Positions 1 to 41,262 of a stretch of DNA of 41,262 nucleotides are shown piece by piece. Source of the DNA: Candidatus Cloacimonadota bacterium (lineage in GTDB: Bacteria; Muiribacteriota; UBA6191; JACPRK01); NCBI GenBank assembly GCA_021772705.1, contig JAJFLN010000763.1, positions 1 to 41,262 of the forward strand. The letters run 5' to 3'. Both the position numbers and the translations under genes were made by a program. The notes beneath the pieces are model-generated. The model saw only the letters and a program-made list of their open reading frames with translations, had not been told where the DNA came from and ran no database searches. Every line of letters starts with the position of its first letter. Positions within the stretch are counted from its first letter, which is position 1.

Positions 1-169
1 TGCCGCACGATTCAAGGCAAACGACAAGCTCATCGCATTCCTCTCCTCCCTCTGATTACTCCGAGGAGAAAAGTGATAAAACCAGCTTCCCGAGCGCGAT
101 CGCCACCATCAACTCGGAGTAATCCGGAACTCGGCATAACGGCTGGAGAGCCCGGCCTGGGAGGCTGAA

Positions 170-1036
170 GTGTCGAGAGAGTTCACATCGAGTGTCAGGA
201 GCCATCCAGGCCAGTCCGATGCCGCCATCCGGGCAGCTCTCGGTCTGGCGGCGGGAGCGACTGCAGCCGTCTTCCTCGGAACGGCCGCTCTGGTAGCCGC
301 CTTCGCCAGAGAGTGTGAGCGGGAGCGTGCCCGGTTCAGATCAACCATGCGCGGGCGGCCCGGCAGCCTCCTGTCGGCCGCTCCAGGGCTGTTCGCTCCG
401 GCATTCTCGCTCCGTGGCAACTCATCGGTTGGATCTCTGTCTTCGCGTTCAGCTCGTGACGCCTTGTTCGATCGATGCAAGGAGGGACTGCGAAACCCGT
501 CTCAGCTGGGAGAATCTCTCGCCCAGTTCCCGCTCCTGAGAGATGCCGTGAGGGCCGAGAATGGATCGATACTCGACTCCCGTCGCCCCGTCGATCCCGA
601 GAAGCTCCTGGGTGTTCTCCAGAACGTGATTCCCAGGATTGCCAGGGCCGAGGCAGGTGTCCTCAGGCAGAGCGGCCAGAAGGCCCTCTGGAGGATGGGT
701 TACCGGACCGATTCGGTGACACTTCCTGACGAGGCCCACGTGGCCGTGCGTGGCACCAACGATCAGGGGACCAGCATCTTCATCGAGTTCGACGCTTACT
801 CGGGCCAGGTCGCAGCAGACTTCTCCGGTTTCGACGGAACCAGCTGCGAGGGCGCCAGCAACCAGCTCCGTCAGGAGCTGGCTGCGGAGGGTATCCGGCT
901 GGACGGGCTTCGGGAACGGCATCATGGGAAGCAGGCTGGCGGGAACCTTGCCGGCCGACTGAGAGCTCTGTGGAACCGAGGCCGGGAGACGGTGACTCCC
1001 CCAGGTGTTCGAAACGACCTCCAGCAGGGAGAGTAG
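170..1036 (+). CDS. hypothetical protein (GTG start)
   Basis: 288-aa ORF with a GGGAGG RBS about 6 nt upstream of the GTG. Same strand as the AAA+ gene downstream. No recognisable motifs. A competing antisense ORF (449..1186) exists. Confidence 0.35.
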   Translation: MSREFTSSVRSHPGQSDAAIRAALGLAAGATAAVFLGTAALVAAFARECERERARFRSTMRGRPGSLLSAAPGLFAPAFSLRGNSSVGSLSSRSARDALFDRCKEGLRNPSQLGESLAQFPLLRDAVRAENGSILDSRRPVDPEKLLGVLQNVIPRIARAEAGVLRQSGQKALWRMGYRTDSVTLPDEAHVAVRGTNDQGTSIFIEFDAYSGQVAADFSGFDGTSCEGASNQLRQELAAEGIRLDGLRERHHGKQAGGNLAGRLRALWNRGRETVTPPGVRNDLQQGE

Positions 1037-1109
1037 GCTGTCGACACACAGTTTGATGAAGGCGGTCTTCAGAAATTGGTTGGACACTGCGATTCCGGGG
1101 TAAGGAGAG

Positions 1110-2879
1110 ATGATGCCAGAATGGATTGAAGAGCTTGATGAAGCGAGGGACGGACGTTTCCCGGGAGTCGTCCTGGTCTTCAACACTCAGGACAGGGTTT
1201 TCGTCGAGAATGAACAACCCATCCGCCTTTCTCTGGACTACTTCCTGGCCCTTCACCTCACACGGTCCGGGTTCTCCGTGGCACGCGTCTCGGCCGGAAC
1301 AGGCCTGCAGCCCATGATCCCCCCGAAGGATCTGATGCCGGATCGGGACGTCCCTTCCCCATTTCCCACGGTGTCGGCAGGAACAGAGATATCCTCCGTG
1401 ATCCATTCCCTGTCCCAGCTGTTCCTGACTGCCAGATCGCCTCTGGCCCTGATTGTCGACTTCGCCGAGAATCTCGTACCCCCATCTTCCGGAGCGGGGG
1501 TTTCTTCGCCGGCTCGGGAGATGATCCTGGAGATGCTGGTGACCCTGGCCCGGGACGAGCGTGTACGCAGTCGTGGCCACCTGCTGGTGTTGATCTCGAA
1601 CGACGTGTCGGTCCATCCGTTGCTCGGTCAGTCAGGACGGTTTCGCGTCATCTCGATCGACCTTCCCGACACTCGATCACGCGATGGATTCGCCAGAGAT
1701 CTGGCCCGGGATCTGGTCGCCGCCGGGGATGAACCAGCCTCGATCCTGGAATCGGATCTCGACTTCGAAGAGTTCGCACGAATCACCGGTGGGTTGCGCT
1801 TGATCGACCTGGAGAGCCTGCTATGCACGGCTAGCACTCGAGGAAAGCCTGTCTCTCGATCCCGGGTCCGGGACGCCAAGGGGAGGAGCATTCGCAGCCT
1901 GTCGAATGGCCTGATACAGGTGCAAGATCCCCGTGGTGGATTCTCGGAGGTCGCCGGGGCATTTCACGCAAAGACCTACTTCAGGCGGTTGAAATCCCTC
2001 TGGACGAGAGGAGCTGGAAATGTCCCTCAGGGCATTCTGCTGTCCGGTGTTCCCGGTTGCGGCAAGAGTCATCTGGTGCAGGCGCTGGCCCATGAGCTGG
2101 AGACCCCGTTGCTGGTCATGAGAGGCATTCGAGAGTCCCTGGTCGGCGCGTCGGAGAGGAACCTGGACCGAGCCCTCTGGGTCACGGAGAACCTGAGTCC
2201 CTGCATCCTCTGGACCGATGAAATCGACCAGGCCATTGGCCGGAGGAGTTCCATGCCTTCCGGCGACTCGGGTACTTCCGAGAGGATGACGGCCCGAATG
2301 TTTGAGTTTTTCGGTTCCATGGCTCACCGGGGGCGAATCATCTGGGTCGCCACGACCAACCGACCGGACCTGCTTGATCCAGCACTGCTCGATCGTTTTC
2401 AGGTCGTGATTCCATTCGTGCATCCCGGTCCTCGGGAGCGGGAGGAACTCCTTCCCTGCCTGGCCAGACAGCTGGGCCGGGAGCTGGCCGAGGATGTGGA
2501 CTGCCGCGAGGTCGCCTCTCGCCCGAAACTCGAGGGCTTGACCGCTCGGTCCATTCAGGAGATCCTGGCAGCCGCGGCCTCGAGAGGCCATCGAGAGGAC
2601 GAAGGCACAGGGGCACGGATCGATCGGGAGAGCCTCGACCAGGCCGTGGCAGACTACATGCCAATGCACGATCGCAGTCACCACGAATTGATGGCTCTCG
2701 AGGCCATCCGAGCGACCTCTTTCGCCTCACTGCTCCCCTGGACCCAGGGGACAGGCAATCCGGTAGATTCCTGGCCTCCCTATCTCGACTCCGTGGTGAA
2801 CCGTGAAACTGGAAGACCGGACCCGGAGGCGATTTCACGACGGATCCGAGAGTTGAGGCAGCATCTGGGCCAGCCCTGA
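1110..2879 (+). CDS. AAA+ family ATPase (classic AAA clade) with a roughly 300-aa N-terminal region of unknown function
   Basis: Walker A GVPGCGKSHLVQALAHEL. Walker B ILWTDEIDQ. Sensor-1 and arginine-finger region VATTNRPDLLDPALLDRF. RBS AAGGAGAG before the ATG. Confidence 0.8.
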   Translation: MMPEWIEELDEARDGRFPGVVLVFNTQDRVFVENEQPIRLSLDYFLALHLTRSGFSVARVSAGTGLQPMIPPKDLMPDRDVPSPFPTVSAGTEISSVIHSLSQLFLTARSPLALIVDFAENLVPPSSGAGVSSPAREMILEMLVTLARDERVRSRGHLLVLISNDVSVHPLLGQSGRFRVISIDLPDTRSRDGFARDLARDLVAAGDEPASILESDLDFEEFARITGGLRLIDLESLLCTASTRGKPVSRSRVRDAKGRSIRSLSNGLIQVQDPRGGFSEVAGAFHAKTYFRRLKSLWTRGAGNVPQGILLSGVPGCGKSHLVQALAHELETPLLVMRGIRESLVGASERNLDRALWVTENLSPCILWTDEIDQAIGRRSSMPSGDSGTSERMTARMFEFFGSMAHRGRIIWVATTNRPDLLDPALLDRFQVVIPFVHPGPREREELLPCLARQLGRELAEDVDCREVASRPKLEGLTARSIQEILAAAASRGHREDEGTGARIDRESLDQAVADYMPMHDRSHHELMALEAIRATSFASLLPWTQGTGNPVDSWPPYLDSVVNRETGRPDPEAISRRIRELRQHLGQP

Positions 2880-2922
2880 TTGACCTCCGAGGCAGTCTCC
2901 GTGATTCTCTGGAGGATCGAAC

Positions 2923-4455
2923 TCAAACAGCTCTCAGAATGTCCTCTGAACGGGGCGGTTTGCAGTCCCGTAGCAGTCCAAGCACATTTGTCTCCGAGCC
3001 CAGGGAGGTCAGGCTCGATGCTGCCTCCTCCCTGACTCTTCTCTGCAACTCCTCCACATCCTCCGTGCTTGCCTGGCTGATGGCGTGGACGATGTCGTTT
3101 CTCAACCGGCGCAAGACCGTCAGGTTCAAACGGGAGCCGTCAATCAGACTCCCCTTGGGCACCAGATTCAATTGCTGCCTTCCATGTTGAACCCTGGACT
3201 CCCTTCCTTCCAGCAGCCTCTCCAGGTCCGACAGGGAGCAGCTGGGGACGACACTGGTGTCGAATCCCTGTCCCACCTTCACCTCTCGCAGGAGGATCTT
3301 CTGACGCAGAAAGTAGCGCCAGCAGAGTTCCAGAGCGTTGACGAGGGTGAGAAACGCACCGTTCCGCTCGTTTGCGCGCAACTGAACCGCTGCCGCCGTG
3401 ATCCGTGTCAACAGCAGGCCCCGCAGATGGTTCTCGTCAGCCAGGAAGAGCTCCTGGGTGAACTGGGCACTGTCTCGACGATCCAGCGCCAGGCGAACGA
3501 GCGCCCGGGCTGGATGATCCCGTGCCAGGTCTGGCGGCAGGGGCAGGCTTGCCAGTCGGCTCACGTCCAGCCCGAGCCAGGCCTCCAGGAATCGGCTCCA
3601 ACCAAGCACGATGGCAACCTTCGACTCTGTATCCCGGGTGAAGTATCCGGCCACACCGGGACTCCTCAAGGCCTGGTCAATACGTTCCAGCTGAAGAGTG
3701 GCTGCTCGATAGTCTCCGCGGTCAAAGAGGCTGCAAGCAGAATCGAACTGGCTGATCTGGAAGATCTCGAAGGGATCCGGAAGCTGCCGAAGATACTCGG
3801 AGCCGGTCATGGGCTTGCGCTTACGGGGATCAAAAACCTCGAAATCGGTGTAGAAGATGCTCGCCCCCGGCAGCACCATGCCACTGGTGAAGGAACCGGC
3901 CACCATGGGCTTCTTGGATCCCGAAACGTCAATGGCGATCTCCCGAGCTGCCGTGTCCTCCACCTGCTTCCGGACGGCCTGAAAGGTCTCGGCCGGGTCC
4001 GAACCAGCCACGGCGGTCCAGTGGATGCTGGGCGGCTCAGACCAGACAGTGTGGCCCCTCTCATATGCCTCCAGCAGAAGAACGGCCAGCTTCTCTGCCA
4101 GCTCTCCCGTCTCGGTCGTGGCCAGAATTGCAATGTAGGGGGTTCGCACGGACGTCAGGAAGAGACAGACTGGCTCGTAAGAGAATCCGAGGAGTGAGAT
4201 GGCGAGGTCGAAGTCGCGATCCGGCACGTCTGGATCTCGAACCAGCCTGGGGTAATCGGCTCGCAGCAACGTTCGATAGACGGAGCCCACCAGGGGAAGG
4301 ACTTCACGAACATAGAACGAGACGCCGTCCTCGCTCCTGGCGGCCTCGGAGCGTTCGTCCTCGAGGCGTGCCAGATCAGCGAAAAGCTGATTCCAGTCCG
4401 TCTGATCATCCAGACCTTGCAGCCGATCGATCCGATCTTGAAGCTGAAGCTCCAT
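2923..4455 (-). CDS. CARF-HEPN protein (Csm6/Csx1 family cOA-activated RNase candidate)
   Basis: N-terminal CARF signatures: ISLLGFSYEPVCLFL (the LGxSxxP strand), YIAILATTETGE, and the ligand-pocket motif IDVSGSKKPMVAGSF (compare D-[IVL]-T-G-G-T-K-x-M-S). C-terminal HEPN Rx4-6H motif in LRRLRNDIVHAIS. GGAGG RBS upstream of the ATG. Confidence 0.7.
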   Translation of the reverse strand: MELQLQDRIDRLQGLDDQTDWNQLFADLARLEDERSEAARSEDGVSFYVREVLPLVGSVYRTLLRADYPRLVRDPDVPDRDFDLAISLLGFSYEPVCLFLTSVRTPYIAILATTETGELAEKLAVLLLEAYERGHTVWSEPPSIHWTAVAGSDPAETFQAVRKQVEDTAAREIAIDVSGSKKPMVAGSFTSGMVLPGASIFYTDFEVFDPRKRKPMTGSEYLRQLPDPFEIFQISQFDSACSLFDRGDYRAATLQLERIDQALRSPGVAGYFTRDTESKVAIVLGWSRFLEAWLGLDVSRLASLPLPPDLARDHPARALVRLALDRRDSAQFTQELFLADENHLRGLLLTRITAAAVQLRANERNGAFLTLVNALELCWRYFLRQKILLREVKVGQGFDTSVVPSCSLSDLERLLEGRESRVQHGRQQLNLVPKGSLIDGSRLNLTVLRRLRNDIVHAISQASTEDVEELQRRVREEAASSLTSLGSETNVLGLLRDCKPPRSEDILRAV

Positions 4456-4866
4456 CTGCCCCCTCCATCCAGTCAGTGGCCAACCAGGATAGCTTGGCCA
4501 AACTCTCTGGAGACTCTAGCTTCGTGGCTACCGGGGATCAACCTACGTACAACTCGAGTGGAGTTGGCCGACACGGGGGCTGACGGACGCTCAGGCCGAT
4601 CAAGGTGCGATTGACCAAGAGAGTGAAGAAAGGGTGGTTGGCGACGGTGCTCGACTATCCACAAGACCGGCTCGCTCATCTTCCCGGCAAGCGGAATCAG
4701 GGCGCCTTGTACCAGTCATTTCGCAAAGGAATGAAGTTCCGAGTTCGAGCGTACGACTGGGAACCGGAGCGCCAGCGGTCGATCGTCGAACTGGCTCCGA
4801 TGCAGCAGCCGAGCCGGAAGTCTCCACTCGGATAGGTACCGCATCTCCGCTGCAGAAGGCTATCAG

Positions 4867-6057
4867 TTAGCCTGACAGCACTCCCGTAGGATGGCAGAGA
4901 AGCCGGTGCAGAATCTGATGAAACTTGCGTCGGTCAGCTTCATCATCGTTCCCGGGAGAAGCAAGGTTTCGGATCGTGGCGATAAAGGCTCGGGCCTCCT
5001 CCGTGCTGCACTCGGCCTTCCGGCGCACCGCATCCAGATCCAGATTCTTCAGGACACTCAGGACCGGTGGTGGCGGCGGTGATGCGGGCTCGAGCGAGGC
5101 CTTTCGGGCATGCAGATCCCGTACACGGTCCAGTCCGATCTCTCCAATCCGTTCTATCATGGCCTCGTGACCGACGAAACCGAGGTAGGAAGCCAGTTGT
5201 TGCAGCCGGCTCCGCACTGGCCGACTCTCGAAGGCGGCCTCCTTCTCATCCTCCAGCAGACGAATCTCCTCTGCAGCCTCATGGTCGGGGATAGACTTCA
5301 GAAGGCCGGCAATCCAGCATCTGATCTGGAACAGCAAGGGACGCGCCGAGTGCTGAGTAGCTTCCTCGAGAGATCCGGCTGAATTCAGGGGGTCCTTGCT
5401 CTCTTCGTCTATTCTGCGTTTGAGGTCCAGTGGATCTACATCTCCCTGATCGAAGGAGTCGGAAGTTGCGCGAAGGAGCCTCTCGAACTTCTGAATGTCG
5501 AGTCGTCCCTTGGCCCAGCGCCGACCAGCGTTGATACCCAGGGCCCGGATGAAGGCGCCAGGGTGCTCCGGAAGAGGAACTCCCAGCAGCAACCGCTTGT
5601 TTCGAAAGCGGTCCACGTCGACTGCGATCTCCTGAAGACAATCCTTGAGTTCATCCTCCGGGGAATGCAGGTACCCGATTGTTGCCTTACGGAGGCGGAA
5701 GTACGCCTGGCGAATGCCGGAAGCACCAGCCTGACCAAACATGAGAGTGTCCCCTCCTCTGTCAGGCATCTCGGCAGTCCAACTGGCATACATGGCCATC
5801 AACTGATACGAGCTGGCGGTTCCACCGGACCTGACTTTACTGGCAGTCCTGGCAGGGTCGCCGGGTGCCTCCCCGGCGGCGCCCAGGCCGCCGGCCCTTT
5901 CGGTCGACGTGGTATCTTTCGGTTCCCTGTCAGGCTCCAGAGCAGCTTCAACCTGGGACTCAAGCTGACCCGGATCCTCGTCCCAGTCGACCGACTCCTT
6001 TACTGAAGTGATCCGCGGGGCTAGACGGATGGCCCGGGGCTTGCGATCGCTGCTCAC
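4867..6057 (-). CDS. hypothetical protein (last gene of a 5-gene coupled operon)
   Basis: 396-aa ORF. Its start overlaps the upstream gene by 4 nt (ATGA). No recognisable motifs. Confidence 0.5.
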   Translation of the reverse strand: MSSDRKPRAIRLAPRITSVKESVDWDEDPGQLESQVEAALEPDREPKDTTSTERAGGLGAAGEAPGDPARTASKVRSGGTASSYQLMAMYASWTAEMPDRGGDTLMFGQAGASGIRQAYFRLRKATIGYLHSPEDELKDCLQEIAVDVDRFRNKRLLLGVPLPEHPGAFIRALGINAGRRWAKGRLDIQKFERLLRATSDSFDQGDVDPLDLKRRIDEESKDPLNSAGSLEEATQHSARPLLFQIRCWIAGLLKSIPDHEAAEEIRLLEDEKEAAFESRPVRSRLQQLASYLGFVGHEAMIERIGEIGLDRVRDLHARKASLEPASPPPPPVLSVLKNLDLDAVRRKAECSTEEARAFIATIRNLASPGNDDEADRRKFHQILHRLLCHPTGVLSG

Positions 6058-7241
6058 TTTTCCGGCCTCCTCCAGTTGATCTCGAACTCCATGGCCTTGT
6101 CGGGCTCCCGGAGCATCTCATTCAGAATGAGAGCTGCGGGATGCCTTTCAGGGAAGCTCGACCGGGCCTCCGCCACCAGCTCTCGGGCGTCCTCGATGGC
6201 ACCGTCCTCAAGCTCCAGCGCGACAGAGAAGTACCAGCAGTTCGCGTTGTACGGGTCCAGCTCGCGGGACTGCTGGGCAGCCCGGCGGCTTGCTTCCAAC
6301 CAGTCCGCAGCGCCGGACTTTCTGGCATCCTTGCGAATCTGACGAGCCTTCTCGAGGTACTTCTGGGCCGCTCCGACGTCGCTCCAGAGAGAGGACAGTG
6401 GCCAGAGAAGCCGGTACTCGATCAGGTTCGTGACCATGTCGATCGATCTCTCACGGGCCTCCTTCGGCAGGAGCTTGAAGAGCAGGTCGCTGGCAAAGGC
6501 CTTCAGAAGCGTATTCTCTATGTTCCAGCCCGGCTGTTTCCATTCGCCCAGCTCGGCCTCGGCGCACCAGGCCTCCACGAGGCGCTGATTCACCCTGCCG
6601 AGCCGGAAGAAGAGTCGCGTGCATTTCTCCACGTTTCCTTTCATGAGACCCGAAACGAGCTTGTCCGGGTCCACCTTCGTAGGGAATGTGGCTGCCGTCG
6701 TCAATCGCTTGTCAGTATTGTTCCCGTTCAGATAGATCACCATCTGCTCGGACCCGGTTGGAATGAACGATGGCTCAACAAATGGAACCTGCAACAGGGG
6801 GCGGTACAACTTGTCCATGACCGAGAAGCAGGTGGCGTTGAGCGGCTTCTGCAGGCAGGCTGTCATGGGATCCTGCAGCTGCTGCAAGAGTGTGCGTTCA
6901 TTCTCCAGAGTTGCCTTCTGGCTTAGCAGGATCACTGCGAGCCTCGGAAATCGCCGGCGAAGATCCTGAAGGGCTTCAATCCCACTGGGGTATGTGGGAT
7001 CGACAGGGTCTTCGAACATGAGATCCATCAGGACCAGATCCGGAAGTGGAGCAGCAGTTTCCACAGCATGCCGCATATACTCGAATGCCTCGGTGGGAGT
7101 CGTCTGCGGTTCCAGGATGTCAAGTTCATAGGGGTAAACGTTTGACAGCTTATCCCATAGAAACTCCAGGTCTTCCACGAGACGCTGATCCTCCCACTGG
7201 TCATCGACAATCATCACTCGACAGGTTGTCTTGGCCGTCAT
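6054..7241 (-). CDS. response-regulator receiver (REC) domain protein with a helical, TPR-like C-terminal region
   Basis: N-terminal CRVMIVDDQ ... DLVLMDLMFED ... AVILLSQK pattern, which is typical of a CheY-like receiver with an Asp in the LMDL strand. 4-nt overlaps with both neighbouring genes. Confidence 0.6.
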   Translation of the reverse strand: MTAKTTCRVMIVDDQWEDQRLVEDLEFLWDKLSNVYPYELDILEPQTTPTEAFEYMRHAVETAAPLPDLVLMDLMFEDPVDPTYPSGIEALQDLRRRFPRLAVILLSQKATLENERTLLQQLQDPMTACLQKPLNATCFSVMDKLYRPLLQVPFVEPSFIPTGSEQMVIYLNGNNTDKRLTTAATFPTKVDPDKLVSGLMKGNVEKCTRLFFRLGRVNQRLVEAWCAEAELGEWKQPGWNIENTLLKAFASDLLFKLLPKEARERSIDMVTNLIEYRLLWPLSSLWSDVGAAQKYLEKARQIRKDARKSGAADWLEASRRAAQQSRELDPYNANCWYFSVALELEDGAIEDARELVAEARSSFPERHPAALILNEMLREPDKAMEFEINWRRPEK

Positions 7242-8086
7242 TTTACCGCCCTCCTTCGCACCCTCAGTGCCAGGGTCTCCAGGCCTCCCAGGAGCGTGTC
7301 CCGGTGGCTCAGGAAATCCAGGATCGCCCGACAGGCTGACTGGCTTGCGGACAAGTTCGCCAATGCGATCTCGGTCACGCCGCGAGTACTCTCTCCCACT
7401 CTACGGTACAGTTCAGCCAGGTGCAATTGCTCCGTCACGCCGGAGAGATCCATGGCCATTGTCTCCTCGAAACGCATCGCAATGGAGCCCGACACGAGCC
7501 TGTTCTCGGCTCTGGCGCTTTGCAGATCGGCCCGGGCCTCTTCCAGATCACCGGGGCTCAGGTGCCGGTCTCGCCGTGCCGCTTCCTCCACCCTGAGAGA
7601 GAACAATCGGCTCGAGTTCCGGCAATCATGCAGCAGCGTGCCCAGTCGACGGGATGTGGCATCGCCGAGGCTCCGGACCTCCGTCGGTGCCAGGCTGTCT
7701 CGCAATGCACGACGCAGATCATCCGGTGCCGGAGATTCCATTCGACCGAGTTCCTGTAGCCGCTGTCGCAACCGGTCCACCGGGACGGGCATTCGCTCGT
7801 ACAGGCACGCGCCCAGGCGGACAAGTTGAGCCTGCAAGGGAACTGCCAGGAATCGGGCCGGCACCTCGGCTCCCAGTACCAGAACCCCGGAGCGGACGCC
7901 CTGGGCGAGCCGGATACTCAGCAATGGAGCCGTGATGGCAGCTTCCGTTCCGGCAGCGCCGGGGGCAACAAGGATGTGACACGCTGATGCTGCCCCGAGC
8001 ATCGCCGCTGCGCCCAGTTGGTGGCGAGCCAGCACCTCACTGAGTACATCATGGAGCAAGCGGGAGGAGCAGTGAATCTGGGTCAC
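7238..8086 (-). CDS. hypothetical protein
   Basis: 282-aa ORF. Translationally coupled to its neighbours (4-nt overlaps at both ends). Confidence 0.5.
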   Translation of the reverse strand: MTQIHCSSRLLHDVLSEVLARHQLGAAAMLGAASACHILVAPGAAGTEAAITAPLLSIRLAQGVRSGVLVLGAEVPARFLAVPLQAQLVRLGACLYERMPVPVDRLRQRLQELGRMESPAPDDLRRALRDSLAPTEVRSLGDATSRRLGTLLHDCRNSSRLFSLRVEEAARRDRHLSPGDLEEARADLQSARAENRLVSGSIAMRFEETMAMDLSGVTEQLHLAELYRRVGESTRGVTEIALANLSASQSACRAILDFLSHRDTLLGGLETLALRVRRRAVK

Positions 8087-8556
8087 TTCGCCTCCTCTCC
8101 TGCGCTCCGGCCAGCCCTGCGACAGCGGGATCGCCGTGAAAAACGTCGAGCACGGAGACGCGACTCCGGTCTCATCGTTTCAACGTGACTGTCTTCTGAT
8201 GCGGCCTCTGGGTTCTGGAGATAACCCGGCCAGATGGGAAGTCGAATCTCATGCACGGTCTCACTACGCGCGGCAGACCACTCCGGCCGGTGCTGTTCCA
8301 GTTGCTCCAGAGAGAAAGCCAGCAGAAGCAGGAGACCGGAACGCTCCGGAGTTCGTTCATCAACTGTCTGCTCGATCAGTCTCATACCAGCTCGGTCATC
8401 GAGGCCTCGGATCGCCCCCACCCGGACCTGTGTCCCTCCGGCGACGGGAAAGGAGATCCTGCGGCGATCATCGTCGTGAAAGCGCAGGGCTGCCAGGATC
8501 GCTTTGAAAATAGACTCTCTGGCTGACATGGAAGTTGTATTCGCTGGACACTTCAT
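8083..8556 (-). CDS. hypothetical protein
   Basis: 157-aa ORF coupled by 4-nt overlaps. Confidence 0.45.
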   Translation of the reverse strand: MKCPANTTSMSARESIFKAILAALRFHDDDRRRISFPVAGGTQVRVGAIRGLDDRAGMRLIEQTVDERTPERSGLLLLLAFSLEQLEQHRPEWSAARSETVHEIRLPIWPGYLQNPEAASEDSHVETMRPESRLRARRFSRRSRCRRAGRSAGEEAK

Positions 8557-9497
8557 CGTGACGGCTCCTCGAACCCGGTGTCCCCTTGCACCTCGGCTGT
8601 GAATCGGAGCATGTGAGCATCCACCCTGCGAGTCAACTCTTCAAGCGCCGCCCACCAGGCAGTCCCCAGAGAGGAGCCATCCGGGCTCTCGGCGTTGACC
8701 CCTTGCAGGTCTCGTTGCCAGTGGAGCCGGTACGACTCGGTCATTCCGCCGTCCTCGAGTAGGCTGTCTATTCCTGGTCCGATGGGCAGAAGGAGATAGG
8801 CAACTGCCGCAATTCCGTGCGTCGTTGACCCTCCTGCCGAGTCTGCCAATGAGTCGAGTGTGAGGGCGGAGCGGCAGATTGCATTCCGCTGTTGCCAAAG
8901 ATCCCTACACAGGACTAGAATCCGTTCCCGGTCTTCAGTCTCTACCTTGCCATCCAGCAGGTTCGGCAGTACGAGTCCGGCGGCGGACAGGCCCATGAGC
9001 AGAGTGGTCGAAGCGTTCATGACCCTCTCCGAAGTGGAGGTCAAGACCTGAGCCAGATCGACCGGTCCCGGAGACAGGGTAGGGTTCATCTGCAGGCGGT
9101 CTCTCATGCTTCGGACCAGGGCGAGGGCCTCCTGATCGGAGAATGCCCAGCCACGAGGACCGCGAACCAGCCTGGGGATGATGTCCTCGTTCGGTTCCAG
9201 CTCTCCCCCGGTCCAGACCACTCCCGCTGCGTGGGCGTTGCCGCGGAGAATCTGAAGACCCAGGTCCGATTGCCCGAGCATGGCATTGTCTGTCACGATC
9301 AGTATCGCGTTGGGAAATGTCGGTGGTTCATTCCGCCACCCACCACAAGGAGCCTCGATGCGAATGGAGCAGTCACCGTTTGATGCTGCCAGCGAAGACA
9401 TTTCCGCGAACAGCTCTCTCTTCACAGCGCTGTCGTGAATGACGACTATCTCTTTCAGATTCCCTGTCACGGTTACCTCACCTCCAGAAGGAGCCAA
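8553..9497 (-). CDS. hypothetical protein (first gene of the minus-strand operon)
   Basis: 314-aa ORF followed by a 4-nt overlap with the next gene. About 320 bp of noncoding sequence lies upstream. Confidence 0.5.
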   Translation of the reverse strand: MAPSGGEVTVTGNLKEIVVIHDSAVKRELFAEMSSLAASNGDCSIRIEAPCGGWRNEPPTFPNAILIVTDNAMLGQSDLGLQILRGNAHAAGVVWTGGELEPNEDIIPRLVRGPRGWAFSDQEALALVRSMRDRLQMNPTLSPGPVDLAQVLTSTSERVMNASTTLLMGLSAAGLVLPNLLDGKVETEDRERILVLCRDLWQQRNAICRSALTLDSLADSAGGSTTHGIAAVAYLLLPIGPGIDSLLEDGGMTESYRLHWQRDLQGVNAESPDGSSLGTAWWAALEELTRRVDAHMLRFTAEVQGDTGFEEPSR

Positions 9498-9821
9498 ACC
9501 GATGGCTCTGCCTATGAGAGTAGCCGGGAGCAGGACTCACTTCCCCCACTCTTCCACCGCCGTTCCCCGAAACTCACGGCTGCTACCCAGGCCGGAACCA
9601 GCAAGGTAGAACATGGAGGAGCTATGAGGGCAGTCTAACATGATCAACAGCCTGGCAGGCTGCGGCAGTACAGGGTGTCAAGATCCGCCATGCTGGGTTC
9701 CAGCCACGGGCATGCTCGGTTTGTCTCCCCATTCTTCGGGGCCCCTGTCCACGCGGTGAAACCGGACGGGGATTCTCTCCCTCTCTGGGGTAACACCAAC
9801 CCGTTGCAAAGGAGATCCTGA

Positions 9822-10325
9822 ATGTTCAGGGAGGTCAGCATGCCCGGGCCCGTGAAGGGGCGTCTCTACTGCCACAGCATGCCCGGTAGATTCGAGCCCC
9901 TGGATGAGACGATTGAGCTCATTCAGATGAAGTGCATTCGCCGCCTGGTCAGCCTGACTTCAGTTGAGGAGATCAACAGCAAGTCTCCCTCCTATGCCCG
10001 ATTGCTCCGTTCCGGCGAGTTCGAGTGGGAGCAGGAGGCCTTTCCAGTAGCCGACTTTGGCATCCCATCGGATCGAGGTGCGTTCCTCGCGTTTGTGACC
10101 GGAGTTGCTCGCCGACTGGAAGATGGAGATAACGTGCTGCTCCACTGTGGCGCCGGGGTCGGCCGCACCGGTACGGCAGCAATGTGCGTCCTCCTGGTTC
10201 TGGGGCTGTCCCGTCCTCAAGCCCGGACCCACGTCTCTCGTGCTGGCGCGGGACCGGAGACCGCTTCCCAGGAAGAGCTGGTCACCTGGGTCGAGAAACG
10301 GGTCTCTGGGTCACTCGAGCGATAG
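9822..10325 (+). CDS. Cys-based protein phosphatase (dual-specificity / PTP-like)
   Basis: Catalytic P-loop VLLHCGAGVGRTG (HCX5R[ST]). AAGGAG RBS 8 nt upstream of the ATG. Confidence 0.7.
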   Translation: MFREVSMPGPVKGRLYCHSMPGRFEPLDETIELIQMKCIRRLVSLTSVEEINSKSPSYARLLRSGEFEWEQEAFPVADFGIPSDRGAFLAFVTGVARRLEDGDNVLLHCGAGVGRTGTAAMCVLLVLGLSRPQARTHVSRAGAGPETASQEELVTWVEKRVSGSLER

Positions 10326-10474
10326 GACTGACTTCCGACAGCTGCAGTTTCGATCTCCAGGGCAGGCCGTATCTCGAGTTTCGCAAAGGGAAGACCACGG
10401 GAGCGACAGGGGAAGTGATGCGTCGTGGTTCACGCTCTAGAGTCCTGAAGGAACTACCTGAGGAGGTACGGAAA

Positions 10475-11053
10475 GTGAACACTCGAAACAGACGGAACTT
10501 GCTGCTGCGGTCTCTGGTGGTCCTGATCAGTCTTTGTCTGAACCCAGGAATCGCAGAGGCACGGGCCACCGCCATTGTGCAGGTTCCGCCGGGTTCGCAG
10601 GTCTTCCTGGACGGCAACCTCGTTGCAACCGGCGCAGTACGGCTCGAGAGCATCCCGCCGGGGGAGCACATCATCGATGTGATCCTTGAGAACGGACGGC
10701 AAGGCCGAGCGTCCATCCGATCCCTGGCAGACATCGACGTGGTCAAGACATTCGGCTTCGACGGCAATGTCTCCCGGCAGAGCAAGAGTCCCGCACAGCA
10801 CCCGGGACCCTTCAGGAGCAATCGGGCCCTACGCATCCAGAGAGGTCCTCGTGGCCGACAGGTTACCCCGGCGCCCCCTCGCCCCCGAACTTTCGGCCGG
10901 CGTGACGGAATGTCCAGCTCGGAGGCAACGGTGCGGAATCTTCGGATGCGGCCCCTGACTCGTCAGCAGTCGGTCCGCCGCAGGAATCGAGGCAGAGGAG
11001 ACTTCGGCAAGGTCATCGCCGCTCTCATTGCCATCAAGATGCTGTCTCGGTGA
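10475..11053 (+). CDS. secreted PEGA-domain protein
   Basis: Start chosen at the in-frame GTG 10475, which follows a GGAGG RBS. The N-terminal basic and hydrophobic signal peptide is RRNLLLRSLVVLISLCLNPGIAEA. PEGA-like block VQVPPGSQVFLDGNLVATGAVRLESIPPGEHIIDV. Confidence 0.5.
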   Translation: MNTRNRRNLLLRSLVVLISLCLNPGIAEARATAIVQVPPGSQVFLDGNLVATGAVRLESIPPGEHIIDVILENGRQGRASIRSLADIDVVKTFGFDGNVSRQSKSPAQHPGPFRSNRALRIQRGPRGRQVTPAPPRPRTFGRRDGMSSSEATVRNLRMRPLTRQQSVRRRNRGRGDFGKVIAALIAIKMLSR

Positions 11054-11298
11054 GTTGATGCCGGGTTCGTGCTGCGTCTTCAACCAGCCTTGGTGGACAG
11101 AACGGCAGCGACGACCCCTGAACAAGAGACGGAAGACTGCATGTGGGTTTTCCTTGTTGTTCCTGTCTGCCTCTGCTTGAAACTGAAGAGACAGACCCAC
11201 GGGGGCTGACATCTCCCTGAAAACTGGAGTGCAGACACCATCAACCCCCACGCGGAACGCTCGGTTGGCGACCACGGAGTTGGCGAGACACCCTGTCC

Positions 11299-13659
11299 TC
11301 AGCGCAACTTGAGCAGGGCCTCTTCCTCGCGTCGAAGTTGACGCTCGGCACGGAGTCTCGGGATTGCGTACTGATCCTGAGATGCTTTACGGCATTCCCC
11401 GGATCGCTTCGCCGTCGGGGACTCGGGCCAGGGCGTCGGGCTCACGGATGCGATGGCCGGGGCACCATTCTCTCCGAGAAACCTTGCCAGGCCCTGGTAG
11501 TTGGGAAGAGTGACCAGATCCTGAGGAGATATCTGATCCCCGTAGTAAGCCGAGAGCTTGCCGGCATCCTGGTGGCCAACTCGAAAGGACATGAGGCTTC
11601 CCACGTTTCCCAGTATGGCATCGACCAGCCGATCCTGGATACGCCCTCCCCTCAGCTGATCCAGGTACTGATTGGCGAGGATCAGACGGACACCGAACTT
11701 TCGGCCCTCTGCGAGCAGGACCGGCACGCTTTCGGTGACGAAATTCTGAAACTCATCGAGGTAGAGAGACAGGGGTTTTCTTCGGGCAGCGGGCACACTG
11801 GACCGCCCCAGGAGTATCCGTTCCAACCTCATGAGCAGCAGCGTACCCAGGAATCGGGTCGTCACTTCTCCAAGTTCACCCACGGGCAAGCGAATCAACA
11901 AGATCTTGCCGTCCTCCATGATTCTCGCCGGATTGAAGCGTGTCTTCGGCTGGCCCACGATCAGGCGGACATCGCGCCGGCTGATCAAGACATCGAACTT
12001 CGACTTGAAGTAGGCCATGCTTCCGCCGTCGCTGGTGCCACTGGCCATGCGAATGATCTCGTCGGCGGCGTCACGGAGGACCGGATTCTCGATCGACTCC
12101 CTGACTGACTTCAGGAGCTTCCTCCCCGACACGATCTCGGCAAATGCCAGCAACGTGGGGGGGCTGGGTATCTTCCCCAGATCGCCCAGGTGAAATGCTA
12201 GCAGCAGGGCGTTCCGTACAATGTACTCGAACACGGGGCCAACCATGTCGACCGGCCATGTCCGATGGAAGATAGTGAGGAACTCCTCGCAGATCAGGGC
12301 CCTCTCCAGTTCCTCGTCGCAGTCGAGGGGGTTGAGACCGACGGGACTGTGCCGTTGTGTCGGATCGAACAACGCCACATCGGCGACGCGATTGGCAGGC
12401 ATGGTTCCCATGACCTGATCGATCAGATCGCCGTGGGGGTCAATGACGCAGACTTGCTGACCGGCAGCGATGTCCTGCATGATCAGGTTGTGCAAGAAAG
12501 TTGACTTGCCCGTTCCGGTCTGACCCATGACGTGGATGTGACGAAAGCGCATCTTCTCTCCGAGGGCGACGGTGCGCGATCGATCAGGATTCCCGTTGTA
12601 GCCCAGGACCCAGCCCTGTACCGGAATCTCTTCCGACGCTGGGATGAAACGAGGTCTCCTGGGAGGCAACCCTTCTTCCGGCTTTCGAGTGAAGGGCAGA
12701 CGAAATCTGCCACGAGCTTGCTCCGGCGTGAGCAGGAAACTCAGGCGTCGCAGATCCGGGGTCGGCGGTTCCACCTCTTCGATGTCAGAGCCTGGCAGCA
12801 GAGGACGGAAAGTACCGGCACGACTCTCTTGCCATACCTCTCCGGAGAAGGCCGCTGCACGAGACGATGGAATCAGCTGCAGTTGACTCTCCAGGGCAGA
12901 GAGCGTGGCGGCCGGCGAGGGCCCCTCGGACTCGATAACCGCTCTGGAAAGAAACAGCCTCCGTCTGCTGCCCAGGAGATCGCCGAGAACCTTCGACTTT
13001 GGCCCATCGTCACCGGATGCTGACGCCGGTTGCCCTTCTTTGCTCCCGGCGCACACCCTCTCGGCCGTGAGATAGCGTTCGCATTCCTGCTGCTCCCATG
13101 GGTAGAGCCGGGTTGGGCGAAAGGCAAGGCGCAAGCGACACCGGGATCGTTCCGCGAGCAGCGCCCTCACCAGAGTGATGAACTCGACCCCGTCTCCCGG
13201 GCTCGAGTTTCTCGCTGGACTCCCTTCCCCACCGGAGACACTCTGGATCGAGCCGAGCTCCGTGGAGAGGGCCGGGCTGAAGGGTCTTGCCAGGGTTGCT
13301 GCTTCCACGGGATTGTCGACAATGGTGAACTGATAGAACCGTGCCGGAAACTGCAGGGAGGCATCCATGGCGGCGGCCAGGTCATCCAGCCCCCCCCCGT
13401 GAGGGGATGACAGTCCAGCGATCACGGCGATCCGAACTCGGGATTTCCAGGGAGCCGCCAGATCTGGAAGGCCAGTGTAGTGCAACTCGATCCAGCGTCC
13501 GTCGCTCAGATCCCACATCCTCTGCAGTGTATCGTCCTGAGCCGACAGGATCGATGAGATCTCGGAGCCATCGCTAGTGTAGCCCAGGGAAGTGAGCTCG
13601 AAGACGACCGCCGGGACTCGGGTCTCCTCGGGCAATTGTCTGCCCCCCTTCCGTGCCAC
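11299..13659 (-). CDS. HerA / TraD(VirD4)-like P-loop ATPase of the FtsK-HerA superfamily, with a roughly 330-aa N-terminal extension
   Basis: Walker A HVMGQTGTGKSTFLHNL, then VCVIDPHGDL, ALFDP and NPL. Walker B SLYLDEFQNF and ILANQYLDQL. Confidence 0.75.
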   Translation of the reverse strand: MARKGGRQLPEETRVPAVVFELTSLGYTSDGSEISSILSAQDDTLQRMWDLSDGRWIELHYTGLPDLAAPWKSRVRIAVIAGLSSPHGGGLDDLAAAMDASLQFPARFYQFTIVDNPVEAATLARPFSPALSTELGSIQSVSGGEGSPARNSSPGDGVEFITLVRALLAERSRCRLRLAFRPTRLYPWEQQECERYLTAERVCAGSKEGQPASASGDDGPKSKVLGDLLGSRRRLFLSRAVIESEGPSPAATLSALESQLQLIPSSRAAAFSGEVWQESRAGTFRPLLPGSDIEEVEPPTPDLRRLSFLLTPEQARGRFRLPFTRKPEEGLPPRRPRFIPASEEIPVQGWVLGYNGNPDRSRTVALGEKMRFRHIHVMGQTGTGKSTFLHNLIMQDIAAGQQVCVIDPHGDLIDQVMGTMPANRVADVALFDPTQRHSPVGLNPLDCDEELERALICEEFLTIFHRTWPVDMVGPVFEYIVRNALLLAFHLGDLGKIPSPPTLLAFAEIVSGRKLLKSVRESIENPVLRDAADEIIRMASGTSDGGSMAYFKSKFDVLISRRDVRLIVGQPKTRFNPARIMEDGKILLIRLPVGELGEVTTRFLGTLLLMRLERILLGRSSVPAARRKPLSLYLDEFQNFVTESVPVLLAEGRKFGVRLILANQYLDQLRGGRIQDRLVDAILGNVGSLMSFRVGHQDAGKLSAYYGDQISPQDLVTLPNYQGLARFLGENGAPAIASVSPTPWPESPTAKRSGECRKASQDQYAIPRLRAERQLRREEEALLKLR

Positions 13660-15770
13660 TAGTGGATCTCTCCTTTTGTCGTGGAGCGCGGCCGCGTGCG
13701 ATCTGGCACCCAGGAGAGGCGGCCTCTGCTCGCAACCAGACGGTAGGCAGCCACGCCTTCCGTGAGGGTGCTCCAGAGTGGGACCAGAACTAGCTGCTCC
13801 ACCAGAGTCTGAAGCCGCTCACCACTGAGCCCACTTGCCTGGACCCGTTTGGCCACTGCTTCGATGGCCGCCTCGTCGCAGGTGAGTACAATCCCTCGCT
13901 CACGATGCAGCCGTTCCACGGCGATCTTCTGAATCCTCCTGCGTACGAGTTCGGCGTATTCCTCGTCGGTCAATGGATTGAATGGAACCACCAGAAGAGT
14001 CCGGAGGAGCGCCAGTTCGTCGGAAAGAAGCGAAAGCGCCCCCTTCTCTTGCTTGCCCGGTTTGCCCGTGTCTTCCCTCTGCAGAAAACCGAGCTGTGTT
14101 GTGGAGATCGGCCCTGTCGTGTCAACCGAGAGGATGAAGATGGCCCGCCGGACGAGACCTGCCCACTCACCTGTGCCGGAGTATCCGTTGTTCAAGAGAT
14201 TGGCGAGGGCTGTCAGTACAGCCGGAGGCGCCTGATCACAGTGCTCCAGGTGAATCACCGAGAAGGGCTTCTGCATCAGAAAACCGGAGAGCTGGCCCGG
14301 CGCTGGATCCCCTTCCGGGATACCTAGCAGGTACGCCGGGTTCCCTGGAATCGATGCCAGGTCCACCAGCAACAGCCTGTCAGGTCCGTAGAGCTCCATT
14401 GCAATGGCTCGTGCCATGGTGTTCTTGCCGACGCCAGCCGGGCCCGCGAAGAGAAAGGCCGCATCGGGGCGCTCGGGTCGGGAGCGGATGCCTTCGGGAC
14501 TACAGCGGGCAGCGATGGCTCGCGCCACCTCCATGCACGCTGGTCGCTGAGAGCCAACGTACTCGTATAGCGTGTCCGATAGTCTCTGCGGGTCCCGGTA
14601 ACAGGGCTGCTCCACGCGCTGGATCGGAAGGCCTGCAGTTCTGGCCGCAACGGCTCTCAGATCTTCAGCCGATGGTGCCCGACCCTCGGCTTCAGCCAAA
14701 GCGGCAGCTCCCTCGAGAAGCCTGAGCGCCGACTCCGGCAGGGCCGGGCTCTTGATGTAATGATCCGCCAGGACGACGGCCTCATCCAGGTTGAAGGATT
14801 CCGGAGCCTTCCCGATCCAGTCCTCCACTGGCCCTCTCCACTGCTGAAAAGCAGAGCGGCACTCGGTACGACCCATGGACCGGACATAGACCAACCTTGC
14901 CCTGAAGGGCAGAGACCCGGGCACCAGAGTCAACTTCTCCAGTTCATGAGACGTGGTGAGCCAGAGCATGCATCCTCGATCGATGCAGAGAGCTGCCAGG
15001 GAAGGGGGCATGGCACCGTAGAGCTCCGACAGATCGCCGTGAATCAGGAGGTGGCCCAGGGAGGCCGCGATCCTCAGGTCCTCCAGGACCGCCATGGCCG
15101 ACTCGCCGGTCAGGGCAGTCGTGAGACGGCTCGTAGCTTGCCAGACCGAGCCGGAGGGGTACTGCTTCATCCGGCCACTGACGAAGTTAGGAAGCATCAC
15201 TTCGTGGAGACTACCCTGCTCGACTCCCGGGCCGGCGACGACGATGCAGGAGGTCTCAGCTCCAGGCCGGGTTGCGTGAGCCATCTCCAGGAGCTCCCGT
15301 TCTCTTCCCACGGGAGGCAAACGGGGCACACCGAAGAGTGACTGGCGCCGGATGAATCCGGTCAAGTTCTCTCCGGCGAGCCTCCGCAATGAGGGGGCCA
15401 GCCCGACGGAACGTGCGCGATCGGGCTCCTCGGCATTCAGTGCCACGATCTGATGGATCAGCTGTTGCACGTTCACCGGCAACGTCATCCGGCCAACGAG
15501 CGACCCGTCGATGGCAGACGTTGATGGTAGTGGTTCGCCATCAAGATAGTCCGCCAGGGCCATTCCAGTCTTCGCTGCCAGCGCTGCCGTATCCAGAGTC
15601 AGTGCATCCTGGAAGTGGAGTCTGCCACCGGCCGTGTCCGCATCGGCCAGAGCCAGAAAGCCCAGCTCAACAAGAGGTGTCGTATCGAGTGGGTTGTTCA
15701 ATGCAGCCCGACGGAGTTCGAGGGTTCTCTCCGGCAGAGAGCTGGCCCTGCTGATCGTTTCCTGCTTCAC
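13659..15770 (-). CDS. ClpA/ClpB-like double AAA+ protein with degenerate Walker motifs
   Basis: D2 region AFLFAGPAGVGKNTMARAIAMELYGPDRLLLVDLASI resembles the Clp D2 P-loop (GKN instead of GK[ST]). The Walker-B-like region is VIHLEHCDQ. The D1 P-loop is degenerate (IVVAGPGVEQGS). 1-nt overlap with the HerA-like gene. Confidence 0.6.
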   Translation of the reverse strand: MKQETISRASSLPERTLELRRAALNNPLDTTPLVELGFLALADADTAGGRLHFQDALTLDTAALAAKTGMALADYLDGEPLPSTSAIDGSLVGRMTLPVNVQQLIHQIVALNAEEPDRARSVGLAPSLRRLAGENLTGFIRRQSLFGVPRLPPVGRERELLEMAHATRPGAETSCIVVAGPGVEQGSLHEVMLPNFVSGRMKQYPSGSVWQATSRLTTALTGESAMAVLEDLRIAASLGHLLIHGDLSELYGAMPPSLAALCIDRGCMLWLTTSHELEKLTLVPGSLPFRARLVYVRSMGRTECRSAFQQWRGPVEDWIGKAPESFNLDEAVVLADHYIKSPALPESALRLLEGAAALAEAEGRAPSAEDLRAVAARTAGLPIQRVEQPCYRDPQRLSDTLYEYVGSQRPACMEVARAIAARCSPEGIRSRPERPDAAFLFAGPAGVGKNTMARAIAMELYGPDRLLLVDLASIPGNPAYLLGIPEGDPAPGQLSGFLMQKPFSVIHLEHCDQAPPAVLTALANLLNNGYSGTGEWAGLVRRAIFILSVDTTGPISTTQLGFLQREDTGKPGKQEKGALSLLSDELALLRTLLVVPFNPLTDEEYAELVRRRIQKIAVERLHRERGIVLTCDEAAIEAVAKRVQASGLSGERLQTLVEQLVLVPLWSTLTEGVAAYRLVASRGRLSWVPDRTRPRSTTKGEIH

Positions 15771-15944
15771 AGACTCAGTCTCCCACCTCAGCTGTCACAG
15801 GATCAACCAGAGACAGTGGTTCATCCCCCCGTTGAAACCAGCGGTAGCTCTAGTTGCTCCCTTTCGATTGGACAGGCCCCGCCGGGGGGCCAGCTGGAAT
15901 TGCGTCCAGCGAAACTCCTGGCTAACCATCTATGGAGACGAATC

Positions 15945-16391
15945 ATGGACGATCCAGTTATCCGTCGCCGCTGGCTAGGCCGCCGGTGGCCAGCCTTCGT
16001 GAAGAGTGTCGAGACGAACAGAAGTTCCAGGAAGCAGGCGGGGCCGTTTGTCTGTCGCTACCTGGAAGACTTCTCCCGATCTCTACCGGACGACCTCGAG
16101 ACCGGCGACTTACCCACGGCCCAGCTCATCGAGCTGGGCGACATTGCAGAGGGTCTCCTGGAGCTTCTGACTCCGCTGGAGGCACAGCTCACAACTGAAT
16201 GTATCTCCTCGGCACTCGCCGCAGCCGGGTCGGTCCTGTCTGCGGAAGCGGATCGATTTCACCCCGAAACCCAGGAGCAGCAATCGCAAAGGGCGGCCCG
16301 GATCATCGAGGAGATTCGTGCCCGACGGGCCGCCCTTATCTGGACTGGACGGCCCGGTGTGGGAAAGGGAGGGGAATCAGAGCGGAAGTGA
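15945..16391 (+). CDS. hypothetical protein
   Basis: ATG at 15945 chosen so as not to overlap the divergent minus-strand gene. The longer ORF 15615..16391 would overlap that gene by 155 nt. No motifs. Confidence 0.25.
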   Translation: MDDPVIRRRWLGRRWPAFVKSVETNRSSRKQAGPFVCRYLEDFSRSLPDDLETGDLPTAQLIELGDIAEGLLELLTPLEAQLTTECISSALAAAGSVLSAEADRFHPETQEQQSQRAARIIEEIRARRAALIWTGRPGVGKGGESERK

Positions 16392-16461
16392 GTGGATAGA
16401 GCGCGCTCTCTAGAAGTCGTGGGGCAACAAACCGGTGCCCGGACAAGGAAGGGAGCGAGCC

Positions 16462-17169
16462 ATGAGCCAGAAGATCGACAGGAACCAGGTTGAGGAATGT
16501 GTATCGGAACTCCAGCGTGTTCGACGAGAGATCGCCGAGAACCGGCGGCGGCTCGAGGCCTGTGACTCCAGCCAGACGGAAGCCAGGAACATGCTGGAGA
16601 GTCACGGTCGCAAGCTCGCGGGGGCCGACAATCGGCTCTGTACGGAGATTGTGACTATCTGCTCCGGACTGCTTCGGGGACTTGGATGGCGCCGAATTCG
16701 CCATGCTGGCCTGATAGACGACTGCATGATAGCAGCCTTCTCCGAGGTGCTGGCCAGGGTGGAGAAGCTCAAGATCCCCCGGGCCTTCCTGTCCTACCTC
16801 ATCCGTTCGTTCAAGAACGAGCAGGGGCGCGTCATGGCAGGTCTGGCCGCTGACGCCTCGAACCAGGTCCCTCTGGGAGAGTCCGTCCATCCATCGGGCC
16901 GGCCTCCTCAGGAGGACGTCGAGGATGCCGATGAGAGGGCCCGGAATCTGGAGAAAATCCAGATTCATGTCGGCTGCATTCCCAATGAGAAGTGGCGAGA
17001 GGCCTTCGATCGGTACTACCTCCGAGGCGAGGACTACTCCACCGTGGCAACGAGAATGTCGATTCCCAAGGGGACGGCCAAGGCCTGGAGTTTCCGGGGC
17101 AAGGAGGCTCTCAGGGAGCACCTGCAAGTCCTGGTCTCCAAGGGGGCTGGCGGTTGCGCTCCGCCGTGA
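16462..17169 (+). CDS. ECF-type (group 4) RNA polymerase sigma factor with an N-terminal coiled-coil extension
   Basis: GGAAGGGAG RBS before ATG 16462. Region-2-like GLIDDCMIAAFSEVL ... FLSYLIRSFKNE. Region-4 HTH WREAFDRYYLRGEDYSTVATRMSIPKGTAKAWSFRGKEALREHL. Confidence 0.7.
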   Translation: MSQKIDRNQVEECVSELQRVRREIAENRRRLEACDSSQTEARNMLESHGRKLAGADNRLCTEIVTICSGLLRGLGWRRIRHAGLIDDCMIAAFSEVLARVEKLKIPRAFLSYLIRSFKNEQGRVMAGLAADASNQVPLGESVHPSGRPPQEDVEDADERARNLEKIQIHVGCIPNEKWREAFDRYYLRGEDYSTVATRMSIPKGTAKAWSFRGKEALREHLQVLVSKGAGGCAPP

Positions 17170-17319
17170 GGTTCCCCGAGGTCTCAAGAAATGGTCAGCT
17201 TCCCTGGACGGCGACCCGCCCCCGGGGCTAGCCTGTCCCGTCGAGAAGCCCGGCCGTGCGAACTGCAGCCGCAAACCGGCTGAACGGATCGCCTCCGAAT
17301 TGGAACCAGGGAGGAACCT

Positions 17320-18867
17320 TTGAGGCAGCAGGCGAACATCCTACTGAAAGACCCCGTTGACTATCAGACAGCCAGCACAGGAGATACGATATTCATCAGC
17401 ACCCTGGGAATGTCACCTGGCACAGTGGTCCAGGCCCTCTATAGCATTCTGGAGCCGGAGACAGACGGGAAGGAGACAGGCCGTGTAGACTGGGTGGACC
17501 AGATCGTGACTGGCGTCAGCGCCCCATCAGCCTGGCCTGATGAGGACCGCATTCAGACAATACTGGAGACGGGCGAGGAGTATAGTATTCAGTCGGCGAA
17601 GCAGATTGCAAAGCTGCTTGACCAGGCCCAGTCATTCGGCCTTCTTGAACCCGATTCTGAGCCGAAGACGCTCATCAAGGACGTGACCGATTCGAACTGC
17701 ACGAGCGTTCGTGACGCCCTGCTCACTCATGTTGAGCGACGGCGGAACGAGATTGGTCCCGATGGCCGGATCATCTTCGACTTCACCGGTGGAAGGGTCG
17801 GCATGTCCTACTATCTGGGTTTTGCGGCTCAGTTGCTGGGGGAAGCCAATGATCAACTTCTCTATACGAATGTAAACCGAGGCAAGGGCGACTACTTGCT
17901 CTCCACGCCGGGACCGAGACAGGGGGAAACCCCTCGGAGCCGACCGGAAACGACCTGGATTCCGAAGGGCCGGGACCATATCTTCCGGGTTCCATTTCCG
18001 CTGGCACGCATTCCCTTCGTGAAGTCGATGGTCGCTTTGAACAATGGCAGTTCCATCGTCCAGGGCGCTCTGCATTTCGACACCATCATGAGTGAACTGG
18101 AGTCCTACACTGCCCTGGGAATCTTTGCCCGGGGGGTCGCCCACGAGGGCCTCAATCTGATCCGAGAACTGCGAGAACTGGGCGGGAGCCGGCCGGCGGC
18201 AGCAGAAGAGACCCGGGCGTTGCCGGAACAGCTGGGCAGCAAGGACGCGCTCTTTCGCCTCCGGCGCCTGGAAGCCTACCTGACGGCTTTTGATGTACTG
18301 GCAGGCAGGAACCCAGGCGGTGCAGTTCCAGAAGCCAGAGGCCCCGTGAACCTGTACGAGATGATAAAGGCGGAAGCTGACTGGGTACGAGACGACATCG
18401 CTCCCGATCTGAAGGTGGAAATCAAGGTGGCCGAGGAACTCAGACCCTCGATCCACGCCGAGGCACTTCAGCTGGCGATCATCCTGTTGATGAAGAACGC
18501 TGCTCAGGCCGCCCGCAGGGCCGCCCCGCCGCGGATTGTTGTGATTGCCGAGGCCCATCACGGTTACATGTCACTCTCGATTGACAACAATGGCCCTCCT
18601 TTCCCTCCGGAACTCTTGCCCTACGCGAAGAAACTGATCCGGCCGGTCTCGGTACTGGCGGCGATGCGTGCGGCCGAAGCCGGCCAGCAGAGGGAATCGG
18701 AGAAGCGGCGAGGTGTCGGTTTAGCAATCGCCAGTCAGCTACTCGAGGCTCTCTGGGCGGGCCAAGAGGTTCATGATGAAGACAGACGGCCAATGTCGCC
18801 ATTGGAGATCGAGAGCGAGGGTTCCCTGTGCGGAGCTCGATACCGGCTGTTGCTGCCTTTGGAGTGA
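17320..18867 (+). CDS. CARF-domain sensor histidine kinase (CARF - DHp - HATPase_c)
   Basis: TTG start preceded by a GGGAGG RBS. CARF motifs: DTIFISTLGMSPGTVVQALYSIL and IIFDFTGGRVGMSYYLG. The candidate DHp H-box is ARGVAHEGLNLIRELREL. HATPase_c boxes: N-box LQLAIILLMKNAAQA, G1 IDNNGPPFP, G2 GVGLAIASQLLE. Confidence 0.6.
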   Translation: MRQQANILLKDPVDYQTASTGDTIFISTLGMSPGTVVQALYSILEPETDGKETGRVDWVDQIVTGVSAPSAWPDEDRIQTILETGEEYSIQSAKQIAKLLDQAQSFGLLEPDSEPKTLIKDVTDSNCTSVRDALLTHVERRRNEIGPDGRIIFDFTGGRVGMSYYLGFAAQLLGEANDQLLYTNVNRGKGDYLLSTPGPRQGETPRSRPETTWIPKGRDHIFRVPFPLARIPFVKSMVALNNGSSIVQGALHFDTIMSELESYTALGIFARGVAHEGLNLIRELRELGGSRPAAAEETRALPEQLGSKDALFRLRRLEAYLTAFDVLAGRNPGGAVPEARGPVNLYEMIKAEADWVRDDIAPDLKVEIKVAEELRPSIHAEALQLAIILLMKNAAQAARRAAPPRIVVIAEAHHGYMSLSIDNNGPPFPPELLPYAKKLIRPVSVLAAMRAAEAGQQRESEKRRGVGLAIASQLLEALWAGQEVHDEDRRPMSPLEIESEGSLCGARYRLLLPLE

Positions 18868-18938
18868 ATTCTCTCACTGTACGGCGGGAGGGAAGGGCGT
18901 GAGTTGCTTCCCGCCAATCCCTTCTGATTGGGTATCCG

Positions 18939-19865
18939 ATGGCTGCGGAAAATCTACCACCACTGAGGCATGCTCGACAAGATACCAGGCCGTTGGCCTG
19001 GGTGCTCGGGCTTGTGGCGCTGGGCTGCCTCATCCAGTTTGTCACGTCGTCGGCAGCCCGTCCTCCGTATCGGGCGCCTTCATACAGGCCCGGCAGCGCG
19101 CCATCAGGCGGCGTTCCGGCCAAGTCCGGTTCCCGCACGGCTCGACGTCCGTCTCCCCCGGTTTCGCTGCCTACCTGGCACGCCCCACGTGCGAAGCCTG
19201 CTGCGACTACCCGATCTGCCACCGACTCTCCCGTTGGAGCTCCGTCGGAGCGGTCACGCAGGCCTATGGCGAGCAAGACGACAAAGAAGATCTGGCCCGG
19301 TTCCCGCAACACCAGGGTAAGGACCGTTCTGGCGCCCGTACCACGAAGATCGGAGCCCGCGTCGGAGTCCAGAAAACGCCCCGGAGCCCGTAGTCTTCGA
19401 TTCGTCTCCCCCGCCCGGACTTACGCCGCCGTTGTTACCTCCAACCTGGTTCACTTCCGAATTCCGGCAGCCGGGAGAAGCCAGTGGGTGTGGAATGGCC
19501 AACACCTGGAGCACGGGGAACTCGAGTATGGCTGGGAAGTCGAGGTGACGGACCATCACGGCAGGGTCTACAGGATCGCCTGTTCGCGATTCATGAGAGC
19601 CGGAGAGCCCATGCGCCATGGGCGTCTCTCGGATCTGCTGCACGACGGCCGGGTCGATGTCTGGCGGGTTCTGGGGAGCAAGGAAGCAACCGTTAGCCGT
19701 CTGATGTTTCGAGTTACCGTCGACTCCGGGGATGTCATCCTGTGGTCGAATCACAGTCCAACAATTCGGCACCTCTTCGGAGGAAAGCCCCGAAGGGTCA
19801 TGCTTGGTGGCTTCACACCCTATCGTGGAGACTTCCGCCAGGCAGTCCGGATCAAGTACGACTGA
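18939..19865 (+). CDS. membrane-anchored protein with a Pro/Arg-rich linker and a C-terminal globular domain of unknown function
   Basis: N-terminal hydrophobic helix LAWVLGLVALGCLIQFV, then a low-complexity P/R/S/A-rich stretch, then a roughly 150-aa conserved-looking C-terminus. Confidence 0.5.
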   Translation: MAAENLPPLRHARQDTRPLAWVLGLVALGCLIQFVTSSAARPPYRAPSYRPGSAPSGGVPAKSGSRTARRPSPPVSLPTWHAPRAKPAATTRSATDSPVGAPSERSRRPMASKTTKKIWPGSRNTRVRTVLAPVPRRSEPASESRKRPGARSLRFVSPARTYAAVVTSNLVHFRIPAAGRSQWVWNGQHLEHGELEYGWEVEVTDHHGRVYRIACSRFMRAGEPMRHGRLSDLLHDGRVDVWRVLGSKEATVSRLMFRVTVDSGDVILWSNHSPTIRHLFGGKPRRVMLGGFTPYRGDFRQAVRIKYD

Positions 19866-20071
19866 GAGCGGTACGCTGCCCCAAGTGGTTCCCATGAAGT
19901 GACCCATCTGGAGTGCTCGCCCCCGCGACATTCCTGAAACCGGGGCTCCCGGCTCGGCTCATTCTTTGATGACGGCTTCATCGCCGACCCCAATCAGTCC
20001 ATGACCCGGGACCTGAACCCAGCTGGCTACCAATCTCGCTACGAGCCACTTCACCTGCAAAGGAGGCAATC

Positions 20072-20863
20072 ATGACTTCCCTCCAGATTCACATGCTGAC
20101 CTGGCCCACGATATTGACGGCTGCCGTCGGTCTGCTATTCGGGACAGTCTCGTCGGCGACGGGCTGCCTCTTTCTCCTCGCACTGTTCGTCGCCTATGGA
20201 AGCGGATTCAGAACCGTGCCGATCGGGCACGGAGCACTACTGGTTCTACTCGGAGTCCGGGTGCCGTCTGCCCATTTGGGGGAGGGACTGCTCTGGATTC
20301 CGCCCTATCCCATTGGAGATCTCCTGATCGTAGACCTGCGGGAGCAAACGTTGCCGCTCAGAGAACTAGTCTTTTACACGAAGGACGACATTCCGGTGCG
20401 GCTTGATGTGAATCTACAGTATCGAATCCTCGACATCTTCTGCTATTCCAATGCAGAGAGGGCCGTCGATGCTTTCCAGGCCGCCGTTCAGGACACTCTT
20501 CGTCGCACCGCATCATCCGTTCGGGCCCTGGAGCTTCCGGGGAACAGCGGAACAGCCCACAATCTCGGCCTGGTGAGGAACTCGGTCAACTCCGGCACGT
20601 TGCAGGACACATGTCGCCGCTGGGGATTGAGCCTGGTTCAGGCACATCTGACGAATCTTCGGCTGCCAGCCGCGATCGAAGCTGCCACCACAGCAGCGAA
20701 GCGCTCCGAGTATCTCGCCGAGATCGTCAGGAAGCTGGCATCAGAGCTGGGCATTTCGACGGAGCGCGCCCTGGACATGATTCAGGTCGACTTCGGCCAG
20801 ACTACCCGGAACATCATCGACGGCGACTTGCTTCGCAACCTGCTCGGTGGGGGTGCCAGGTGA
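20072..20863 (+). CDS. SPFH / Band-7 (stomatin-prohibitin-like) membrane protein
   Basis: AAAGGAGG RBS. N-terminal TM helix. SPFH core FRTVPIGHGALLVLLGVRVP ... LLWIPPYPIGDLLIVDLREQTL ... FYTKDDIPVRLDVNLQYRI. Confidence 0.75.
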   Translation: MTSLQIHMLTWPTILTAAVGLLFGTVSSATGCLFLLALFVAYGSGFRTVPIGHGALLVLLGVRVPSAHLGEGLLWIPPYPIGDLLIVDLREQTLPLRELVFYTKDDIPVRLDVNLQYRILDIFCYSNAERAVDAFQAAVQDTLRRTASSVRALELPGNSGTAHNLGLVRNSVNSGTLQDTCRRWGLSLVQAHLTNLRLPAAIEAATTAAKRSEYLAEIVRKLASELGISTERALDMIQVDFGQTTRNIIDGDLLRNLLGGGAR

Positions 20864-21031
20864 TGCCGGGTTGCTGGGGATAGCCGAGCCATGAGGGACC
20901 CGACGCCATTTGCTTCTCGTAGCACGGGAGGCTGCGCAGACCACGCCTTCGCCATTGTCGCGTGCAGCGAATTCCCTTTCGGACTGAGCGCTCATCTCCA
21001 CCGCAGCGGCGAATCCAGGTCCAGGGTTCGA

Positions 21032-21526
21032 TCAAGAAGTGGAGGAGGAACTCGAAGTCGACGGCAGTCGCTTCAGCGCGTCACCCAGCTTCCAGGGAGG
21101 CTCGCCTCGGACTTTCGCTTCCGCCACATCCTGACGGGTCGCATCGGGTCTACCCGATTCCCGCCGGAAGACACCCAGTTCCCGATTGCTGACCGTAGCC
21201 TGTACGACCTGACCGTCACCCCTGTCGATCTCGATGGCTTCTCGAGTCCCTCGCAGATCCTTCTTGGTGGCGGTCTTTCGGGACCCGGACTTTCCTGTCC
21301 TTGCCCGGCGCTTCGTCCTGACGCCACGCTTCGGTGCCGCAAGTGGGGTGGGCTTGATCGGAACGGCAACCGCAGGAGGGGTCTCCCGGCCCGCTTGACC
21401 TGTCGCCTCCAAGGCAACGACCTGCTTGTCGCCAACCAGTACTGAGAGAATGTCCCCGTCCGACATTCCCAGGCCACGAAGCGTGGCGATGGTGGATTTC
21501 ATGACTTCTCGTGTCTCTTGATTCAT
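21032..21526 (-). CDS. small basic (Lys/Arg-rich) hypothetical protein
   Basis: 164 aa. GGGAGG RBS 5 nt upstream of the ATG on the minus strand. The K/R-rich central segment suggests nucleic-acid binding. Confidence 0.45.
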   Translation of the reverse strand: MNQETREVMKSTIATLRGLGMSDGDILSVLVGDKQVVALEATGQAGRETPPAVAVPIKPTPLAAPKRGVRTKRRARTGKSGSRKTATKKDLRGTREAIEIDRGDGQVVQATVSNRELGVFRRESGRPDATRQDVAEAKVRGEPPWKLGDALKRLPSTSSSSSTS

Positions 21527-21872
21527 GGCTGCCTCCCGGACATCGACTCGATGGTCTCAGTCTACCATCCCGGAGCAGGTTGATTGACGAAGCGGCGCAA
21601 TTCCCGCCCTATAGGAGTGACAAAGGTGGGCCGATTTACATCGACTCCCGGCATCTATCTGGTATCCTGAAGAGGTTGTCGAGTAGGGATGCACGAAATG
21701 CAGCTCAGGGGGATGGGGAGGTCTTGGCATGAGGCGACCGACATCGAATGAAGTATGGGCGGGCCCGGTTGCCGTGAGGTCTTGGCTGACGGACTCTTTG
21801 TCGTTCCTGAGGGGTCCAGAGTGAGCTCGTGCGAAGCCCTGTAAGGCGGAGGCCGGGGGGGGAGGAAGACGC

Positions 21873-23276
21873 GTGAAGAAGTGGCTCTATCGTTACGAAA
21901 CCAAGGGGATCCAGTCCTGGATACTCGATAGTAATCTGATGCGTGATCTGGCCGGGGGAAGCGCGCTGGTAGAGAGCCTGACCGACGAGGCCGAGAAACA
22001 GGCGAAGATCGCCGGGGCTTCCGAGATCGTCCAGGCCACCTCGGGCTCGATGACCGCTGTCTTTCCCGACCAGAACTCTCTACAGAAGTTCGCGTCCACC
22101 TGGCCCATGGTTGTCGAGTGCCGGGCTCCCGGACTGCATCTGGTCCAGGCCTGGACGCTCGAGTCCGAGAGCCTCGGTAAACTGTTTCGCAAGCTTGGTC
22201 ATCGGCGTAACCGGGTACACGTCAGCGGCTTCGAGGCAGGTCCCTGGGTGCTGCGATCCGGTCGCTCGGGCCTTCCTGCCGTCCCCACACCGCCCGATAT
22301 TCGGAGCAAGGCTCGCATGACTGCCCTGGACGAGGCCGCGGTCGCGAAGGAGCGGGCACGAAACATGCAGGAAGCGGTGGGCGCTGTGACGGGGGGGCGA
22401 CCGTGGGGCGACTTCGAGCAGGAGGTGGATGACTGGATAGAAGGTCCGGTTGGCGTCATTCACGCCGACGGCAGCGGGGTGGGCCAGCGGCTCATCAACC
22501 TGGAGAACGACTACGAGAAGTTGAGAGCGTTCTCCGAGGCGTTGAAGGAAGCCACCCGGGATGCGACGGCCCGTGCTCTGGAAACACTGCCTGCAACCAG
22601 GAAGCTGCAGGCCCGGCCAATCGTCTCGGCTGGTGATGACCTCACCTACATAGTGCCCGGGGCGAGGGCACGGGCATTCGCGACCCGGTGGCTGCTTGCC
22701 CTGGAGGACGAGACGAAGAAGCGTGAAAGTGAGCTGGGAGGTGGGCTGTGGGGAGGGGCAGGAATCGCGTATGTCCACCGCCGTTTCCCCTTCTCCCGTG
22801 CCTATGAAATGGCCGAGAGTCTCTGCAAGGATGCCAAAGAGGCCGTGCGAGGGCGCCAGCAGAGTGTCATCGCCTTTCGGAGGCAGACCGCATCTCTGGC
22901 CGACAACGATTCTCCTGGTGGGATTGCCTGGGTGATCGAGGCCGGTGAACCGGGCTCGCCGCTGGATCGACTGGTTGAAGTCTTGAGAGAGCTTCCGAGA
23001 GGGCCTCTCCGAACCTGGCTGACCCTGTTCGAGCGAGGCGACGACGTCCGGGCGAGGCAGTTGTGGCAGCGGACGCAGGAAGTGGCGGACACGAAGGTCT
23101 GGGACCGTTTCCGGAGTGCCCTGACCGACGTCGGCGCAGACCCGAATACGGGCCGACTCGACACCGCCACCACGGGCAGGGCCGTCGCTCTCGGGGGAGT
23201 GACGACGCCCATCCGGGACGGACTTGCCTTGCGCCACATCGAAAAGGAGGTTCAGTCATGGCCTGCCGCCGATTGA
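21873..23276 (+). CDS. compact Cas10/mCpol-like palm-domain protein (GGDEF-type nucleotide cyclase fold), with no HD domain and no zinc finger
   Basis: GTG start after a GGGAGGAAG RBS. N-terminal YETKGIQSWILDSNLMRDLAGGSALVESL (the Cas10-type GIQxFI ... GGS motif). Metal-binding VIHADGSGVG. Cyclase motif IVSAGDDLTYI (GGDD-like). Post-motif GGAGIAYVHRRFPFSRAYEMAESLCKDAKEA. Lacks the Cys cluster expected for a Cas10 treble-clef domain. Confidence 0.6.
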   Translation: MKKWLYRYETKGIQSWILDSNLMRDLAGGSALVESLTDEAEKQAKIAGASEIVQATSGSMTAVFPDQNSLQKFASTWPMVVECRAPGLHLVQAWTLESESLGKLFRKLGHRRNRVHVSGFEAGPWVLRSGRSGLPAVPTPPDIRSKARMTALDEAAVAKERARNMQEAVGAVTGGRPWGDFEQEVDDWIEGPVGVIHADGSGVGQRLINLENDYEKLRAFSEALKEATRDATARALETLPATRKLQARPIVSAGDDLTYIVPGARARAFATRWLLALEDETKKRESELGGGLWGGAGIAYVHRRFPFSRAYEMAESLCKDAKEAVRGRQQSVIAFRRQTASLADNDSPGGIAWVIEAGEPGSPLDRLVEVLRELPRGPLRTWLTLFERGDDVRARQLWQRTQEVADTKVWDRFRSALTDVGADPNTGRLDTATTGRAVALGGVTTPIRDGLALRHIEKEVQSWPAAD

Positions 23277-23980
23277 GATTCTCCCTGTCGAGCTACTGGC
23301 ACATCGGCTCCGGAGTAGGCGCCGAGGCCGTGGCCGACGCTCAGGTTCTGCGAGACGGCGACGGGTTACCGCTCGTTCCCGGCCGAACGGTGAAGGGACT
23401 GTTGCGAGAGGCGATGGAACTGGCCACTCGATCCGGACGAGTCGCGGCCGATCGTCCGGTTCGCTGGTTTGGTTCCTGCTTGCCGGGAGTTCCTCCTCCT
23501 ACGCCAGGCCAGGAAACACCTGAAGTGGGAGATGTACAGGAGGTCCGCCTGGAAGAGGGTCGGTTCTCCACCCACGAGGGAGCACTCTGGTTCGGGTCGG
23601 CCTGTCTTTCCGACGACTGGCGCCAGTGGGCACGGAGGCTCAAGAAGAACTCCGTCAGTTCCAGCTCTTCGGAGAGCGAAAACAGCAGTGAAGCGGGCTC
23701 AAATTCGCAACAGAACGAACTTGATCTTTTCACGTTGCAATCACTCTTCACCTATGTCGCTTCGACCGCCATCGACTCTCGTGGAGTCGCCCGCGAGCAC
23801 TCGCTGCGCGTCTCGGAAGTCACGGTGCCCATGGATCTCACCTGCCAGGTTCGGGGGCCTGATGACGATCTCTCCTGGGTAGAGGACCTCCGGGCGAGCC
23901 TTCCGCTGCTGCGAGCGCTCGGAAAGCGACGAAGCCGTGGCTATGGGCGGGTCGAGGTGACCATGGAGGAGGACTCATGA
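23258..23980 (+). CDS. RAMP superfamily protein (Cas5/Cas7-like)
   Basis: ATG 23258 follows an AAAAGGAGG RBS and overlaps the upstream gene by 19 nt. RAMP motif LPLVPGRTVKGLLREA. C-terminal G-rich loop LGKRRSRGYGRVEV. Confidence 0.7.
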   Translation: MACRRLRFSLSSYWHIGSGVGAEAVADAQVLRDGDGLPLVPGRTVKGLLREAMELATRSGRVAADRPVRWFGSCLPGVPPPTPGQETPEVGDVQEVRLEEGRFSTHEGALWFGSACLSDDWRQWARRLKKNSVSSSSSESENSSEAGSNSQQNELDLFTLQSLFTYVASTAIDSRGVAREHSLRVSEVTVPMDLTCQVRGPDDDLSWVEDLRASLPLLRALGKRRSRGYGRVEVTMEEDS

Positions 23981-25422
23981 GCCGGTTTCATCGCATCGAA
24001 CTCGACCTGGAGCTGCTGACCGATGTCTGTCTCAGCACTTCGAATCGCACTCTGGGGGAGGCGCAGACGCATGCCTTTGTCCCGGGACGAACGCTCTGGG
24101 GTGCAGCGGCTTCAGCCGCCTATCGATCCGGTATGTCCGATCAGGAAGCGTTCCGGCTGTTCCACCGGGGAGCGGTTCGAGTCCTCGACGCCGTTCCCAT
24201 GGCCGATGGCGCCCGGGCTTACCCGGCCCCGCGAAGCTGGCACGAGCCGAAAGCCAGGGTTAAACCTGCCGGAGCGGCGGCGTCAGATCAGGTGTACAAC
24301 TTTGCTCTCGAAGCCGCACGGAACGGGCAGGAGGGAGTGCAGTGCAAGCCTCTCGGGGACCACTGGGTAACTCCGGATCGGAGGTACGTGGAAGTGACGA
24401 GCACGTACTCTCTGCGCACAGCTATCGGCTCCGCGGGACGAGCTCGGGAGGGGCTTCTCTTCGGTCTCCCGGTGATACTGGCGGGAACAAAGCTGGCCGG
24501 CGCCCTGATCGGTCTGAAGTCTGACGTGGAGCAAGTGGCGGCCCTTCTCACGGATCGGGAGCTCTACCTGGGCCGCTCGCGGAACACCGAACTCGGGCTT
24601 GTGCGCGCCAGCCGCCGAGACGGAGGTTTCAGAAGCCTGGCCCACGGCCAGGGGCGGGTGACATCAGTCTCTTTTCTCTGCGTGTCACGATGCATCCTTC
24701 GCAGACCGGACACGGGGGAGCCGACATTGATTCCCTTCCCTGAAGCCTTCGGACTGGACTCATTCTGGACAAACGACGAAGCCTCGAGCTTCGTTCGCAC
24801 GGTTCGTGTCACTCACTTCAACAGCAAGCGCTGCCGCCCGGAACGGGAACGCTATGCTCTGGAGCGTGGATCGGTGCTGACGTTCTCCTCCGGCTCCTCC
24901 GATGTGGACCTGGGAGCGCTGGTGGACTTCGTCGAGGGCGGTGTCGGCGAGCATCTGGGAGAAGGCTACGGCGACGTCGTGGTGGCTCCCGAATGGCTGA
25001 CGGTGGGGAACCTCACTTTGGCCGCGGAGTCGCAAACTCCAGCAAGTTCCGGGAAGGCCCCGAGCGATGAGTTGTACGCCTGGGCCTGCCAACGGGCTGG
25101 CCAGAGACGGCTTGCCGTCGACCTCTACGAGTCTGCCTGCGATGCTGCCCGAGGGCTTCAGTCCAATGGCGTACCGGCGGCTCAGTGGGGAACCCTGCAT
25201 CGCATGGCGCGTCAGGCCAGGTTCCGGGCCGACGGCAGTCCACTTCTGCAAGAGGTGCAGGAGTACCTGAAATCGGGAAAGAGGGGTATCGCATCGGTGT
25301 GGCGAAGTGCCAGGAAGCCGCTGCTGGAAGCTTGCGAGAAGCGAAAGAGTGAGGAATTGCCGCTGTTTCTGGAACATCTCGCGAGTGCCTGCATGCGGCC
25401 GGCGGGGGGGGATGACCGATGA
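23977..25422 (+). CDS. RAMP superfamily protein with a C-terminal extension
   Basis: ATGA-coupled to the gene upstream. RAMP motif HAFVPGRTLWGAAASA. G-rich loop EGGVGEHLGEGYGDVVV. Confidence 0.65.
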   Translation: MSRFHRIELDLELLTDVCLSTSNRTLGEAQTHAFVPGRTLWGAAASAAYRSGMSDQEAFRLFHRGAVRVLDAVPMADGARAYPAPRSWHEPKARVKPAGAAASDQVYNFALEAARNGQEGVQCKPLGDHWVTPDRRYVEVTSTYSLRTAIGSAGRAREGLLFGLPVILAGTKLAGALIGLKSDVEQVAALLTDRELYLGRSRNTELGLVRASRRDGGFRSLAHGQGRVTSVSFLCVSRCILRRPDTGEPTLIPFPEAFGLDSFWTNDEASSFVRTVRVTHFNSKRCRPERERYALERGSVLTFSSGSSDVDLGALVDFVEGGVGEHLGEGYGDVVVAPEWLTVGNLTLAAESQTPASSGKAPSDELYAWACQRAGQRRLAVDLYESACDAARGLQSNGVPAAQWGTLHRMARQARFRADGSPLLQEVQEYLKSGKRGIASVWRSARKPLLEACEKRKSEELPLFLEHLASACMRPAGGDDR

Positions 25423-26822
25423 CCGACCATCCCTGGCTGGAGTTCGAACTGGGTCTGGTGACAATCGAGCTGGAATCCGCTTTCGCCGTCAGCACATCAG
25501 AAGGGGACAACCTCTTCGATTCCGTCTTCGTCACCGATGCCAACGGGCTGCCCTCCATTCCGGCGGAGAGTCTGGCGGGCATTCTCCGACATGCCCTGGC
25601 GGGTCCGAATGATCCGAGCACTGACCCCATCTGTCGTCAGGTGTTCGGGTATCAGGAGAAGGATCAAGGAGATGCCTCTCGCGTGCGTTTGAGCTTCGCC
25701 CAGCCACACGGGTGCACCGATCGACCTGTCCCCTTTCGAGGTGCATCCCTGGATGATAAGGTGCTCGAATTCCTGGCCGCCGGGGTCGGTCGAGATCACG
25801 TGCGAATCGGCGGGCACGGTGTCGTGGATGGGCGAGGCAAGTTCGACGAGTTGCTCGTTCCGGCAGGGGCGCGGTTCACCTTCGAGATGTGTGTCTCCAG
25901 TCAGAGCCCGTGCCGTTTGGCAGATCTGGTTGCCCAGCTGGGCCGGGTCGAGGTTCGCATCGGCCGGGGAACCCGCCGTGGCCTGGGACGCTTCCGTGTC
26001 GAACGGGTCCGATCAGTCAAGCTCGACCTGACGAAACCGGAGGATCTGAACCGACTGGACCGACTGCCTGTTGCTCTGGAGAAGCTGGCGGACTCGAAGG
26101 AACTGACTGAAGAGAAGACCGATGGGCAGCTTGAACAAGAGGGATGGCTTCAGGCCGAAGTAACCCTTCAACCGATTGGTACCTGGATTGTGGGTAACGG
26201 GGTTCCTACCGGCCGTGAGCCTCCCCGGTCCGATGAGGGCACCTGGGACCGGCTGCCATTGACGGAGCATCGGATAGTCTGGGACGGACCGGGTGATGCA
26301 AGTCAGGGTCGCGTGGAGGAACGGGCACCCTTTCTCATCCCGGCAAGCTCCGTCAAGGGGGCGCTGCGTCATCGTACGGCCTTTCACGCTCGCCGGCGAG
26401 AGGGCATCTGGCTGGATCCGGAAACCGGGAGCGTTGACGAAACGCCGGAGGAGAGGGAGTTGTTCGGGGAGGTTCGAGGTGGAACGGAAGGTCGTCCTGG
26501 CCAGGTCCAGATCTCGGACGTCTATATCGCCAAAGAAGTTCCCTATGTTTCATTGCAGCATGTGAGCAGCGACCGCTTTACCCAGGGCCCCATGGATCAC
26601 TTGCTGTTCGACGAGGTCGTTCTGGGCAAGACCCGTTTCACCCTGGACATCGCGGTCCAGGAGCGAGATCTCTCGGAGGTGGCCCGTCGAGCCCTGGACG
26701 ACGCGTTGAATGACCTCTGCGCCGGGCGATTGGCCTTCGGCGCCGGACGCGGACACGGGCGCTTCAAGGGCAAAGTGCAATGGAAGAACGACCGGGGCCT
26801 GATCGCCCGGGAGGTCGCATGA
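25419..26822 (+). CDS. fusion of two RAMP (Cas7-like) domains
   Basis: First RAMP motif LPSIPAESLAGILRHAL with G-loop RIGRGTRRGLGRFRV. Second motif FLIPASSVKGALRHRTAF with terminal G-loop FGAGRGHGRFKGKV. ATGA coupling at both ends. Confidence 0.7.
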   Translation: MTDHPWLEFELGLVTIELESAFAVSTSEGDNLFDSVFVTDANGLPSIPAESLAGILRHALAGPNDPSTDPICRQVFGYQEKDQGDASRVRLSFAQPHGCTDRPVPFRGASLDDKVLEFLAAGVGRDHVRIGGHGVVDGRGKFDELLVPAGARFTFEMCVSSQSPCRLADLVAQLGRVEVRIGRGTRRGLGRFRVERVRSVKLDLTKPEDLNRLDRLPVALEKLADSKELTEEKTDGQLEQEGWLQAEVTLQPIGTWIVGNGVPTGREPPRSDEGTWDRLPLTEHRIVWDGPGDASQGRVEERAPFLIPASSVKGALRHRTAFHARRREGIWLDPETGSVDETPEERELFGEVRGGTEGRPGQVQISDVYIAKEVPYVSLQHVSSDRFTQGPMDHLLFDEVVLGKTRFTLDIAVQERDLSEVARRALDDALNDLCAGRLAFGAGRGHGRFKGKVQWKNDRGLIAREVA

Positions 26823-27256
26823 CAGACATGGTGGTTGAACTGGGCGCCTGCTACTGTTCCCTGAAACGGGAGAGAACCGGAAGCACGTCGAAGCAAGAAG
26901 AAGCGTGGCGGTTCCTGCCTTCCGATGGCCAGGGTGTAGTGGTGCTCTCCGACGCAGTTCGCCGGTTCAAGCCGGGCGTTTCAGAGGGCCTTCTGGTCGA
27001 GGCTGATGTTACGCAGGGCTCGATGACGACCCTGGTCCGGATGAGTCCCGATGGATGGCAGGCCTGGCAATGGCGAGAAACGGACGGCAGTTCACACTGT
27101 TATGTGGAGAGGGACTACCTGTCTTCCGAACCCTCGCGAGACGCTCCTTCCCTCCTACGTTATCGTCACTACTGGACTCTCGAAGAGGATGATGGGATTC
27201 GAGTCTGGCACCCGGTCGGCTCCCGTTTCTGTGGCTTTGTGGAGGATGTCAAATGA
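26819..27256 (+). CDS. small protein of unknown function (by position a candidate small-subunit analogue)
   Basis: 145 aa. ATGA-coupled between the RAMP genes. No recognisable motif, and it does not look like an obviously helical Cas11. Confidence 0.4.
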   Translation: MTDMVVELGACYCSLKRERTGSTSKQEEAWRFLPSDGQGVVVLSDAVRRFKPGVSEGLLVEADVTQGSMTTLVRMSPDGWQAWQWRETDGSSHCYVERDYLSSEPSRDAPSLLRYRHYWTLEEDDGIRVWHPVGSRFCGFVEDVK

Positions 27257-29496
27257 TCTCGAGAATCACAGCGCCCTACGGCTTCGTTCCTCTGAGTTCC
27301 ACCGTGGTTTTCCCCGACTGGCTCAGGCTGCGGGAGTCCCTGCCGCCTCCACTGCATGACGTTCCCTTTCAGGAAGGGCTGTGGGGAACAATGGAGCTGG
27401 AGATCACTGCCGAGACGCCCATCTTCATCCGAGGAACCGGCCCCGATACTTCCCAGCCTTTTCAACTCGACAGCAAGACTTACGGAATACCCGGAACCGC
27501 ACTCCGGGGCGCCCTGCGCAACGTGGTGGAGATCGCCACGTTTGGCCGGTTCCAGCGCGTCAACGACCATCGCTACGCCGTACGCGACCTCCATAACCGG
27601 GAGCTGTATGGACGGCACATGGCCGAGATCGTCAGGAACCAAAAGACCGGAAAGGGCGAACCCATGCCCCTGGTCAATGCAGGCTGGCTCACCCGGGAGA
27701 AGAACGGCAAGCAGGGCCATCGCTACCGTATCGAAGTTTGTGATTTCGCCAGGATCGAGTACCGCCCACTGGAGGAACTGGCTCGCACCCGGGGCATCAA
27801 GAACTTCCGGCCTGGCGAGAAGCAGAGTTCGGTGAACAAGTACAACAAGTGGGGTAACGCAAGCCTGGACGTCGAGGTGAATGCAGACCTTCGCCGGCCT
27901 GACTTGATTGCTGGGCGAACGATGCTGTCCCGGTTCGGGCTGGCGACGCCCCACGCGGATGGAACCAGAGGAACCATCGTGTTCACGGGTCAGCCTTCGC
28001 TCTGGAAACCCGACCCGACAGGTAAGCGCCGGCGAGCAGGCAACGCGAAGCATCACGATTTCGTGTTCCTGTCAGGAGGAGCACACCGGAGCCTGGAAGT
28101 GCAGGATGGCACCTTCAGGGACTTCGAATTCGCCCACAGCGACCGGGGACAGCAGAATCGGCTGGGAAGCTCCCAGACACCGAATGAAGAGTGGGGATAC
28201 TGGCAAGAGAGACTGAATGGGGGAGCGAGAGTCCCGGTCTTCTTCTTGACCCGTGACGACGGACAGCTGCGCGCCATGGGCCTGGCCATGATGTTCCGGC
28301 TCAGTTACGATCGATCCATCGGCGATGCCATCGATCACGTTACCCCGGATCATCGAAGACCGGAGGCCGGCCTGGACTTTGCCGAGGGGCTGTTCGGTAC
28401 CGTACGCGATTCGAAGAGCTCCGAGAGTGGCGGCGAGTCTCCAAGAGATCGTTCGGCCCTCGCCCTGAAGGGACGAATCGGTCTCTCCCATGCTGTGGCG
28501 ACTGAATCGACACAGCCCGTTGCCGCTGCTGTGAAAGTGGTTCTCGGTTCACCCAAGGCTAGCTACTACCCAAACTATGTCCAGCAGGCGCGAGGAGGCG
28601 GTTACCGGACCTGGATGGACCCGGACGCAACCCCGCGCGGCTGGAAGCGCTATCGCACGATGACCCGCACCTGGACGCCTCCTTTGCCGACCAGTGGAGA
28701 TGGACGCTCCGTGAACATCGAGAAGGTCGGAACGACTTTCCGGCCTCTCCCGGAAGGCACCCGATTCGTGGCCCACATCGATGTGCACAACCTGCTTCCC
28801 CAGGAACTGGGAGCGCTTCTCTGGGCGCTCGATTTTGGTGGTGACGATCGGGCACGTCACGCACTGGGCATGGCTCGCCCCCTCGGCTACGGCCGCTGCC
28901 GGTTCTCCGTCAATTCCCATGATGTGCGGAGAATGGACGGCAGCCAGGCGGAACTTGATGAGTGCCGTCGCCTCTTCGAGACCTATATGGAGGAGCAGGT
29001 CCCGGGCTGGAGGAGCTCTCCCCAGATCCAGGAACTTCTCGCCCTGACCCATCCGGTCGATCCCGACCAGGCGCACTATCAACGGCTCGATCCGGGCCAG
29101 CGAATCAACGAGTTTGTTGATGCCAAGAAGGCCGGCCTCTCCTTGCCATCCGTCAGCGCAGCGGCCACATCCATCTGGCCCGCCGCCAGGGAAAGCCAGC
29201 GTTTCTCCACCTCGGCTCCACATCGTGGAGGGGGAGCACCTCGGTCGGCTTCCATCTCCGCTGGAGGCGGCTCCGCTGGCTGGCCCGGTAAGCGTCGAGA
29301 CGACGTGATAGAGGTCGAGCTGACCGGTTTGACGAAGAAGAAGAGATGGCGCTGCACTGTCGTCGGTCATGCAGGTACGGTGGGGTTCATCACCGAGGGC
29401 GAGGCTCCGCCGGAACCCAAGGAGGGACAGAAGCACAAGACCGTCGTGATCAGCGGAAACAACCCGACTGGTCTGGTCCTTCGCTGGAAACCATGA
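27253..29496 (+). CDS. large RAMP protein (Cmr1/Csm5-like Cas7) with a roughly 200-aa C-terminal extension
   Basis: RAMP motif TYGIPGTALRGALRNVVEIATFGRF. G-rich loop LGMARPLGYGRCRF. ATGA-coupled to the upstream gene. Confidence 0.65.
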   Translation: MISRITAPYGFVPLSSTVVFPDWLRLRESLPPPLHDVPFQEGLWGTMELEITAETPIFIRGTGPDTSQPFQLDSKTYGIPGTALRGALRNVVEIATFGRFQRVNDHRYAVRDLHNRELYGRHMAEIVRNQKTGKGEPMPLVNAGWLTREKNGKQGHRYRIEVCDFARIEYRPLEELARTRGIKNFRPGEKQSSVNKYNKWGNASLDVEVNADLRRPDLIAGRTMLSRFGLATPHADGTRGTIVFTGQPSLWKPDPTGKRRRAGNAKHHDFVFLSGGAHRSLEVQDGTFRDFEFAHSDRGQQNRLGSSQTPNEEWGYWQERLNGGARVPVFFLTRDDGQLRAMGLAMMFRLSYDRSIGDAIDHVTPDHRRPEAGLDFAEGLFGTVRDSKSSESGGESPRDRSALALKGRIGLSHAVATESTQPVAAAVKVVLGSPKASYYPNYVQQARGGGYRTWMDPDATPRGWKRYRTMTRTWTPPLPTSGDGRSVNIEKVGTTFRPLPEGTRFVAHIDVHNLLPQELGALLWALDFGGDDRARHALGMARPLGYGRCRFSVNSHDVRRMDGSQAELDECRRLFETYMEEQVPGWRSSPQIQELLALTHPVDPDQAHYQRLDPGQRINEFVDAKKAGLSLPSVSAAATSIWPAARESQRFSTSAPHRGGGAPRSASISAGGGSAGWPGKRRDDVIEVELTGLTKKKRWRCTVVGHAGTVGFITEGEAPPEPKEGQKHKTVVISGNNPTGLVLRWKP

Positions 29497-29639
29497 TCGA
29501 TCGACTCCGGATCGCCGGCTTCAAGTCCTTCGGGCCCGGTGGAAATCCTGGAGGCCATCTCGCGACCTTAGAACAACCCCACAGACGATATCATGGCAAC
29601 CAGCGCCACCCACATCGGGTCAGAGCTGCTGAGCATGGC

Positions 29640-29990
29640 GACTCGTGCGATGCCTCGGGCTGTACGGTTTTCCTGGCATCTCTACTCCCACTCCTCCTGA
29701 TCCTGTTCGGACTGAGGATTCTCGCCACTCCGGTGTTCGGCCCCCCCGGGGACTGCTTGGCATCGGTGGCCGGTCGGGCAGGGGCGGCAGCCTGGCGAGT
29801 TTCCTGGCCTCAGCCATGGTCTATCGCGATGGAACGATCGGGACCGGCGAGCAGGCAGGGCTCGCCGACGCTGGAGCAGGTCGCCAGTCTGGCGAGTCCG
29901 TACACTGCGTGGGAGAGTCGGGAACAACGATGGAACGGCTGGTGCTGGTGAAGTCGATGAAACCTCGGTTCGCTGACTGTACTCGGGACA
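29640..29990 (+). pseudogene. degenerate 5' fragment of a group II intron, including a frameshifted RT N-terminus
   Basis: Nucleotide homology to 36010-36520, with a deletion of about 215 bp. Encodes ...GSPTLEQVASLASPYTAWES..., which in another frame reads NNDGTAGAGEVDET (compare the RT motifs LEQVASPANLYAAWERV and NKGAAGVDG). A possible GTGCG 5' end lies near 29643. Confidence 0.4.
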
Positions 29991-30006
29991 GGTGGAGCCA
30001 GGGCGC

Positions 30007-30726
30007 TCAGGGAGTCGACTCACTCACCGAGTCGTCGAGAGTGCGGTGGAAGAGGCACAGTTGACCAGGTGCCTGGTTGCCGCGTGCCATGAATTCATGG
30101 GCGGCCCTCATTACGGCAGCGCCCGGGTTGACGTTCTCTTGTCCCCGCAAATCCGCAATCACCCACATCATCTTTGCTGGATCATAGACGATGAACAGCG
30201 AGTGCAAACTCCTTGGGTTTTTCGTTGAGACTTCGTAGAGGAACCCGTCACCGGAGAGCACTTTCTGAAGATACTCTTCGCGATACGAGTCATTCGCCAG
30301 GCAGTTGTGCATGGCGTGCCCGTGCGCCCTTATCTCCGATACGTTTAGCAATGGCCGAAAGCGATACTCCCGAAGGCACGGGCTGGCGTCGTAAGGCAGA
30401 TCCTCGCGACCAGAAAGTGGCGGTTCGGGAAAGCGCCATGCCTCTTGTTCCAGGTCTTTCGAACGTCGTCTCAGAATGTTCTCCCCTTTCCCTGTTCGCC
30501 CGATGGCGGTTGGCGCTGGGTGGCGACCTGTCGCCGACTTCTTGGCGAGCACGAAAAGACCGGCAAGCGAGCATCTTGCTCTTCTTGCCGGGGACGGAAG
30601 GCGGGCGAGTAGGCGGGCCGTCAGCCATCGTTGCACGGCGGTCAGAGCCGCCGTTTTACTGTTCACCAGACTGAGATTTCGCACCCTCCTCGTCACCGGG
30701 CCTCCGGTTCTCGTCGGCCCTGGCAC
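30007..30726 (-). CDS. hypothetical protein (start uncertain; the Arg/Pro-rich N-terminus may be spurious)
   Basis: 239-aa ORF. The C-terminal half (EIRAHGHAMHNCLANDSYREEYLQKVLSGDGFLYEV...) looks globular. No confident family assignment. Confidence 0.3.
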   Translation of the reverse strand: MPGPTRTGGPVTRRVRNLSLVNSKTAALTAVQRWLTARLLARLPSPARRARCSLAGLFVLAKKSATGRHPAPTAIGRTGKGENILRRRSKDLEQEAWRFPEPPLSGREDLPYDASPCLREYRFRPLLNVSEIRAHGHAMHNCLANDSYREEYLQKVLSGDGFLYEVSTKNPRSLHSLFIVYDPAKMMWVIADLRGQENVNPGAAVMRAAHEFMARGNQAPGQLCLFHRTLDDSVSESTP

Positions 30727-31133
30727 CAGGAGAGTCGCGTCGCCTCGACGGTGTTTCCCTGAGGGTTCCGGGCTGGTTCCCGACTAGGAGAAGGGCAAGA
30801 TCGTGGATCCGCTCTGGGAACCGCGCGCGTCGATCGGAACGCCGAGAAGCGGCCCTGGGGGGAAGGGGAAGGGAAGCCAGCGGGAAGCAGGTGCAGCCCC
30901 TGCGGGTTCTCTGTAGACGTGAGATTCCCTGACCACGCCTCTGCCGAAAGTGCCGGCGACCCGGCCGTCCCTTCCCGGGACAGTCTGGAGCGTGCTCGCA
31001 TTCTTGAACCGACCCGCGGTTGCGTATGCCTGCTGGTACTCAATGGAGTCAGGCCATGGCGAAGGTGCGCGGCCCGACGAGTAACCGGCAAGCTGCGATC
31101 GAACTTGCTCATGCGAACCCTGGAGGCATCGAC

Positions 31134-31502
31134 GTGAACCAGCATCTGAGAGCCGTTTTCTTCGGAGTGTTCGTTTCCTGCTGCTGTCTGAACCTCCTGG
31201 GCCTTGCCGTCGATGCGGCCTGGGCCAGGCCGGCCTGGGCGCTGTCGAACGGGGGCTACTTCGGGTACCGGATCCGGGCCCTGCAGGACTTCCCATTCTG
31301 CGTGGCCGGCACTCTGCTCCTGATTGCGCTGAACGGCGCTGGGTTTATCTGGAGAGGGGTCGTCCGGGCCGGGCTCAGCTGGGGGTCGAACGGTCTGGGC
31401 GGAGAGGTCTCGCTGCCCCATGTGCAGATCGTCGGCCTCAACCTGATCGCTGTCCCGGCGATTCTGGCCGTTTACGTCTGGCTGAGCCTGAGCCTGCCGT
31501 GA
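31134..31502 (+). CDS. small integral membrane protein
   Basis: GTG 31134 preceded by a GGAGG RBS. Hydrophobic helices: VFFGVFVSCCCLNLLGL, FCVAGTLLLIALNGAGFIW, IVGLNLIAVPAILAVYVWL. Confidence 0.4.
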   Translation: MNQHLRAVFFGVFVSCCCLNLLGLAVDAAWARPAWALSNGGYFGYRIRALQDFPFCVAGTLLLIALNGAGFIWRGVVRAGLSWGSNGLGGEVSLPHVQIVGLNLIAVPAILAVYVWLSLSLP

Positions 31503-31568
31503 GGCGGCGAATTTACCTGAAACCTCGATGTCTTCCCTTCGCTCTCTCTTTCTGAAAAGGAGAATCCA

Positions 31569-32339
31569 ATGAACAGTTTCAAATCCACGTTGCCCGTTCT
31601 GGCGCTCATCCTGACCGCCAGCAGCCCGCTCTGCGGCTTCGAGCCGCCGGCACTGTCCGACATCTTCTCCCGGCTCTCGTCTGCGGCCTCTGCGTCGTTG
31701 CCGGGTTCAGCGGCCGCAGCTGGCACCGAAGGAGGCTATGACAGCCTCCAGACCCGGCTCCGCGCGGCCCGGGTGGCGGCGTCACCGAAGAAGGCCATGA
31801 CCTACCGGCTGCAGAAGGCCGGCCAGGGGCTGGCCCTGGAGTCCAGTGAGTACGCGAAGTCCCGAGGCGCCGTGGCGGCCAGGGTGTCGACGGAACTCTC
31901 GAAGACTCGCGCCGACCGGGACCTGCTGGTGCGCCGGCTCGGCGGCCGGAGCGCCGTGGAGAGTGACCCTGAAGCCCTGCACCGGTTCTCGACCCTGGTG
32001 GAGTGGGAGCGGCAGTTGTTGCAGTACGCCGAGGCCTCGGCGGTGGCCTTCGACGCCGCCGAGCTGGCCATCGATGAGGCGCGGACCAGACTCGAGAAGG
32101 CGAAGCTCCTCCACGAGCTCACTCCCGAGACTTTTGACCTGCAGGCGCCGGTTCCGGAGGATCTGATTCCGCACGATCTGCCTGAGCCTCCCTCATTCCG
32201 AGGCCACCTGGACGAACCGCAGCTGGAGCGCGCCCGGGAGGGTCTCACAGGCTACCAGGGAGGGGAGGCCACGGCCTTCTCGCGAGGAGAGATCGGTGAG
32301 ACCGCTCCGGGGGCTCGCTCGACGAACACAGGAAGGTAA
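31569..32339 (+). CDS. secreted helical protein of unknown function
   Basis: AAAAGGAGA RBS. Signal peptide MNSFKSTLPVLALILTASSPLCG. Predicted helical segments rich in A, E, L and R. Confidence 0.55.
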   Translation: MNSFKSTLPVLALILTASSPLCGFEPPALSDIFSRLSSAASASLPGSAAAAGTEGGYDSLQTRLRAARVAASPKKAMTYRLQKAGQGLALESSEYAKSRGAVAARVSTELSKTRADRDLLVRRLGGRSAVESDPEALHRFSTLVEWERQLLQYAEASAVAFDAAELAIDEARTRLEKAKLLHELTPETFDLQAPVPEDLIPHDLPEPPSFRGHLDEPQLERAREGLTGYQGGEATAFSRGEIGETAPGARSTNTGR

Positions 32340-32343
32340 CGCG

Positions 32344-33072
32344 ATGAGACGACATCTGAACACTCTGGCACTGCTGGCGATCGGCATGCTCCTCTGCGCT
32401 TGGCTGCCGTTGGCCGCACAGGCCCCTCGGGACGGCGGGAGGACGGGGATATTCGTGCCGTCCTCGAACTCCGGGGGCGGGCTGCAGGGCCTCGAGACGG
32501 CGATGCGGAGCGTGGCGCAGCGGCTCGACGGGGCACTGCGAGAGCTGGGGCGCCCGGAGCCGGACCCGGCTCGATTCCGGCTGCATCTCGAGCAGCGGCT
32601 CGCGCCTGCCGTGGAAGCCACGGCGGAGATGTTGAAGGAAGCCGCAGCTGGACTGGCCGAGGCTGAGGCGGCTCTGCACCTCGGGATCACGAAACTGCTG
32701 CTCGCCCGGGCGGAGCTCCGAAGCGAGGCCAGACAGGCGCTCGCCGAACCGCTGAAGCAACTGCGGGAGCGGCTGTCGATGGTGCGGCTGCTGCACGAGG
32801 CGCTGGTGGAATCGATGAAGCCATTCGGTTCGCTGGTGGAGGAGCTCGAGACACTGGTGGCCGTGGCGAAGATCGAGGCCTCCACCGCGGTGGTGTTGCA
32901 GCGAGTATCGAGGCTTCCAAGCTCAGACGACGTGCGAACGCTGCAGCAGTCCTTCGTGACCTTGCTCGGCCTCCTGAGAGAACTGCCGCGAACTCCCGTG
33001 GAGATCCCGCATCGAGATGCCCTGGAACGACTCCAGCAGTCCTCACAGCTGTCGACGGGAGGCTATCGATGA
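32344..33072 (+). CDS. secreted helical protein of unknown function
   Basis: In-frame ATG 32344 gives the signal peptide MRRHLNTLALLAIGMLLCAWLPLAAQA. Coiled-coil-like remainder. Confidence 0.5.
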   Translation: MRRHLNTLALLAIGMLLCAWLPLAAQAPRDGGRTGIFVPSSNSGGGLQGLETAMRSVAQRLDGALRELGRPEPDPARFRLHLEQRLAPAVEATAEMLKEAAAGLAEAEAALHLGITKLLLARAELRSEARQALAEPLKQLRERLSMVRLLHEALVESMKPFGSLVEELETLVAVAKIEASTAVVLQRVSRLPSSDDVRTLQQSFVTLLGLLRELPRTPVEIPHRDALERLQQSSQLSTGGYR

Positions 33073-33560
33073 TCCAAACTCCGCCACGGACCAGGGTGCG
33101 ACGCTTCCTCCTCGTGGTGGCAATCTGCCTCCAGTTGATGGCGCTGGGCCACGGTCTTCTACAAGCCCAGACTGCCGATGCCGGACCGAGGACGGATTGG
33201 AAAGGCCTGTTTCGAGATACGCTCGGTGTGCCGGGCCTGGGCGAGAACGGAGAAATCGTCGCGCCCCGTCTTCCCGAAGACCCACGGATTTCGCCGCCCG
33301 ATTCGGTTTCAACTCTCCCTTCGGTGTCCAGGCCGTCGAAAACCGAACAGAGAGCTGCCAGGCCCTCCACGGATTACCTCCGTGTCGGTCAGCAGAACCG
33401 AAAACCCACACTTTCCCCCTCCGCGGCCCGGCCGCCTCGAACCGCACGGTCGAGTCTCGTGCGTTATCGAATTCTCGAGGCGGACAGCCCCGAAATGCCC
33501 GAGCTCGACGGCCCGATTCACTACCTGGATGGAGACAATGAAGATGGCCACTCCCGATAG
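33069..33560 (+). CDS. secreted protein of unknown function
   Basis: ATGA-coupled. Signal peptide VRRFLLVVAICLQLMALGHGLLQA. Pro/Ser/Arg-rich. Confidence 0.45.
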   Translation: MIQTPPRTRVRRFLLVVAICLQLMALGHGLLQAQTADAGPRTDWKGLFRDTLGVPGLGENGEIVAPRLPEDPRISPPDSVSTLPSVSRPSKTEQRAARPSTDYLRVGQQNRKPTLSPSAARPPRTARSSLVRYRILEADSPEMPELDGPIHYLDGDNEDGHSR

Positions 33561-33933
33561 AAATCGAGCCGCCCGGATTTGGCGCTTCGCTGAATCGGCC
33601 GTTTTCCTCAAGAGACCGATCACTTGGTTGACCCTGATGTCGACGCTCTGCTGCGCCCCGGTGTCGGCGGAGACCTACCTGAATGTTGTGGTCCCAGGCA
33701 CGGCAACGGTGCGGATCGATGGCGACCCGGTGTCGACCGGGTCAGTGACGCTCGTGCTCGAGCCCGGTGAGTACCTGGTGACGGTGGAACTCTCGGACGG
33801 ACGTCGATTCACGGAGCGGGTCCACTCGCCTTCGAAGTGGTTCGTACTCAAGAGGATCCAGATCCGCAAGGTGGAGCCCGTGAAGGGACTGCCCGGCAGG
33901 CAGGCCGAGAAGGGTCTGCAGTACATCCTGTGA
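33538..33933 (+). CDS. secreted PEGA-domain protein
   Basis: In-frame ATG 33538. Hydrophobic leader ITWLTLMSTLCCAPVSA. PEGA block LNVVVPGTATVRIDGDPVSTGSVTLVLEPGEYLVTVEL. Confidence 0.45.
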   Translation: MKMATPDRNRAARIWRFAESAVFLKRPITWLTLMSTLCCAPVSAETYLNVVVPGTATVRIDGDPVSTGSVTLVLEPGEYLVTVELSDGRRFTERVHSPSKWFVLKRIQIRKVEPVKGLPGRQAEKGLQYIL

Positions 33934-34041
33934 TTTCCGGCTGAAAGTAGAAACCCGCAAGAGCCCAGCGCTCTCTCTGAATTGGGGGCTGAGGTGTGCC
34001 CGCAGGCCTCGAGATCGACGCAAACGATGACCAGGACGGTG

Positions 34042-34878
34042 ATGCAGATGAGACATTCGAATTCGTGGAACACCGCCGGGAGGCGTTTTCTGCTGCTGAT
34101 CGTGGTGGCCGTTACTGCCGGGAGCTCCAGCGTTCTGGCTGAGTCCAAGGTCTGGGTTTCCGCTCCGAACGACGCTGAGGTTCGAATCAACGGAGATCGG
34201 GTCGGCTGGGGCCCACTGCAGGTATTCCGGCTTGGCCCGGGGAGCTACGAAGTGGAGGTTCGTCCCCTGAGGGGGGCCGCGGTCAAGCGACGGCTGACCG
34301 TGCCGGAGGGCAAGAGCCTACGGTTCCACGTGGACGCGAGACCGAAGGCCGTCTCGACAGACCCGAAGATTGAGTCAGGCAGCCAGGAGCGTACGAGGTC
34401 CGACCGAACGAGGCGGGCAGACACCAACTGGTCTTCCACGAATGCCGATCGTGTCGAGCATGTGTCCAGGCAGGCCCACGCCCAGCCAGACGACAGCAGG
34501 CGCTGGGTCATCGAGCGCGGAGAATCCCGGCGGCCAGAACCGCAGGTGATGCGTGTCATCCACGTCTACCACTACCAGGCGGCACCTCCCCATCCGCGGT
34601 TCGCCAGGCCCGGCAGACGGTCGGCTTACCGCCCGGCAGTCTACCAGCACCCACGAGGTAGGGGCGCTTACTCCGGATATCCTCGGCGCCCCTGGTTTCC
34701 CCCGCATTCGATGCCGCCACAGCAGTGGAGGCCGCGTCGCCGGCCCAACGACGCGGTTCGTGTTCGAAACGTCCTCATGGGGATCGGCGCTCTGGGGGCT
34801 CTCACAGGAAATCGGAACCTGGCTCGCTTCGGTGCTTTCGGAGCGCTCGGTGCGACTCTCGGCAGGCGGCGCCGGTAG
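34042..34878 (+). CDS. secreted PEGA-domain protein with an Arg/Pro-rich disordered tail
   Basis: In-frame ATG 34042. Signal peptide RRFLLLIVVAVTAGSSSVLA. PEGA block VWVSAPNDAEVRINGDRVGWGPLQVFRLGPGSYEVEV. Confidence 0.5.
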   Translation: MQMRHSNSWNTAGRRFLLLIVVAVTAGSSSVLAESKVWVSAPNDAEVRINGDRVGWGPLQVFRLGPGSYEVEVRPLRGAAVKRRLTVPEGKSLRFHVDARPKAVSTDPKIESGSQERTRSDRTRRADTNWSSTNADRVEHVSRQAHAQPDDSRRWVIERGESRRPEPQVMRVIHVYHYQAAPPHPRFARPGRRSAYRPAVYQHPRGRGAYSGYPRRPWFPPHSMPPQQWRPRRRPNDAVRVRNVLMGIGALGALTGNRNLARFGAFGALGATLGRRRR

Positions 34879-35381
34879 ACACGAGCTGATCGGAACCGGC
34901 GCTCCATGGTGACAATCGACTTGCTGATCCTCTGCGGACAATTCTGACCATCCTCGCCGAGGCGGGCCGAGCAGTCTTACGTGAGCAGGCGGATCACTTA
35001 CTGAATGACTCCTGGATCGAACCTCGAGCGTTGACAACGACGAAAGGCCGTCCCGTTCAGGGTGGTCCCTGGGGTACCATGCCGCGCGAGACACGGAGGG
35101 CCGGTGAGGATCGGGCCCCTCCGGGAGGGAGGAGGCAGGGGATGACAGTGGACGTGTCGCGGGACTTTCCCCGCCCCGTCGCCTTTCACCATGCCCGGCT
35201 GGTGCGAGCCTGCGGATCTGCTCTGCCTTGGTGACCTCCACGACCGGTTTCAAGCCGGCCCGACCGGGCGGTCACCCCGTGTCCTTGACCTGCGCACTTG
35301 AGGCCCTATAGAGCGGCAAGTCTTGAGGGATCGCTGCAGGTAGTCACTGGCGAAACGCGACATCCAACAACGATACGAGTG

Positions 35382-35476
35382 CCTGTGTAACGAGGGACGC
35401 GTTTGTGGCGGATGATGGCCGGACAGAGACGGCAAATCGAAAGAGTTTCAAACCTCTGTAACGAGGGACGCGTTTT
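35382..35476. repeat. two-copy 23-nt direct repeat, period 71 bp
   Basis: cctgtgtaacgagggacgcgttt at 35382-35404 and cctctgtaacgagggacgcgttt at 35453-35475, differing at one position. They are separated by a unique 48-nt segment, inside a noncoding gap of about 480 bp. Confidence 0.3.
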
Positions 35477-36363
35477 CGAGAAGTCCGAACAAGAATTGTC
35501 ACGGACATCACCGGCAGCACAACGGAGTGTTCTCCGTATCTCGGCAAATGAGGTCGGTGAACACCCGGGCCTGGTGATGGACGAACTCGCCATGGCTCAC
35601 TGTCCTTCTGCTCGCGTCGAGATGCACGGTTCCACGCAGCAGACGGGCATGGAATGTGTCGATCAGGGGGGCCAGCGCTTGATCGGTCATTCGACAGCCG
35701 AGTCTCTGGTCCCGTTCGGAAGTTCAGGGCCGTGAGAGCGACCCGGTTCACGAGGGCCGGGACCACGCCGTTCGCATCGCGCGATGCTTGGGTGCGTCCT
35801 GGATGGGCTTCCTTCGGATCGTCGAAGAAGTCGGGGCGAGATTCGGTCGCCGGTTCGGTCGGAAGGTTCGGAACCGACCTGCTCAGTCGGTGGCGGGGCC
35901 GTCCCCCGGTCCGTCGAACCGGAGAGCGAGCTGGCGCTGAAACCGATCCCGGCCTGTCCCGCTCTGATCTCACGATGGAACTCACCAGTTCGTTCACAGA
36001 ACTCTTCACCGTCATGCTGATCCTGGTCGGACTGAGGATTCTCGCCACCCCGCTGCTCGGTCCCCCTCGGGGACTGTTCGGCATCGATGGCCGGCCAGGC
36101 AGGACCGGCAGCCTGGCCAGTTTCCTGGCCTTCGCCATGGTCTACCGCTTCGCGTGGCAGCTCCAGGAGGCAGGAGGGATGACGTTGCAGCAGTCTCTGG
36201 GAGTGGGCGTCGGACTGCTGGTCGGAATGGCGATCCTTCGGTGGGTCGAGATCCTGGTTTCATGCACGGCTCTGACAATCTTCGTCGTGCATGATGCCTT
36301 CCTGAACGGAGGTGTCGCTTCATTCTGGTTCGCCGCATTGTTGCTGTTTCACCTCCTGTTGAG

Positions 36364-36782
36364 GTGGGTACTCGGGCGGGCATGAGGTCCCTGGCGGTGG
36401 CGCATTCGGCCCCGGCGAGCGAACGGGGGGCACCGACGCTCGAGCAGGTCGCGAGTCCGGCGAATCTGTACGCTGCATGGGAGCGAGTCCGGGACAACGA
36501 TGGAGCGCCGGGTCCGGACCGGGTGACCGTCGATGCCTACGGCTGGTTTGTTTCCCTCCGTCTCTGGTGGCTGAGGAGTCTGCTGGTCACCCGCTTCTAC
36601 CGTCCGGGACCGCTCCGAGCGGTGTTCATCCCGAAGAAGGACGGCGGGACCCGGAGGCTAGACATACCCTCGATCCGGGACCGGGTTGTCGGAACGGCAC
36701 TGAACCAGGCCCTGACGCCGATGTATGAGCGGCGTTTCCTGTCGAGCAGCCACGGTTACCGTCCCGGCCGCGGGGTTGAGAC
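36364..36782 (+). pseudogene. group II intron-type reverse transcriptase, N-terminal segment (interrupted by an IS insertion)
   Basis: RT domains 0-2: LEQVASPANLYAAWERVRDNDGAPGPDRV, FIPKKDGGTRRLDIPSIRDRVVGTALNQAL, HGYRPGRGVET. The frame is broken at 36783 by the IS. Confidence 0.65.
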
Positions 36783-38561
36783 CAGCCGCGACGGAACTCG
36801 CATGGTCGACTTGAGGCTCTGGAAGCGACAACTGGCGATTCAGTAGGCATGGTAGAACTGGTGAATGCCTATCTACAAGCCAGGAGTCGAGGTTAGTCAG
36901 GTCTTCCTGAAGTACGATCATCCCGCGAGAAGCTGTCCGCTCGATGGGGAGCCTCTCGTGTATTCACACCAGAGTTCTGGTCGTCGGATCTTCCGGTTGT
37001 CTGGACCGGTCGATGTGACATCGCAGACGGTGTACTGTAGTCGGGGTCGCTGTCCCTTGCGCCGAGTGGTGCTTCATCCTGCCGCTGAGCTGGCGTTGGC
37101 GCCAAGGGGCTCTCGTCTTGGCAGCGACGTGATAGGACGGATCGGGCAGATGAAGATCGGAAGGAACCTGAAGCGTGCGGAGGTACGAGAGCGTCTTTGG
37201 GATGAGCAAGGGCTGCTGGTCAGCGAGAGCAGCATCCAGAGCGCCGCCGAGTTGTACGCAGCGCTTGTGGAACTGGCCAACCTTGAGGATCCCGAGCTGA
37301 TCGCGGAGCTGAAGAAGAACCGAGTTGTCGTCTTGTCAGCCGATGCAGCCAAGCCGATTCGAGGAGATGATTCGGTCTGGTTTGTTCGGGACGTGATCTC
37401 GGGCCGTACACTTGCCGCAGAGGCGCTTTCGAGTAGTCGGACCGTGGATCTCAAGGAGTGGCTCAAGCCGGTGAAGGGCTTCCTGAAGCGTCATGGGCTT
37501 CCGATCGGTGGAATCGTGATCGATGCCGAAGCAAACATCCAGGCGGCGATGGAGGAGACGTTCCCGGCTGCCCCGATTCAACTCTGCCAGTTCCACTACG
37601 TTTCGAATCTGGCGAAGCCGCTCGTAGAACACGATCGCGATCTTCGTCGCCAGCTGCAAGAGGGCATGAACGGGGTCCCTCAGCTGGCACGAGAAGTGTC
37701 CGCGCGAGAAGGCAGGGCTCAGGGGCTCTCTGCTGAGCAGTCTTCCATTCTGGGTGAACTGCTGCGCGGGCTGCGTTCGGTGCTCAAGGACAACGGCAAG
37801 TCGCCCTACAAGCCGGGAGGCCTCCGCATGTATGACCGGTTGCTGGAGGCGGAGAAGGCAGTCAAGGCGATGCGAAGGCGCTACAAGCAGGCGGTCTTAC
37901 TCGACCTGCAGAAACTCCTCGGCGTCGTCCGAAGGCTACGGCATCAAGCCGAGTGGCTGCGGGAGTTCTACCAGGCAGTCTGGGCGATGAGTGACACGCT
38001 CTTCTCCGACAATGCCACGGGGACTGGTGTGCGTGGAAAGGTGCAAGAGCTCAAGGGAGCCTGGGATGATCGACTGGGCCGCTTCGGTCGCCTGAACCCG
38101 GAGCACCCTGCCGTGCAAGTCCTCGAGAGGTGGGAAACCACCACAGACAACTACGGGGACAGGCTCTTCACCACCTACAGTCACCCGCATCTGCCAAGAA
38201 CGAACAACGCGATGGAGCAGGCTATCTCGTCATTGAAGCAACTCACTCGAGCGGTGTCAGGAAGCCCGAATCCAGCCGTCCGATTCAAACGACAGGGCGC
38301 CACGTACGCCTACTTTCTGAATCGGAAGACATCGCCGGGCGAGAAGTTCATTGCCAGCCGAAAGAAGCGAGACTTCGACCTGGCGCGGAGGCTGCTGGCA
38401 GCACGTCGCCGAGAACGAAGCATTGAGCACCGTGCCCGACGAGACTTCTCCTCGCTCCTCGACCAGCTCCAGAAAGACTTTGACGCTTGTGACCCACCCC
38501 AATGATCCGCGACTTCTCAGCAACGAAACGCATTCACGAACGCATGAGTTCCGTCGTGGCT
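36783..38561 (+). mobile_element. single-ORF DDE insertion sequence (family unassigned; ISL3- or IS4-like features)
   Basis: Imperfect terminal inverted repeats: cAGCCgCGACGGAACTCgcATG on the left, against the reverse complement of ...catgagttccgtcgtggct on the right. Flanked by 9-bp direct repeats GGTTGAGAC at 36774-36782 and 38562-38570. Removing the IS and one repeat copy restores a continuous RT frame. Confidence 0.65.
36865..38505 (+). CDS. DDE-type transposase
   Basis: 546 aa. Acidic-residue catalytic-like blocks: VVVLSADAAKPIRGDDSVWFVRDVISGRTL and GGIVIDAEANIQAAMEETFPAAPIQLCQFHYVSNL. Occupies nearly the whole IS. Confidence 0.6.
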   Translation: MPIYKPGVEVSQVFLKYDHPARSCPLDGEPLVYSHQSSGRRIFRLSGPVDVTSQTVYCSRGRCPLRRVVLHPAAELALAPRGSRLGSDVIGRIGQMKIGRNLKRAEVRERLWDEQGLLVSESSIQSAAELYAALVELANLEDPELIAELKKNRVVVLSADAAKPIRGDDSVWFVRDVISGRTLAAEALSSSRTVDLKEWLKPVKGFLKRHGLPIGGIVIDAEANIQAAMEETFPAAPIQLCQFHYVSNLAKPLVEHDRDLRRQLQEGMNGVPQLAREVSAREGRAQGLSAEQSSILGELLRGLRSVLKDNGKSPYKPGGLRMYDRLLEAEKAVKAMRRRYKQAVLLDLQKLLGVVRRLRHQAEWLREFYQAVWAMSDTLFSDNATGTGVRGKVQELKGAWDDRLGRFGRLNPEHPAVQVLERWETTTDNYGDRLFTTYSHPHLPRTNNAMEQAISSLKQLTRAVSGSPNPAVRFKRQGATYAYFLNRKTSPGEKFIASRKKRDFDLARRLLAARRRERSIEHRARRDFSSLLDQLQKDFDACDPPQ

Positions 38562-38886
38562 GGTTGAGACAGCCCTCCGCCAGATCCGCCGTCACGTCTC
38601 ACTCGGATGGAACTGGGTCCTGGACGCCGATATCCGGTCCTGTTTTCCCTCCATCAGCCATCGGGTGTTACTGCGGCGCCTCTCGGAAGACATTGAGGAC
38701 CCGAGAGTGATTGGGCTCATACGTCGCATGCTGACGGCTTCGATTCCCTGGCTCCCCTGGCTGCTGGGTCGTCGGAGAGGCTGCCCGCAGGGATCTCCTC
38801 TCAGCCCCCTACTTTGCAACCGGATGCTGCACGAGTTCGATGTCCATGCTGCCCAGCGTGGCCTGAAGCTGGTCAGATATGCCGAC
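38562..38886 (+). pseudogene. group II intron-type reverse transcriptase, middle segment (RT domains 3-5), truncated at the YADD motif by the RIT element
   Basis: ALRQIRRHVSLGWNWVLDADIRSCFPSISHRVLLRRL ... GCPQGSPLSPLLCNRMLHEFD ... GLKLVRYAD. The sequence then switches abruptly to the palindrome TTATGTGGATATCCACATAA. Confidence 0.65.
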
Positions 38887-39048
38887 TTATGTGGATATCC
38901 ACATAACTCGACTTATGCCGAGTCGCGAATTATGCCGAGCAGGCGCCGTGATCGCTGTGTCTGCTGGGTTTTCGGCGTGAAAGCTCGGCATAATCCGGCT
39001 GCTTGATCAAGACTCTCTCTTTCATTTCTACGGAAAGGGAGAGTGATC

Positions 39049-40260
39049 ATGAGCAGTCATCCGAGGGTACGAGTCGCTGGGCCGTTGATGACTTTCGCGC
39101 CGGGCTTCGTTGAGAATCTCGTGTCGCGGGGGTATCGGCCGGGATCAGCCGCCGAACAGGTGCGACTGATGTCGGAGGTGAGCCGATGGCTGGCTGAGCG
39201 CAGCCTCGGGGCCGGTGATTTGACAGTGGTCGAGGTCGAGCAGTTTGCGGCTGAACGGCGTGCGTCAGACTGCTCCCGGCTGCGGTCGGTGCGGGGACTG
39301 AGCCCGTTGCTTGACTACTTGCGTGGCTTGGGGGTTGCGCCACTGCCAGCGCCAACCGCGCCGTCGACGCCAGGCGAGGTGCTGGTCGAGAGCTATTCGG
39401 CGTATCTGTTGGAGCAGCGTGGCTTGGCGCCGTCGAGCGTGCGCAACTACGTCGGCGTCGCGCGCGACTTCCTCTCTGATCGAGAGCGAGTCAACGGCGA
39501 GCTGGCGCTGACCGAGTTGGACATGACGGCGGTCAGCGAGTTCGTGCTGCGCGAATCGCAACGCTGTAGCGTCGGCTCGGCGAAGTGCATGGTCACCCGC
39601 CTGCGAGTGTTCCTTCGGTTCTTGCATGTGGCGGGTAAGATCAAACAGGCTCTCGCGGGCGCGGTTCCATCGGTCGCAAGCTGGCGACTGGCGTCATTGG
39701 TGAAGGCGCTTGACGCGCGGTCGGTCGCGCGGCTGCGGGCGAGCTGTGACCGTCGCACCAGGGTTGGGCGTCGGGATTTCGCGATTCTCACGTTGCTCTC
39801 ACGGCTCGGGTTGCGCGCCGGCGAGGTCGCCGCGCTCCGATTCTCCGACCTTGACTGGCGTGCCGGCGAGGTGATGATTCGCGGCAAGGGCAGCCGCCTA
39901 GAGCGACTGCCGCTGCTCGCTGATGTGGGCGAGACGCTGGCCGCCTGGCTATCTCGCGGCCGCCATCGCTGCGGGTCGGTGTTCGTCTTCACGCGCCAGC
40001 GCGCACCGCATGGCGGTCTGTCGTCGGGTGCTATCTCCCAGATCGTGCGACGTGCTTGTCAGCGCGCCGGGCTGCCGATGGTCGGGGCCCATCGCCTGCG
40101 GCACACGGCCGCGACCGAGATGCTTCGCGCCGGCGGGAGCCTGGCCGAGGTCGGCCAAGTGCTGCGCCATCGCGGCCGGGATGTGACCTCGATCTACGCC
40201 AAGGTCGACCGTCTCGCGCTTGCCGCGGTCGTTCAGCCGTGGCCAGGAGGAGCAGCATGA
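39049..40260 (+). CDS. ritA: tyrosine recombinase (first of the trio)
   Basis: AAAGGGAGAG RBS. C-terminal catalytic region AHRLRHTAATEML ... VLRHRGRDVTSIYAKVD (the R..HxxR..Y pattern). The gene symbol is assigned by position in the trio. Confidence 0.65.
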   Translation: MSSHPRVRVAGPLMTFAPGFVENLVSRGYRPGSAAEQVRLMSEVSRWLAERSLGAGDLTVVEVEQFAAERRASDCSRLRSVRGLSPLLDYLRGLGVAPLPAPTAPSTPGEVLVESYSAYLLEQRGLAPSSVRNYVGVARDFLSDRERVNGELALTELDMTAVSEFVLRESQRCSVGSAKCMVTRLRVFLRFLHVAGKIKQALAGAVPSVASWRLASLVKALDARSVARLRASCDRRTRVGRRDFAILTLLSRLGLRAGEVAALRFSDLDWRAGEVMIRGKGSRLERLPLLADVGETLAAWLSRGRHRCGSVFVFTRQRAPHGGLSSGAISQIVRRACQRAGLPMVGAHRLRHTAATEMLRAGGSLAEVGQVLRHRGRDVTSIYAKVDRLALAAVVQPWPGGAA

Positions 40261-41183
40261 GCGCCCTCGCCGAGCAGGTCCAGAACTACCTGCATGTCCG
40301 CCGCGCGCTGGGGTTCAAGCTCATCGGCGAAGGCCAGCTGCTCGCCAATTTCGTCGCATTTGCTGACGCAGCCGGCGAGCGCACCGTTACGACCAGGATC
40401 GCCCTGGAGTGGGCGAGGCTGCCGAGCAGCGGCAGCACCAACTACCTCTCGCGCAGGCTGCGAGCAGTCCGTAGCTTCGCGCGCTATCTGCACGCGGTAG
40501 ATCCCGCTTGCGAGGTGCCGCCGCTGGAGCTGTTGCCCGCGAGCAAGTACCGGCCGACCCCGTATCTCTACCGCGACCAGGAGATCCTCGAGTTGATGGC
40601 GACCGCTCGTCAGCTGTGCCCGCCGTTGCGTGCTGTGACGCTCGAGACGCTGATCGCGCTGCTGGCCTGCACCGGCCTGCGAATCGGCGAAGCAATTCGC
40701 CTGGACCGCGACGACTTCAACCCTCTACTTGGGTTGCTGGTCGTCCGCAAATCGAAGTTCGGCAAATCGCGAGAGGTGCTCTTGCACACGAGCACCGTTC
40801 GCGCGCTGACTGATTACAGCGAGCGTCGTGACCAGCTCTGCCCGGACGCACGGGAGCTCAGCTTCTTCATCACCACTCGCGGAACCAGGCTCAAGCACAC
40901 TACCGTCTATGCGCCGTTCCGCACGCTGCTCAGGCAGGCCAGCATCGAGCATCCATCACCCACCAGGCACGCGCGGATCCATGATTTGCGTCACTCCTTC
41001 GCGATCAAGACGTTGCTTGGCTGGTATCGCGACGGTGGCGATGTCGCAGCGAGGGTGCCGCTACTGTCCACCTACCTCGGTCACGTCGACCCTGCCGCAA
41101 CCTATTGGTATCTGTCCGCGGCGCCGGCGCTGCTTCAGCTCGCCGCCGAGCGCCTCGAATTCGCTACAGGGGGACGATTATGA
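40257..41183 (+). CDS. ritB: tyrosine recombinase (second of the trio)
   Basis: ATGA-coupled. LRHSFAIKTLL ... LGHVDPAATYWYL. Confidence 0.65.
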   Translation: MSALAEQVQNYLHVRRALGFKLIGEGQLLANFVAFADAAGERTVTTRIALEWARLPSSGSTNYLSRRLRAVRSFARYLHAVDPACEVPPLELLPASKYRPTPYLYRDQEILELMATARQLCPPLRAVTLETLIALLACTGLRIGEAIRLDRDDFNPLLGLLVVRKSKFGKSREVLLHTSTVRALTDYSERRDQLCPDARELSFFITTRGTRLKHTTVYAPFRTLLRQASIEHPSPTRHARIHDLRHSFAIKTLLGWYRDGGDVAARVPLLSTYLGHVDPAATYWYLSAAPALLQLAAERLEFATGGRL

Positions 41184-41262
41184 GCGCACTCGCTCCGACC
41201 CTGCAGGCGTTTTTCTCAGATCGGCTCATCAACGAGAAGGGGGCCAGCCAGCACACGATCGC
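41180..41262 (+). CDS. ritC: tyrosine recombinase (third of the trio), N-terminal fragment; continues beyond the window
   Basis: ATGA-coupled. MSALAPTLQAFFSDRLINEKGASQHTI is the typical integrase N-terminal SAM-like region. Confidence 0.55.
   Translation, partial: MSALAPTLQAFFSDRLINEKGASQHTI

Follow-up and report, generated by a model that had tools for sequence, protein, structure and literature searches.

The type III-D effector operon

The window is a contig of 41,262 nucleotides from Candidatus Cloacimonadota bacterium; the region considered here covers its positions 1,110 to 29,496. It contains an ordinary type III-D effector operon, a standard CARF-HEPN ribonuclease (RNase) and a sensor of a very rare kind, a histidine kinase to which a CARF domain is fused. 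An earlier note had described the whole region as a single network signalling through cyclic oligoadenylate (cOA). Each of the genes that it named is present where it was placed, and the domain calls hold in profile searches.

The effector operon (21873-29496) consists of six genes, which encode Cas10, Cas7, Csx10/Cas5, Cas7-2x, a small subunit and a Cas7 with an insertion, that is, a complete type III-D effector set. Strong profile matches in Pfam, NCBIfam and PADLOC were obtained for five of the six, and all six are collinear with a locus from a Burkholderiales MAG (L003), with 49–58% identity. The five genes 3' of Cas10 (23258-29496) were absent from the earlier account of this region.

Cas10 of type III-D (21873-23276, + strand, 467 aa) has no HD domain and carries the Palm2 motifs HADGSGVGQ and SAGDD. 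It matches the PADLOC models Cas10 (E 2e-60) and Cas10d (5e-48) and the Pfam Cas10 palm2 family (5e-9). In the alignment to the Cas10 of the Synechocystis III-Dv complex (8s9t_C, E 1e-12), SAGDD lies opposite GGDD. The protein is 54% identical to the Cas10 of L003, a locus that carries a Csx1 effector, and both motifs are kept there. An HD domain occurs in only 3% of type III-D Cas10s, and AGDD is among the cyclase-motif variants found in Cas10s with a known effector, hence judged likely to be active (PMC11229360). The window Cas10 thus keeps a Palm2 cyclase site with an accepted active variant, and it is predicted to be cyclase-competent. The HD-less, Cas10-like cOA synthase of the earlier description is simply the Cas10 of a type III-D system; it does not stand alone, being encoded by the first gene of the operon.

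The next gene encodes a Cas7 of 240 aa, a Csm3-like RAMP (23258-23980, +; PADLOC Cas7_IIId 1.3e-35, Pfam RAMPs 1.2e-10; 56% identity to its L003 counterpart), whose start at 23258 was adopted from the gene call on a Logan contig (L006). It is followed by a Csx10-type Cas5 of type III-D (23977-25422, +; PADLOC Cas5_IIId 2.1e-42, NCBIfam Csx10 2.6e-5; 49% identity) and by Cas7-2x, which has two fused Cas7 domains (25419-26822, +; PADLOC Cas7_IIId 7.5e-82; 58% identity). Pfam RAMPs matches Cas7-2x in two stretches (1.6e-21), and the protein also matches the chain named Cas7-2x in PDB 8s9t (8s9t_D, 8.9e-6). The small subunit (26780-27256, +, 158 aa), in a Cas11- or Csx19-like position, has no family match in Pfam, NCBIfam or PADLOC and no PDB match; its position is conserved in L003, where the equally placed gene product is 51% identical (E 1.7e-43). 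The last gene (27253-29496, +; 53% identity) encodes a Cas7 with a large insertion, a RAMP of the TIGR03986 family (NCBIfam 4.8e-84, 283.8 bits for a cut-off of 161; PADLOC Cas7_IIId 3e-124).

The two CARF proteins and the REC operon

The CARF-HEPN RNase is a protein of 510 aa of the Csm6/Csx1 type (2923-4455, − strand). It matches PADLOC CARF1--CARF_HEPN (1.3e-26), PADLOC Csx1/Csm6 over residues 85-476 (4.9e-23) and an NCBIfam CARF model (2.9e-6); Pfam by itself gives no match. The nearest PDB entry is TtCsm6 (5fsh, 3.2e-7), and the R-x4-H motif near the C-terminus (RNDIVH) is intact.

The CARF-histidine kinase (17320-18867, +, 515 aa) is a soluble protein made of an N-terminal CARF domain and a DHp-CA core. 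Domains of the CARF type bind cyclic oligoadenylate, the alarm molecule of CRISPR systems; the one in the kinase spans residues 20 to 240 or so and has the motifs ISTLGMSPG and DFTGGRVGMSY. The putative DHp part contains H275 (GVAHEGLNL), and the CA domain has an N box (LLMKNA), a G1 box (DNNGPPF) and a G2 box (RGVGLAIA). The protein scores 25.9 bits with Pfam Cas_NE0113 (PF09623, cut-off 23), 5.6e-9 with PADLOC Csx1 (residues 23-242) and 3e-8 with HATPase_c. Pfam HisKA does not match; the invariant H275-x3-N-L lies within a predicted helical hairpin of a structure model in which the CARF and DHp parts are of low confidence (pLDDT around 30–60). Fold searches return the DHp-CA part of histidine kinases first (HK853, CusS, ThkA and VanS are matched) and CARF proteins next, and Foldseek aligns 255–280 columns across the DHp and CA domains of HK853 and CusS. 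The kinase may connect the cyclic oligoadenylate alarm to two-component phospho-signalling.

The earlier note had named a failure of the CARF calls in profile searches as grounds for giving up its reading. Both calls, for the RNase and for the kinase, survive these searches, and those grounds are therefore absent. A Cas10 predicted to be cyclase-competent and two unlike CARF proteins, an RNase and a histidine kinase beside an ECF sigma factor, do lie within one 28-kb stretch, as the note had it.

When 1.84 billion representative proteins were searched with phmmer, only two relatives of the kinase came up, P0002 and P0003, which makes three known members in all. The relatives score 24.2 and 26.0 bits with PF09623, and all three proteins match HATPase_c. 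Within the family, neither the D-F-T-G-G motif of the CARF domain nor the H, N, G1 and G2 boxes vary, and the putative ligand-site motifs of the CARF domain are likewise invariant. The comparative evidence comes from two extra contigs, L001 and L002, one of which is only 1.7 kb long. On L001, which is unrelated to the window, P0003 is found beside a type III-B system, 184 nt tail-to-tail from the cas6 of an operon whose Cas10 has an HD domain and GGDD; the association of the kinase with type III systems proposed earlier is therefore seen a second time.

The kinase could be an ordinary two-component sensor whose N-terminal Rossmann-like domain senses a signal other than cOA, or acts as no more than a cOA-degrading ring nuclease; the clustering of genes in defence islands would then account for its position. 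Its CARF scores are barely above the cut-off (24–26 bits for 23), and the best PDB sequence matches of the CARF part, which are weak, are to the ring nuclease Sso2081. A CARF domain can also recognise ligands or partners of other kinds, and some CARF proteins, such as RtcR, function without cOA (PMC9650030). However, the family lies less than 3 kb from a cyclase-competent Cas10 operon on both contigs that are long enough to judge, in two different type III subtypes, it is otherwise missing from the representative proteins searched, and its putative ligand-site motifs do not vary. This alternative is possible but unlikely, and a cOA receptor linked to the type III system is the preferred reading of the kinase.

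The genes coupled to the kinase in its relatives also bear on this link. A five-gene operon at 4867-9497 (− strand), upstream of the CARF-HEPN RNase gene on the same strand, has homologues next to P0002 and P0003, and each of its four gene junctions is a 4-nt overlap. On L001, the start of P0003 is overlapped by a homologue of the gene at 6054-7241; on L002, the stop codon of P0002 is overlapped by a homologue of the first gene of the operon (8553-9497, 314 aa; blastp 3e-11). Both homologues are translationally coupled to the kinase. For this operon, the coupling supports the earlier suggestion that the intervening operons of unknown function are candidates for effectors or regulators.

The gene at 6054-7241 encodes a putative REC-domain protein of 395 aa with DD13-14, D73 and K132-P, a candidate phospho-acceptor partner of the kinase, whose C-terminal part includes a TPR-like stretch. 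Its match to Pfam Response_reg is weak (4.2e-5) and under the cut-off. It is 23% identical to the kinase-coupled gene product of L001 over 320 aa (blastp 7e-5), which itself has no REC profile match; a profile built from the two sequences gives only weak REC matches (RcsB), with the acceptor Asp aligned. The N-terminus of the 8553-9497 product, judging by IVVIHDS, LIVTDNAM and VVWTGGE, may also be REC-like, but this protein has no family match in Pfam, PADLOC or NCBIfam and its match to the NarL REC domain has an E value of only 0.54. The other four genes (4867-8556) are defined by ORF coordinates and coding scores. Three of them, at 8083-8556 (157 aa), 7238-8086 (282 aa) and 4867-6057 (396 aa), have no family match in the same three databases and are taken as putative members of the module from the operon structure.

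In the window, 8 kb and four unrelated genes separate the REC operon from the kinase (9497 to 17320). At the level of gene arrangement, the kinase, the REC operon and type III systems are nevertheless linked, because the L001 kinase adjoins a type III-B operon and homologues of REC-operon genes are coupled to the kinase on L001 and L002.

The gene of an ECF-type sigma factor (16435-17169, +, 244 aa) ends 150 nt upstream of the kinase gene and has a good coding score; the protein is extended at its N-terminus by some 68 aa. The match to NCBIfam TIGR02937 (3.5e-11) is marginal, with 43.0 bits for a cut-off of 42.9, and covers positions 3-165 of the 165 of the model; Pfam Sigma70_r4_2, which represents region 4 only, is matched under its cut-off (4.7e-4). 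L001, as far as it is sequenced, shows no sigma factor.

Neighbouring genes and crRNA supply

The remaining genes encode an AAA+ ATPase (1110-2879; Pfam AAA 7.6e-26), a Cys-phosphatase (PTP, 9822-10325; 3e-14), a TraD/HerA-like ATPase (11299-13659; PADLOC mad8 3.6e-16), a ClpV/ClpB-D2-like protein identified by profile search (13659-15770) and an SPFH protein (20072-20863; 5.5e-14). In the earlier note these proteins were further effectors or regulators, so that the whole 28 kb would form one cOA network. They are indeed clustered between the two CARF genes and the Cas10 operon. The AAA+ protein resembles the anti-phage ATPase IetA/IteA (PADLOC 2.5e-21; NCBIfam 1.1e-20, far under the cut-off), and the TraD/HerA-like protein, besides mad8, weakly matches the PADLOC model "HerA, type III coevolved" (1.2e-4). 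On the other side, profile searches find no CARF, SAVED or other known cOA sensor domain in any of them, and the genes are in separate operons on alternating strands, with no shared promoter-like motif found upstream of the window operons. The plasmid homologues of the TraD/HerA-like ATPase have no ClpB-like or type III neighbours.

The conservation of the neighbourhood, to which the earlier note had tied its reading, also fails for these genes, as far as the few relatives allow. L003, the closest type III-D relative, has no homologue of the AAA+, REC-operon, phosphatase, TraD/HerA-like, ClpB-like, sigma factor, CARF-histidine kinase or SPFH genes; its accessory genes are instead PrimPol, Cas1, Cas6 and a different Csx1. 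The AAA+, TraD/HerA-like, ClpB-like, SPFH and phosphatase genes are likewise missing from L001. A single network that includes all these proteins is very unlikely; most probably they are neighbours with no part in the pathway, or defence modules of their own. The earlier reading is thus partly supported, for a core made of the Cas10 operon, the two CARF proteins and the REC operon.

On the 41-kb contig, PADLOC detects no Cas6, there is no homologue of the L003 Cas6, and Cas1 and PrimPol are also missing. The only array is a doubtful one, a tentative mini CRISPR array of two repeats (35382-35475, − strand; 23-nt repeat, 71-nt period); two matches of the repeat were found in 0 of 100 shuffles, and it has no Rfam or database match. 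A reverse transcriptase gene nearby is split by an IS and has YADL in place of YADD, and the contig end carries two integrases and a transposase.

These features could mean that what is left here is a type III-D remnant in a mobile island, decaying and no longer functional, with no signalling: Cas6, Cas1 and PrimPol are all present in the closest relative, the array has at most two repeats, and the split reverse transcriptase and the integrases and transposase are of a piece with such a history. On the contrary, the ORFs of the effector operon (all six), of both CARF proteins and of the REC operon are intact and full-length, with good coding scores and conserved catalytic motifs. Cas6 and arrays located elsewhere in the genome can be borrowed by type III systems. 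The arrays used here may sit outside the 41-kb contig; an array of its own is missing from many a type III-B, -C, -E or -F locus (PMC12669027). The system may rely on elements elsewhere in the genome or be decaying, but a remnant devoid of signalling is quite unlikely.

Proposed signalling and comparison with known systems

We lean towards reading the region as a type III-D CRISPR-Cas locus whose second messenger has two receptors; the mechanism that follows is inferred. The binding of target RNA would turn on Cas10, which would make a cyclic oligoadenylate. The best guess for this messenger is cA4, because the nearest solved relatives of the RNase depend on cA4. It would activate the CARF-HEPN RNase, leading to non-specific RNA cleavage. 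In parallel, it would bind the CARF dimer of the kinase and alter the autophosphorylation of H275, from which the phosphate would pass to one or more REC-domain proteins encoded by the five-gene operon (9497-4867). The phospho-relay would give a slower regulatory output, possibly transcriptional, via the adjacent ECF sigma factor.

The gene set and order are those of the Synechocystis III-Dv complex (PDB 8s9t) and of L003, with a Cas10 that lacks the HD domain and keeps the Palm2 cyclase motif, and a CARF-HEPN accessory RNase is found nearby, as in type III-D relatives. The window contig differs from these relatives in having no Cas6, no Cas1/PrimPol and no clear array, and its accessory genes are unlike those of L003. 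The RNase shares with Csm6/Csx1 proteins (e.g., Thermus thermophilus Csm6, 5fsh) a CARF domain and a C-terminal HEPN domain with R-x4-H, but it is longer at the N-terminus by about 85 aa, its gene lies 17 kb from cas10 on the opposite strand, and no similarity between it and the Csx1 of L003 can be detected.

In the type III-E Craspase/Csx30/CASP-sigma route, a type III effector is coupled to an ECF-type sigma factor, with a transcriptional response. The CalpL-CalpT-CalpS system (SAVED-Lon protease, anti-sigma and ECF sigma) resembles the window in tying a type III messenger to an ECF-type sigma factor, also for a transcriptional response (PMC11229360). Among the window ORFs that were scanned, none matches a SAVED, Lon or anti-sigma family, which sets the locus apart from CalpL/CalpT/CalpS, and a caspase-like protease was not found either. 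The sensor of the window being a CARF domain fused to a histidine kinase, signalling would use phosphotransfer, as against proteolysis in the CalpL and Craspase routes.

The CARF-fused transcription regulators Csa3 and RtcR have a DNA-binding or AAA+ output in the same chain, whereas the output of the window protein is a DHp-CA kinase, which requires separate partners. Cam2, with TM helices and a REC domain, is another case of a REC-type domain associated with type III systems. Its loci are reported to have no histidine kinase, and its REC domain has been proposed to bind cOA directly (PMC11229360); the window does encode a kinase, and its putative REC proteins are soluble. Finally, the kinase has a predicted DHp helix with H-x-x-x-N-L, and N, G1 and G2 boxes, like classical cytoplasmic sensor kinases of the NtrB/AtoS/HK853 type, but a CARF domain takes the place of PAS, GAF or HAMP as its sensor. 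The locus is a known system with what is apparently a so far undescribed class of CARF effector.

The type III-D effector operon and its RNase

The locus belongs to a known class, type III-D accompanied by a Csm6-type effector, and its identity as a type III-D operon plus a CARF-HEPN RNase is nearly certain. The window, a complete NCBI contig of 41,262 nt, has a GC content of about 61%; its genes were picked out of the ORF list by codon-position GC and a codon-usage score. Each element listed in the earlier note lies where that note had placed it, which confirms the observation.

The effector operon is composed of six genes: Cas10 (21873-23276), Cas7 (23258-23980), Csx10/Cas5 (23977-25422), Cas7-2x (25419-26822), a small subunit of 158 aa (26780-27256) and Cas7-insertion (27253-29496; TIGR03986, 4.8e-84). 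Gene ends overlap at all five junctions, three of which have a four-base overlap. Both Cas10 and Cas7-2x have counterparts in the Synechocystis III-Dv structure 8s9t, and the six genes are all collinear, with 49-58% identity, with those of the closest type III-D relative, a Burkholderiales MAG contig (L003).

The gene at 21873 had been described as encoding a putative cOA synthase, an HD-less Cas10-like protein. It is indeed a Cas10 of 467 aa without an HD domain (PADLOC Cas10, 2e-60; Pfam Cas10 palm2, 5e-9), but it does not stand alone, being the first gene of the operon. The Logan run SRR15505515 contains an identical Cas10. Both this Cas10 and that of L003 carry SAGDD at the position of the GGDD of 8s9t. 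AGDD is among the published variants of the cyclase motif that occur together with known effectors, and an HD domain is present in only 3% of type III-D Cas10s (PMC11229360); the protein is therefore a normal type III-D Cas10. The motif shows an effector that is predicted to be cyclase-competent, and the effector locus is otherwise ordinary type III-D biology.

The product of 2923-4455 is a Csm6/Csx1-type effector. As had been proposed, it is a CARF-HEPN RNase (PADLOC, 1.3e-26): the Csx1/Csm6 model spans residues 85-476, and the C-terminal RNDIVH corresponds to the R-x4-H motif. Its closest solved structures are T. thermophilus Csm6 and Cam1, which are both cA4-dependent, so that cA4 is the most plausible candidate messenger, judging from these relatives only. 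The gene lies 412 nt past a five-gene operon (9497-4867, minus strand) that encodes REC-type proteins, on the same strand.

The CARF-histidine kinase and its genomic partners

The gene 17320-18867 (plus strand) encodes a protein of 515 aa, predicted to be soluble, in which a CARF domain is fused to a DHp-CA histidine kinase, in agreement with the initial assignment (PF09623, 25.9 bits for a cut-off of 23; HATPase_c, 3.2e-8; PADLOC Csx1, 5.6e-9, for the CARF part). A phmmer search of 1.84 billion representatives returned only two full-length relatives, P0002 (8e-69) and P0003 (7e-60), after which the matches are generic kinases at about 1e-4. In the three-way alignment, the CARF motifs ISTLGxSxG and DFTGGRVGMSY are conserved, as are the H-x3-N-L box at H275 and the N, G1 and G2 boxes; each of the three proteins passes the PF09623 cut-off separately and matches HATPase_c. 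The single-sequence AlphaFold model is unusable (pLDDT 37), and the confidence of the three-sequence model is limited to the CA domain. Foldseek aligned 255-280 columns of the kinase model to DHp-CA structures such as HK853 and CusS.

No further relatives were found: a word-index protein search returned the query alone, the family alignment, used to scan collections of genomes, metagenomes and viruses, gave none, and tblastn against plasmids gave no match. The literature searched, which did not take in the 2020 CARF census (PMC7498327), held no description of a CARF-histidine kinase. The protein appears to be a new class of CARF effector, and the chances that it is a cOA-regulated two-component sensor are about even, or slightly better.

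The gene of P0003, on a 15-kb contig (L001), is tail-to-tail with the cas6 of a type III-B operon, 184 nt away. This operon encodes Cas6, RAMPs, Cmr5, Cmr3, Cas10/Cmr2 and Cas1, and its Cas10 has both the HD domain and GGDD. The gene which overlaps the start codon of P0003 has a REC-like N-terminal sequence and is homologous to the REC protein of the window, 6054-7241 (blastp 7e-5, over 320 aa). Similarly, P0002 is encoded on a contig of 1.7 kb (L002), where the gene that overlaps its stop codon is a homologue of 8553-9497 (3e-11). In the window, 8553-9497 and 6054-7241 are genes 1 and 4 of the five-gene operon, whose four junctions all have a four-base overlap. These arrangements tie the kinase family to both proteins and to two type III subtypes, in a very small comparative sample with two informative loci for the type III linkage and one locus per partner protein. 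That so rare a family (three of 1.84 billion) is yet found beside two type III subtypes speaks for a function and against chance.

Both the REC and the sigma assignment are weak. The REC call for 6054-7241 was borne out, if weakly, and the ECF sigma call for 16435-17169 was upheld marginally, over the full length of the sigma70-ECF model (43.0 bits, compared to a cut-off of 42.9). For the REC protein and for 8553-9497, searches yielded no relatives besides those of L001 and L002, and the partial gene upstream of the L001 REC gene has no significant similarity to proteins of the window. The REC-like partner in L001 (408-1994) has a weak C-terminal winged-helix match (DprA_WH, E 0.005), a feature not seen in the window homologue, which hints at outputs that vary from locus to locus. 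The predicted product of 18939-19865, directly 3' of the kinase, has a short N-terminus followed by one TM helix, a Pro/Arg/Ser-rich linker and a β-rich C-terminal domain; of the ORF, the 3' half alone scores as coding. This may be a membrane partner for the sigma/kinase pair, or else a mis-called gene.

Neighbouring genes, array and mobile elements

The earlier note had read the whole region as one cOA-signalling defence island with several CARF outputs. This is partly supported, as the window does encode two CARF proteins and a Cas10, but a single network extending over 28 kb is very improbable. Family searches bore out the AAA+, TraD/HerA-like, ClpV/ClpB-D2-like, SPFH and PTP calls. However, L003 keeps the effector operon and none of the other genes of the window, L001 likewise lacks all five, and profile searches found no cOA sensor domain in their products. 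Moreover, on plasmids, the homologues of the TraD/HerA-like ATPase stand among unrelated genes, without a ClpB-like partner or type III genes. These genes are therefore treated as neighbours or separate modules, and the 28-kb network should not be carried forward on present evidence.

The genes on either side of the effector operon in L003 encode PrimPol, Cas1, a TPR protein, Cas6, another Csx1, unlike that of the window, and a WYL protein; these regions (108-3910 and 11614-16676), with a PrimPol-Cas1 adaptation module, form a standard accessory set, unlike the window. Promoter motifs in common, or ECF-type motifs (GAAC-N15-19-CGT), were sought upstream of the operons and not found, the common 11-mers looking like chance. 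A scan for sigma-70 promoters and terminators gave no excess over shuffles.

The TraD/VirD4/HerA-like ATPase (11299-13659, minus strand; PADLOC mad8, 3.6e-16) has no TM segment, and its N-terminal 350 aa are unassigned. Its gene shares 1 nt with 13659-15770 (minus strand), to which it is translationally coupled; the product of the latter is similar to the second AAA+ module of ClpV/ClpA/ClpB alone (4e-25), and PADLOC has no defence system that corresponds to the pair. The AAA+ ATPase 1110-2879 is like the anti-phage IetA/IteA, far below the NCBIfam cut-off, with an unassigned N-terminal half of 300 aa. An IetS-like protease was not found; ahead of it, 170-1036 encodes an unknown protein with one hydrophobic segment. 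The products of 10184-11053 (PEGA-like by eye only) and 33982-34878 (weak PEGA match) are predicted to be secreted or membrane-anchored and, as far as can be seen, are unrelated to defence. GC rises up to 0.665 in 31000-33100, where 31569-32339 and 32296-33072 have the top coding scores of the window and no family match.

Neither Cas6 nor Cas1 was found on the contig. The only array-like feature is a 23-nt direct repeat in two copies (35382-35404 and 35453-35475) with one mismatch and a spacing of 71 nt. The copies lie in a gap of about 780 nt without coding sequence, 6 kb downstream from the effector genes; read on the minus strand, the second copy has a GGTTTGAAAC-like sequence after it. The sequences flanking the copies cannot be aligned, the repeat matches no Rfam CRISPR-DR family, and neither repeat nor spacer has a viral match; 35382-35475 may tentatively be a two-repeat mini CRISPR array. 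Beside it (36364-36846, 36865-38505 and about 38600-38990), a reverse-transcriptase gene (PADLOC RT, 1.6e-28; RT-Cas1-like, 2.3e-15) is interrupted by an insertion of the Mutator/IS256 type, with inverted repeats at 36781-36799 and 38545-38564. Its downstream part keeps motifs 3 and 4, with YADL in place of YADD, and the gene is probably a pseudogene, the remnant of an RT-linked adaptation module. Since Cas6 and Cas1 are missing, the repeat has two copies only and the reverse transcriptase is broken, the adaptation side looks decayed, or located elsewhere in the genome. Two tandem tyrosine recombinase genes (39043-40260 and 40056-41183) adjoin the IS at the contig end, which suggests that the locus is in or beside a mobile island; the window has no tRNA gene.

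A possible link to two-component signalling

The mechanism that we infer is as follows. Target RNA would activate Cas10, and the messenger would activate the RNase and, in parallel, alter the autophosphorylation of the kinase. The REC-type proteins that the five-gene operon encodes would then receive the phosphate, for a regulatory output, possibly via the ECF sigma factor encoded 150 nt upstream of the kinase. That cOA gates a two-component system made up of the kinase and REC-domain proteins as its partners is a tentative proposal, with somewhat less than an even chance of being right.

Known cOA receptors are mostly destructive (nucleases, proteases, membrane disruptors, NADases, deaminases), and a few are one-chain transcription factors, while two-component signalling by histidine kinases is the commonest regulatory system of bacteria. 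A CARF-driven histidine kinase would join the CRISPR alarm to the latter, allowing graded, reversible and amplifiable responses. If the proposal is true, it would link type III second-messenger signalling directly to His-Asp phosphotransfer for the first time, and would set beside the RNase a regulatory response that is reversible, perhaps by way of the adjacent ECF sigma factor. The same kinase-partner logic could extend to orphan REC-domain proteins of other type III loci. The proposal is also relevant to Cam2, a TM-REC protein from type III loci which was reported to have no kinase partner (PMC11229360). The proposed system has a functional likeness to CalpL/CalpT/CalpS, where the messenger leads to sigma release, but it falls outside that family, as SAVED, Lon and anti-sigma proteins were not found in the window.

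Follow-up and report, generated by a model that had tools for sequence, protein, structure and literature searches.

The gene at positions 2,923 to 4,455 of the window (the whole stretch of 41,262 nucleotides that was analysed) encodes a real and very divergent CARF-HEPN protein of the Csm6 family, of the T. thermophilus Csm6 (TtCsm6) type, which sequence and structural model predict to be a ribonuclease. In our best explanation, to which we give a probability of roughly 80%, this ancillary RNase stands next to an AAA+ ATPase that belongs to a separate operon, one recurrently located near type III CRISPR and CARF genes, and the ATPase is not its dedicated partner. The Csm6 identity is an ordinary result; the link between the operon and CRISPR is the interesting lead.

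Both open reading frames named in a sequence-only reading of this DNA are real, with products of 510 aa (the RNase) and 589 aa (the AAA+ protein), and they are arranged tail-to-tail as it had described, with 43 bp between the stop codons. Its distance of about 17 kb to the cas genes also holds, the start of cas10 at 21,873 being 17.4 kb from the start codon of the RNase gene. All CARF peptides that it quoted are found in the translation, namely LGFSYEP (residues 88-94), ILATTETGE (residues 109-117), and DVSGSKKPM (residues 176-184; nucleotides 3,901-3,927 translate to VSGSKKPMV), as is the HEPN peptide RNDIVH (residues 452-457, nucleotides 3,085-3,102). Promoter and terminator prediction around the gene pair gave nothing informative.

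Table 1. Coordinates of the features of the window and the basis of each assignment.
Feature	Coordinates	Strand	Basis
Homologue of operon gene g3, weak DUF2997-like C-terminal region	170..1036	+	blastp, hmmsearch
Tandem Cdc48/NVL-like AAA+ ATPase, D1 degenerate, D2 active; gene 4 of conserved operon	1110..2879	+	PF00004 residues 309-435; AF2; Foldseek
Csm6-like CARF-(helical linker)-HEPN ribonuclease (predicted), 510 aa	2923..4455	-	PADLOC, AF2, Foldseek, family profile
HEPN catalytic motif R452-N-D-I-V-H457	3085..3102	-	Translation; profile alignment to TtCsm6 R415/N416/H422
CARF (Rossmann) domain, about residues 80-228; ligand-contact residues (by mapping) S92, T113, E115, K182, Y202, R213	3772..4218	-	Mapping onto TtCsm6
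Five overlapping or abutting genes without known function, upstream of the RNase gene, same strand	4867..9497	-	ORF layout
HerA/VirD4(TrwB)-like ATPase	11299..13659	-	TrwB_AAD_bind 1.5e-11, mad8 3.6e-16
Second CARF protein: CARF (Cas_NE0113/Csx1-type) + HATPase_c (GHKL/histidine-kinase-type)	17320..18867	+	PF09623 1e-05, PF02518 3.2e-08, PADLOC Csx1 5.6e-09
Type III-D effector module: HD-less cas10 (palm SAGDD), cas7, cas5/csx10, cas7-cas7, small ORF, large multi-cas7	21873..29496	+	PADLOC

The best PADLOC matches of the 510-aa protein are CARF1--CARF_HEPN (1.3e-26) and Csx1/Csm6 (4.9e-23), which cover residues 85 to 476, among 11 CARF1--CARF_HEPN, Csx1, and Csx1-Csm6 models matched at 1e-26 to 5e-06. 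The sequence-only reading had tied its call to CARF profile searches returning something, and with CARF1 profiles matching at 1.3e-26 the call survives. No Pfam family, CARF and Csm6 families included, is matched at E ≤ 0.1, and TIGR02710 (Cas02710) gives 26.5 bits and misses its curated cut-off of 83.9, so that it takes broader profiles and the fold to recognise the RNase as a divergent member. An exhaustive HMMER scan collected 455 homologues, the closest of which is 30% identical; the protein is a singleton in a 90%-cluster search, and a word-index homologue search returned solely the RNase itself.

The AF2 model of the RNase is confident over its whole length including the HEPN domain (pLDDT = 89.8, pTM = 0.84). 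Foldseek places TtCsm6 first (E = 6e-14 to about 1e-13 over about 520 to 531 columns), followed in order by EiCsm6, StCsm6', Cam1, Card1, and Can2, and the alignment to Csm6 extends through the C-terminal (HEPN) domain. The RNase family profile matches TtCsm6 (PDB: 5FSH) at 1.3e-37 over profile positions 17 to 464, with the RN..H column included. A phmmer comparison of the C-terminal half (residues 280-510) against the 150 best homologues found no pairwise similarity, and the HEPN call therefore rests on profile, motif, and predicted fold.

The model shows a beta-alpha Rossmann fold at residues 84 to 225, with structural matches to the CARF domains of Csm6, Cam1, Card1, and Can2 and to ring nucleases. 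The characteristic motifs are G-x-S after beta-1, D-x-(T/S)-G-x-K-K after beta-4, and a C-terminal R-N-xxx-H. When compared at the eight published cA4-contact residues of TtCsm6 (PMC10897365), the RNase keeps six: S60, T81, E83, K137, Y161, and R172 of TtCsm6 correspond to S92, T113, E115, K182, Y202, and R213, respectively, and the K182 and Y202 columns are invariant in 61 of 61 aligned homologues. These six positions suggest that the protein, as a putative homodimer, binds cyclic oligoadenylate (cOA) and that its predicted non-specific RNase activity is stimulated by it. T59 and N164 of TtCsm6 are replaced by F91 and F205, which makes self-limitation by ring-nuclease activity uncertain. In the HEPN domain, registered on TtCsm6 by HMMER profile alignment, R452/N453/H457 align with R415/N416/H422, and alignment A1 shows no exception to the R and the H. 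The R-x(4-6)-H dyad, whose fate in homologues had been named as a check on the call, is present in 127 of 133 full-length homologues; the closest ones carry R-x6-H and the window RNase R-x4-H. Profiles, fold, residue mapping, and this conservation fully support the Csm6/Csx1-like CARF-HEPN assignment of the sequence-only reading.

The cas genes 17.4 kb away form a type III-D module (PADLOC: Cas10 2e-60, Cas7_IIId 1.3e-35, Cas5_IIId 2.1e-42, and two more Cas7_IIId at 7.5e-82 and 3e-124), and the palm motif SAGDD marks this as a type III neighbourhood with a cyclase-competent Cas10, at a distance from the RNase larger than usual. The RNase is not the sole CARF protein here, since about 3 kb upstream of cas10 there is a CARF-HATPase_c gene, whose product found no relatives in a word-index search. 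Searches of the whole window for CRISPR arrays, tRNAs, and Rfam families found none. One of the five genes upstream of the RNase gene (6054..7241) carries a REC receiver domain (Response_reg 4.2e-05) and TPR; the other four have no Pfam or PADLOC matches, and 4867..6057 has no PDB match. It is possible that these five genes and the RNase gene form one operon across a 410-bp gap.

It could be argued that the 510-aa protein is a relic or a non-nuclease regulator (for example a ring nuclease only, or a signal sponge) that is no longer an effector, given its 17 kb from cas10, its extreme divergence (singleton at 90% clustering, at most 30% identity otherwise), and another CARF gene much closer to cas10. 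Against this, the reading frame is unbroken, the family alignment shows no variation in the R452/N453/H457 and K182/Y202 columns, the fold is confident over the full length including HEPN, and the intervening genes resemble accessory genes rather than unrelated housekeeping genes. We consider a relic very improbable.

As a working effector, the RNase, built of N-terminal helices, a CARF sensor, a helical linker, and a HEPN nuclease, would respond to the type III-D complex 17 kb away: on binding target RNA, the Cas10 palm would make cyclic oligoadenylate, most likely cA4, which the CARF dimer would bind via S92, T113, E115, K182, and R213, and this binding would allosterically rearrange the R452/N453/H457 site of HEPN. 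Non-specific RNA cleavage by the activated enzyme would then continue for as long as the signal persists; the CARF domain, in which Y202 is conserved and the N164 equivalent is not, may be what removes the signal. The product of the local Cas10 is not certain, because a type III-D2 system has been found to produce SAM-AMP and not cOA (PMC13294483).

The AAA+ protein has more than 100 full-length homologues. Its AF2 model (pLDDT = 84.2) contains two AAA+ modules in tandem, and Foldseek aligns it with NVL, p97, Rix7, and Drg1 over about 600 columns (E about 1e-20, TM about 0.6), in agreement with the Cdc48-like option of the "FtsH or Cdc48-like core" proposed earlier. The N-terminal 300 aa had been regarded as uncharacterised and as a possible partner or regulator; the region is instead a degenerate D1 AAA+ domain in which an invariant N24-T25-x-D27 (N-T-x-D) replaces the P-loop, so that nucleotide-binding motifs are not present in both domains. 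Walker A occurs once (GVPGCGKS, residues 313-320, nucleotides 2,046-2,069), and D2 has intact Walker A/B, sensor-1 N416, and R428 (Arg finger). The pore-loop aromatic position is Leu here and Trp in 14 of 20 relatives. The model has no N-terminal substrate/adaptor-binding domain; its first element is the alpha/beta core of D1, with a strand at residues 18-22, and p97 is longer by about 150-200 aa. An identity as the anti-phage ATPase IetA/IteA was considered and rejected: NF042959 scores 74.2 bits against a cut-off of 510 and covers only the generic AAA+ core (residues 297-491), which IetA/IteA models match at 2.5e-21 and 1.1e-20 with FtsH/Cdc48 models scoring higher. The operon proteins scanned gave no match to the IetS protease partner, the neighbours being g1-g3 and DegT.

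The pairing of AAA+ and RNase as a two-gene unit does not stand, as the AAA+ gene is the fourth of a conserved operon, g1-g2-g3-AAA+-DegT, the last gene encoding a DegT-type PLP enzyme (aminotransferase). This order is colinear in 4 of 4 first neighbourhoods and, with few exceptions, in 27 loci from GTDB species, and DegT follows the AAA+ gene in 46 of 49 other loci. The operon is widespread and uncharacterised, occurring in Gemmatimonadota, Acidobacteriota, Armatimonadota, Nitrospirota, Desulfobacterota, Burkholderiales, and other groups. The window copy consists of g3 and AAA+ only; it is cut by the contig start and has no DegT, and no DegT or g2 remnant is found anywhere in the window. The g3 assignment comes from blastp (3.8e-19), which pairs the protein with g3 of L003 and with the N-terminal portion of a fused g3-AAA+ protein of L004, and from hmmsearch (g3 1.8e-22); DUF2997 is matched at E = 0.016. 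Apart from this weak DUF2997 match of g3, the proteins g1, g2, and g3 have no PADLOC, Pfam, or PDB-sequence matches. A VWA domain guessed for g1 from the pattern D-x-S-G-S...T...D was supported by no search. The family that most often accompanies the operon is a HerA/VirD4-like ATPase, with homologues (E < 1e-20) nearby in 13 of 64 loci and in 1 of 57 controls. The AAA+ protein would serve this operon as a Cdc48-like unfoldase with a degenerate D1 and an active D2, often with the HerA/VirD4-like ATPase encoded after DegT. In the literature searched for the module (DegT/AAA+/CARF, DUF2997 + AAA, Cdc48 + type III CRISPR) no description was found, the nearest being the CoCoNuT paper.

Operon loci and control loci were compared with equal total flank, the loci being scanned by whole-protein AAA+ alignment, as an N-terminal-only alignment is too variable. 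Any CRISPR/CARF marker (arrays, RT-Cas1/Cas2, CARF genes) lies within 10 kb in 15 of 64 distinct operon loci vs 1 of 57 controls (p = 3e-4), where the controls are distant matches of the AAA+ scan from other taxa and the CARF/Cas markers were drawn partly from the operon loci themselves. CRISPR arrays alone lie within 10 kb in 7 of 64 operon loci and 0 of 57 of these controls (p = 0.014), with about 1% expected from genome-wide array density, and the CRISPR/CARF association is replicated in an independent metagenome subset (6/21). The co-localisation spans several phyla and five CARF effector types (Csx1, CARF-RelE, Card1, CARF-Lon, and RtcR-like); Armatimonadota-type loci (L013, L123), for instance, have the order array-Csx1-operon. 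In two loci (L024 and L028), RtcR-like (PF06956) CARF-AAA-HTH sigma-54 activators are encoded immediately upstream of the operon, and a strong -24/-12 promoter lies between the activator gene and g1 (nt 1948 in L024, nt 6596 in L028); three further loci have strict sigma-54 sites ahead of g1 (0.17 expected). It had been suggested to check whether homologues of the AAA+ protein recur next to CARF proteins: they do so in about a quarter to a third of the loci, beside several CARF effector types and not specifically Csm6. It is thus plausible that a link to type III/CARF signalling holds for the module and not for this particular gene pair.

One way to read this enrichment is that the operon is a functional type III/CARF accessory module wired to cOA or RNA-damage signalling, and that the adjacency of RNase and AAA+ is functional. 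For example, RtcR-like CARF sigma-54 activators could induce the operon on 2',3'-cyclic-phosphate RNA ends left by HEPN RNases such as Csm6, and the Cdc48-like unfoldase and the PLP enzyme would then run a second-tier response or recovery. In independent lineages, genes for the five CARF effector kinds immediately precede the operon on its strand, which favours this reading together with the RtcR-like activators, the sigma-54 promoters, the excess over controls, and the published precedent (PMC11090510) of defence operons that contain RtcR-like CARF regulators and Cdc48-like ATPases with a dead D1. What weighs on the other side is that about two thirds of the loci with adequate flanks have no CRISPR/CARF gene within 10 kb, that the operon co-varies with no single CARF family, that g1 and g2 are not visible and DegT is absent in the window copy, and that one copy (L172) lies on an integrative element with FtsK/WXG100, primase, and integrase. 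We regard such a functional wiring as doubtful, and only tentatively propose that the operon, often followed by the HerA/VirD4-like ATPase, is a previously undescribed type III CRISPR/CARF accessory module providing a new downstream response, with an RtcR-like switch in some genomes.

A coincidence, in which unrelated defence or mobile-element cargo genes came to lie tail-to-tail in a defence island and the operon has nothing to do with CRISPR signalling, has in our judgement slightly less than an even chance. RNase and AAA+ are not co-transcribed because they are convergent; the arrangement seen in the window (no DegT, Csm6 type) is unique among the 64 loci; defence genes generally cluster in islands; and a CARF gene is present in only 2 of 7 unbiased picks of operon neighbourhoods, leaving 5 without. 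The partial ascertainment of markers, the controls from other taxa, these unbiased picks, and the mobile-element context at L172 all fit plain co-residence in defence islands or mobile elements. The array counts speak against pure chance, as do the recurrence of type III-specific parts (RT-Cas1, CARF effectors) rather than a random defence mix and the tight co-directional adjacency in several phyla. Since the operon lies repeatedly next to type III adaptation genes, arrays, and CARF effectors, the RNase/AAA+ adjacency is best taken as a recurrent module-level association, consistent with our preferred reading of an ancillary Csm6-family RNase beside a gene of a separate operon.

The operon occurs beside type III arrays, RT-Cas1, and five kinds of CARF genes at least about ten times as often as expected. 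Should this link be functional, cyclic-oligoadenylate or RNA-damage signalling would gain an arm made of an unfoldase and a PLP enzyme, and there would be a testable candidate for the cell response that follows collateral RNase activity. The RNase, for its part, stretches the Csm6 family to very divergent sequences while keeping the TtCsm6-type fold, and its altered ring-nuclease site and R-x4-H motif, at about 20% identity to TtCsm6, may help to separate cA4-sensing residues from self-inactivation residues.

Among known systems, the RNase is closest to TtCsm6 (TTHB152; PDB: 5FSH, 8JBB, 8JH1), a cA4-activated, self-limiting CARF-HTH-HEPN RNase, with which it shares domain order, predicted fold, and an end-to-end profile match. 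It differs from TtCsm6 by R-x4-H in place of R-x6-H, by a longer N-terminal helical segment, by F205 in place of N164, which is implicated in cA4 cleavage, and by a gene that stands 17 kb away from type III-D genes instead of adjoining a III-A/B module. With CARF1-clade Csx1/Csm6 proteins it shares profile matches and motifs, but it falls below the curated thresholds. The AAA+ protein shares the D1-D2 arrangement and active-type D2 motifs of the eukaryotic and archaeal type II AAA+ proteins p97/Cdc48, NVL/Rix7, and Drg1/Afg2; at 18-20% identity, it differs from the p97/NVL group in lacking the N-terminal adaptor domain and the P-loop lysine of D1. With IetAS/IteA it has only the generic AAA+ core in common.

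The SpoVK/Cdc48-like tandem AAA+ proteins of CoCoNuT systems, in which only the C-terminal domain keeps Walker A/B, are likewise encoded in defence operons (Bell et al. 2024, PMC11090510). The operon AAA+ resembles them in having Walker A/B in the C-terminal domain only and in its links to CARF proteins, RtcR-like regulators, and HerA/FtsK-type ATPases. This likeness is one of architecture and context: the operon partners are different (g1, g2, DUF2997-like g3, and the DegT-type PLP enzyme), and no McrBC/CoCoNuT core, TerY-P triad, or glycine-zipper protein was detected with the operon. In RtcR-regulated operons, a CARF-sigma54 activator controls rtcBA RNA repair (PMC7790460, PMC9650030). The window shows no RtcR-like activator, as the contig ends before the operon start is reached. 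L024 and L028 resemble RtcR-regulated operons in their RtcR-family activator and -24/-12 promoter, but the regulated genes are not rtcA/rtcB.

The 510-aa protein encoded convergently with the AAA+ gene is a new member, strongly diverged in sequence, of the Csm6 family of CARF-HEPN RNases, an assignment that is in itself ordinary. It matches no Pfam family, and its score with the NCBIfam model TIGR02710 (CRISPR-associated CARF protein), 26.5 bits, stays below the 83.9-bit cut-off. The PADLOC CARF-HEPN and Csx1/Csm6 models match it at 1.3e-26 to 4.9e-23, one of them spanning residues 85-476. Searching 5.8 billion clusters by word index returned nothing beyond the protein itself; an exhaustive HMMER scan recovered 455 relatives, with a top identity of 30% and nearly all aligning to the CARF part, and no pairwise similarity was found between its C-terminal half and the best 150 relatives. 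Despite this C-terminal divergence, RN..H stays in register across the family alignment, whose invariant columns are D176, K181, K182, Y202, D204, P228, W293, R452, and H457. The nearest homologs have R-N-x5-H (e.g., RNNHVLIH), the spacing of Thermus thermophilus Csm6 (TtCsm6), and with R-x4-6-H allowed the dyad is present in the C-terminal half of 127 of the 133 homologs of at least 400 aa. The family profile matches TtCsm6 (PDB: 5FSH) end to end, motif column included (1.3e-37). AF2 predicts the structure with confidence over its whole length (pLDDT = 89.8, pTM = 0.84), and in a Foldseek search of PDB the model retrieves full-length TtCsm6 structures at the top (E = 6e-14, ~520-530 columns, TM = 0.5-0.59), followed by EiCsm6, StCsm6', Cam1, Card1, and Can2. 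The sequence-only reading had called the protein Csm6/Csx1-like and had named dyad loss or empty CARF profile searches as arguments against the call; the dyad is kept, the CARF-HEPN profiles match, and every CARF and HEPN peptide it quoted was located in the translation.

The TtCsm6 residues for cA4 recognition and cleavage have been assigned by a structural study (PMC10897365). Six of these eight are conserved in the RNase (S60 as S92, T81 as T113, E83 as E115, K137 as K182, Y161 as Y202, R172 as R213) and two differ (T59 is F91 and N164 is F205), while HEPN residues R415/N416/H422 correspond to R452/N453/H457. Because the closest solved CARF relatives bind cA4 and six of eight contacts are kept, cA4 is the most likely candidate activator, with a probability of roughly 0.55. 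By analogy with TtCsm6, where ligand binding reorganizes the HEPN site for non-specific RNA cleavage (PMC10897365), cA4 binding would reorganize the R-N-H site and lead to non-specific RNA cleavage. Self-limitation by a CARF ring-nuclease activity is uncertain, since the position equivalent to N164 is Phe in 44/61 members of the subfamily. The Cas10 of the window (21873..23276, + strand, 468 aa) is short and HD-less with SAGDD replacing GGDD in the palm, and with this motif retained, a nucleotide second messenger is its probable product. A published type III-D2 system that makes SAM-AMP/SAM-AMP2 for a CorA effector, not cOA (PMC13294483), is a caveat on the nature of that signal; with two CARF genes present and no CorA gene detected in the window, cOA is favored.

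Features of the window and of other loci carrying AAA+ homologs (locus coordinates are local)
Feature	Location	Strand	Match or basis
g3 homolog	170..1036		3.8e-19
AAA+ ORF, 589 aa	1110..2879	+	ORF layout
GVPGCGKS, sole Walker A of the AAA+ protein	2046-2069		translation
CARF-HEPN RNase ORF, 510 aa	2923..4455	-	ORF layout
RNDIVH, HEPN motif of the RNase	3085-3102		translation
VSGSKKPMV of the RNase	3901-3927		translation
Five tightly packed genes with overlapping stops/starts, upstream of the RNase gene	4867..9497	-	
REC(receiver)+TPR protein, in the operon beside the RNase gene	6054..7241	-	
Dual-specificity/'Swiss Army Knife' PTPase	9822..10325	+	3e-14
HerA/VirD4(TrwB)/mad8-like ATPase	11299..13659	-	
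ClpB-like AAA protein	13659..15770	-	AAA_2/AAA_lid_9, weak
CARF (Cas_NE0113/Csx1-type) fused to HATPase_c (histidine-kinase/GHKL)	17320..18867	+	
SPFH/Band-7 protein, just upstream of cas10	20072..20863	+	5.5e-14
Type III-D effector module	21873..29496		PADLOC
PcfJ-like protein	30007..30726	-	weak
Lon_C protease with C-terminal CARF like that of RtcR	L001, 1-1431	-	weak
Lon_C protease with C-terminal CARF like that of RtcR	L032, 3988-5484		weak
RtcR-family CARF-sigma54 activator, directly upstream of operon	L024, 128-2081		
RtcR-family CARF-sigma54 activator, directly upstream of operon	L028, 4914-7262		

The stop codons of the convergent RNase and AAA+ genes are 43 bp apart and the RNase gene starts 17.4 kb from cas10; both ORFs match the sequence-only description exactly. 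The effector module contains Cas10 (2e-60), Cas7_IIId (1.3e-35), Cas5_IIId (2.1e-42), and two further Cas7_IIId matches (7.5e-82 and 3e-124); no CRISPR array, tRNA gene, or Rfam family was matched in the whole window. Apart from one REC domain, nothing in Pfam, PADLOC, or PDB matches the five genes upstream of the RNase gene, which may form one operon with it across a 410-bp gap. For the second CARF protein, the fusion to HATPase_c, the word-index search gave no relatives and PDB only a weak "sensor protein" match; its segment GVAHEGLNLIREL looks like an H-box. Together with the REC-TPR protein it could form a cOA-to-two-component relay. The PTPase, SPFH/Band-7, and PcfJ-like genes are possible additional accessory or mobile-element genes of the island. 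The HerA-like gene overlaps the stop of the upstream ClpB-like AAA gene.

The AAA+ protein is, on its predicted structure, a D1-dead Cdc48-like unfoldase encoded in its own five-gene operon. For its core (PF00004, residues 309-435) the top-scoring models are FtsH/Cdc48/PAN, with IetA/IteA matching too, all far under equivalog cut-offs, and the AF2 model (pLDDT = 84.2) superposes on the tandem D1-D2 unfoldases NVL, p97/Cdc48, Rix7, and Drg1 (Foldseek, ~600 columns, E ~1e-20, TM ~0.6), in agreement with the FtsH/Cdc48-like core first proposed; a Cdc48-type N domain is missing. More than 100 full-length relatives of ~590 aa from many phyla share 34-49% identity, and the N-terminal 300 aa are conserved as well, with an invariant N-T-x-D at the P-loop position, a D-(Y/F)-A-(D/E) Walker-B-like strand, and an L-I-S strand. 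The superposition and the N-T-x-D motif identify this region as a predicted degenerate, non-catalytic D1 domain, in place of the uncharacterized partner or regulator suggested from sequence. D2 retains intact Walker A/B motifs, sensor-1 N416, and Arg finger R428; the aromatic position of pore loop 1 (residues 341-348, window 2130-2138, ESLVGASE) is occupied by Leu, whereas Trp is found there in 14/20 relatives.

In the first four unrelated neighborhoods the AAA+ gene is the fourth of a co-directional operon, g1 (~250 aa), g2 (~420-450 aa), g3 (~280-300 aa), AAA+, and a DegT/DnrJ/EryC1-type PLP enzyme, and this order is kept across 27 GTDB species and 60 metagenome contigs. Where 1.5 kb or more of sequence is available downstream, DegT follows AAA+ in 46 of 49 loci, the window being among the three exceptions; in the window the operon is interrupted by the contig start, and no DegT or g2 remnant was found anywhere in the window. 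With its Leu pore loop and absent DegT, the window copy might be decaying or specialized. No Pfam, PADLOC, or PDB sequence matches g1-g3 except a weak DUF2997 in g3, which recurs at one and the same position in two members. A single 901-aa fusion of g3 and AAA+ (L004, nt 8001-10706) suggests that g3 acts physically together with the ATPase. Of the RNase/AAA+ pair first proposed, the convergent layout stands, but the AAA+ gene belongs to this separate conserved operon, and the junction was seen only in the window among the loci examined.

The operon tends to adjoin type III adaptation modules, arrays, and CARF proteins in multiple lineages, and this tendency is robust. Loci were de-duplicated at 90% AAA+ identity, and neighborhoods of distant AAA+ relatives served as controls, with 710 kb of flank in each set. 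At least one CRISPR/CARF marker was found no further than 10 kb away in 15/64 family versus 1/57 control loci (Fisher p = 3e-4); CARF/Cas markers were partly derived from family loci, controls come from other taxa, and flanks reach at most 10 kb. When 8 kb or more of flank is required, the counts are 14/41 versus 1/42 (p = 1.3e-4); they are 7/64 versus 0/57 for arrays alone, a marker free of ascertainment bias (p = 0.014), and 6/21 in the metagenome subset, which played no part in marker derivation; CARF genes also occur in two of seven neighborhoods picked solely by length of available sequence. The check suggested with the sequence-only reading, whether AAA+ homologs recur beside CARF genes, comes out positive for a substantial minority of loci, and the CARF type varies. 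CARF-RelE with CARF-Lon or Card1 lies directly upstream (L001/L118), Card1 downstream (L005), and in L013/L098/L116/L123 an array, a Csx1 CARF-HEPN gene (PADLOC 1.3e-66), and the operon follow co-directionally. L028 has RT-Cas1, Cas2, an array, a CARF4-like protein, an RtcR-like CARF-sigma54 activator, the operon, and a HerA-like ATPase; L024 has RtcR (PF06956), the operon, and an array; L029 has Cas7 (III-D), RT-Cas1, Cas2, and three arrays surrounding the operon. Cas1/RT-Cas1/Cas2 lie upstream in L017/L095, and arrays occur in L009/L107. The proteins of L001/L032 that pair a weak Lon_C match with a CARF domain are CARF-Lon type effectors adjoining the operon.

Co-residence in defense islands or mobile elements would explain this proximity, with a likelihood just short of even. 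The operon of L172 (nt 2456-19048) is carried by an integrative mobile element, as its flanking genes indicate: FtsK/SpoIIIE/EssC-like and WXG100 genes upstream, and a T4CP-like ATPase, an AEP primase, and a tyrosine integrase beside smpB downstream. The commonest neighbor is a HerA/VirD4(TrwB)-like ATPase (13/64 family vs 1/57 control loci), usually just 3' of DegT and homologous to the HerA-like gene of the window. In L013/L088 (nt 10162-15197), 3' of DegT, a HEAT-repeat protein run is found with a MoxR-like AAA_5 ATPase and a DUF2201/VWA-type protein; this run, in Armatimonadota-type loci, resembles NTP-dependent conflict systems. A functional link of the operon to CARF/RNA-damage signaling is the somewhat less likely alternative, and the proximity fits it as well. 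Sigma-54 activators lie upstream in 6/64 family versus 0/57 control loci, and strong -24/-12 matches stand between activator and g1 in L024 (TGGCAC-N5-CTGCT, 1948) and L028 (TGGCAT-N5-TTGCT, 6596), the background rate being 0.09 per kb; strict sites precede g1 in three additional loci (0.17 expected). The RtcR-family activators and these matches imply that operon transcription in L024/L028 would be under CARF control.

The searchable literature yielded no account of a DegT-containing module. Extended CoCoNuT operons carry a SpoVK/Cdc48-like tandem ATPase in which the C-terminal domain alone is active, along with RtcR-like CARF regulators and FtsK/HerA-type ATPases (PMC11090510). The partner genes of that ATPase are unlike those of the g1-g2-g3-AAA+-DegT operon; the ATPase itself is the nearest published analog of the AAA+ protein.

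Follow-up and report, generated by a model that had tools for sequence, protein, structure and literature searches.

Known cyclic oligoadenylate (cOA) effectors of type III CRISPR-Cas systems are for the most part nucleases, a deaminase, NADases, pores, or proteases, and their outputs are cell-damaging or irreversible. The described CARF-effector fusions (Csm6/Csx1, Can1/Can2, Card1, Cad1, Cam1, and Csa3) share a modular logic, in which an N-terminal CARF sensor with motifs following beta1 and beta4 is attached to a nuclease, deaminase, pore, or DNA-binding effector and the gene adjoins a Cas10 cyclase. Phosphotransfer is the most widespread signaling chemistry in bacteria, and in CseBC with SigE of Streptomyces and PhyK-PhyR-NepR-EcfG of Alphaproteobacteria an ECF sigma factor is placed under the control of a histidine kinase and a receiver, with no regulated proteolysis involved. 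In the CalpL-CalpT-CalpS system, a type III cOA signal leads to sigma-dependent transcription, with an ECF-type sigma factor encoded in the effector cluster (PMC11229360; bioRxiv 10.1101/2024.05.08.593097). A reading of the present locus made from the sequence alone (below, the sequence-only reading) had taken CARF-Lon proteases as its precedent, but CalpL, the known Lon route, senses through a SAVED domain and not through CARF (PMC11229360), and its output is the irreversible proteolysis of CalpT. A sigma factor, and once a kinase, are also found among the type III accessory genes of Craspase (gRAMP-Csx29, Csx30, Csx31, CASP-sigma) and SAVED-CHAT/PCaspase (PCc-sigma, PCk) (bioRxiv 10.1101/2023.06.23.546230); both are protease cascades, and PCk, a Ser/Thr kinase of the Hanks type, has no nucleotide sensor. 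Finally, the type III accessory protein Cam2 (TM-REC) has a receiver fold, which the authors judged unlikely to undergo canonical phosphorylation, given that Cam2 has no associated histidine kinase (PMC11229360).

The locus described here, in a window of 41,262 nucleotides (the whole stretch of DNA that was analyzed), encodes a 515-aa protein (17320..18867, plus strand) that consists of a CARF sensor, a DHp helical hairpin, and a HATPase_c domain. It shares with the CARF-effector fusions the N-terminal sensor with post-beta1 and post-beta4 motifs, the neighboring Cas10 cyclase, and the modular logic; its effector, in contrast, is a DHp+CA kinase, so that its output needs receivers and would be reversible. 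Where CalpL combines a SAVED sensor with proteolysis, the predicted chemistry here is His-Asp phosphotransfer, and none of the scanned ORFs of the window gave a Lon, SAVED, or CalpT-like match. Unlike PCk, the kinase is a member of the two-component superfamily and would itself sense cOA, and unlike the situation of Cam2, a kinase is present and is gene-coupled to receivers. Our literature search found no published CARF-histidine kinase fusion, although such an architecture may have been listed earlier in a CARF census. We consider it probable, from domain content and gene neighborhood, that the protein is a soluble class-I sensor histidine kinase with CARF input, acting as an accessory effector of the adjoining type III CRISPR-Cas system in a cOA-gated pathway to a sigma factor response.

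The gene starts with TTG, preceded by a GGGAGG ribosome-binding site 6-7 nt upstream, and the resulting N-terminus (MR...) agrees with that of the homologue P0004. The product is predicted to be cytoplasmic, with no transmembrane segment (maximum KD19 hydropathy 1.13). The same fusion is seen again in independent metagenome contigs at 36-41% identity and is therefore not a chance ORF or an assembly artifact. A single-sequence AlphaFold2 prediction (pLDDT 37) was discarded, and a model built from a three-sequence alignment was used for fold class only; given the low confidence of this model (mean pLDDT 48.8), the fold matches reported below are supportive only.

The CARF sensor domain (17377..18054, plus strand; about residues 20-245) is recognized by Pfam Cas_NE0113 (PF09623) with 25.9 bits against a gathering score of 23, a score that the homologue P0013 passes too. 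Eight PADLOC CARF models match the kinase, the best of them Csx1 PDLC01354 (E 5.6e-9), which aligns profile positions 3-171 of 189 to residues 23-242; none of the PADLOC CARF models reaches beyond residue 242. Among PDB chains, a profile of the kinase family matches Crn1 SSO2081 and one other that is CRISPR-associated (7z55), and the best structural matches of the CARF domain are Cad1-CARF, Csm6, Csa3, and Crn1. Its best-conserved blocks are ISTLGMSPG (residues 26-34; 17395-17421) and DFTGGRVGMSY (residues 154-164; 17779-17811), the latter invariant across all homologues of the kinase. The domain has the CARF variant of the Rossmann-like fold, and the two blocks correspond to the pocket motifs of the superfamily, a polar, Ser/Thr-rich one after beta1 and D-x-T-G-G-basic after beta4. 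The sequence-only reading had described the kinase and sigma ORFs correctly, and its proposal of an N-terminal CARF domain holds: the Pfam, PADLOC, and structure matches point to a CARF fold with conserved pocket motifs and not to a generic Rossmann fold, and both motifs that it had quoted are the best-conserved blocks. The DHp hairpin with a candidate phospho-acceptor histidine and the GHKL/HATPase_c domain, which it had also assigned, are borne out by the evidence that follows.

The DHp hairpin (18055..18309, plus strand; about residues 246-330) is formed in the low-confidence model by helices 246-286 and 308-329. His275 (codon 18142-18144), the candidate phospho-acceptor, lies in 'FARGVAHEGLNL' and aligns to the H-box histidine of P0009, 'LGRFARGVAHEVNNP' (BLASTP E 6e-12, residues 258-433), a HisKA + HATPase_c protein by Pfam; His275, Asn279, and Leu280 are invariant in the family. 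The catalytic ATP-binding HATPase_c domain (18352..18864, plus strand) scores 34.4 bits with Pfam HATPase_c against a gathering score of 26.4 (24.8 bits for P0013) and contains an N box (N393), a variant G1 box (N423-x-G425-x-P427), and a G2 box (G465-x-G467-L468). Together with His275 and Asn279, the residues N393, N423/G425/P427, and G465/G467 are invariant in the family. In the G1 box Asp is replaced by Asn, and the same N-x-G-P-P variant occurs in PDB 3a0t ('NSGPPIP'), which we take to be the catalytic domain of ThkA solved with ADP, and in P0005, a HisKA + HATPase_c protein by Pfam. Directly after His275 the three homologues have E, D, or S; this variation and the G1 substitution make the strength of autokinase activity uncertain. 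In the PDB, the family profile matches 3a0t (E 6.6e-5) and CusS 7zp0, and each of the best 50 Foldseek matches is a histidine kinase or a related phosphotransfer protein, most often a DHp+CA core. When the whole library was searched with HMMER, the family was followed in rank by ordinary kinases, whose alignments span the H-box and the CA domain. The layout, sensor-linker-DHp (with an 'AHE..N' H-box)-CA, is that of NtrB-like HisKA kinases, ThkA (3a0t/3a0r), and the engineered LOV kinase YF1 (4gcz), and receiver partner genes are adjacent, as they are for classical cytoplasmic histidine kinases. What sets this protein apart from classical kinases is its CARF input, its CRISPR-Cas context, the Pfam HisKA model, which gives no score on the 515-aa protein itself, and an atypical ATP lid, no F box being recognizable in the CA domain.

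The CARF-histidine kinase family is extremely rare. Homologues were obtained through an exhaustive HMMER search and cluster look-up, which yielded only two further clusters among 1.84 billion representative proteins. Word-indexed searches with the 515-aa protein, the sigma factor, and the family alignment returned the query alone, and alignments of the kinase and of REC-like A (see below) recovered no further loci from genome, metagenome, and viral contigs and plasmids. Across the three sequence clusters, cas genes are present at two loci and a sigma gene at two. At L001, only 184 bp separate P0004 from a complete type III-B cmr operon, whose Cas10 carries GGDD; a tblastn search with cas proteins found none at L003. 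The L001 locus is cut off by the end of its contig, and the sigma gene is seen only in the window and at L003.

In the window, a type III-D module begins 3 kb downstream of the kinase gene on the same strand. Its Cas10 (21873..23276, plus strand; 467 aa, without an HD domain) is matched by PADLOC models for Cas10 (203 bits) and Cas10d (162 bits) and by Pfam Cas10-Cmr2_palm2, and its palm-2 cyclase motif is SAGDD. Since AGDD is among the cyclase-motif variants found in effector-bearing loci (PMC11229360), the protein is predicted to be cyclase-competent. The remaining effector module (23063..29496, plus strand), supported by Pfam RAMP matches, comprises a RAMP (23063-23980), Csx10/Cas5 (23977-25422; PADLOC Cas5_IIId, 144 bits), a further RAMP (25419-26822), a small ORF (26780-27256), and a TIGR03986 RAMP (27253-29496; 284 bits), all on the plus strand. 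The association with cOA synthases for which the sequence-only reading had asked is thus seen at both informative loci, each with a cyclase-motif Cas10 (III-D with AGDD in the window, III-B with GGDD at L001). The window also encodes a canonical cOA effector, a Csx1/Csm6-type CARF-HEPN ribonuclease (2923..4455, minus strand) with an R-x4-H motif, 'RNDIVH', and a PADLOC CARF1--CARF_HEPN match (92 bits, E 1e-26). No CRISPR array, cas6, or cas1 was found in the window.

Upstream of the ribonuclease gene and on the same strand lies an operon that contains the candidate cognate response regulator, REC B (6054..7241, minus strand), with receiver residues D13/D14, D73, S107, and K132 followed by a middle region and a TPR-like tail. 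Pfam Response_reg gives 24.1 bits (E 4e-5), below its gathering score of 30.2, but the receiver assignment is confirmed by a purpose-built REC HMM (p 3e-7) and by hhalign against REC (Prob 95.7, E 8e-9). BLASTP relates REC B to a 528-aa protein of L001 and a 534-aa protein of L003 (E 6e-5; 0 of 1000 shuffles reach the score), and hhalign extends the relation over 275 columns (E 2e-6), while every other window protein tested against these counterparts has E > 0.2. The homology spans about 300 residues, and the receiver residues DD / D / T(S) / K are kept at all three loci. The window has its REC genes on the strand opposite to the kinase gene and 8-10 kb from it, REC B at about 10 kb, but in L001 and L003 REC B is near the kinase: at L001 it is directly upstream, its stop overlapping the kinase start, and the L003 operon holds the kinase, REC-like A, a 276-aa protein, and REC B together. 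These arrangements lend strong comparative backing to the earlier suggestion that the protein at 6054-7241 is a candidate phospho-acceptor. REC-like A (8553..9497, minus strand), the first gene of the minus-strand operon, is homologous (BLASTP E 6e-13 for L002 and 5e-15 for L003) to a gene translationally coupled downstream of the kinase at both of those loci. Its resemblance to REC is only suggestive, with p 0.014-0.03 from the purpose-built REC HMM and an hhalign E of 0.004 (Prob 8%), in register. Between them, a gene for a 282-aa protein (7238..8086, minus strand) is translationally coupled upstream of REC B and corresponds in position to the L003 276-aa protein and to a partial upstream protein in L001; the order and overlap of the ~280-aa gene and REC B are alike at three of three loci. 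The 282-aa protein has no detectable sequence similarity to the L003 copy by hhalign (E 0.2), for which reason we rejected an 'H..xN' histidine motif that by eye seemed to join 7238-8086 to the L003 276-aa and L001 upstream proteins, and kept the positional correspondence alone.

The sigma ORF upstream of the kinase gene (16462..17169, plus strand), most likely starting at ATG 16462, encodes an ECF-type sigma factor of 235 aa with a helical N-terminal extension of ~60 aa. TIGR02937 (sigma70-ECF) matches it at a borderline 43.0 bits against a cutoff of 42.9, the Pfam sigma region models stay below their gathering scores, and PDB matches to the ECF sigma factors AlgU, RpoE, and SigW span regions sigma2 and sigma4. 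In the L003 operon, a sigma gene occurs four genes downstream from the kinase gene, and its Sigma70_r2 and Sigma70_r4_2 matches both exceed gathering scores; the two sigma factors have in common only a generic sigma4 match. The TIGR02937 and PDB matches uphold the earlier assignment as an ECF sigma factor, and the link between kinase and sigma factor recurs at L003. The accompanying proposal that the kinase occupies the position of an anti-sigma factor fares less well. Its placement directly after the sigma gene is not conserved, so that the kinase is unlikely to substitute for an anti-sigma factor, and its most likely direct substrate is the REC protein, REC B. No anti-sigma domain was detected in any ORF neighboring the sigma gene. 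A co-encoded anti-sigma factor is not universal among ECF groups.

The first alternative that we considered takes the GHKL domain for a SpoIIAB/RsbW-type anti-sigma factor, which would bind the ECF sigma factor, might phosphorylate a partner on Ser/Thr, and would release the sigma factor upon cOA binding without His-Asp phosphotransfer. Such a protein would fit three observations: in the window the kinase gene immediately follows the sigma gene, HATPase_c_2 matches weakly (19 bits, E 1.4e-3), and no classical anti-sigma factor was recognized in the locus. However, the HATPase_c_2 score is under the gathering score of 27.4 and ordinary HisKA kinases match equally weakly, no STAS anti-anti-sigma gene is present in the window, and the conserved REC partners would be left unexplained. 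We set this identity aside, as quite unlikely, on three grounds: a DHp hairpin with an invariant H-box histidine, which SpoIIAB and RsbW do not have; best fold and sequence matches to DHp+CA kinases and not to anti-sigma kinases; and the position of the sigma gene four genes away from the kinase at L003. Very unlikely, in our estimation, is that the kinase half is a degenerate pseudokinase, serving as a cOA-regulated scaffold or a phosphatase-only module without autokinase activity. The G1 substitution of Asp by Asn, the F box that is not visible, the Ser that takes the place of the post-His acidic residue in P0013, and the modest HATPase_c scores (34 bits here, 24.8 bits in P0013) could be read as decay, but no substitution is seen in the histidine, the N-box Asn, or the G2 glycines at an overall identity of only 36-41%, and N-x-G-P-P is shared with 3a0t and with P0005, which has full-strength Pfam scores.

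Alternatively, the kinase may work while its CARF domain is not activated by CRISPR cOA, being instead mainly a ring nuclease or cOA sink that switches signaling off, or responding to another ligand or a protein, in which case the module would regulate mobile-element or cas expression. The closest CARF families, NE0113 and Crn1, are ring nucleases according to their NCBIfam and PDB labels, though ring-nuclease activity and sensing can coexist, as in Csm6. The appearance of the window as a mobile element would suit such a role, and the CARF domain of RtcR is controlled by RtcAB proteins and not by cOA (PMC9650030). We nevertheless think a non-cOA input unlikely, since both informative loci adjoin a cyclase-competent Cas10, the canonical cOA effector Csx1 is encoded in the same window, and conservation within the CARF domain is highest in the pocket motifs.

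Under the favored reading of a cOA-gated histidine kinase, we infer a ligand, a direction of regulation, a phosphotransfer partner, and a route from receiver to sigma factor as follows. Binding of target RNA by the type III-D complex would cause Cas10 to make cOA, which would bind a CARF dimer resting immediately on the DHp four-helix bundle formed by the kinase dimer, the position that a PAS or GAF sensor takes in ordinary kinases. Binding would shift the balance between autophosphorylation of His275 and phosphatase activity, the phosphoryl group would pass to Asp73 of REC B (6054-7241), perhaps with the participation of REC-like A (8553-9497), and the phosphorylated receiver would alter how active the ECF sigma factor (16462-17169) is, so that infection would be answered at the level of transcription. 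More tentatively, and as a possibility rather than an expectation, a whole His-Asp pathway may have been recruited as a type III effector, running from the CARF kinase through a relay (REC-like A, the ~280-aa protein, and REC B) to the ECF sigma factor without proteolysis, which would amount to a reversible, non-suicidal, RNA-guided transcriptional immunity and would connect cyclic-oligonucleotide immunity directly to two-component signaling for the first time. Unlike in PhyR- or CseBC-type control, no PhyR-like sigma-mimic, NepR, or OmpR-type DNA-binding domain is recognized in REC B, and no anti-sigma domain or DNA-binding output that would join it to the sigma factor was recognized. A search of 13 upstream regions of the window and L003 gave no shared bipartite (ECF-like) promoter motif beyond shuffled controls. 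If the pathway exists as proposed, a CARF-gated kinase would add phosphotransfer to the outputs of cOA and provide a graded, reversible route from foreign RNA to gene expression. It would be a further case of the recurring tie between type III systems and sigma factors, as in CalpL/T/S, Craspase, and PCc-sigma, but with a different mechanism. It would also supply the missing kinase partner for CRISPR-associated receiver-fold proteins and could serve as it stands as an adaptor that couples programmable RNA sensing to two-component or transcriptional outputs.

Recombinases, a transposase, and a TraG/HerA-like ATPase give the window as a whole the look of a mobile element. Some of its genes have no family match: in the minus-strand operon, these are a 157-aa member (8083..8556, minus strand) that overlaps the neighboring genes at both ends and a 396-aa protein (4867..6057, minus strand), encoded by the last gene of the operon, which overlaps the REC B stop. 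A 148-aa ORF (15945..16391, plus strand) directly upstream of the sigma gene, likewise without a family match, may belong to an operon with it; an independent assembly of this locus (L006) also has the ORF among its called genes, and its codon-position GC pattern is typical of coding sequence.

The 515-aa protein encoded at 17320-18867 (+) almost certainly has a CARF-histidine kinase architecture. Its ORF opens with a TTG codon preceded by GGGAGG and, together with the sigma ORF upstream (16462-17169, +), shares its codon-position GC pattern with other genes in the window, where GC content is 61%. The N-terminal CARF domain put forward in the sequence-only reading is confirmed by Pfam, in which the CARF family Cas_NE0113 scores 25.9 bits (gathering score 23), and by eight CARF models of PADLOC, whose names follow architecture; the best of them, Csx1 PDLC01354 (E 5.6e-9), aligns nearly its full profile to residues 23-242, and none matches beyond residue 242, leaving the kinase half uncovered. 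For the other end of the protein the same reading had named a GHKL/HATPase_c domain, and Pfam HATPase_c is indeed found at 34.4 bits against a gathering score of 26.4; HisKA, the remaining profile that the proposed architecture called for, gave no direct Pfam score on the protein. No transmembrane segment is found in it. Membership tests place the protein in both the CARF and the histidine-kinase superfamilies and outside the CalpL/T/S, Craspase, and SpoIIAB systems.

Among 1.84 billion representative proteins, an exhaustive HMMER search identified only two real relatives; the matches that come next (E about 1e-4) belong to ordinary histidine kinases and extend from the H-box through the catalytic ATP-binding (CA) domain. 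The ordinary kinase P0009, which passes Pfam HisKA and HATPase_c, aligns to residues 258-433 at E 6e-12, with LGRFARGVAHE opposite LGIFARGVAHE. The earlier suggestion of a DHp-like region with a candidate phospho-histidine holds up: His275 aligns with the H-box of P0009 and is invariant in the family alignment, as are Asn279 and Leu280 of the H-box, Asn393 of the N box, Asn423, Gly425, and Pro427 of G1, and Gly465, Gly467, and Leu468 of G2. The G1 box has the variant form N-x-G-P-P, which occurs too in PDB 3a0t, the ThkA catalytic domain, and in P0005, a full kinase according to Pfam. Kinase competence seems likely but not certain, because no F box can be seen, the amino acid that follows the H-box histidine varies among the three homologues (E, D, or S), and a direct HisKA score is missing. 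Searched against the PDB, the family profile finds meaningful matches only among histidine kinases (3a0t, E 6.6e-5; 3a0r; CusS; NifL) and CARF proteins (Crn1 SSO2081; 7z55). The structure model built from the three-sequence alignment is weak (mean pLDDT 48.8); in it, residues 22-225 form an alternating beta/alpha domain, a long helix (246-286) bears His275, and a second helix (308-329) is followed by an alpha/beta sandwich. This modeled helix pair is in keeping with the predicted DHp region, and the best 50 Foldseek matches in the PDB are all histidine kinases or related phosphotransfer proteins, mostly DHp and CA cores, headed by the LOV kinase 4gcz.

The CARF kinase family is extremely rare: it comprises three sequence clusters, found only on contigs that are metagenomic or unnamed. 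On a 15-kb contig (L001), 184 bp separate the end of the gene for the homologue P0004 (480 aa, 36% identical to the 515-aa protein in the multiple alignment) from a complete cmr operon in convergent orientation, which encodes Cas10 (1024 aa, HD and GGDD motifs), Cmr3-6, Cas6, and Cas1; directly upstream of the kinase gene lies the gene for a 528-aa protein, its stop overlapping the kinase start. On a 7.9-kb contig (L003), the homologue P0013 (521 aa, 41% identical, the full-length form of P0003) is encoded in a single operon in the order 88-aa protein, CARF kinase, 295-aa, 276-aa, 534-aa, and 103-aa proteins, and an ECF sigma factor that exceeds the gathering scores of both Sigma70_r2 (30.8 bits) and Sigma70_r4_2 (35.8 bits). 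Homologues of the kinase partner genes lie in the window in a minus-strand operon running from 9497 to 4867. In that operon, REC-like A at 8553-9497 (-) is similar to the 295-aa protein (E 5e-15) and to its partial copy at the locus L002 (E 6e-13). The 534-aa protein is related to the 528-aa protein of L001 (E 4e-49), and a profile of the two aligns over 275 columns with REC B at 6054-7241 (-) (hhalign E 2e-6, Prob 89), versus E > 0.2 for every other window protein tested; the 528-aa protein also matches REC B by BLASTP at E 6e-5, a score reached by 0 of 1000 shuffles. REC B had been recognized in the sequence-only reading as a REC-domain protein, and hhalign does assign its family to the receiver domains (Prob 95.7, E 8e-9) by comparison with a manually entered seed alignment of CheY, Spo0F, PhoB, OmpR, NtrC, and NarL sequences; the family occurs in all three loci, each copy keeping the acidic pair, phospho-Asp, Thr/Ser, and Lys. 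The window and L003 share the gene order REC-like A, ~280-aa gene, REC B. At all three loci the ~280-aa gene (7238-8086, -, 282 aa in the window) has an overlap with REC B; no similarity is detectable between its window and L003 copies. The shared gene order and homologies therefore define a conserved set of CARF kinase, REC-like A, a coupled ~280-aa protein, and REC B. Cas10 and an ECF sigma factor, whose co-occurrence a cyclic oligoadenylate (cOA) relay would lead one to expect, are each present in both of the loci with contigs long enough to show one (the window and L001, with GGDD, for Cas10; the window and L003 for the sigma factor).

Downstream of the kinase gene and on the same strand is a type III-D effector module (21873-29496, +) with Cas10, Csx10/Cas5, and several RAMPs including a TIGR03986 protein. 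The Cas10 (21873-23276, +; PADLOC 203 bits) is unusually short at 467 aa, lacks an HD domain, and carries the palm-2 motif SAGDD; AGDD is one of the Cas10 motif variants in effector-bearing loci, and HD domains are rare in III-D systems, which probably depend on cOA signaling (Hoikkala et al., PMC11229360). A Csx1/Csm6-type CARF-HEPN effector is encoded at 2923-4455 (-; PADLOC 92 bits; R-x4-H motif RNDIVH), with no Pfam match at E <= 0.01; its gene is on the same strand as the REC operon and just downstream of it. Judging from gene content, cOA signaling is very likely active in this island because a type III-D Cas10 and a canonical Csx1/Csm6 CARF-HEPN gene are both present. No CRISPR array, cas6, or cas1 is found within the 41-kb window. 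ATG 16462 is the most plausible start of the sigma ORF, whose product passes TIGR02937 (sigma70-ECF) by 0.1 bit and has PDB matches to AlgU, RpoE, and SigW across sigma2 and sigma4. An independent 5.4-kb assembly of the locus (L006, Logan SRR15505515) has the same sigma protein and gene arrangement, and the window organism has therefore been sampled at least twice; a 148-aa gene called there upstream of the sigma gene corresponds to window position 15945-16391.

The pairing of an ECF sigma gene with a CARF-fused kinase noted in the sequence-only reading is thus confirmed, and its interpretation as a relay from cOA to transcription is supported as far as computation reaches. A functional tie of the CARF kinase to type III cOA signaling is probable, and the most economical reading of the whole, which we moderately favor, is a two-component pathway with a CRISPR second messenger as its input. 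CARF domains are dimers that bind cOA across their dyad, and histidine kinases dimerize through DHp. If mounted on a helix continuing into DHp alpha1, a CARF dimer would take the place of a PAS, GAF, or LOV sensor, consistent with the LOV kinase as top Foldseek match; ligand binding would then shift the kinase/phosphatase balance at His275, with Asp73 of REC B as the predicted phosphoryl acceptor. The ECF sigma factor would be the likeliest candidate for the output, a role we assign tentatively. In the window copy of REC B there is no recognizable DNA-binding or anti-sigma domain, only a weak TPR-like match, and the L001 copy gives only a weak winged-helix hint; no shared promoter motif was found.

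Other roles for the protein can be weighed against this pathway. The CARF kinase might act directly on the sigma factor as a SpoIIAB/RsbW-like anti-sigma protein, but the presence of DHp and an H-box, the below-threshold score of HATPase_c_2, the lack of any STAS partner, and the L003 gene order all speak against this. It is possible that the CARF domain is mainly a ring nuclease, as the labels of its closest sequence families, NE0113 and Crn1, would suggest, or that it senses something else; ring-nuclease activity and sensing are not exclusive. The atypical ATP lid leaves some room for a pseudokinase. Like CalpL/T/S, the proposed two-component pathway would carry a type III signal to an ECF sigma factor, but the sensor fold is CARF here and SAVED in CalpL, and the chemistry differs (PMC11229360). 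Cam2 is a type III-associated REC protein without an associated kinase (Hoikkala et al., PMC11229360). Our literature search, which did not extend to the 2020 CARF census, found no description of a CARF-histidine kinase fusion. By its predicted domains, the CARF kinase would add a new type of effector to the known CARF sensor-effector scheme, and it is accompanied by a conserved multi-gene module of putative phosphotransfer function.

Two ORFs lie between the kinase gene and cas10: the product of the first (18939-19865, +) is rich in Pro and Arg, has one TM segment (residues 19-37), and is beta-rich at its C-terminus, and the second (20072-20863, +) encodes an SPFH/Band-7 protein (Pfam 53 bits). 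Both may serve the island as membrane-associated accessory proteins. At 11299-15770 (-), the gene for a HerA/TraG-like P-loop ATPase (PADLOC mad8, 57 bits) overlaps that for a ClpB/ClpV-like AAA+ protein with apparently one nucleotide-binding domain, and further left is an IetA-like AAA ATPase (1110-2879, +); these ATPases may be additional defense or accessory modules. Three ORFs (10184-11053, 33178-33933, and 33982-34878, +) are paralogous (BLASTP E 2e-7, 1e-4), one with a PEGA-domain match. That the whole CRISPR and signaling island lies on or beside a mobile element is suggested by a transposase of the Mutator family and two tyrosine recombinases in tandem (36865-41183, +), together with a PcfJ-like ORF (30007-30726). 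Two copies of a 23-nt direct repeat (35382-35404 and 35453-35475), 71 nt apart with one mismatch, overlap the 3' end of the 35344-36138 ORF (-) and may represent a degenerate mini-array or the end of a transposon. Direct repeats of ~136 bp (29692-29827 and 36012-36148), 85-86% identical, flank a 6.3-kb segment and, together with the similarity of the ORFs at 29346-29951 and 36364-36846 (62% identity over 32 aa), the latter with a weak reverse-transcriptase match, suggest an insertion or duplication.

Follow-up and report, generated by a model that had tools for sequence, protein, structure and literature searches.

The gene at 21873..23276 encodes a 467-amino-acid Cas10, a shorter orthologue within the known type III-D architecture and an ordinary HD-less member of the III-D family. 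According to an AlphaFold2 model, it is a compacted pair of palm domains followed by a C-terminal helical domain. It is very probably a two-palm Cas10 whose cyclase site is intact and probably active. The window, that is, the whole stretch of DNA analysed here, has 41,262 bases and is the entire contig.

The cas10 gene and its domain architecture

A GGAGGA ribosome-binding site stands about 6 nt in front of the cas10 start codon, which is GTG, and the start position of the product is common to all homologues. Every motif quoted in the original prediction was found in the 467-aa product: KGIQSWIL (aa 11-18), GGSAL (28-32) and ADGSG (198-202), and on the palm 2 side SAGDD (252-256), GIAYVHRRFPF (297-307) and DAKEA (320-324). 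The protein scored 36.8 bits against the Pfam Cas10-Cmr2_palm2 profile (cut-off 27). E-values were 2e-60 and 1.5e-58 against the PADLOC Cas10 profiles and 5e-48 and 2e-40 against the Cas10d profiles, and 96 homologues were collected, the best with an E-value of 1e-164. Together the Pfam score, the PADLOC E-values and the homologues put the cas10 signal far beyond chance, and the proposal of a Cas10-type cyclase was borne out. The gene and its parts, with domain borders as predicted, are as follows.

21873..23276, plus strand: cas10, 467 aa, large subunit of a type III-D effector, without HD domain or zinc finger
21873..22208, plus strand: palm 1 (aa 1-112), degenerate, first element at residue 4, no preceding domain
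22209..22448, plus strand: 80-residue linker (aa 113-192) in the place of the D2/zinc-finger domain
22449..22883, plus strand: palm 2, the catalytic cyclase domain (aa 193-337); Pfam PF22335 covers aa 193-324
22461-22472, plus strand: H197-A-D199-G in palm 2, with the upstream Asp of the metal site
22626-22640, plus strand: S-A-G-D255-D256 in palm 2, the GGDD-type motif
22884..23273, plus strand: C-terminal helical domain, D4/Cas11-like (aa 338-467), with a helical bundle at aa 360-462 in the model

The AlphaFold2 model was built on 68 homologues and had a mean pLDDT of 92.2 and a pTM of 0.91. In this model palm 1 consists of strands at residues 4-11, 51-56, 59-64 and 89-96 and helices at 23-46, 67-84 and 97-112. 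Q14, S30 and G58 are its invariant residues across the 68 homologues. Its hairpin keeps the invariant Gly58 and has no Asp or other acidic pair, so palm 1 is degenerate, like that of other Cas10s. The linker contains a single modelled helix (154-164). The C-terminal domain has helices at 363-371, 376-387, 391-404, 407-419 and 446-462, and its R400 is invariant. When the protein was aligned with the type III-Dv Cas10 (8s9t_C), 421 of 467 residues were matched. This is more than the number of residues N-terminal to the helical domain, so the alignment must extend into that domain.

The original prediction had left it undecided whether the protein contains one palm or a pair, and structure prediction answers with two palms plus the helical domain. 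This high-confidence model refutes the reading as a cyclase with one palm, of mCpol or GGDEF type, that only happens to adjoin RAMP genes, and we find that reading hardly credible. The mCpol identity was rejected as a candidate in its own right: the protein has two palms and a helical domain with a RAMP operon downstream, and mCpol (9mnr_A) aligns over 107 residues only.

The absence of the HD and zinc-finger domains, also part of the original prediction, is supported throughout the family. An HD domain occurs in many Cas10s but not in all. Palm 1 begins at residue 4 in all 68 members, so that an HD domain is absent and would have no space. No HD dipeptide was found in the Cas10 and no N-terminal extension in the 68 members. 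A CxxC motif occurred in 0 of 68, and the Cas10 itself has two Cys in total. A hidden HD domain or zinc finger was considered as well and ruled out, since every member lacks both an HD dipeptide and a CxxC.

Conservation was assessed in an alignment of 68 sequences with 22-60% identity. H197, D199, G204, D255, D256, G297, P306 and K322 are invariant in 68/68, and G254 is kept in 67. The Asp pair of the GGDD-type motif, D255/D256, which had been put forward as the catalytic signature, is thus retained in every homologue. At the first position of GGDD, 42 sequences have Gly, 24, the present Cas10 among them, have Ala, and two have Ser. The AGDD form is among the variants seen in Cas10s beside known effectors and is therefore considered likely active (PMC11229360). 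The phmmer alignment places D255/D256 at the GGDD of 8s9t_C, and after a 17-residue tag offset they would correspond to D308/D309 of the III-Dv protein. Mutation of D308/D309 in the III-Dv complex abolished cOA-dependent activation of Csx1 (PMC11026444). Family members range from 452 to 581 aa in length, with a median of 467 aa in the close clade.

The downstream effector operon and related loci

cas10 heads a co-directional operon in which the gene ends overlap. The operon genes that follow cas10 are listed below.

23258..23980, plus strand: cas7, 240 aa; PADLOC Cas7_IIId 1e-35; syntenic in 16 loci
23977..25422, plus strand: csx10-type cas5, 481 aa; PADLOC Cas5_IIId 2.1e-42 over aa 7-471
25419..26822, plus strand: cas7-2x, a double Cas7 fusion, 467 aa; PADLOC Cas7_IIId 7.5e-82
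26780..27256, plus strand: conserved gene of about 150 aa (158 aa here), in the position of csx19 in III-Dv
27253..29496, plus strand: cas7-insertion, a TIGR03986-family RAMP, 747 aa; PADLOC 3e-124

Pfam scores mark three of the genes after cas10 as RAMPs, and a fourth can also be recognised, the csx10-type Cas5. The original prediction of a RAMP operon headed by cas10 agrees with these matches (Cas7_IIId, Cas5_IIId, a double Cas7_IIId and TIGR03986). The cas7 ATG at 23258 follows AAGGAGG and gives a 19-nt overlap with the end of cas10. In an independent assembly and contig the same cas7 position was called, with the same 240-aa product. Cas5 matched TIGR02674 Csx10 weakly (2.6e-5), and the profile of its orthologues matched the Cas5 segment of the Cas7-Cas5-Cas11 protein 8s9t_A (1.6e-5). 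Its C-terminal extension of about 130 aa looks helical and may be a fused Cas11. Cas7-2x has two RAMP stretches in Pfam, and its top PDB match is 8s9t_D, 'Cas7-2x'. Cas7-insertion scored 283.8 bits against TIGR03986 (4.8e-84; cut-off 161.35) and matched 9wxh_D and 8s9t_E in the PDB. The gene of about 150 aa is kept at the equal position in 11 related loci with 42-54% identity; csx19 itself is frequent in III-D but not universal. The 158-aa protein gave no match to Csx19, Cas11, the 8S9T chains or any other protein by phmmer, profile search against the PDB, NCBIfam and PADLOC. A scan of 17000-30200 for promoters and terminators gave results no better than shuffled sequence.

The six products of the module, Cas10 included, add up to about 2,560 aa. 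The original prediction had described the effector as heavily reduced, and this description is not apt: the module is a full six-gene type III-D set, comparable to the III-Dv complex of 332 kDa (PMC11026444).

The genome scan for related loci used an alignment of 32 sequences, the 68-homologue alignment being too diverse. The six genes stand in the same order in each of the 18 related loci that contain the operon. These loci come from metagenome-assembled genomes of Vulcanimicrobiota, Burkholderiales, Polyangiales, Acidobacteriota and others, and many of them are clearly CRISPR loci. In five more distant relatives (L001 and L013-L016) cas6 lies immediately 5' of cas10, and cas1-cas2 are present in L013 and L014. 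Several loci carry WYL regulator and Cas_APE2256 CARF genes, the latter in L001, L014 and L016. CRISPR arrays were found with 21 repeats in L016, 16 in L010 and 5 in L011, and the repeat is 37 nt long in both L016 and L010. The stem and the 3' GAAAC handle of the L016 repeat (...CCCCGTCGTTGAGGGGATAGAAAC) are equal to those of the Synechocystis III-Dv repeat quoted in PMC11026444. The two closest relatives, at about 60% identity, have no adjacent cas6, and in one of them a DDE transposase takes its place.

Guide source, CARF proteins and proposed function

TRF, a repeat-finding program, a scan of k-mer spacing and Rfam all detected no CRISPR array in the 41-kb contig, and the Rfam scan of the window gave no match of any kind. 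A solitary conserved repeat 3' handle, GGGGAYWGAAAC, was sought in the window and not found. The sole spaced repeat is a 23-mer in two copies at 35382 and 35453, which is unlike the repeats of the relatives. When the window was searched by tblastn with the cas6, cas1 and cas2 proteins of the relatives, only noise was obtained; one 60-aa match (E 0.002) near 4778-4933 lies in no ORF. As the contig has no cas6, cas1/2 or array, this copy may be without a guide.

The window has the appearance of a mobile defence island, with two tyrosine recombinases and, inserted beside an RT fragment, a MULE transposase. Also encoded are a TraG/TrwB/mad8-like ATPase, an AAA ATPase that resembles IetA and a PcfJ-like protein. 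The module might be read as an orphan or decaying copy on a mobile island, with a Cas10 that is intact but idle for want of cas6 or an array. The 41 kb without array, cas6 or cas1/2, the cas6 directly upstream of cas10 in the more distant relatives, and the recombinases, transposase and TraG/TrwB-like ATPase nearby are consistent with such a history. Yet the six effector ORFs are full-length, their ends overlap and the family-invariant residues are kept, and the absence of an adjacent cas6 in the two closest relatives suggests a stable arrangement. Moreover, array-less type III loci are common (PMC12669027), and many of them use crRNAs made elsewhere (PMC12669027, PMC11229360); the contig, besides, is only a fragment of the genome. 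We consider decay unlikely. The missing guide source is not taken as a sign of it.

Two CARF-domain proteins are encoded in the window, and REC-like proteins are listed with them.

2923..4455, minus strand: Csx1/Csm6-type CARF-HEPN protein, 510 aa; PADLOC CARF1--CARF_HEPN 1.3e-26, Csx1/Csm6 4.9e-23
6054-7241, minus strand: REC-like protein; Response_reg 24 bits, below the cut-off
8553-9497, minus strand: REC-like protein, by motifs and pairwise similarity
17320..18867, plus strand: CARF-histidine kinase fusion, 515 aa; Pfam Cas_NE0113 and HATPase_c; PADLOC Csx1/CARF5

The CARF-HEPN protein has an RNDIVH (Rx4H) motif near its C-terminus, was missed by Pfam, and is likely, by its profile matches and this motif, a cOA-activated RNase. 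Its gene lies 17 kb from cas10 on the opposite strand. The CARF-histidine kinase, separated from cas10 by three ORFs, is a candidate second cOA receptor.

The closest solved homologue of the present Cas10 makes cOA, and there are CARF proteins nearby; for these reasons, and from its conserved residues, the protein is probably an active cOA synthase. Given the CARF proteins, the lack of an HD domain and the intact cyclase motifs, cOA signalling is the only plausible enzymatic output. We propose that this Cas10 is the large subunit of an effector of the III-Dv/III-D1 type, reduced to its signalling part, with its small helical C-terminal domain docking on the Cas7 backbone; without an HD nuclease, nucleotide signalling would be its sole enzymatic output. 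The crRNA-loaded complex of Cas10, Cas7, Cas5(-Cas11), Cas7-2x, the subunit of about 150 aa and Cas7-insertion would bind a complementary foreign transcript, and this binding would release Cas10. With a pair of metal ions bound by H197-x-D199 and D255-D256, Cas10 would then polymerise ATP to cyclic oligoadenylate. CARF proteins of the same island would respond to this cOA: the CARF-HEPN RNase of Csx1 type would be activated, and possibly also the CARF-histidine kinase. The fold and number of domains, the conserved catalytic residues, the gene context and the tie of the family to CRISPR arrays in relatives are shown by the analysis. In this scheme we infer the cyclase activity, the ring size, the stoichiometry of the complex, the responding CARF protein and the source of the crRNA.

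Cas10 could also be active and make a signal other than cOA, such as SAM-AMP, as in CorA-linked III-B and III-D systems, or another nucleotide product. The product of a Cas10 is not readable from sequence, alternative Cas10 products are known, CorA occurs in some III-D loci (PMC12669027), and a different acceptor site might result from the AGDD variant and the very compact linker. However, no CorA-type protein was found among the window ORFs scanned with Pfam and PADLOC, the window has two proteins with CARF domains, the canonical class of cOA sensor, and Csx1 activation is known for the closest solved homologue. Such a signal appears quite improbable.

The strong reduction of the protein and its superficial resemblance to the reductive subtypes III-G, -H and -I would fit a Cas10 that serves only for the assembly of an RNA-cleaving Cas7 complex. 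Those subtypes, however, have inactivated Cas10 palm motifs and no CARF/SAVED partners (PMC12669027), whereas here all 68 sequences keep the metal-binding Asp residues and CARF genes are found in the window, with Cas_APE2256 genes in the three relatives named above. We regard a purely structural role as highly improbable, and cOA synthesis remains the preferred reading.

The CARF-histidine kinase was compared with bona fide kinases. The H-box His275 (FARGVAHE), N393, G425 and G465/G467 are invariant in the alignment, and the N, G1 and G2 boxes are intact. Its AlphaFold2 model is of moderate quality (pLDDT 71.9), with a Rossmann-like fold in the N-domain, a hairpin for DHp and a CA domain modelled with confidence; the DHp-CA fold matches the cores of HK853, CpxA, ZraS and CusS. 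A word-indexed search of 5.8 billion proteins returned no relatives, and an exhaustive HMMER search of 1.84 billion representative proteins returned only two, with 43% and 38% identity. One of them, P0099, lies beside a type III-B Cmr locus and overlaps a 528-aa gene with the REC-like opening RVLVIDDE...VVVLDYHF, which resembles the window ORF 6054-7241 (pairwise E 7e-5). The other, P0098, overlaps a homologue of the window ORF 8553-9497 (E 3e-11). Both relatives are translationally coupled to homologues of REC-like genes of the window. The Pfam REC assignment was below threshold for 6054-7241, and the others had no match. The partners may be called REC-like, weakly, on motifs and pairwise similarity only.

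A tentative possibility is that a cOA-sensing CARF-kinase phosphorylates the REC-like proteins 6054-7241 and 8553-9497 in a phosphorelay, the module perhaps being mobile and array-less with crRNAs supplied in trans. RNA-guided detection would then feed a two-component system, an output so far undescribed for type III CRISPR. The rarity of the fusion, the III-B Cmr locus beside one relative and the coupling of both relatives to REC-like homologues speak for it. We regard this phosphorelay as a lead and not as a result, the REC calls being weak. No description of a CARF-histidine kinase effector was found in the literature within the incomplete coverage of our search. If the kinase responds to cOA, type III systems would gain a phosphorylation output beside nucleases, proteases, deaminases and pores.

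Comparison with known type III systems

The novelty implied by the original prediction was overstated. A short HD-less Cas10 is the rule in III-D, AGDD is already catalogued and CRISPR profiles match strongly; judging by the strong PADLOC matches, existing profile sets for CRISPR proteins already cover this family. Most III-D Cas10s lack the HD domain, and that of III-Dv has a large truncation and nevertheless makes cOA (PMC11026444). An HD domain was found in only 3% of III-D Cas10s (PMC11229360). The published type III survey by Hoikkala kept only Cas10s of at least 500 aa (PMC11229360). With this minimum the present clade and its ancillary genes would have dropped out, and the ancillary genes are probably under-sampled. 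The gain for Cas10 itself is modest, and the wider locus matters more. In this family the type III large subunit is down to about 455-480 aa, with an 80-residue linker between the palms and neither HD domain nor zinc finger, and it has lost neither palm and none of the catalytic residues. For structural or diagnostic studies of cOA synthesis, such a compact Cas10 offers a handy minimal scaffold.

When compared to the III-Dv Cas10 of Synechocystis sp. PCC 6803 (8S9T chain C; PMC11026444), the present protein lacks about 90-110 residues (467 aa here, 575 aa in the deposited chain, tag included). The loss is spread over the N-terminus, insertions in palm 1 and the linker, and the tail, and the motif is AGDD here and GGDD in Synechocystis. 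The genes follow the III-Dv order with one difference: here cas7 and cas5 are separate, and there they form part of a single cas7-cas5-cas11 fusion. Similarity of the small subunit to Csx19 of III-Dv is undetectable. Unlike the Synechocystis III-Dv locus, this contig has no cas6, adaptation genes or array.

The III-D1 Cas10 of Saccharolobus solfataricus (SsoCsm, 8BMW chain K) has 829 aa with additional domains, and its effector is a multi-copy Cas7 assembly, whereas here there is a single-copy, fused Cas7 set. Canonical Cmr2/Csm1 proteins of III-B and III-A have 700-1,000 aa (for example P. furiosus Cmr2 lacking its HD domain, 4H4K chain C); they carry an HD nuclease at the N-terminus and a D2 domain that is rich in Cys and binds zinc, and the present protein has neither. 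In contrast to mCpol, the minimal CRISPR polymerase (for example Panoptes OptS, 9MNR), which has one palm, lacks Cas5/Cas7 partners and is not RNA-guided, the present protein has two palms in the model and belongs to a complete effector operon.

Like the present Cas10, those of III-G, -H and -I have undergone reductive evolution, often in loci without arrays or adaptation genes. The two reductions differ in what they spared: the three subtypes have inactivated palm motifs and have lost the cOA pathway, with III-G and III-H keeping an active HD domain, whereas the present system has given up the HD domain and retains the cyclase, with CARF genes beside it in the window.

CARF proteins and neighbouring genes

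A gene fusing a CARF domain to a histidine kinase lies upstream of cas10 on the same strand, with an SPFH/Band-7 gene between the two. On the minus strand, the window encodes a CARF-HEPN protein and an operon of unannotated proteins.

2923-4455 (-): Csx1/Csm6-type CARF-HEPN, 510 aa (PADLOC, 1.3e-26)
4867-9497 (-): operon of unannotated proteins, notably ORFs 6054-7241 and 8553-9497
17320-18867 (+): CARF-histidine kinase fusion, 515 aa, with a Cas_NE0113/Csx1-like CARF and a complete histidine-kinase core
18939-19865: 308-aa ORF flanking the SPFH/Band-7 gene; N-terminal half Pro/Arg-rich, C-terminal half beta-rich
20072-20863 (+): SPFH/Band-7 protein with N-terminal hydrophobic segments

The H-box His275 of the CARF-kinase is conserved, as are its N, G1 and G2 boxes, and the protein is a candidate that may act as a cyclic oligoadenylate (cOA)-sensing kinase. 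A search of 1.84 billion representative proteins gave only two relatives; the one at L017 has a type III-B Cmr locus beside it. The literature searched, whose coverage is incomplete, yielded no description of a CARF-histidine kinase effector.

Two proteins of the minus-strand operon carry receiver-like motifs at the N-terminal start (RVMIVDD...LVLMDLMF and VVIHD...LIVTDNAM); the match of 6054-7241 to Pfam Response_reg is sub-threshold (24 bits). Each CARF-kinase relative shows translational coupling to a homologue of one of these two genes: of 6054-7241 at L017:408-1994 (pairwise E 7e-5), and of 8553-9497 at L018:1325-1756 (E 3e-11). The CARF-HEPN protein contains the motif RNDIVH and has no match in Pfam; its gene is separated from cas10 by 17 kb and runs in the other direction. 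The SPFH/Band-7 gene and the 308-aa ORF were found in none of the related loci, and the beta-rich half of the latter gave no matches.

One large-scale type III survey retained Cas10 proteins only if they had at least 500 aa (PMC11229360). The close clade of this Cas10 family, with a median length of 467 aa, would have been excluded, so that its ancillary-gene repertoire has probably gone uncatalogued so far.

crRNA supply and mobile-element genes

No CRISPR array, cas6 or cas1/2 was found in the whole window (1-41262). cas6 is also absent beside cas10 in the two closest Cas10 relatives (L020 and L021), in one of which a DDE transposase occupies its place; cas6, cas1/2 and arrays were found among more distant relatives. 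Several genes of mobile-element and defence-island type are present in the window, together with a short direct repeat.

11299-13659 (-), 1110-2879 (+), 9822-10325 (+), 30007-30726 (-): TraG/TrwB- or mad8-like ATPase, IetA-like AAA ATPase, DSP-PTPase-type phosphatase, PcfJ-like protein
35382-35404 and 35453-35475: 23-nt direct repeat CCTGTGTAACGAGGGACGCGTTT, present twice at a spacing of 71 nt, the copies differing by one mismatch
36364-36846 (+): short reverse-transcriptase fragment
36865-38505 (+): MULE-family transposase, directly after this fragment
39043-41183 (+): two adjacent tyrosine recombinases

The 23-nt repeat is unlike the CRISPR repeats seen in related loci.

Effector subunits compared with III-Dv

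Two effector genes were compared with the Synechocystis III-Dv complex.

23977-25422 (+): csx10-type Cas5
26780-27256 (+): conserved ~150-aa gene (158-aa ORF) between cas7-2x and cas7-insertion

The ~150-aa gene recurs in 11 related loci (42-54% identity), and many Trp residues of its product are invariant. No similarity of the product to Csx19 was detected, and comparison with PDB, NCBIfam and PADLOC gave no match; the gene's position is the one held by csx19 in III-Dv. The Cas5 segment of the III-Dv Cas7-Cas5-Cas11 chain matches the csx10-type Cas5 except for its C-terminal ~130 aa. No separate cas11 gene was recognised, save this ORF as a possible filler of the role, and for that reason the Cas5 tail may represent Cas11 in fused form.
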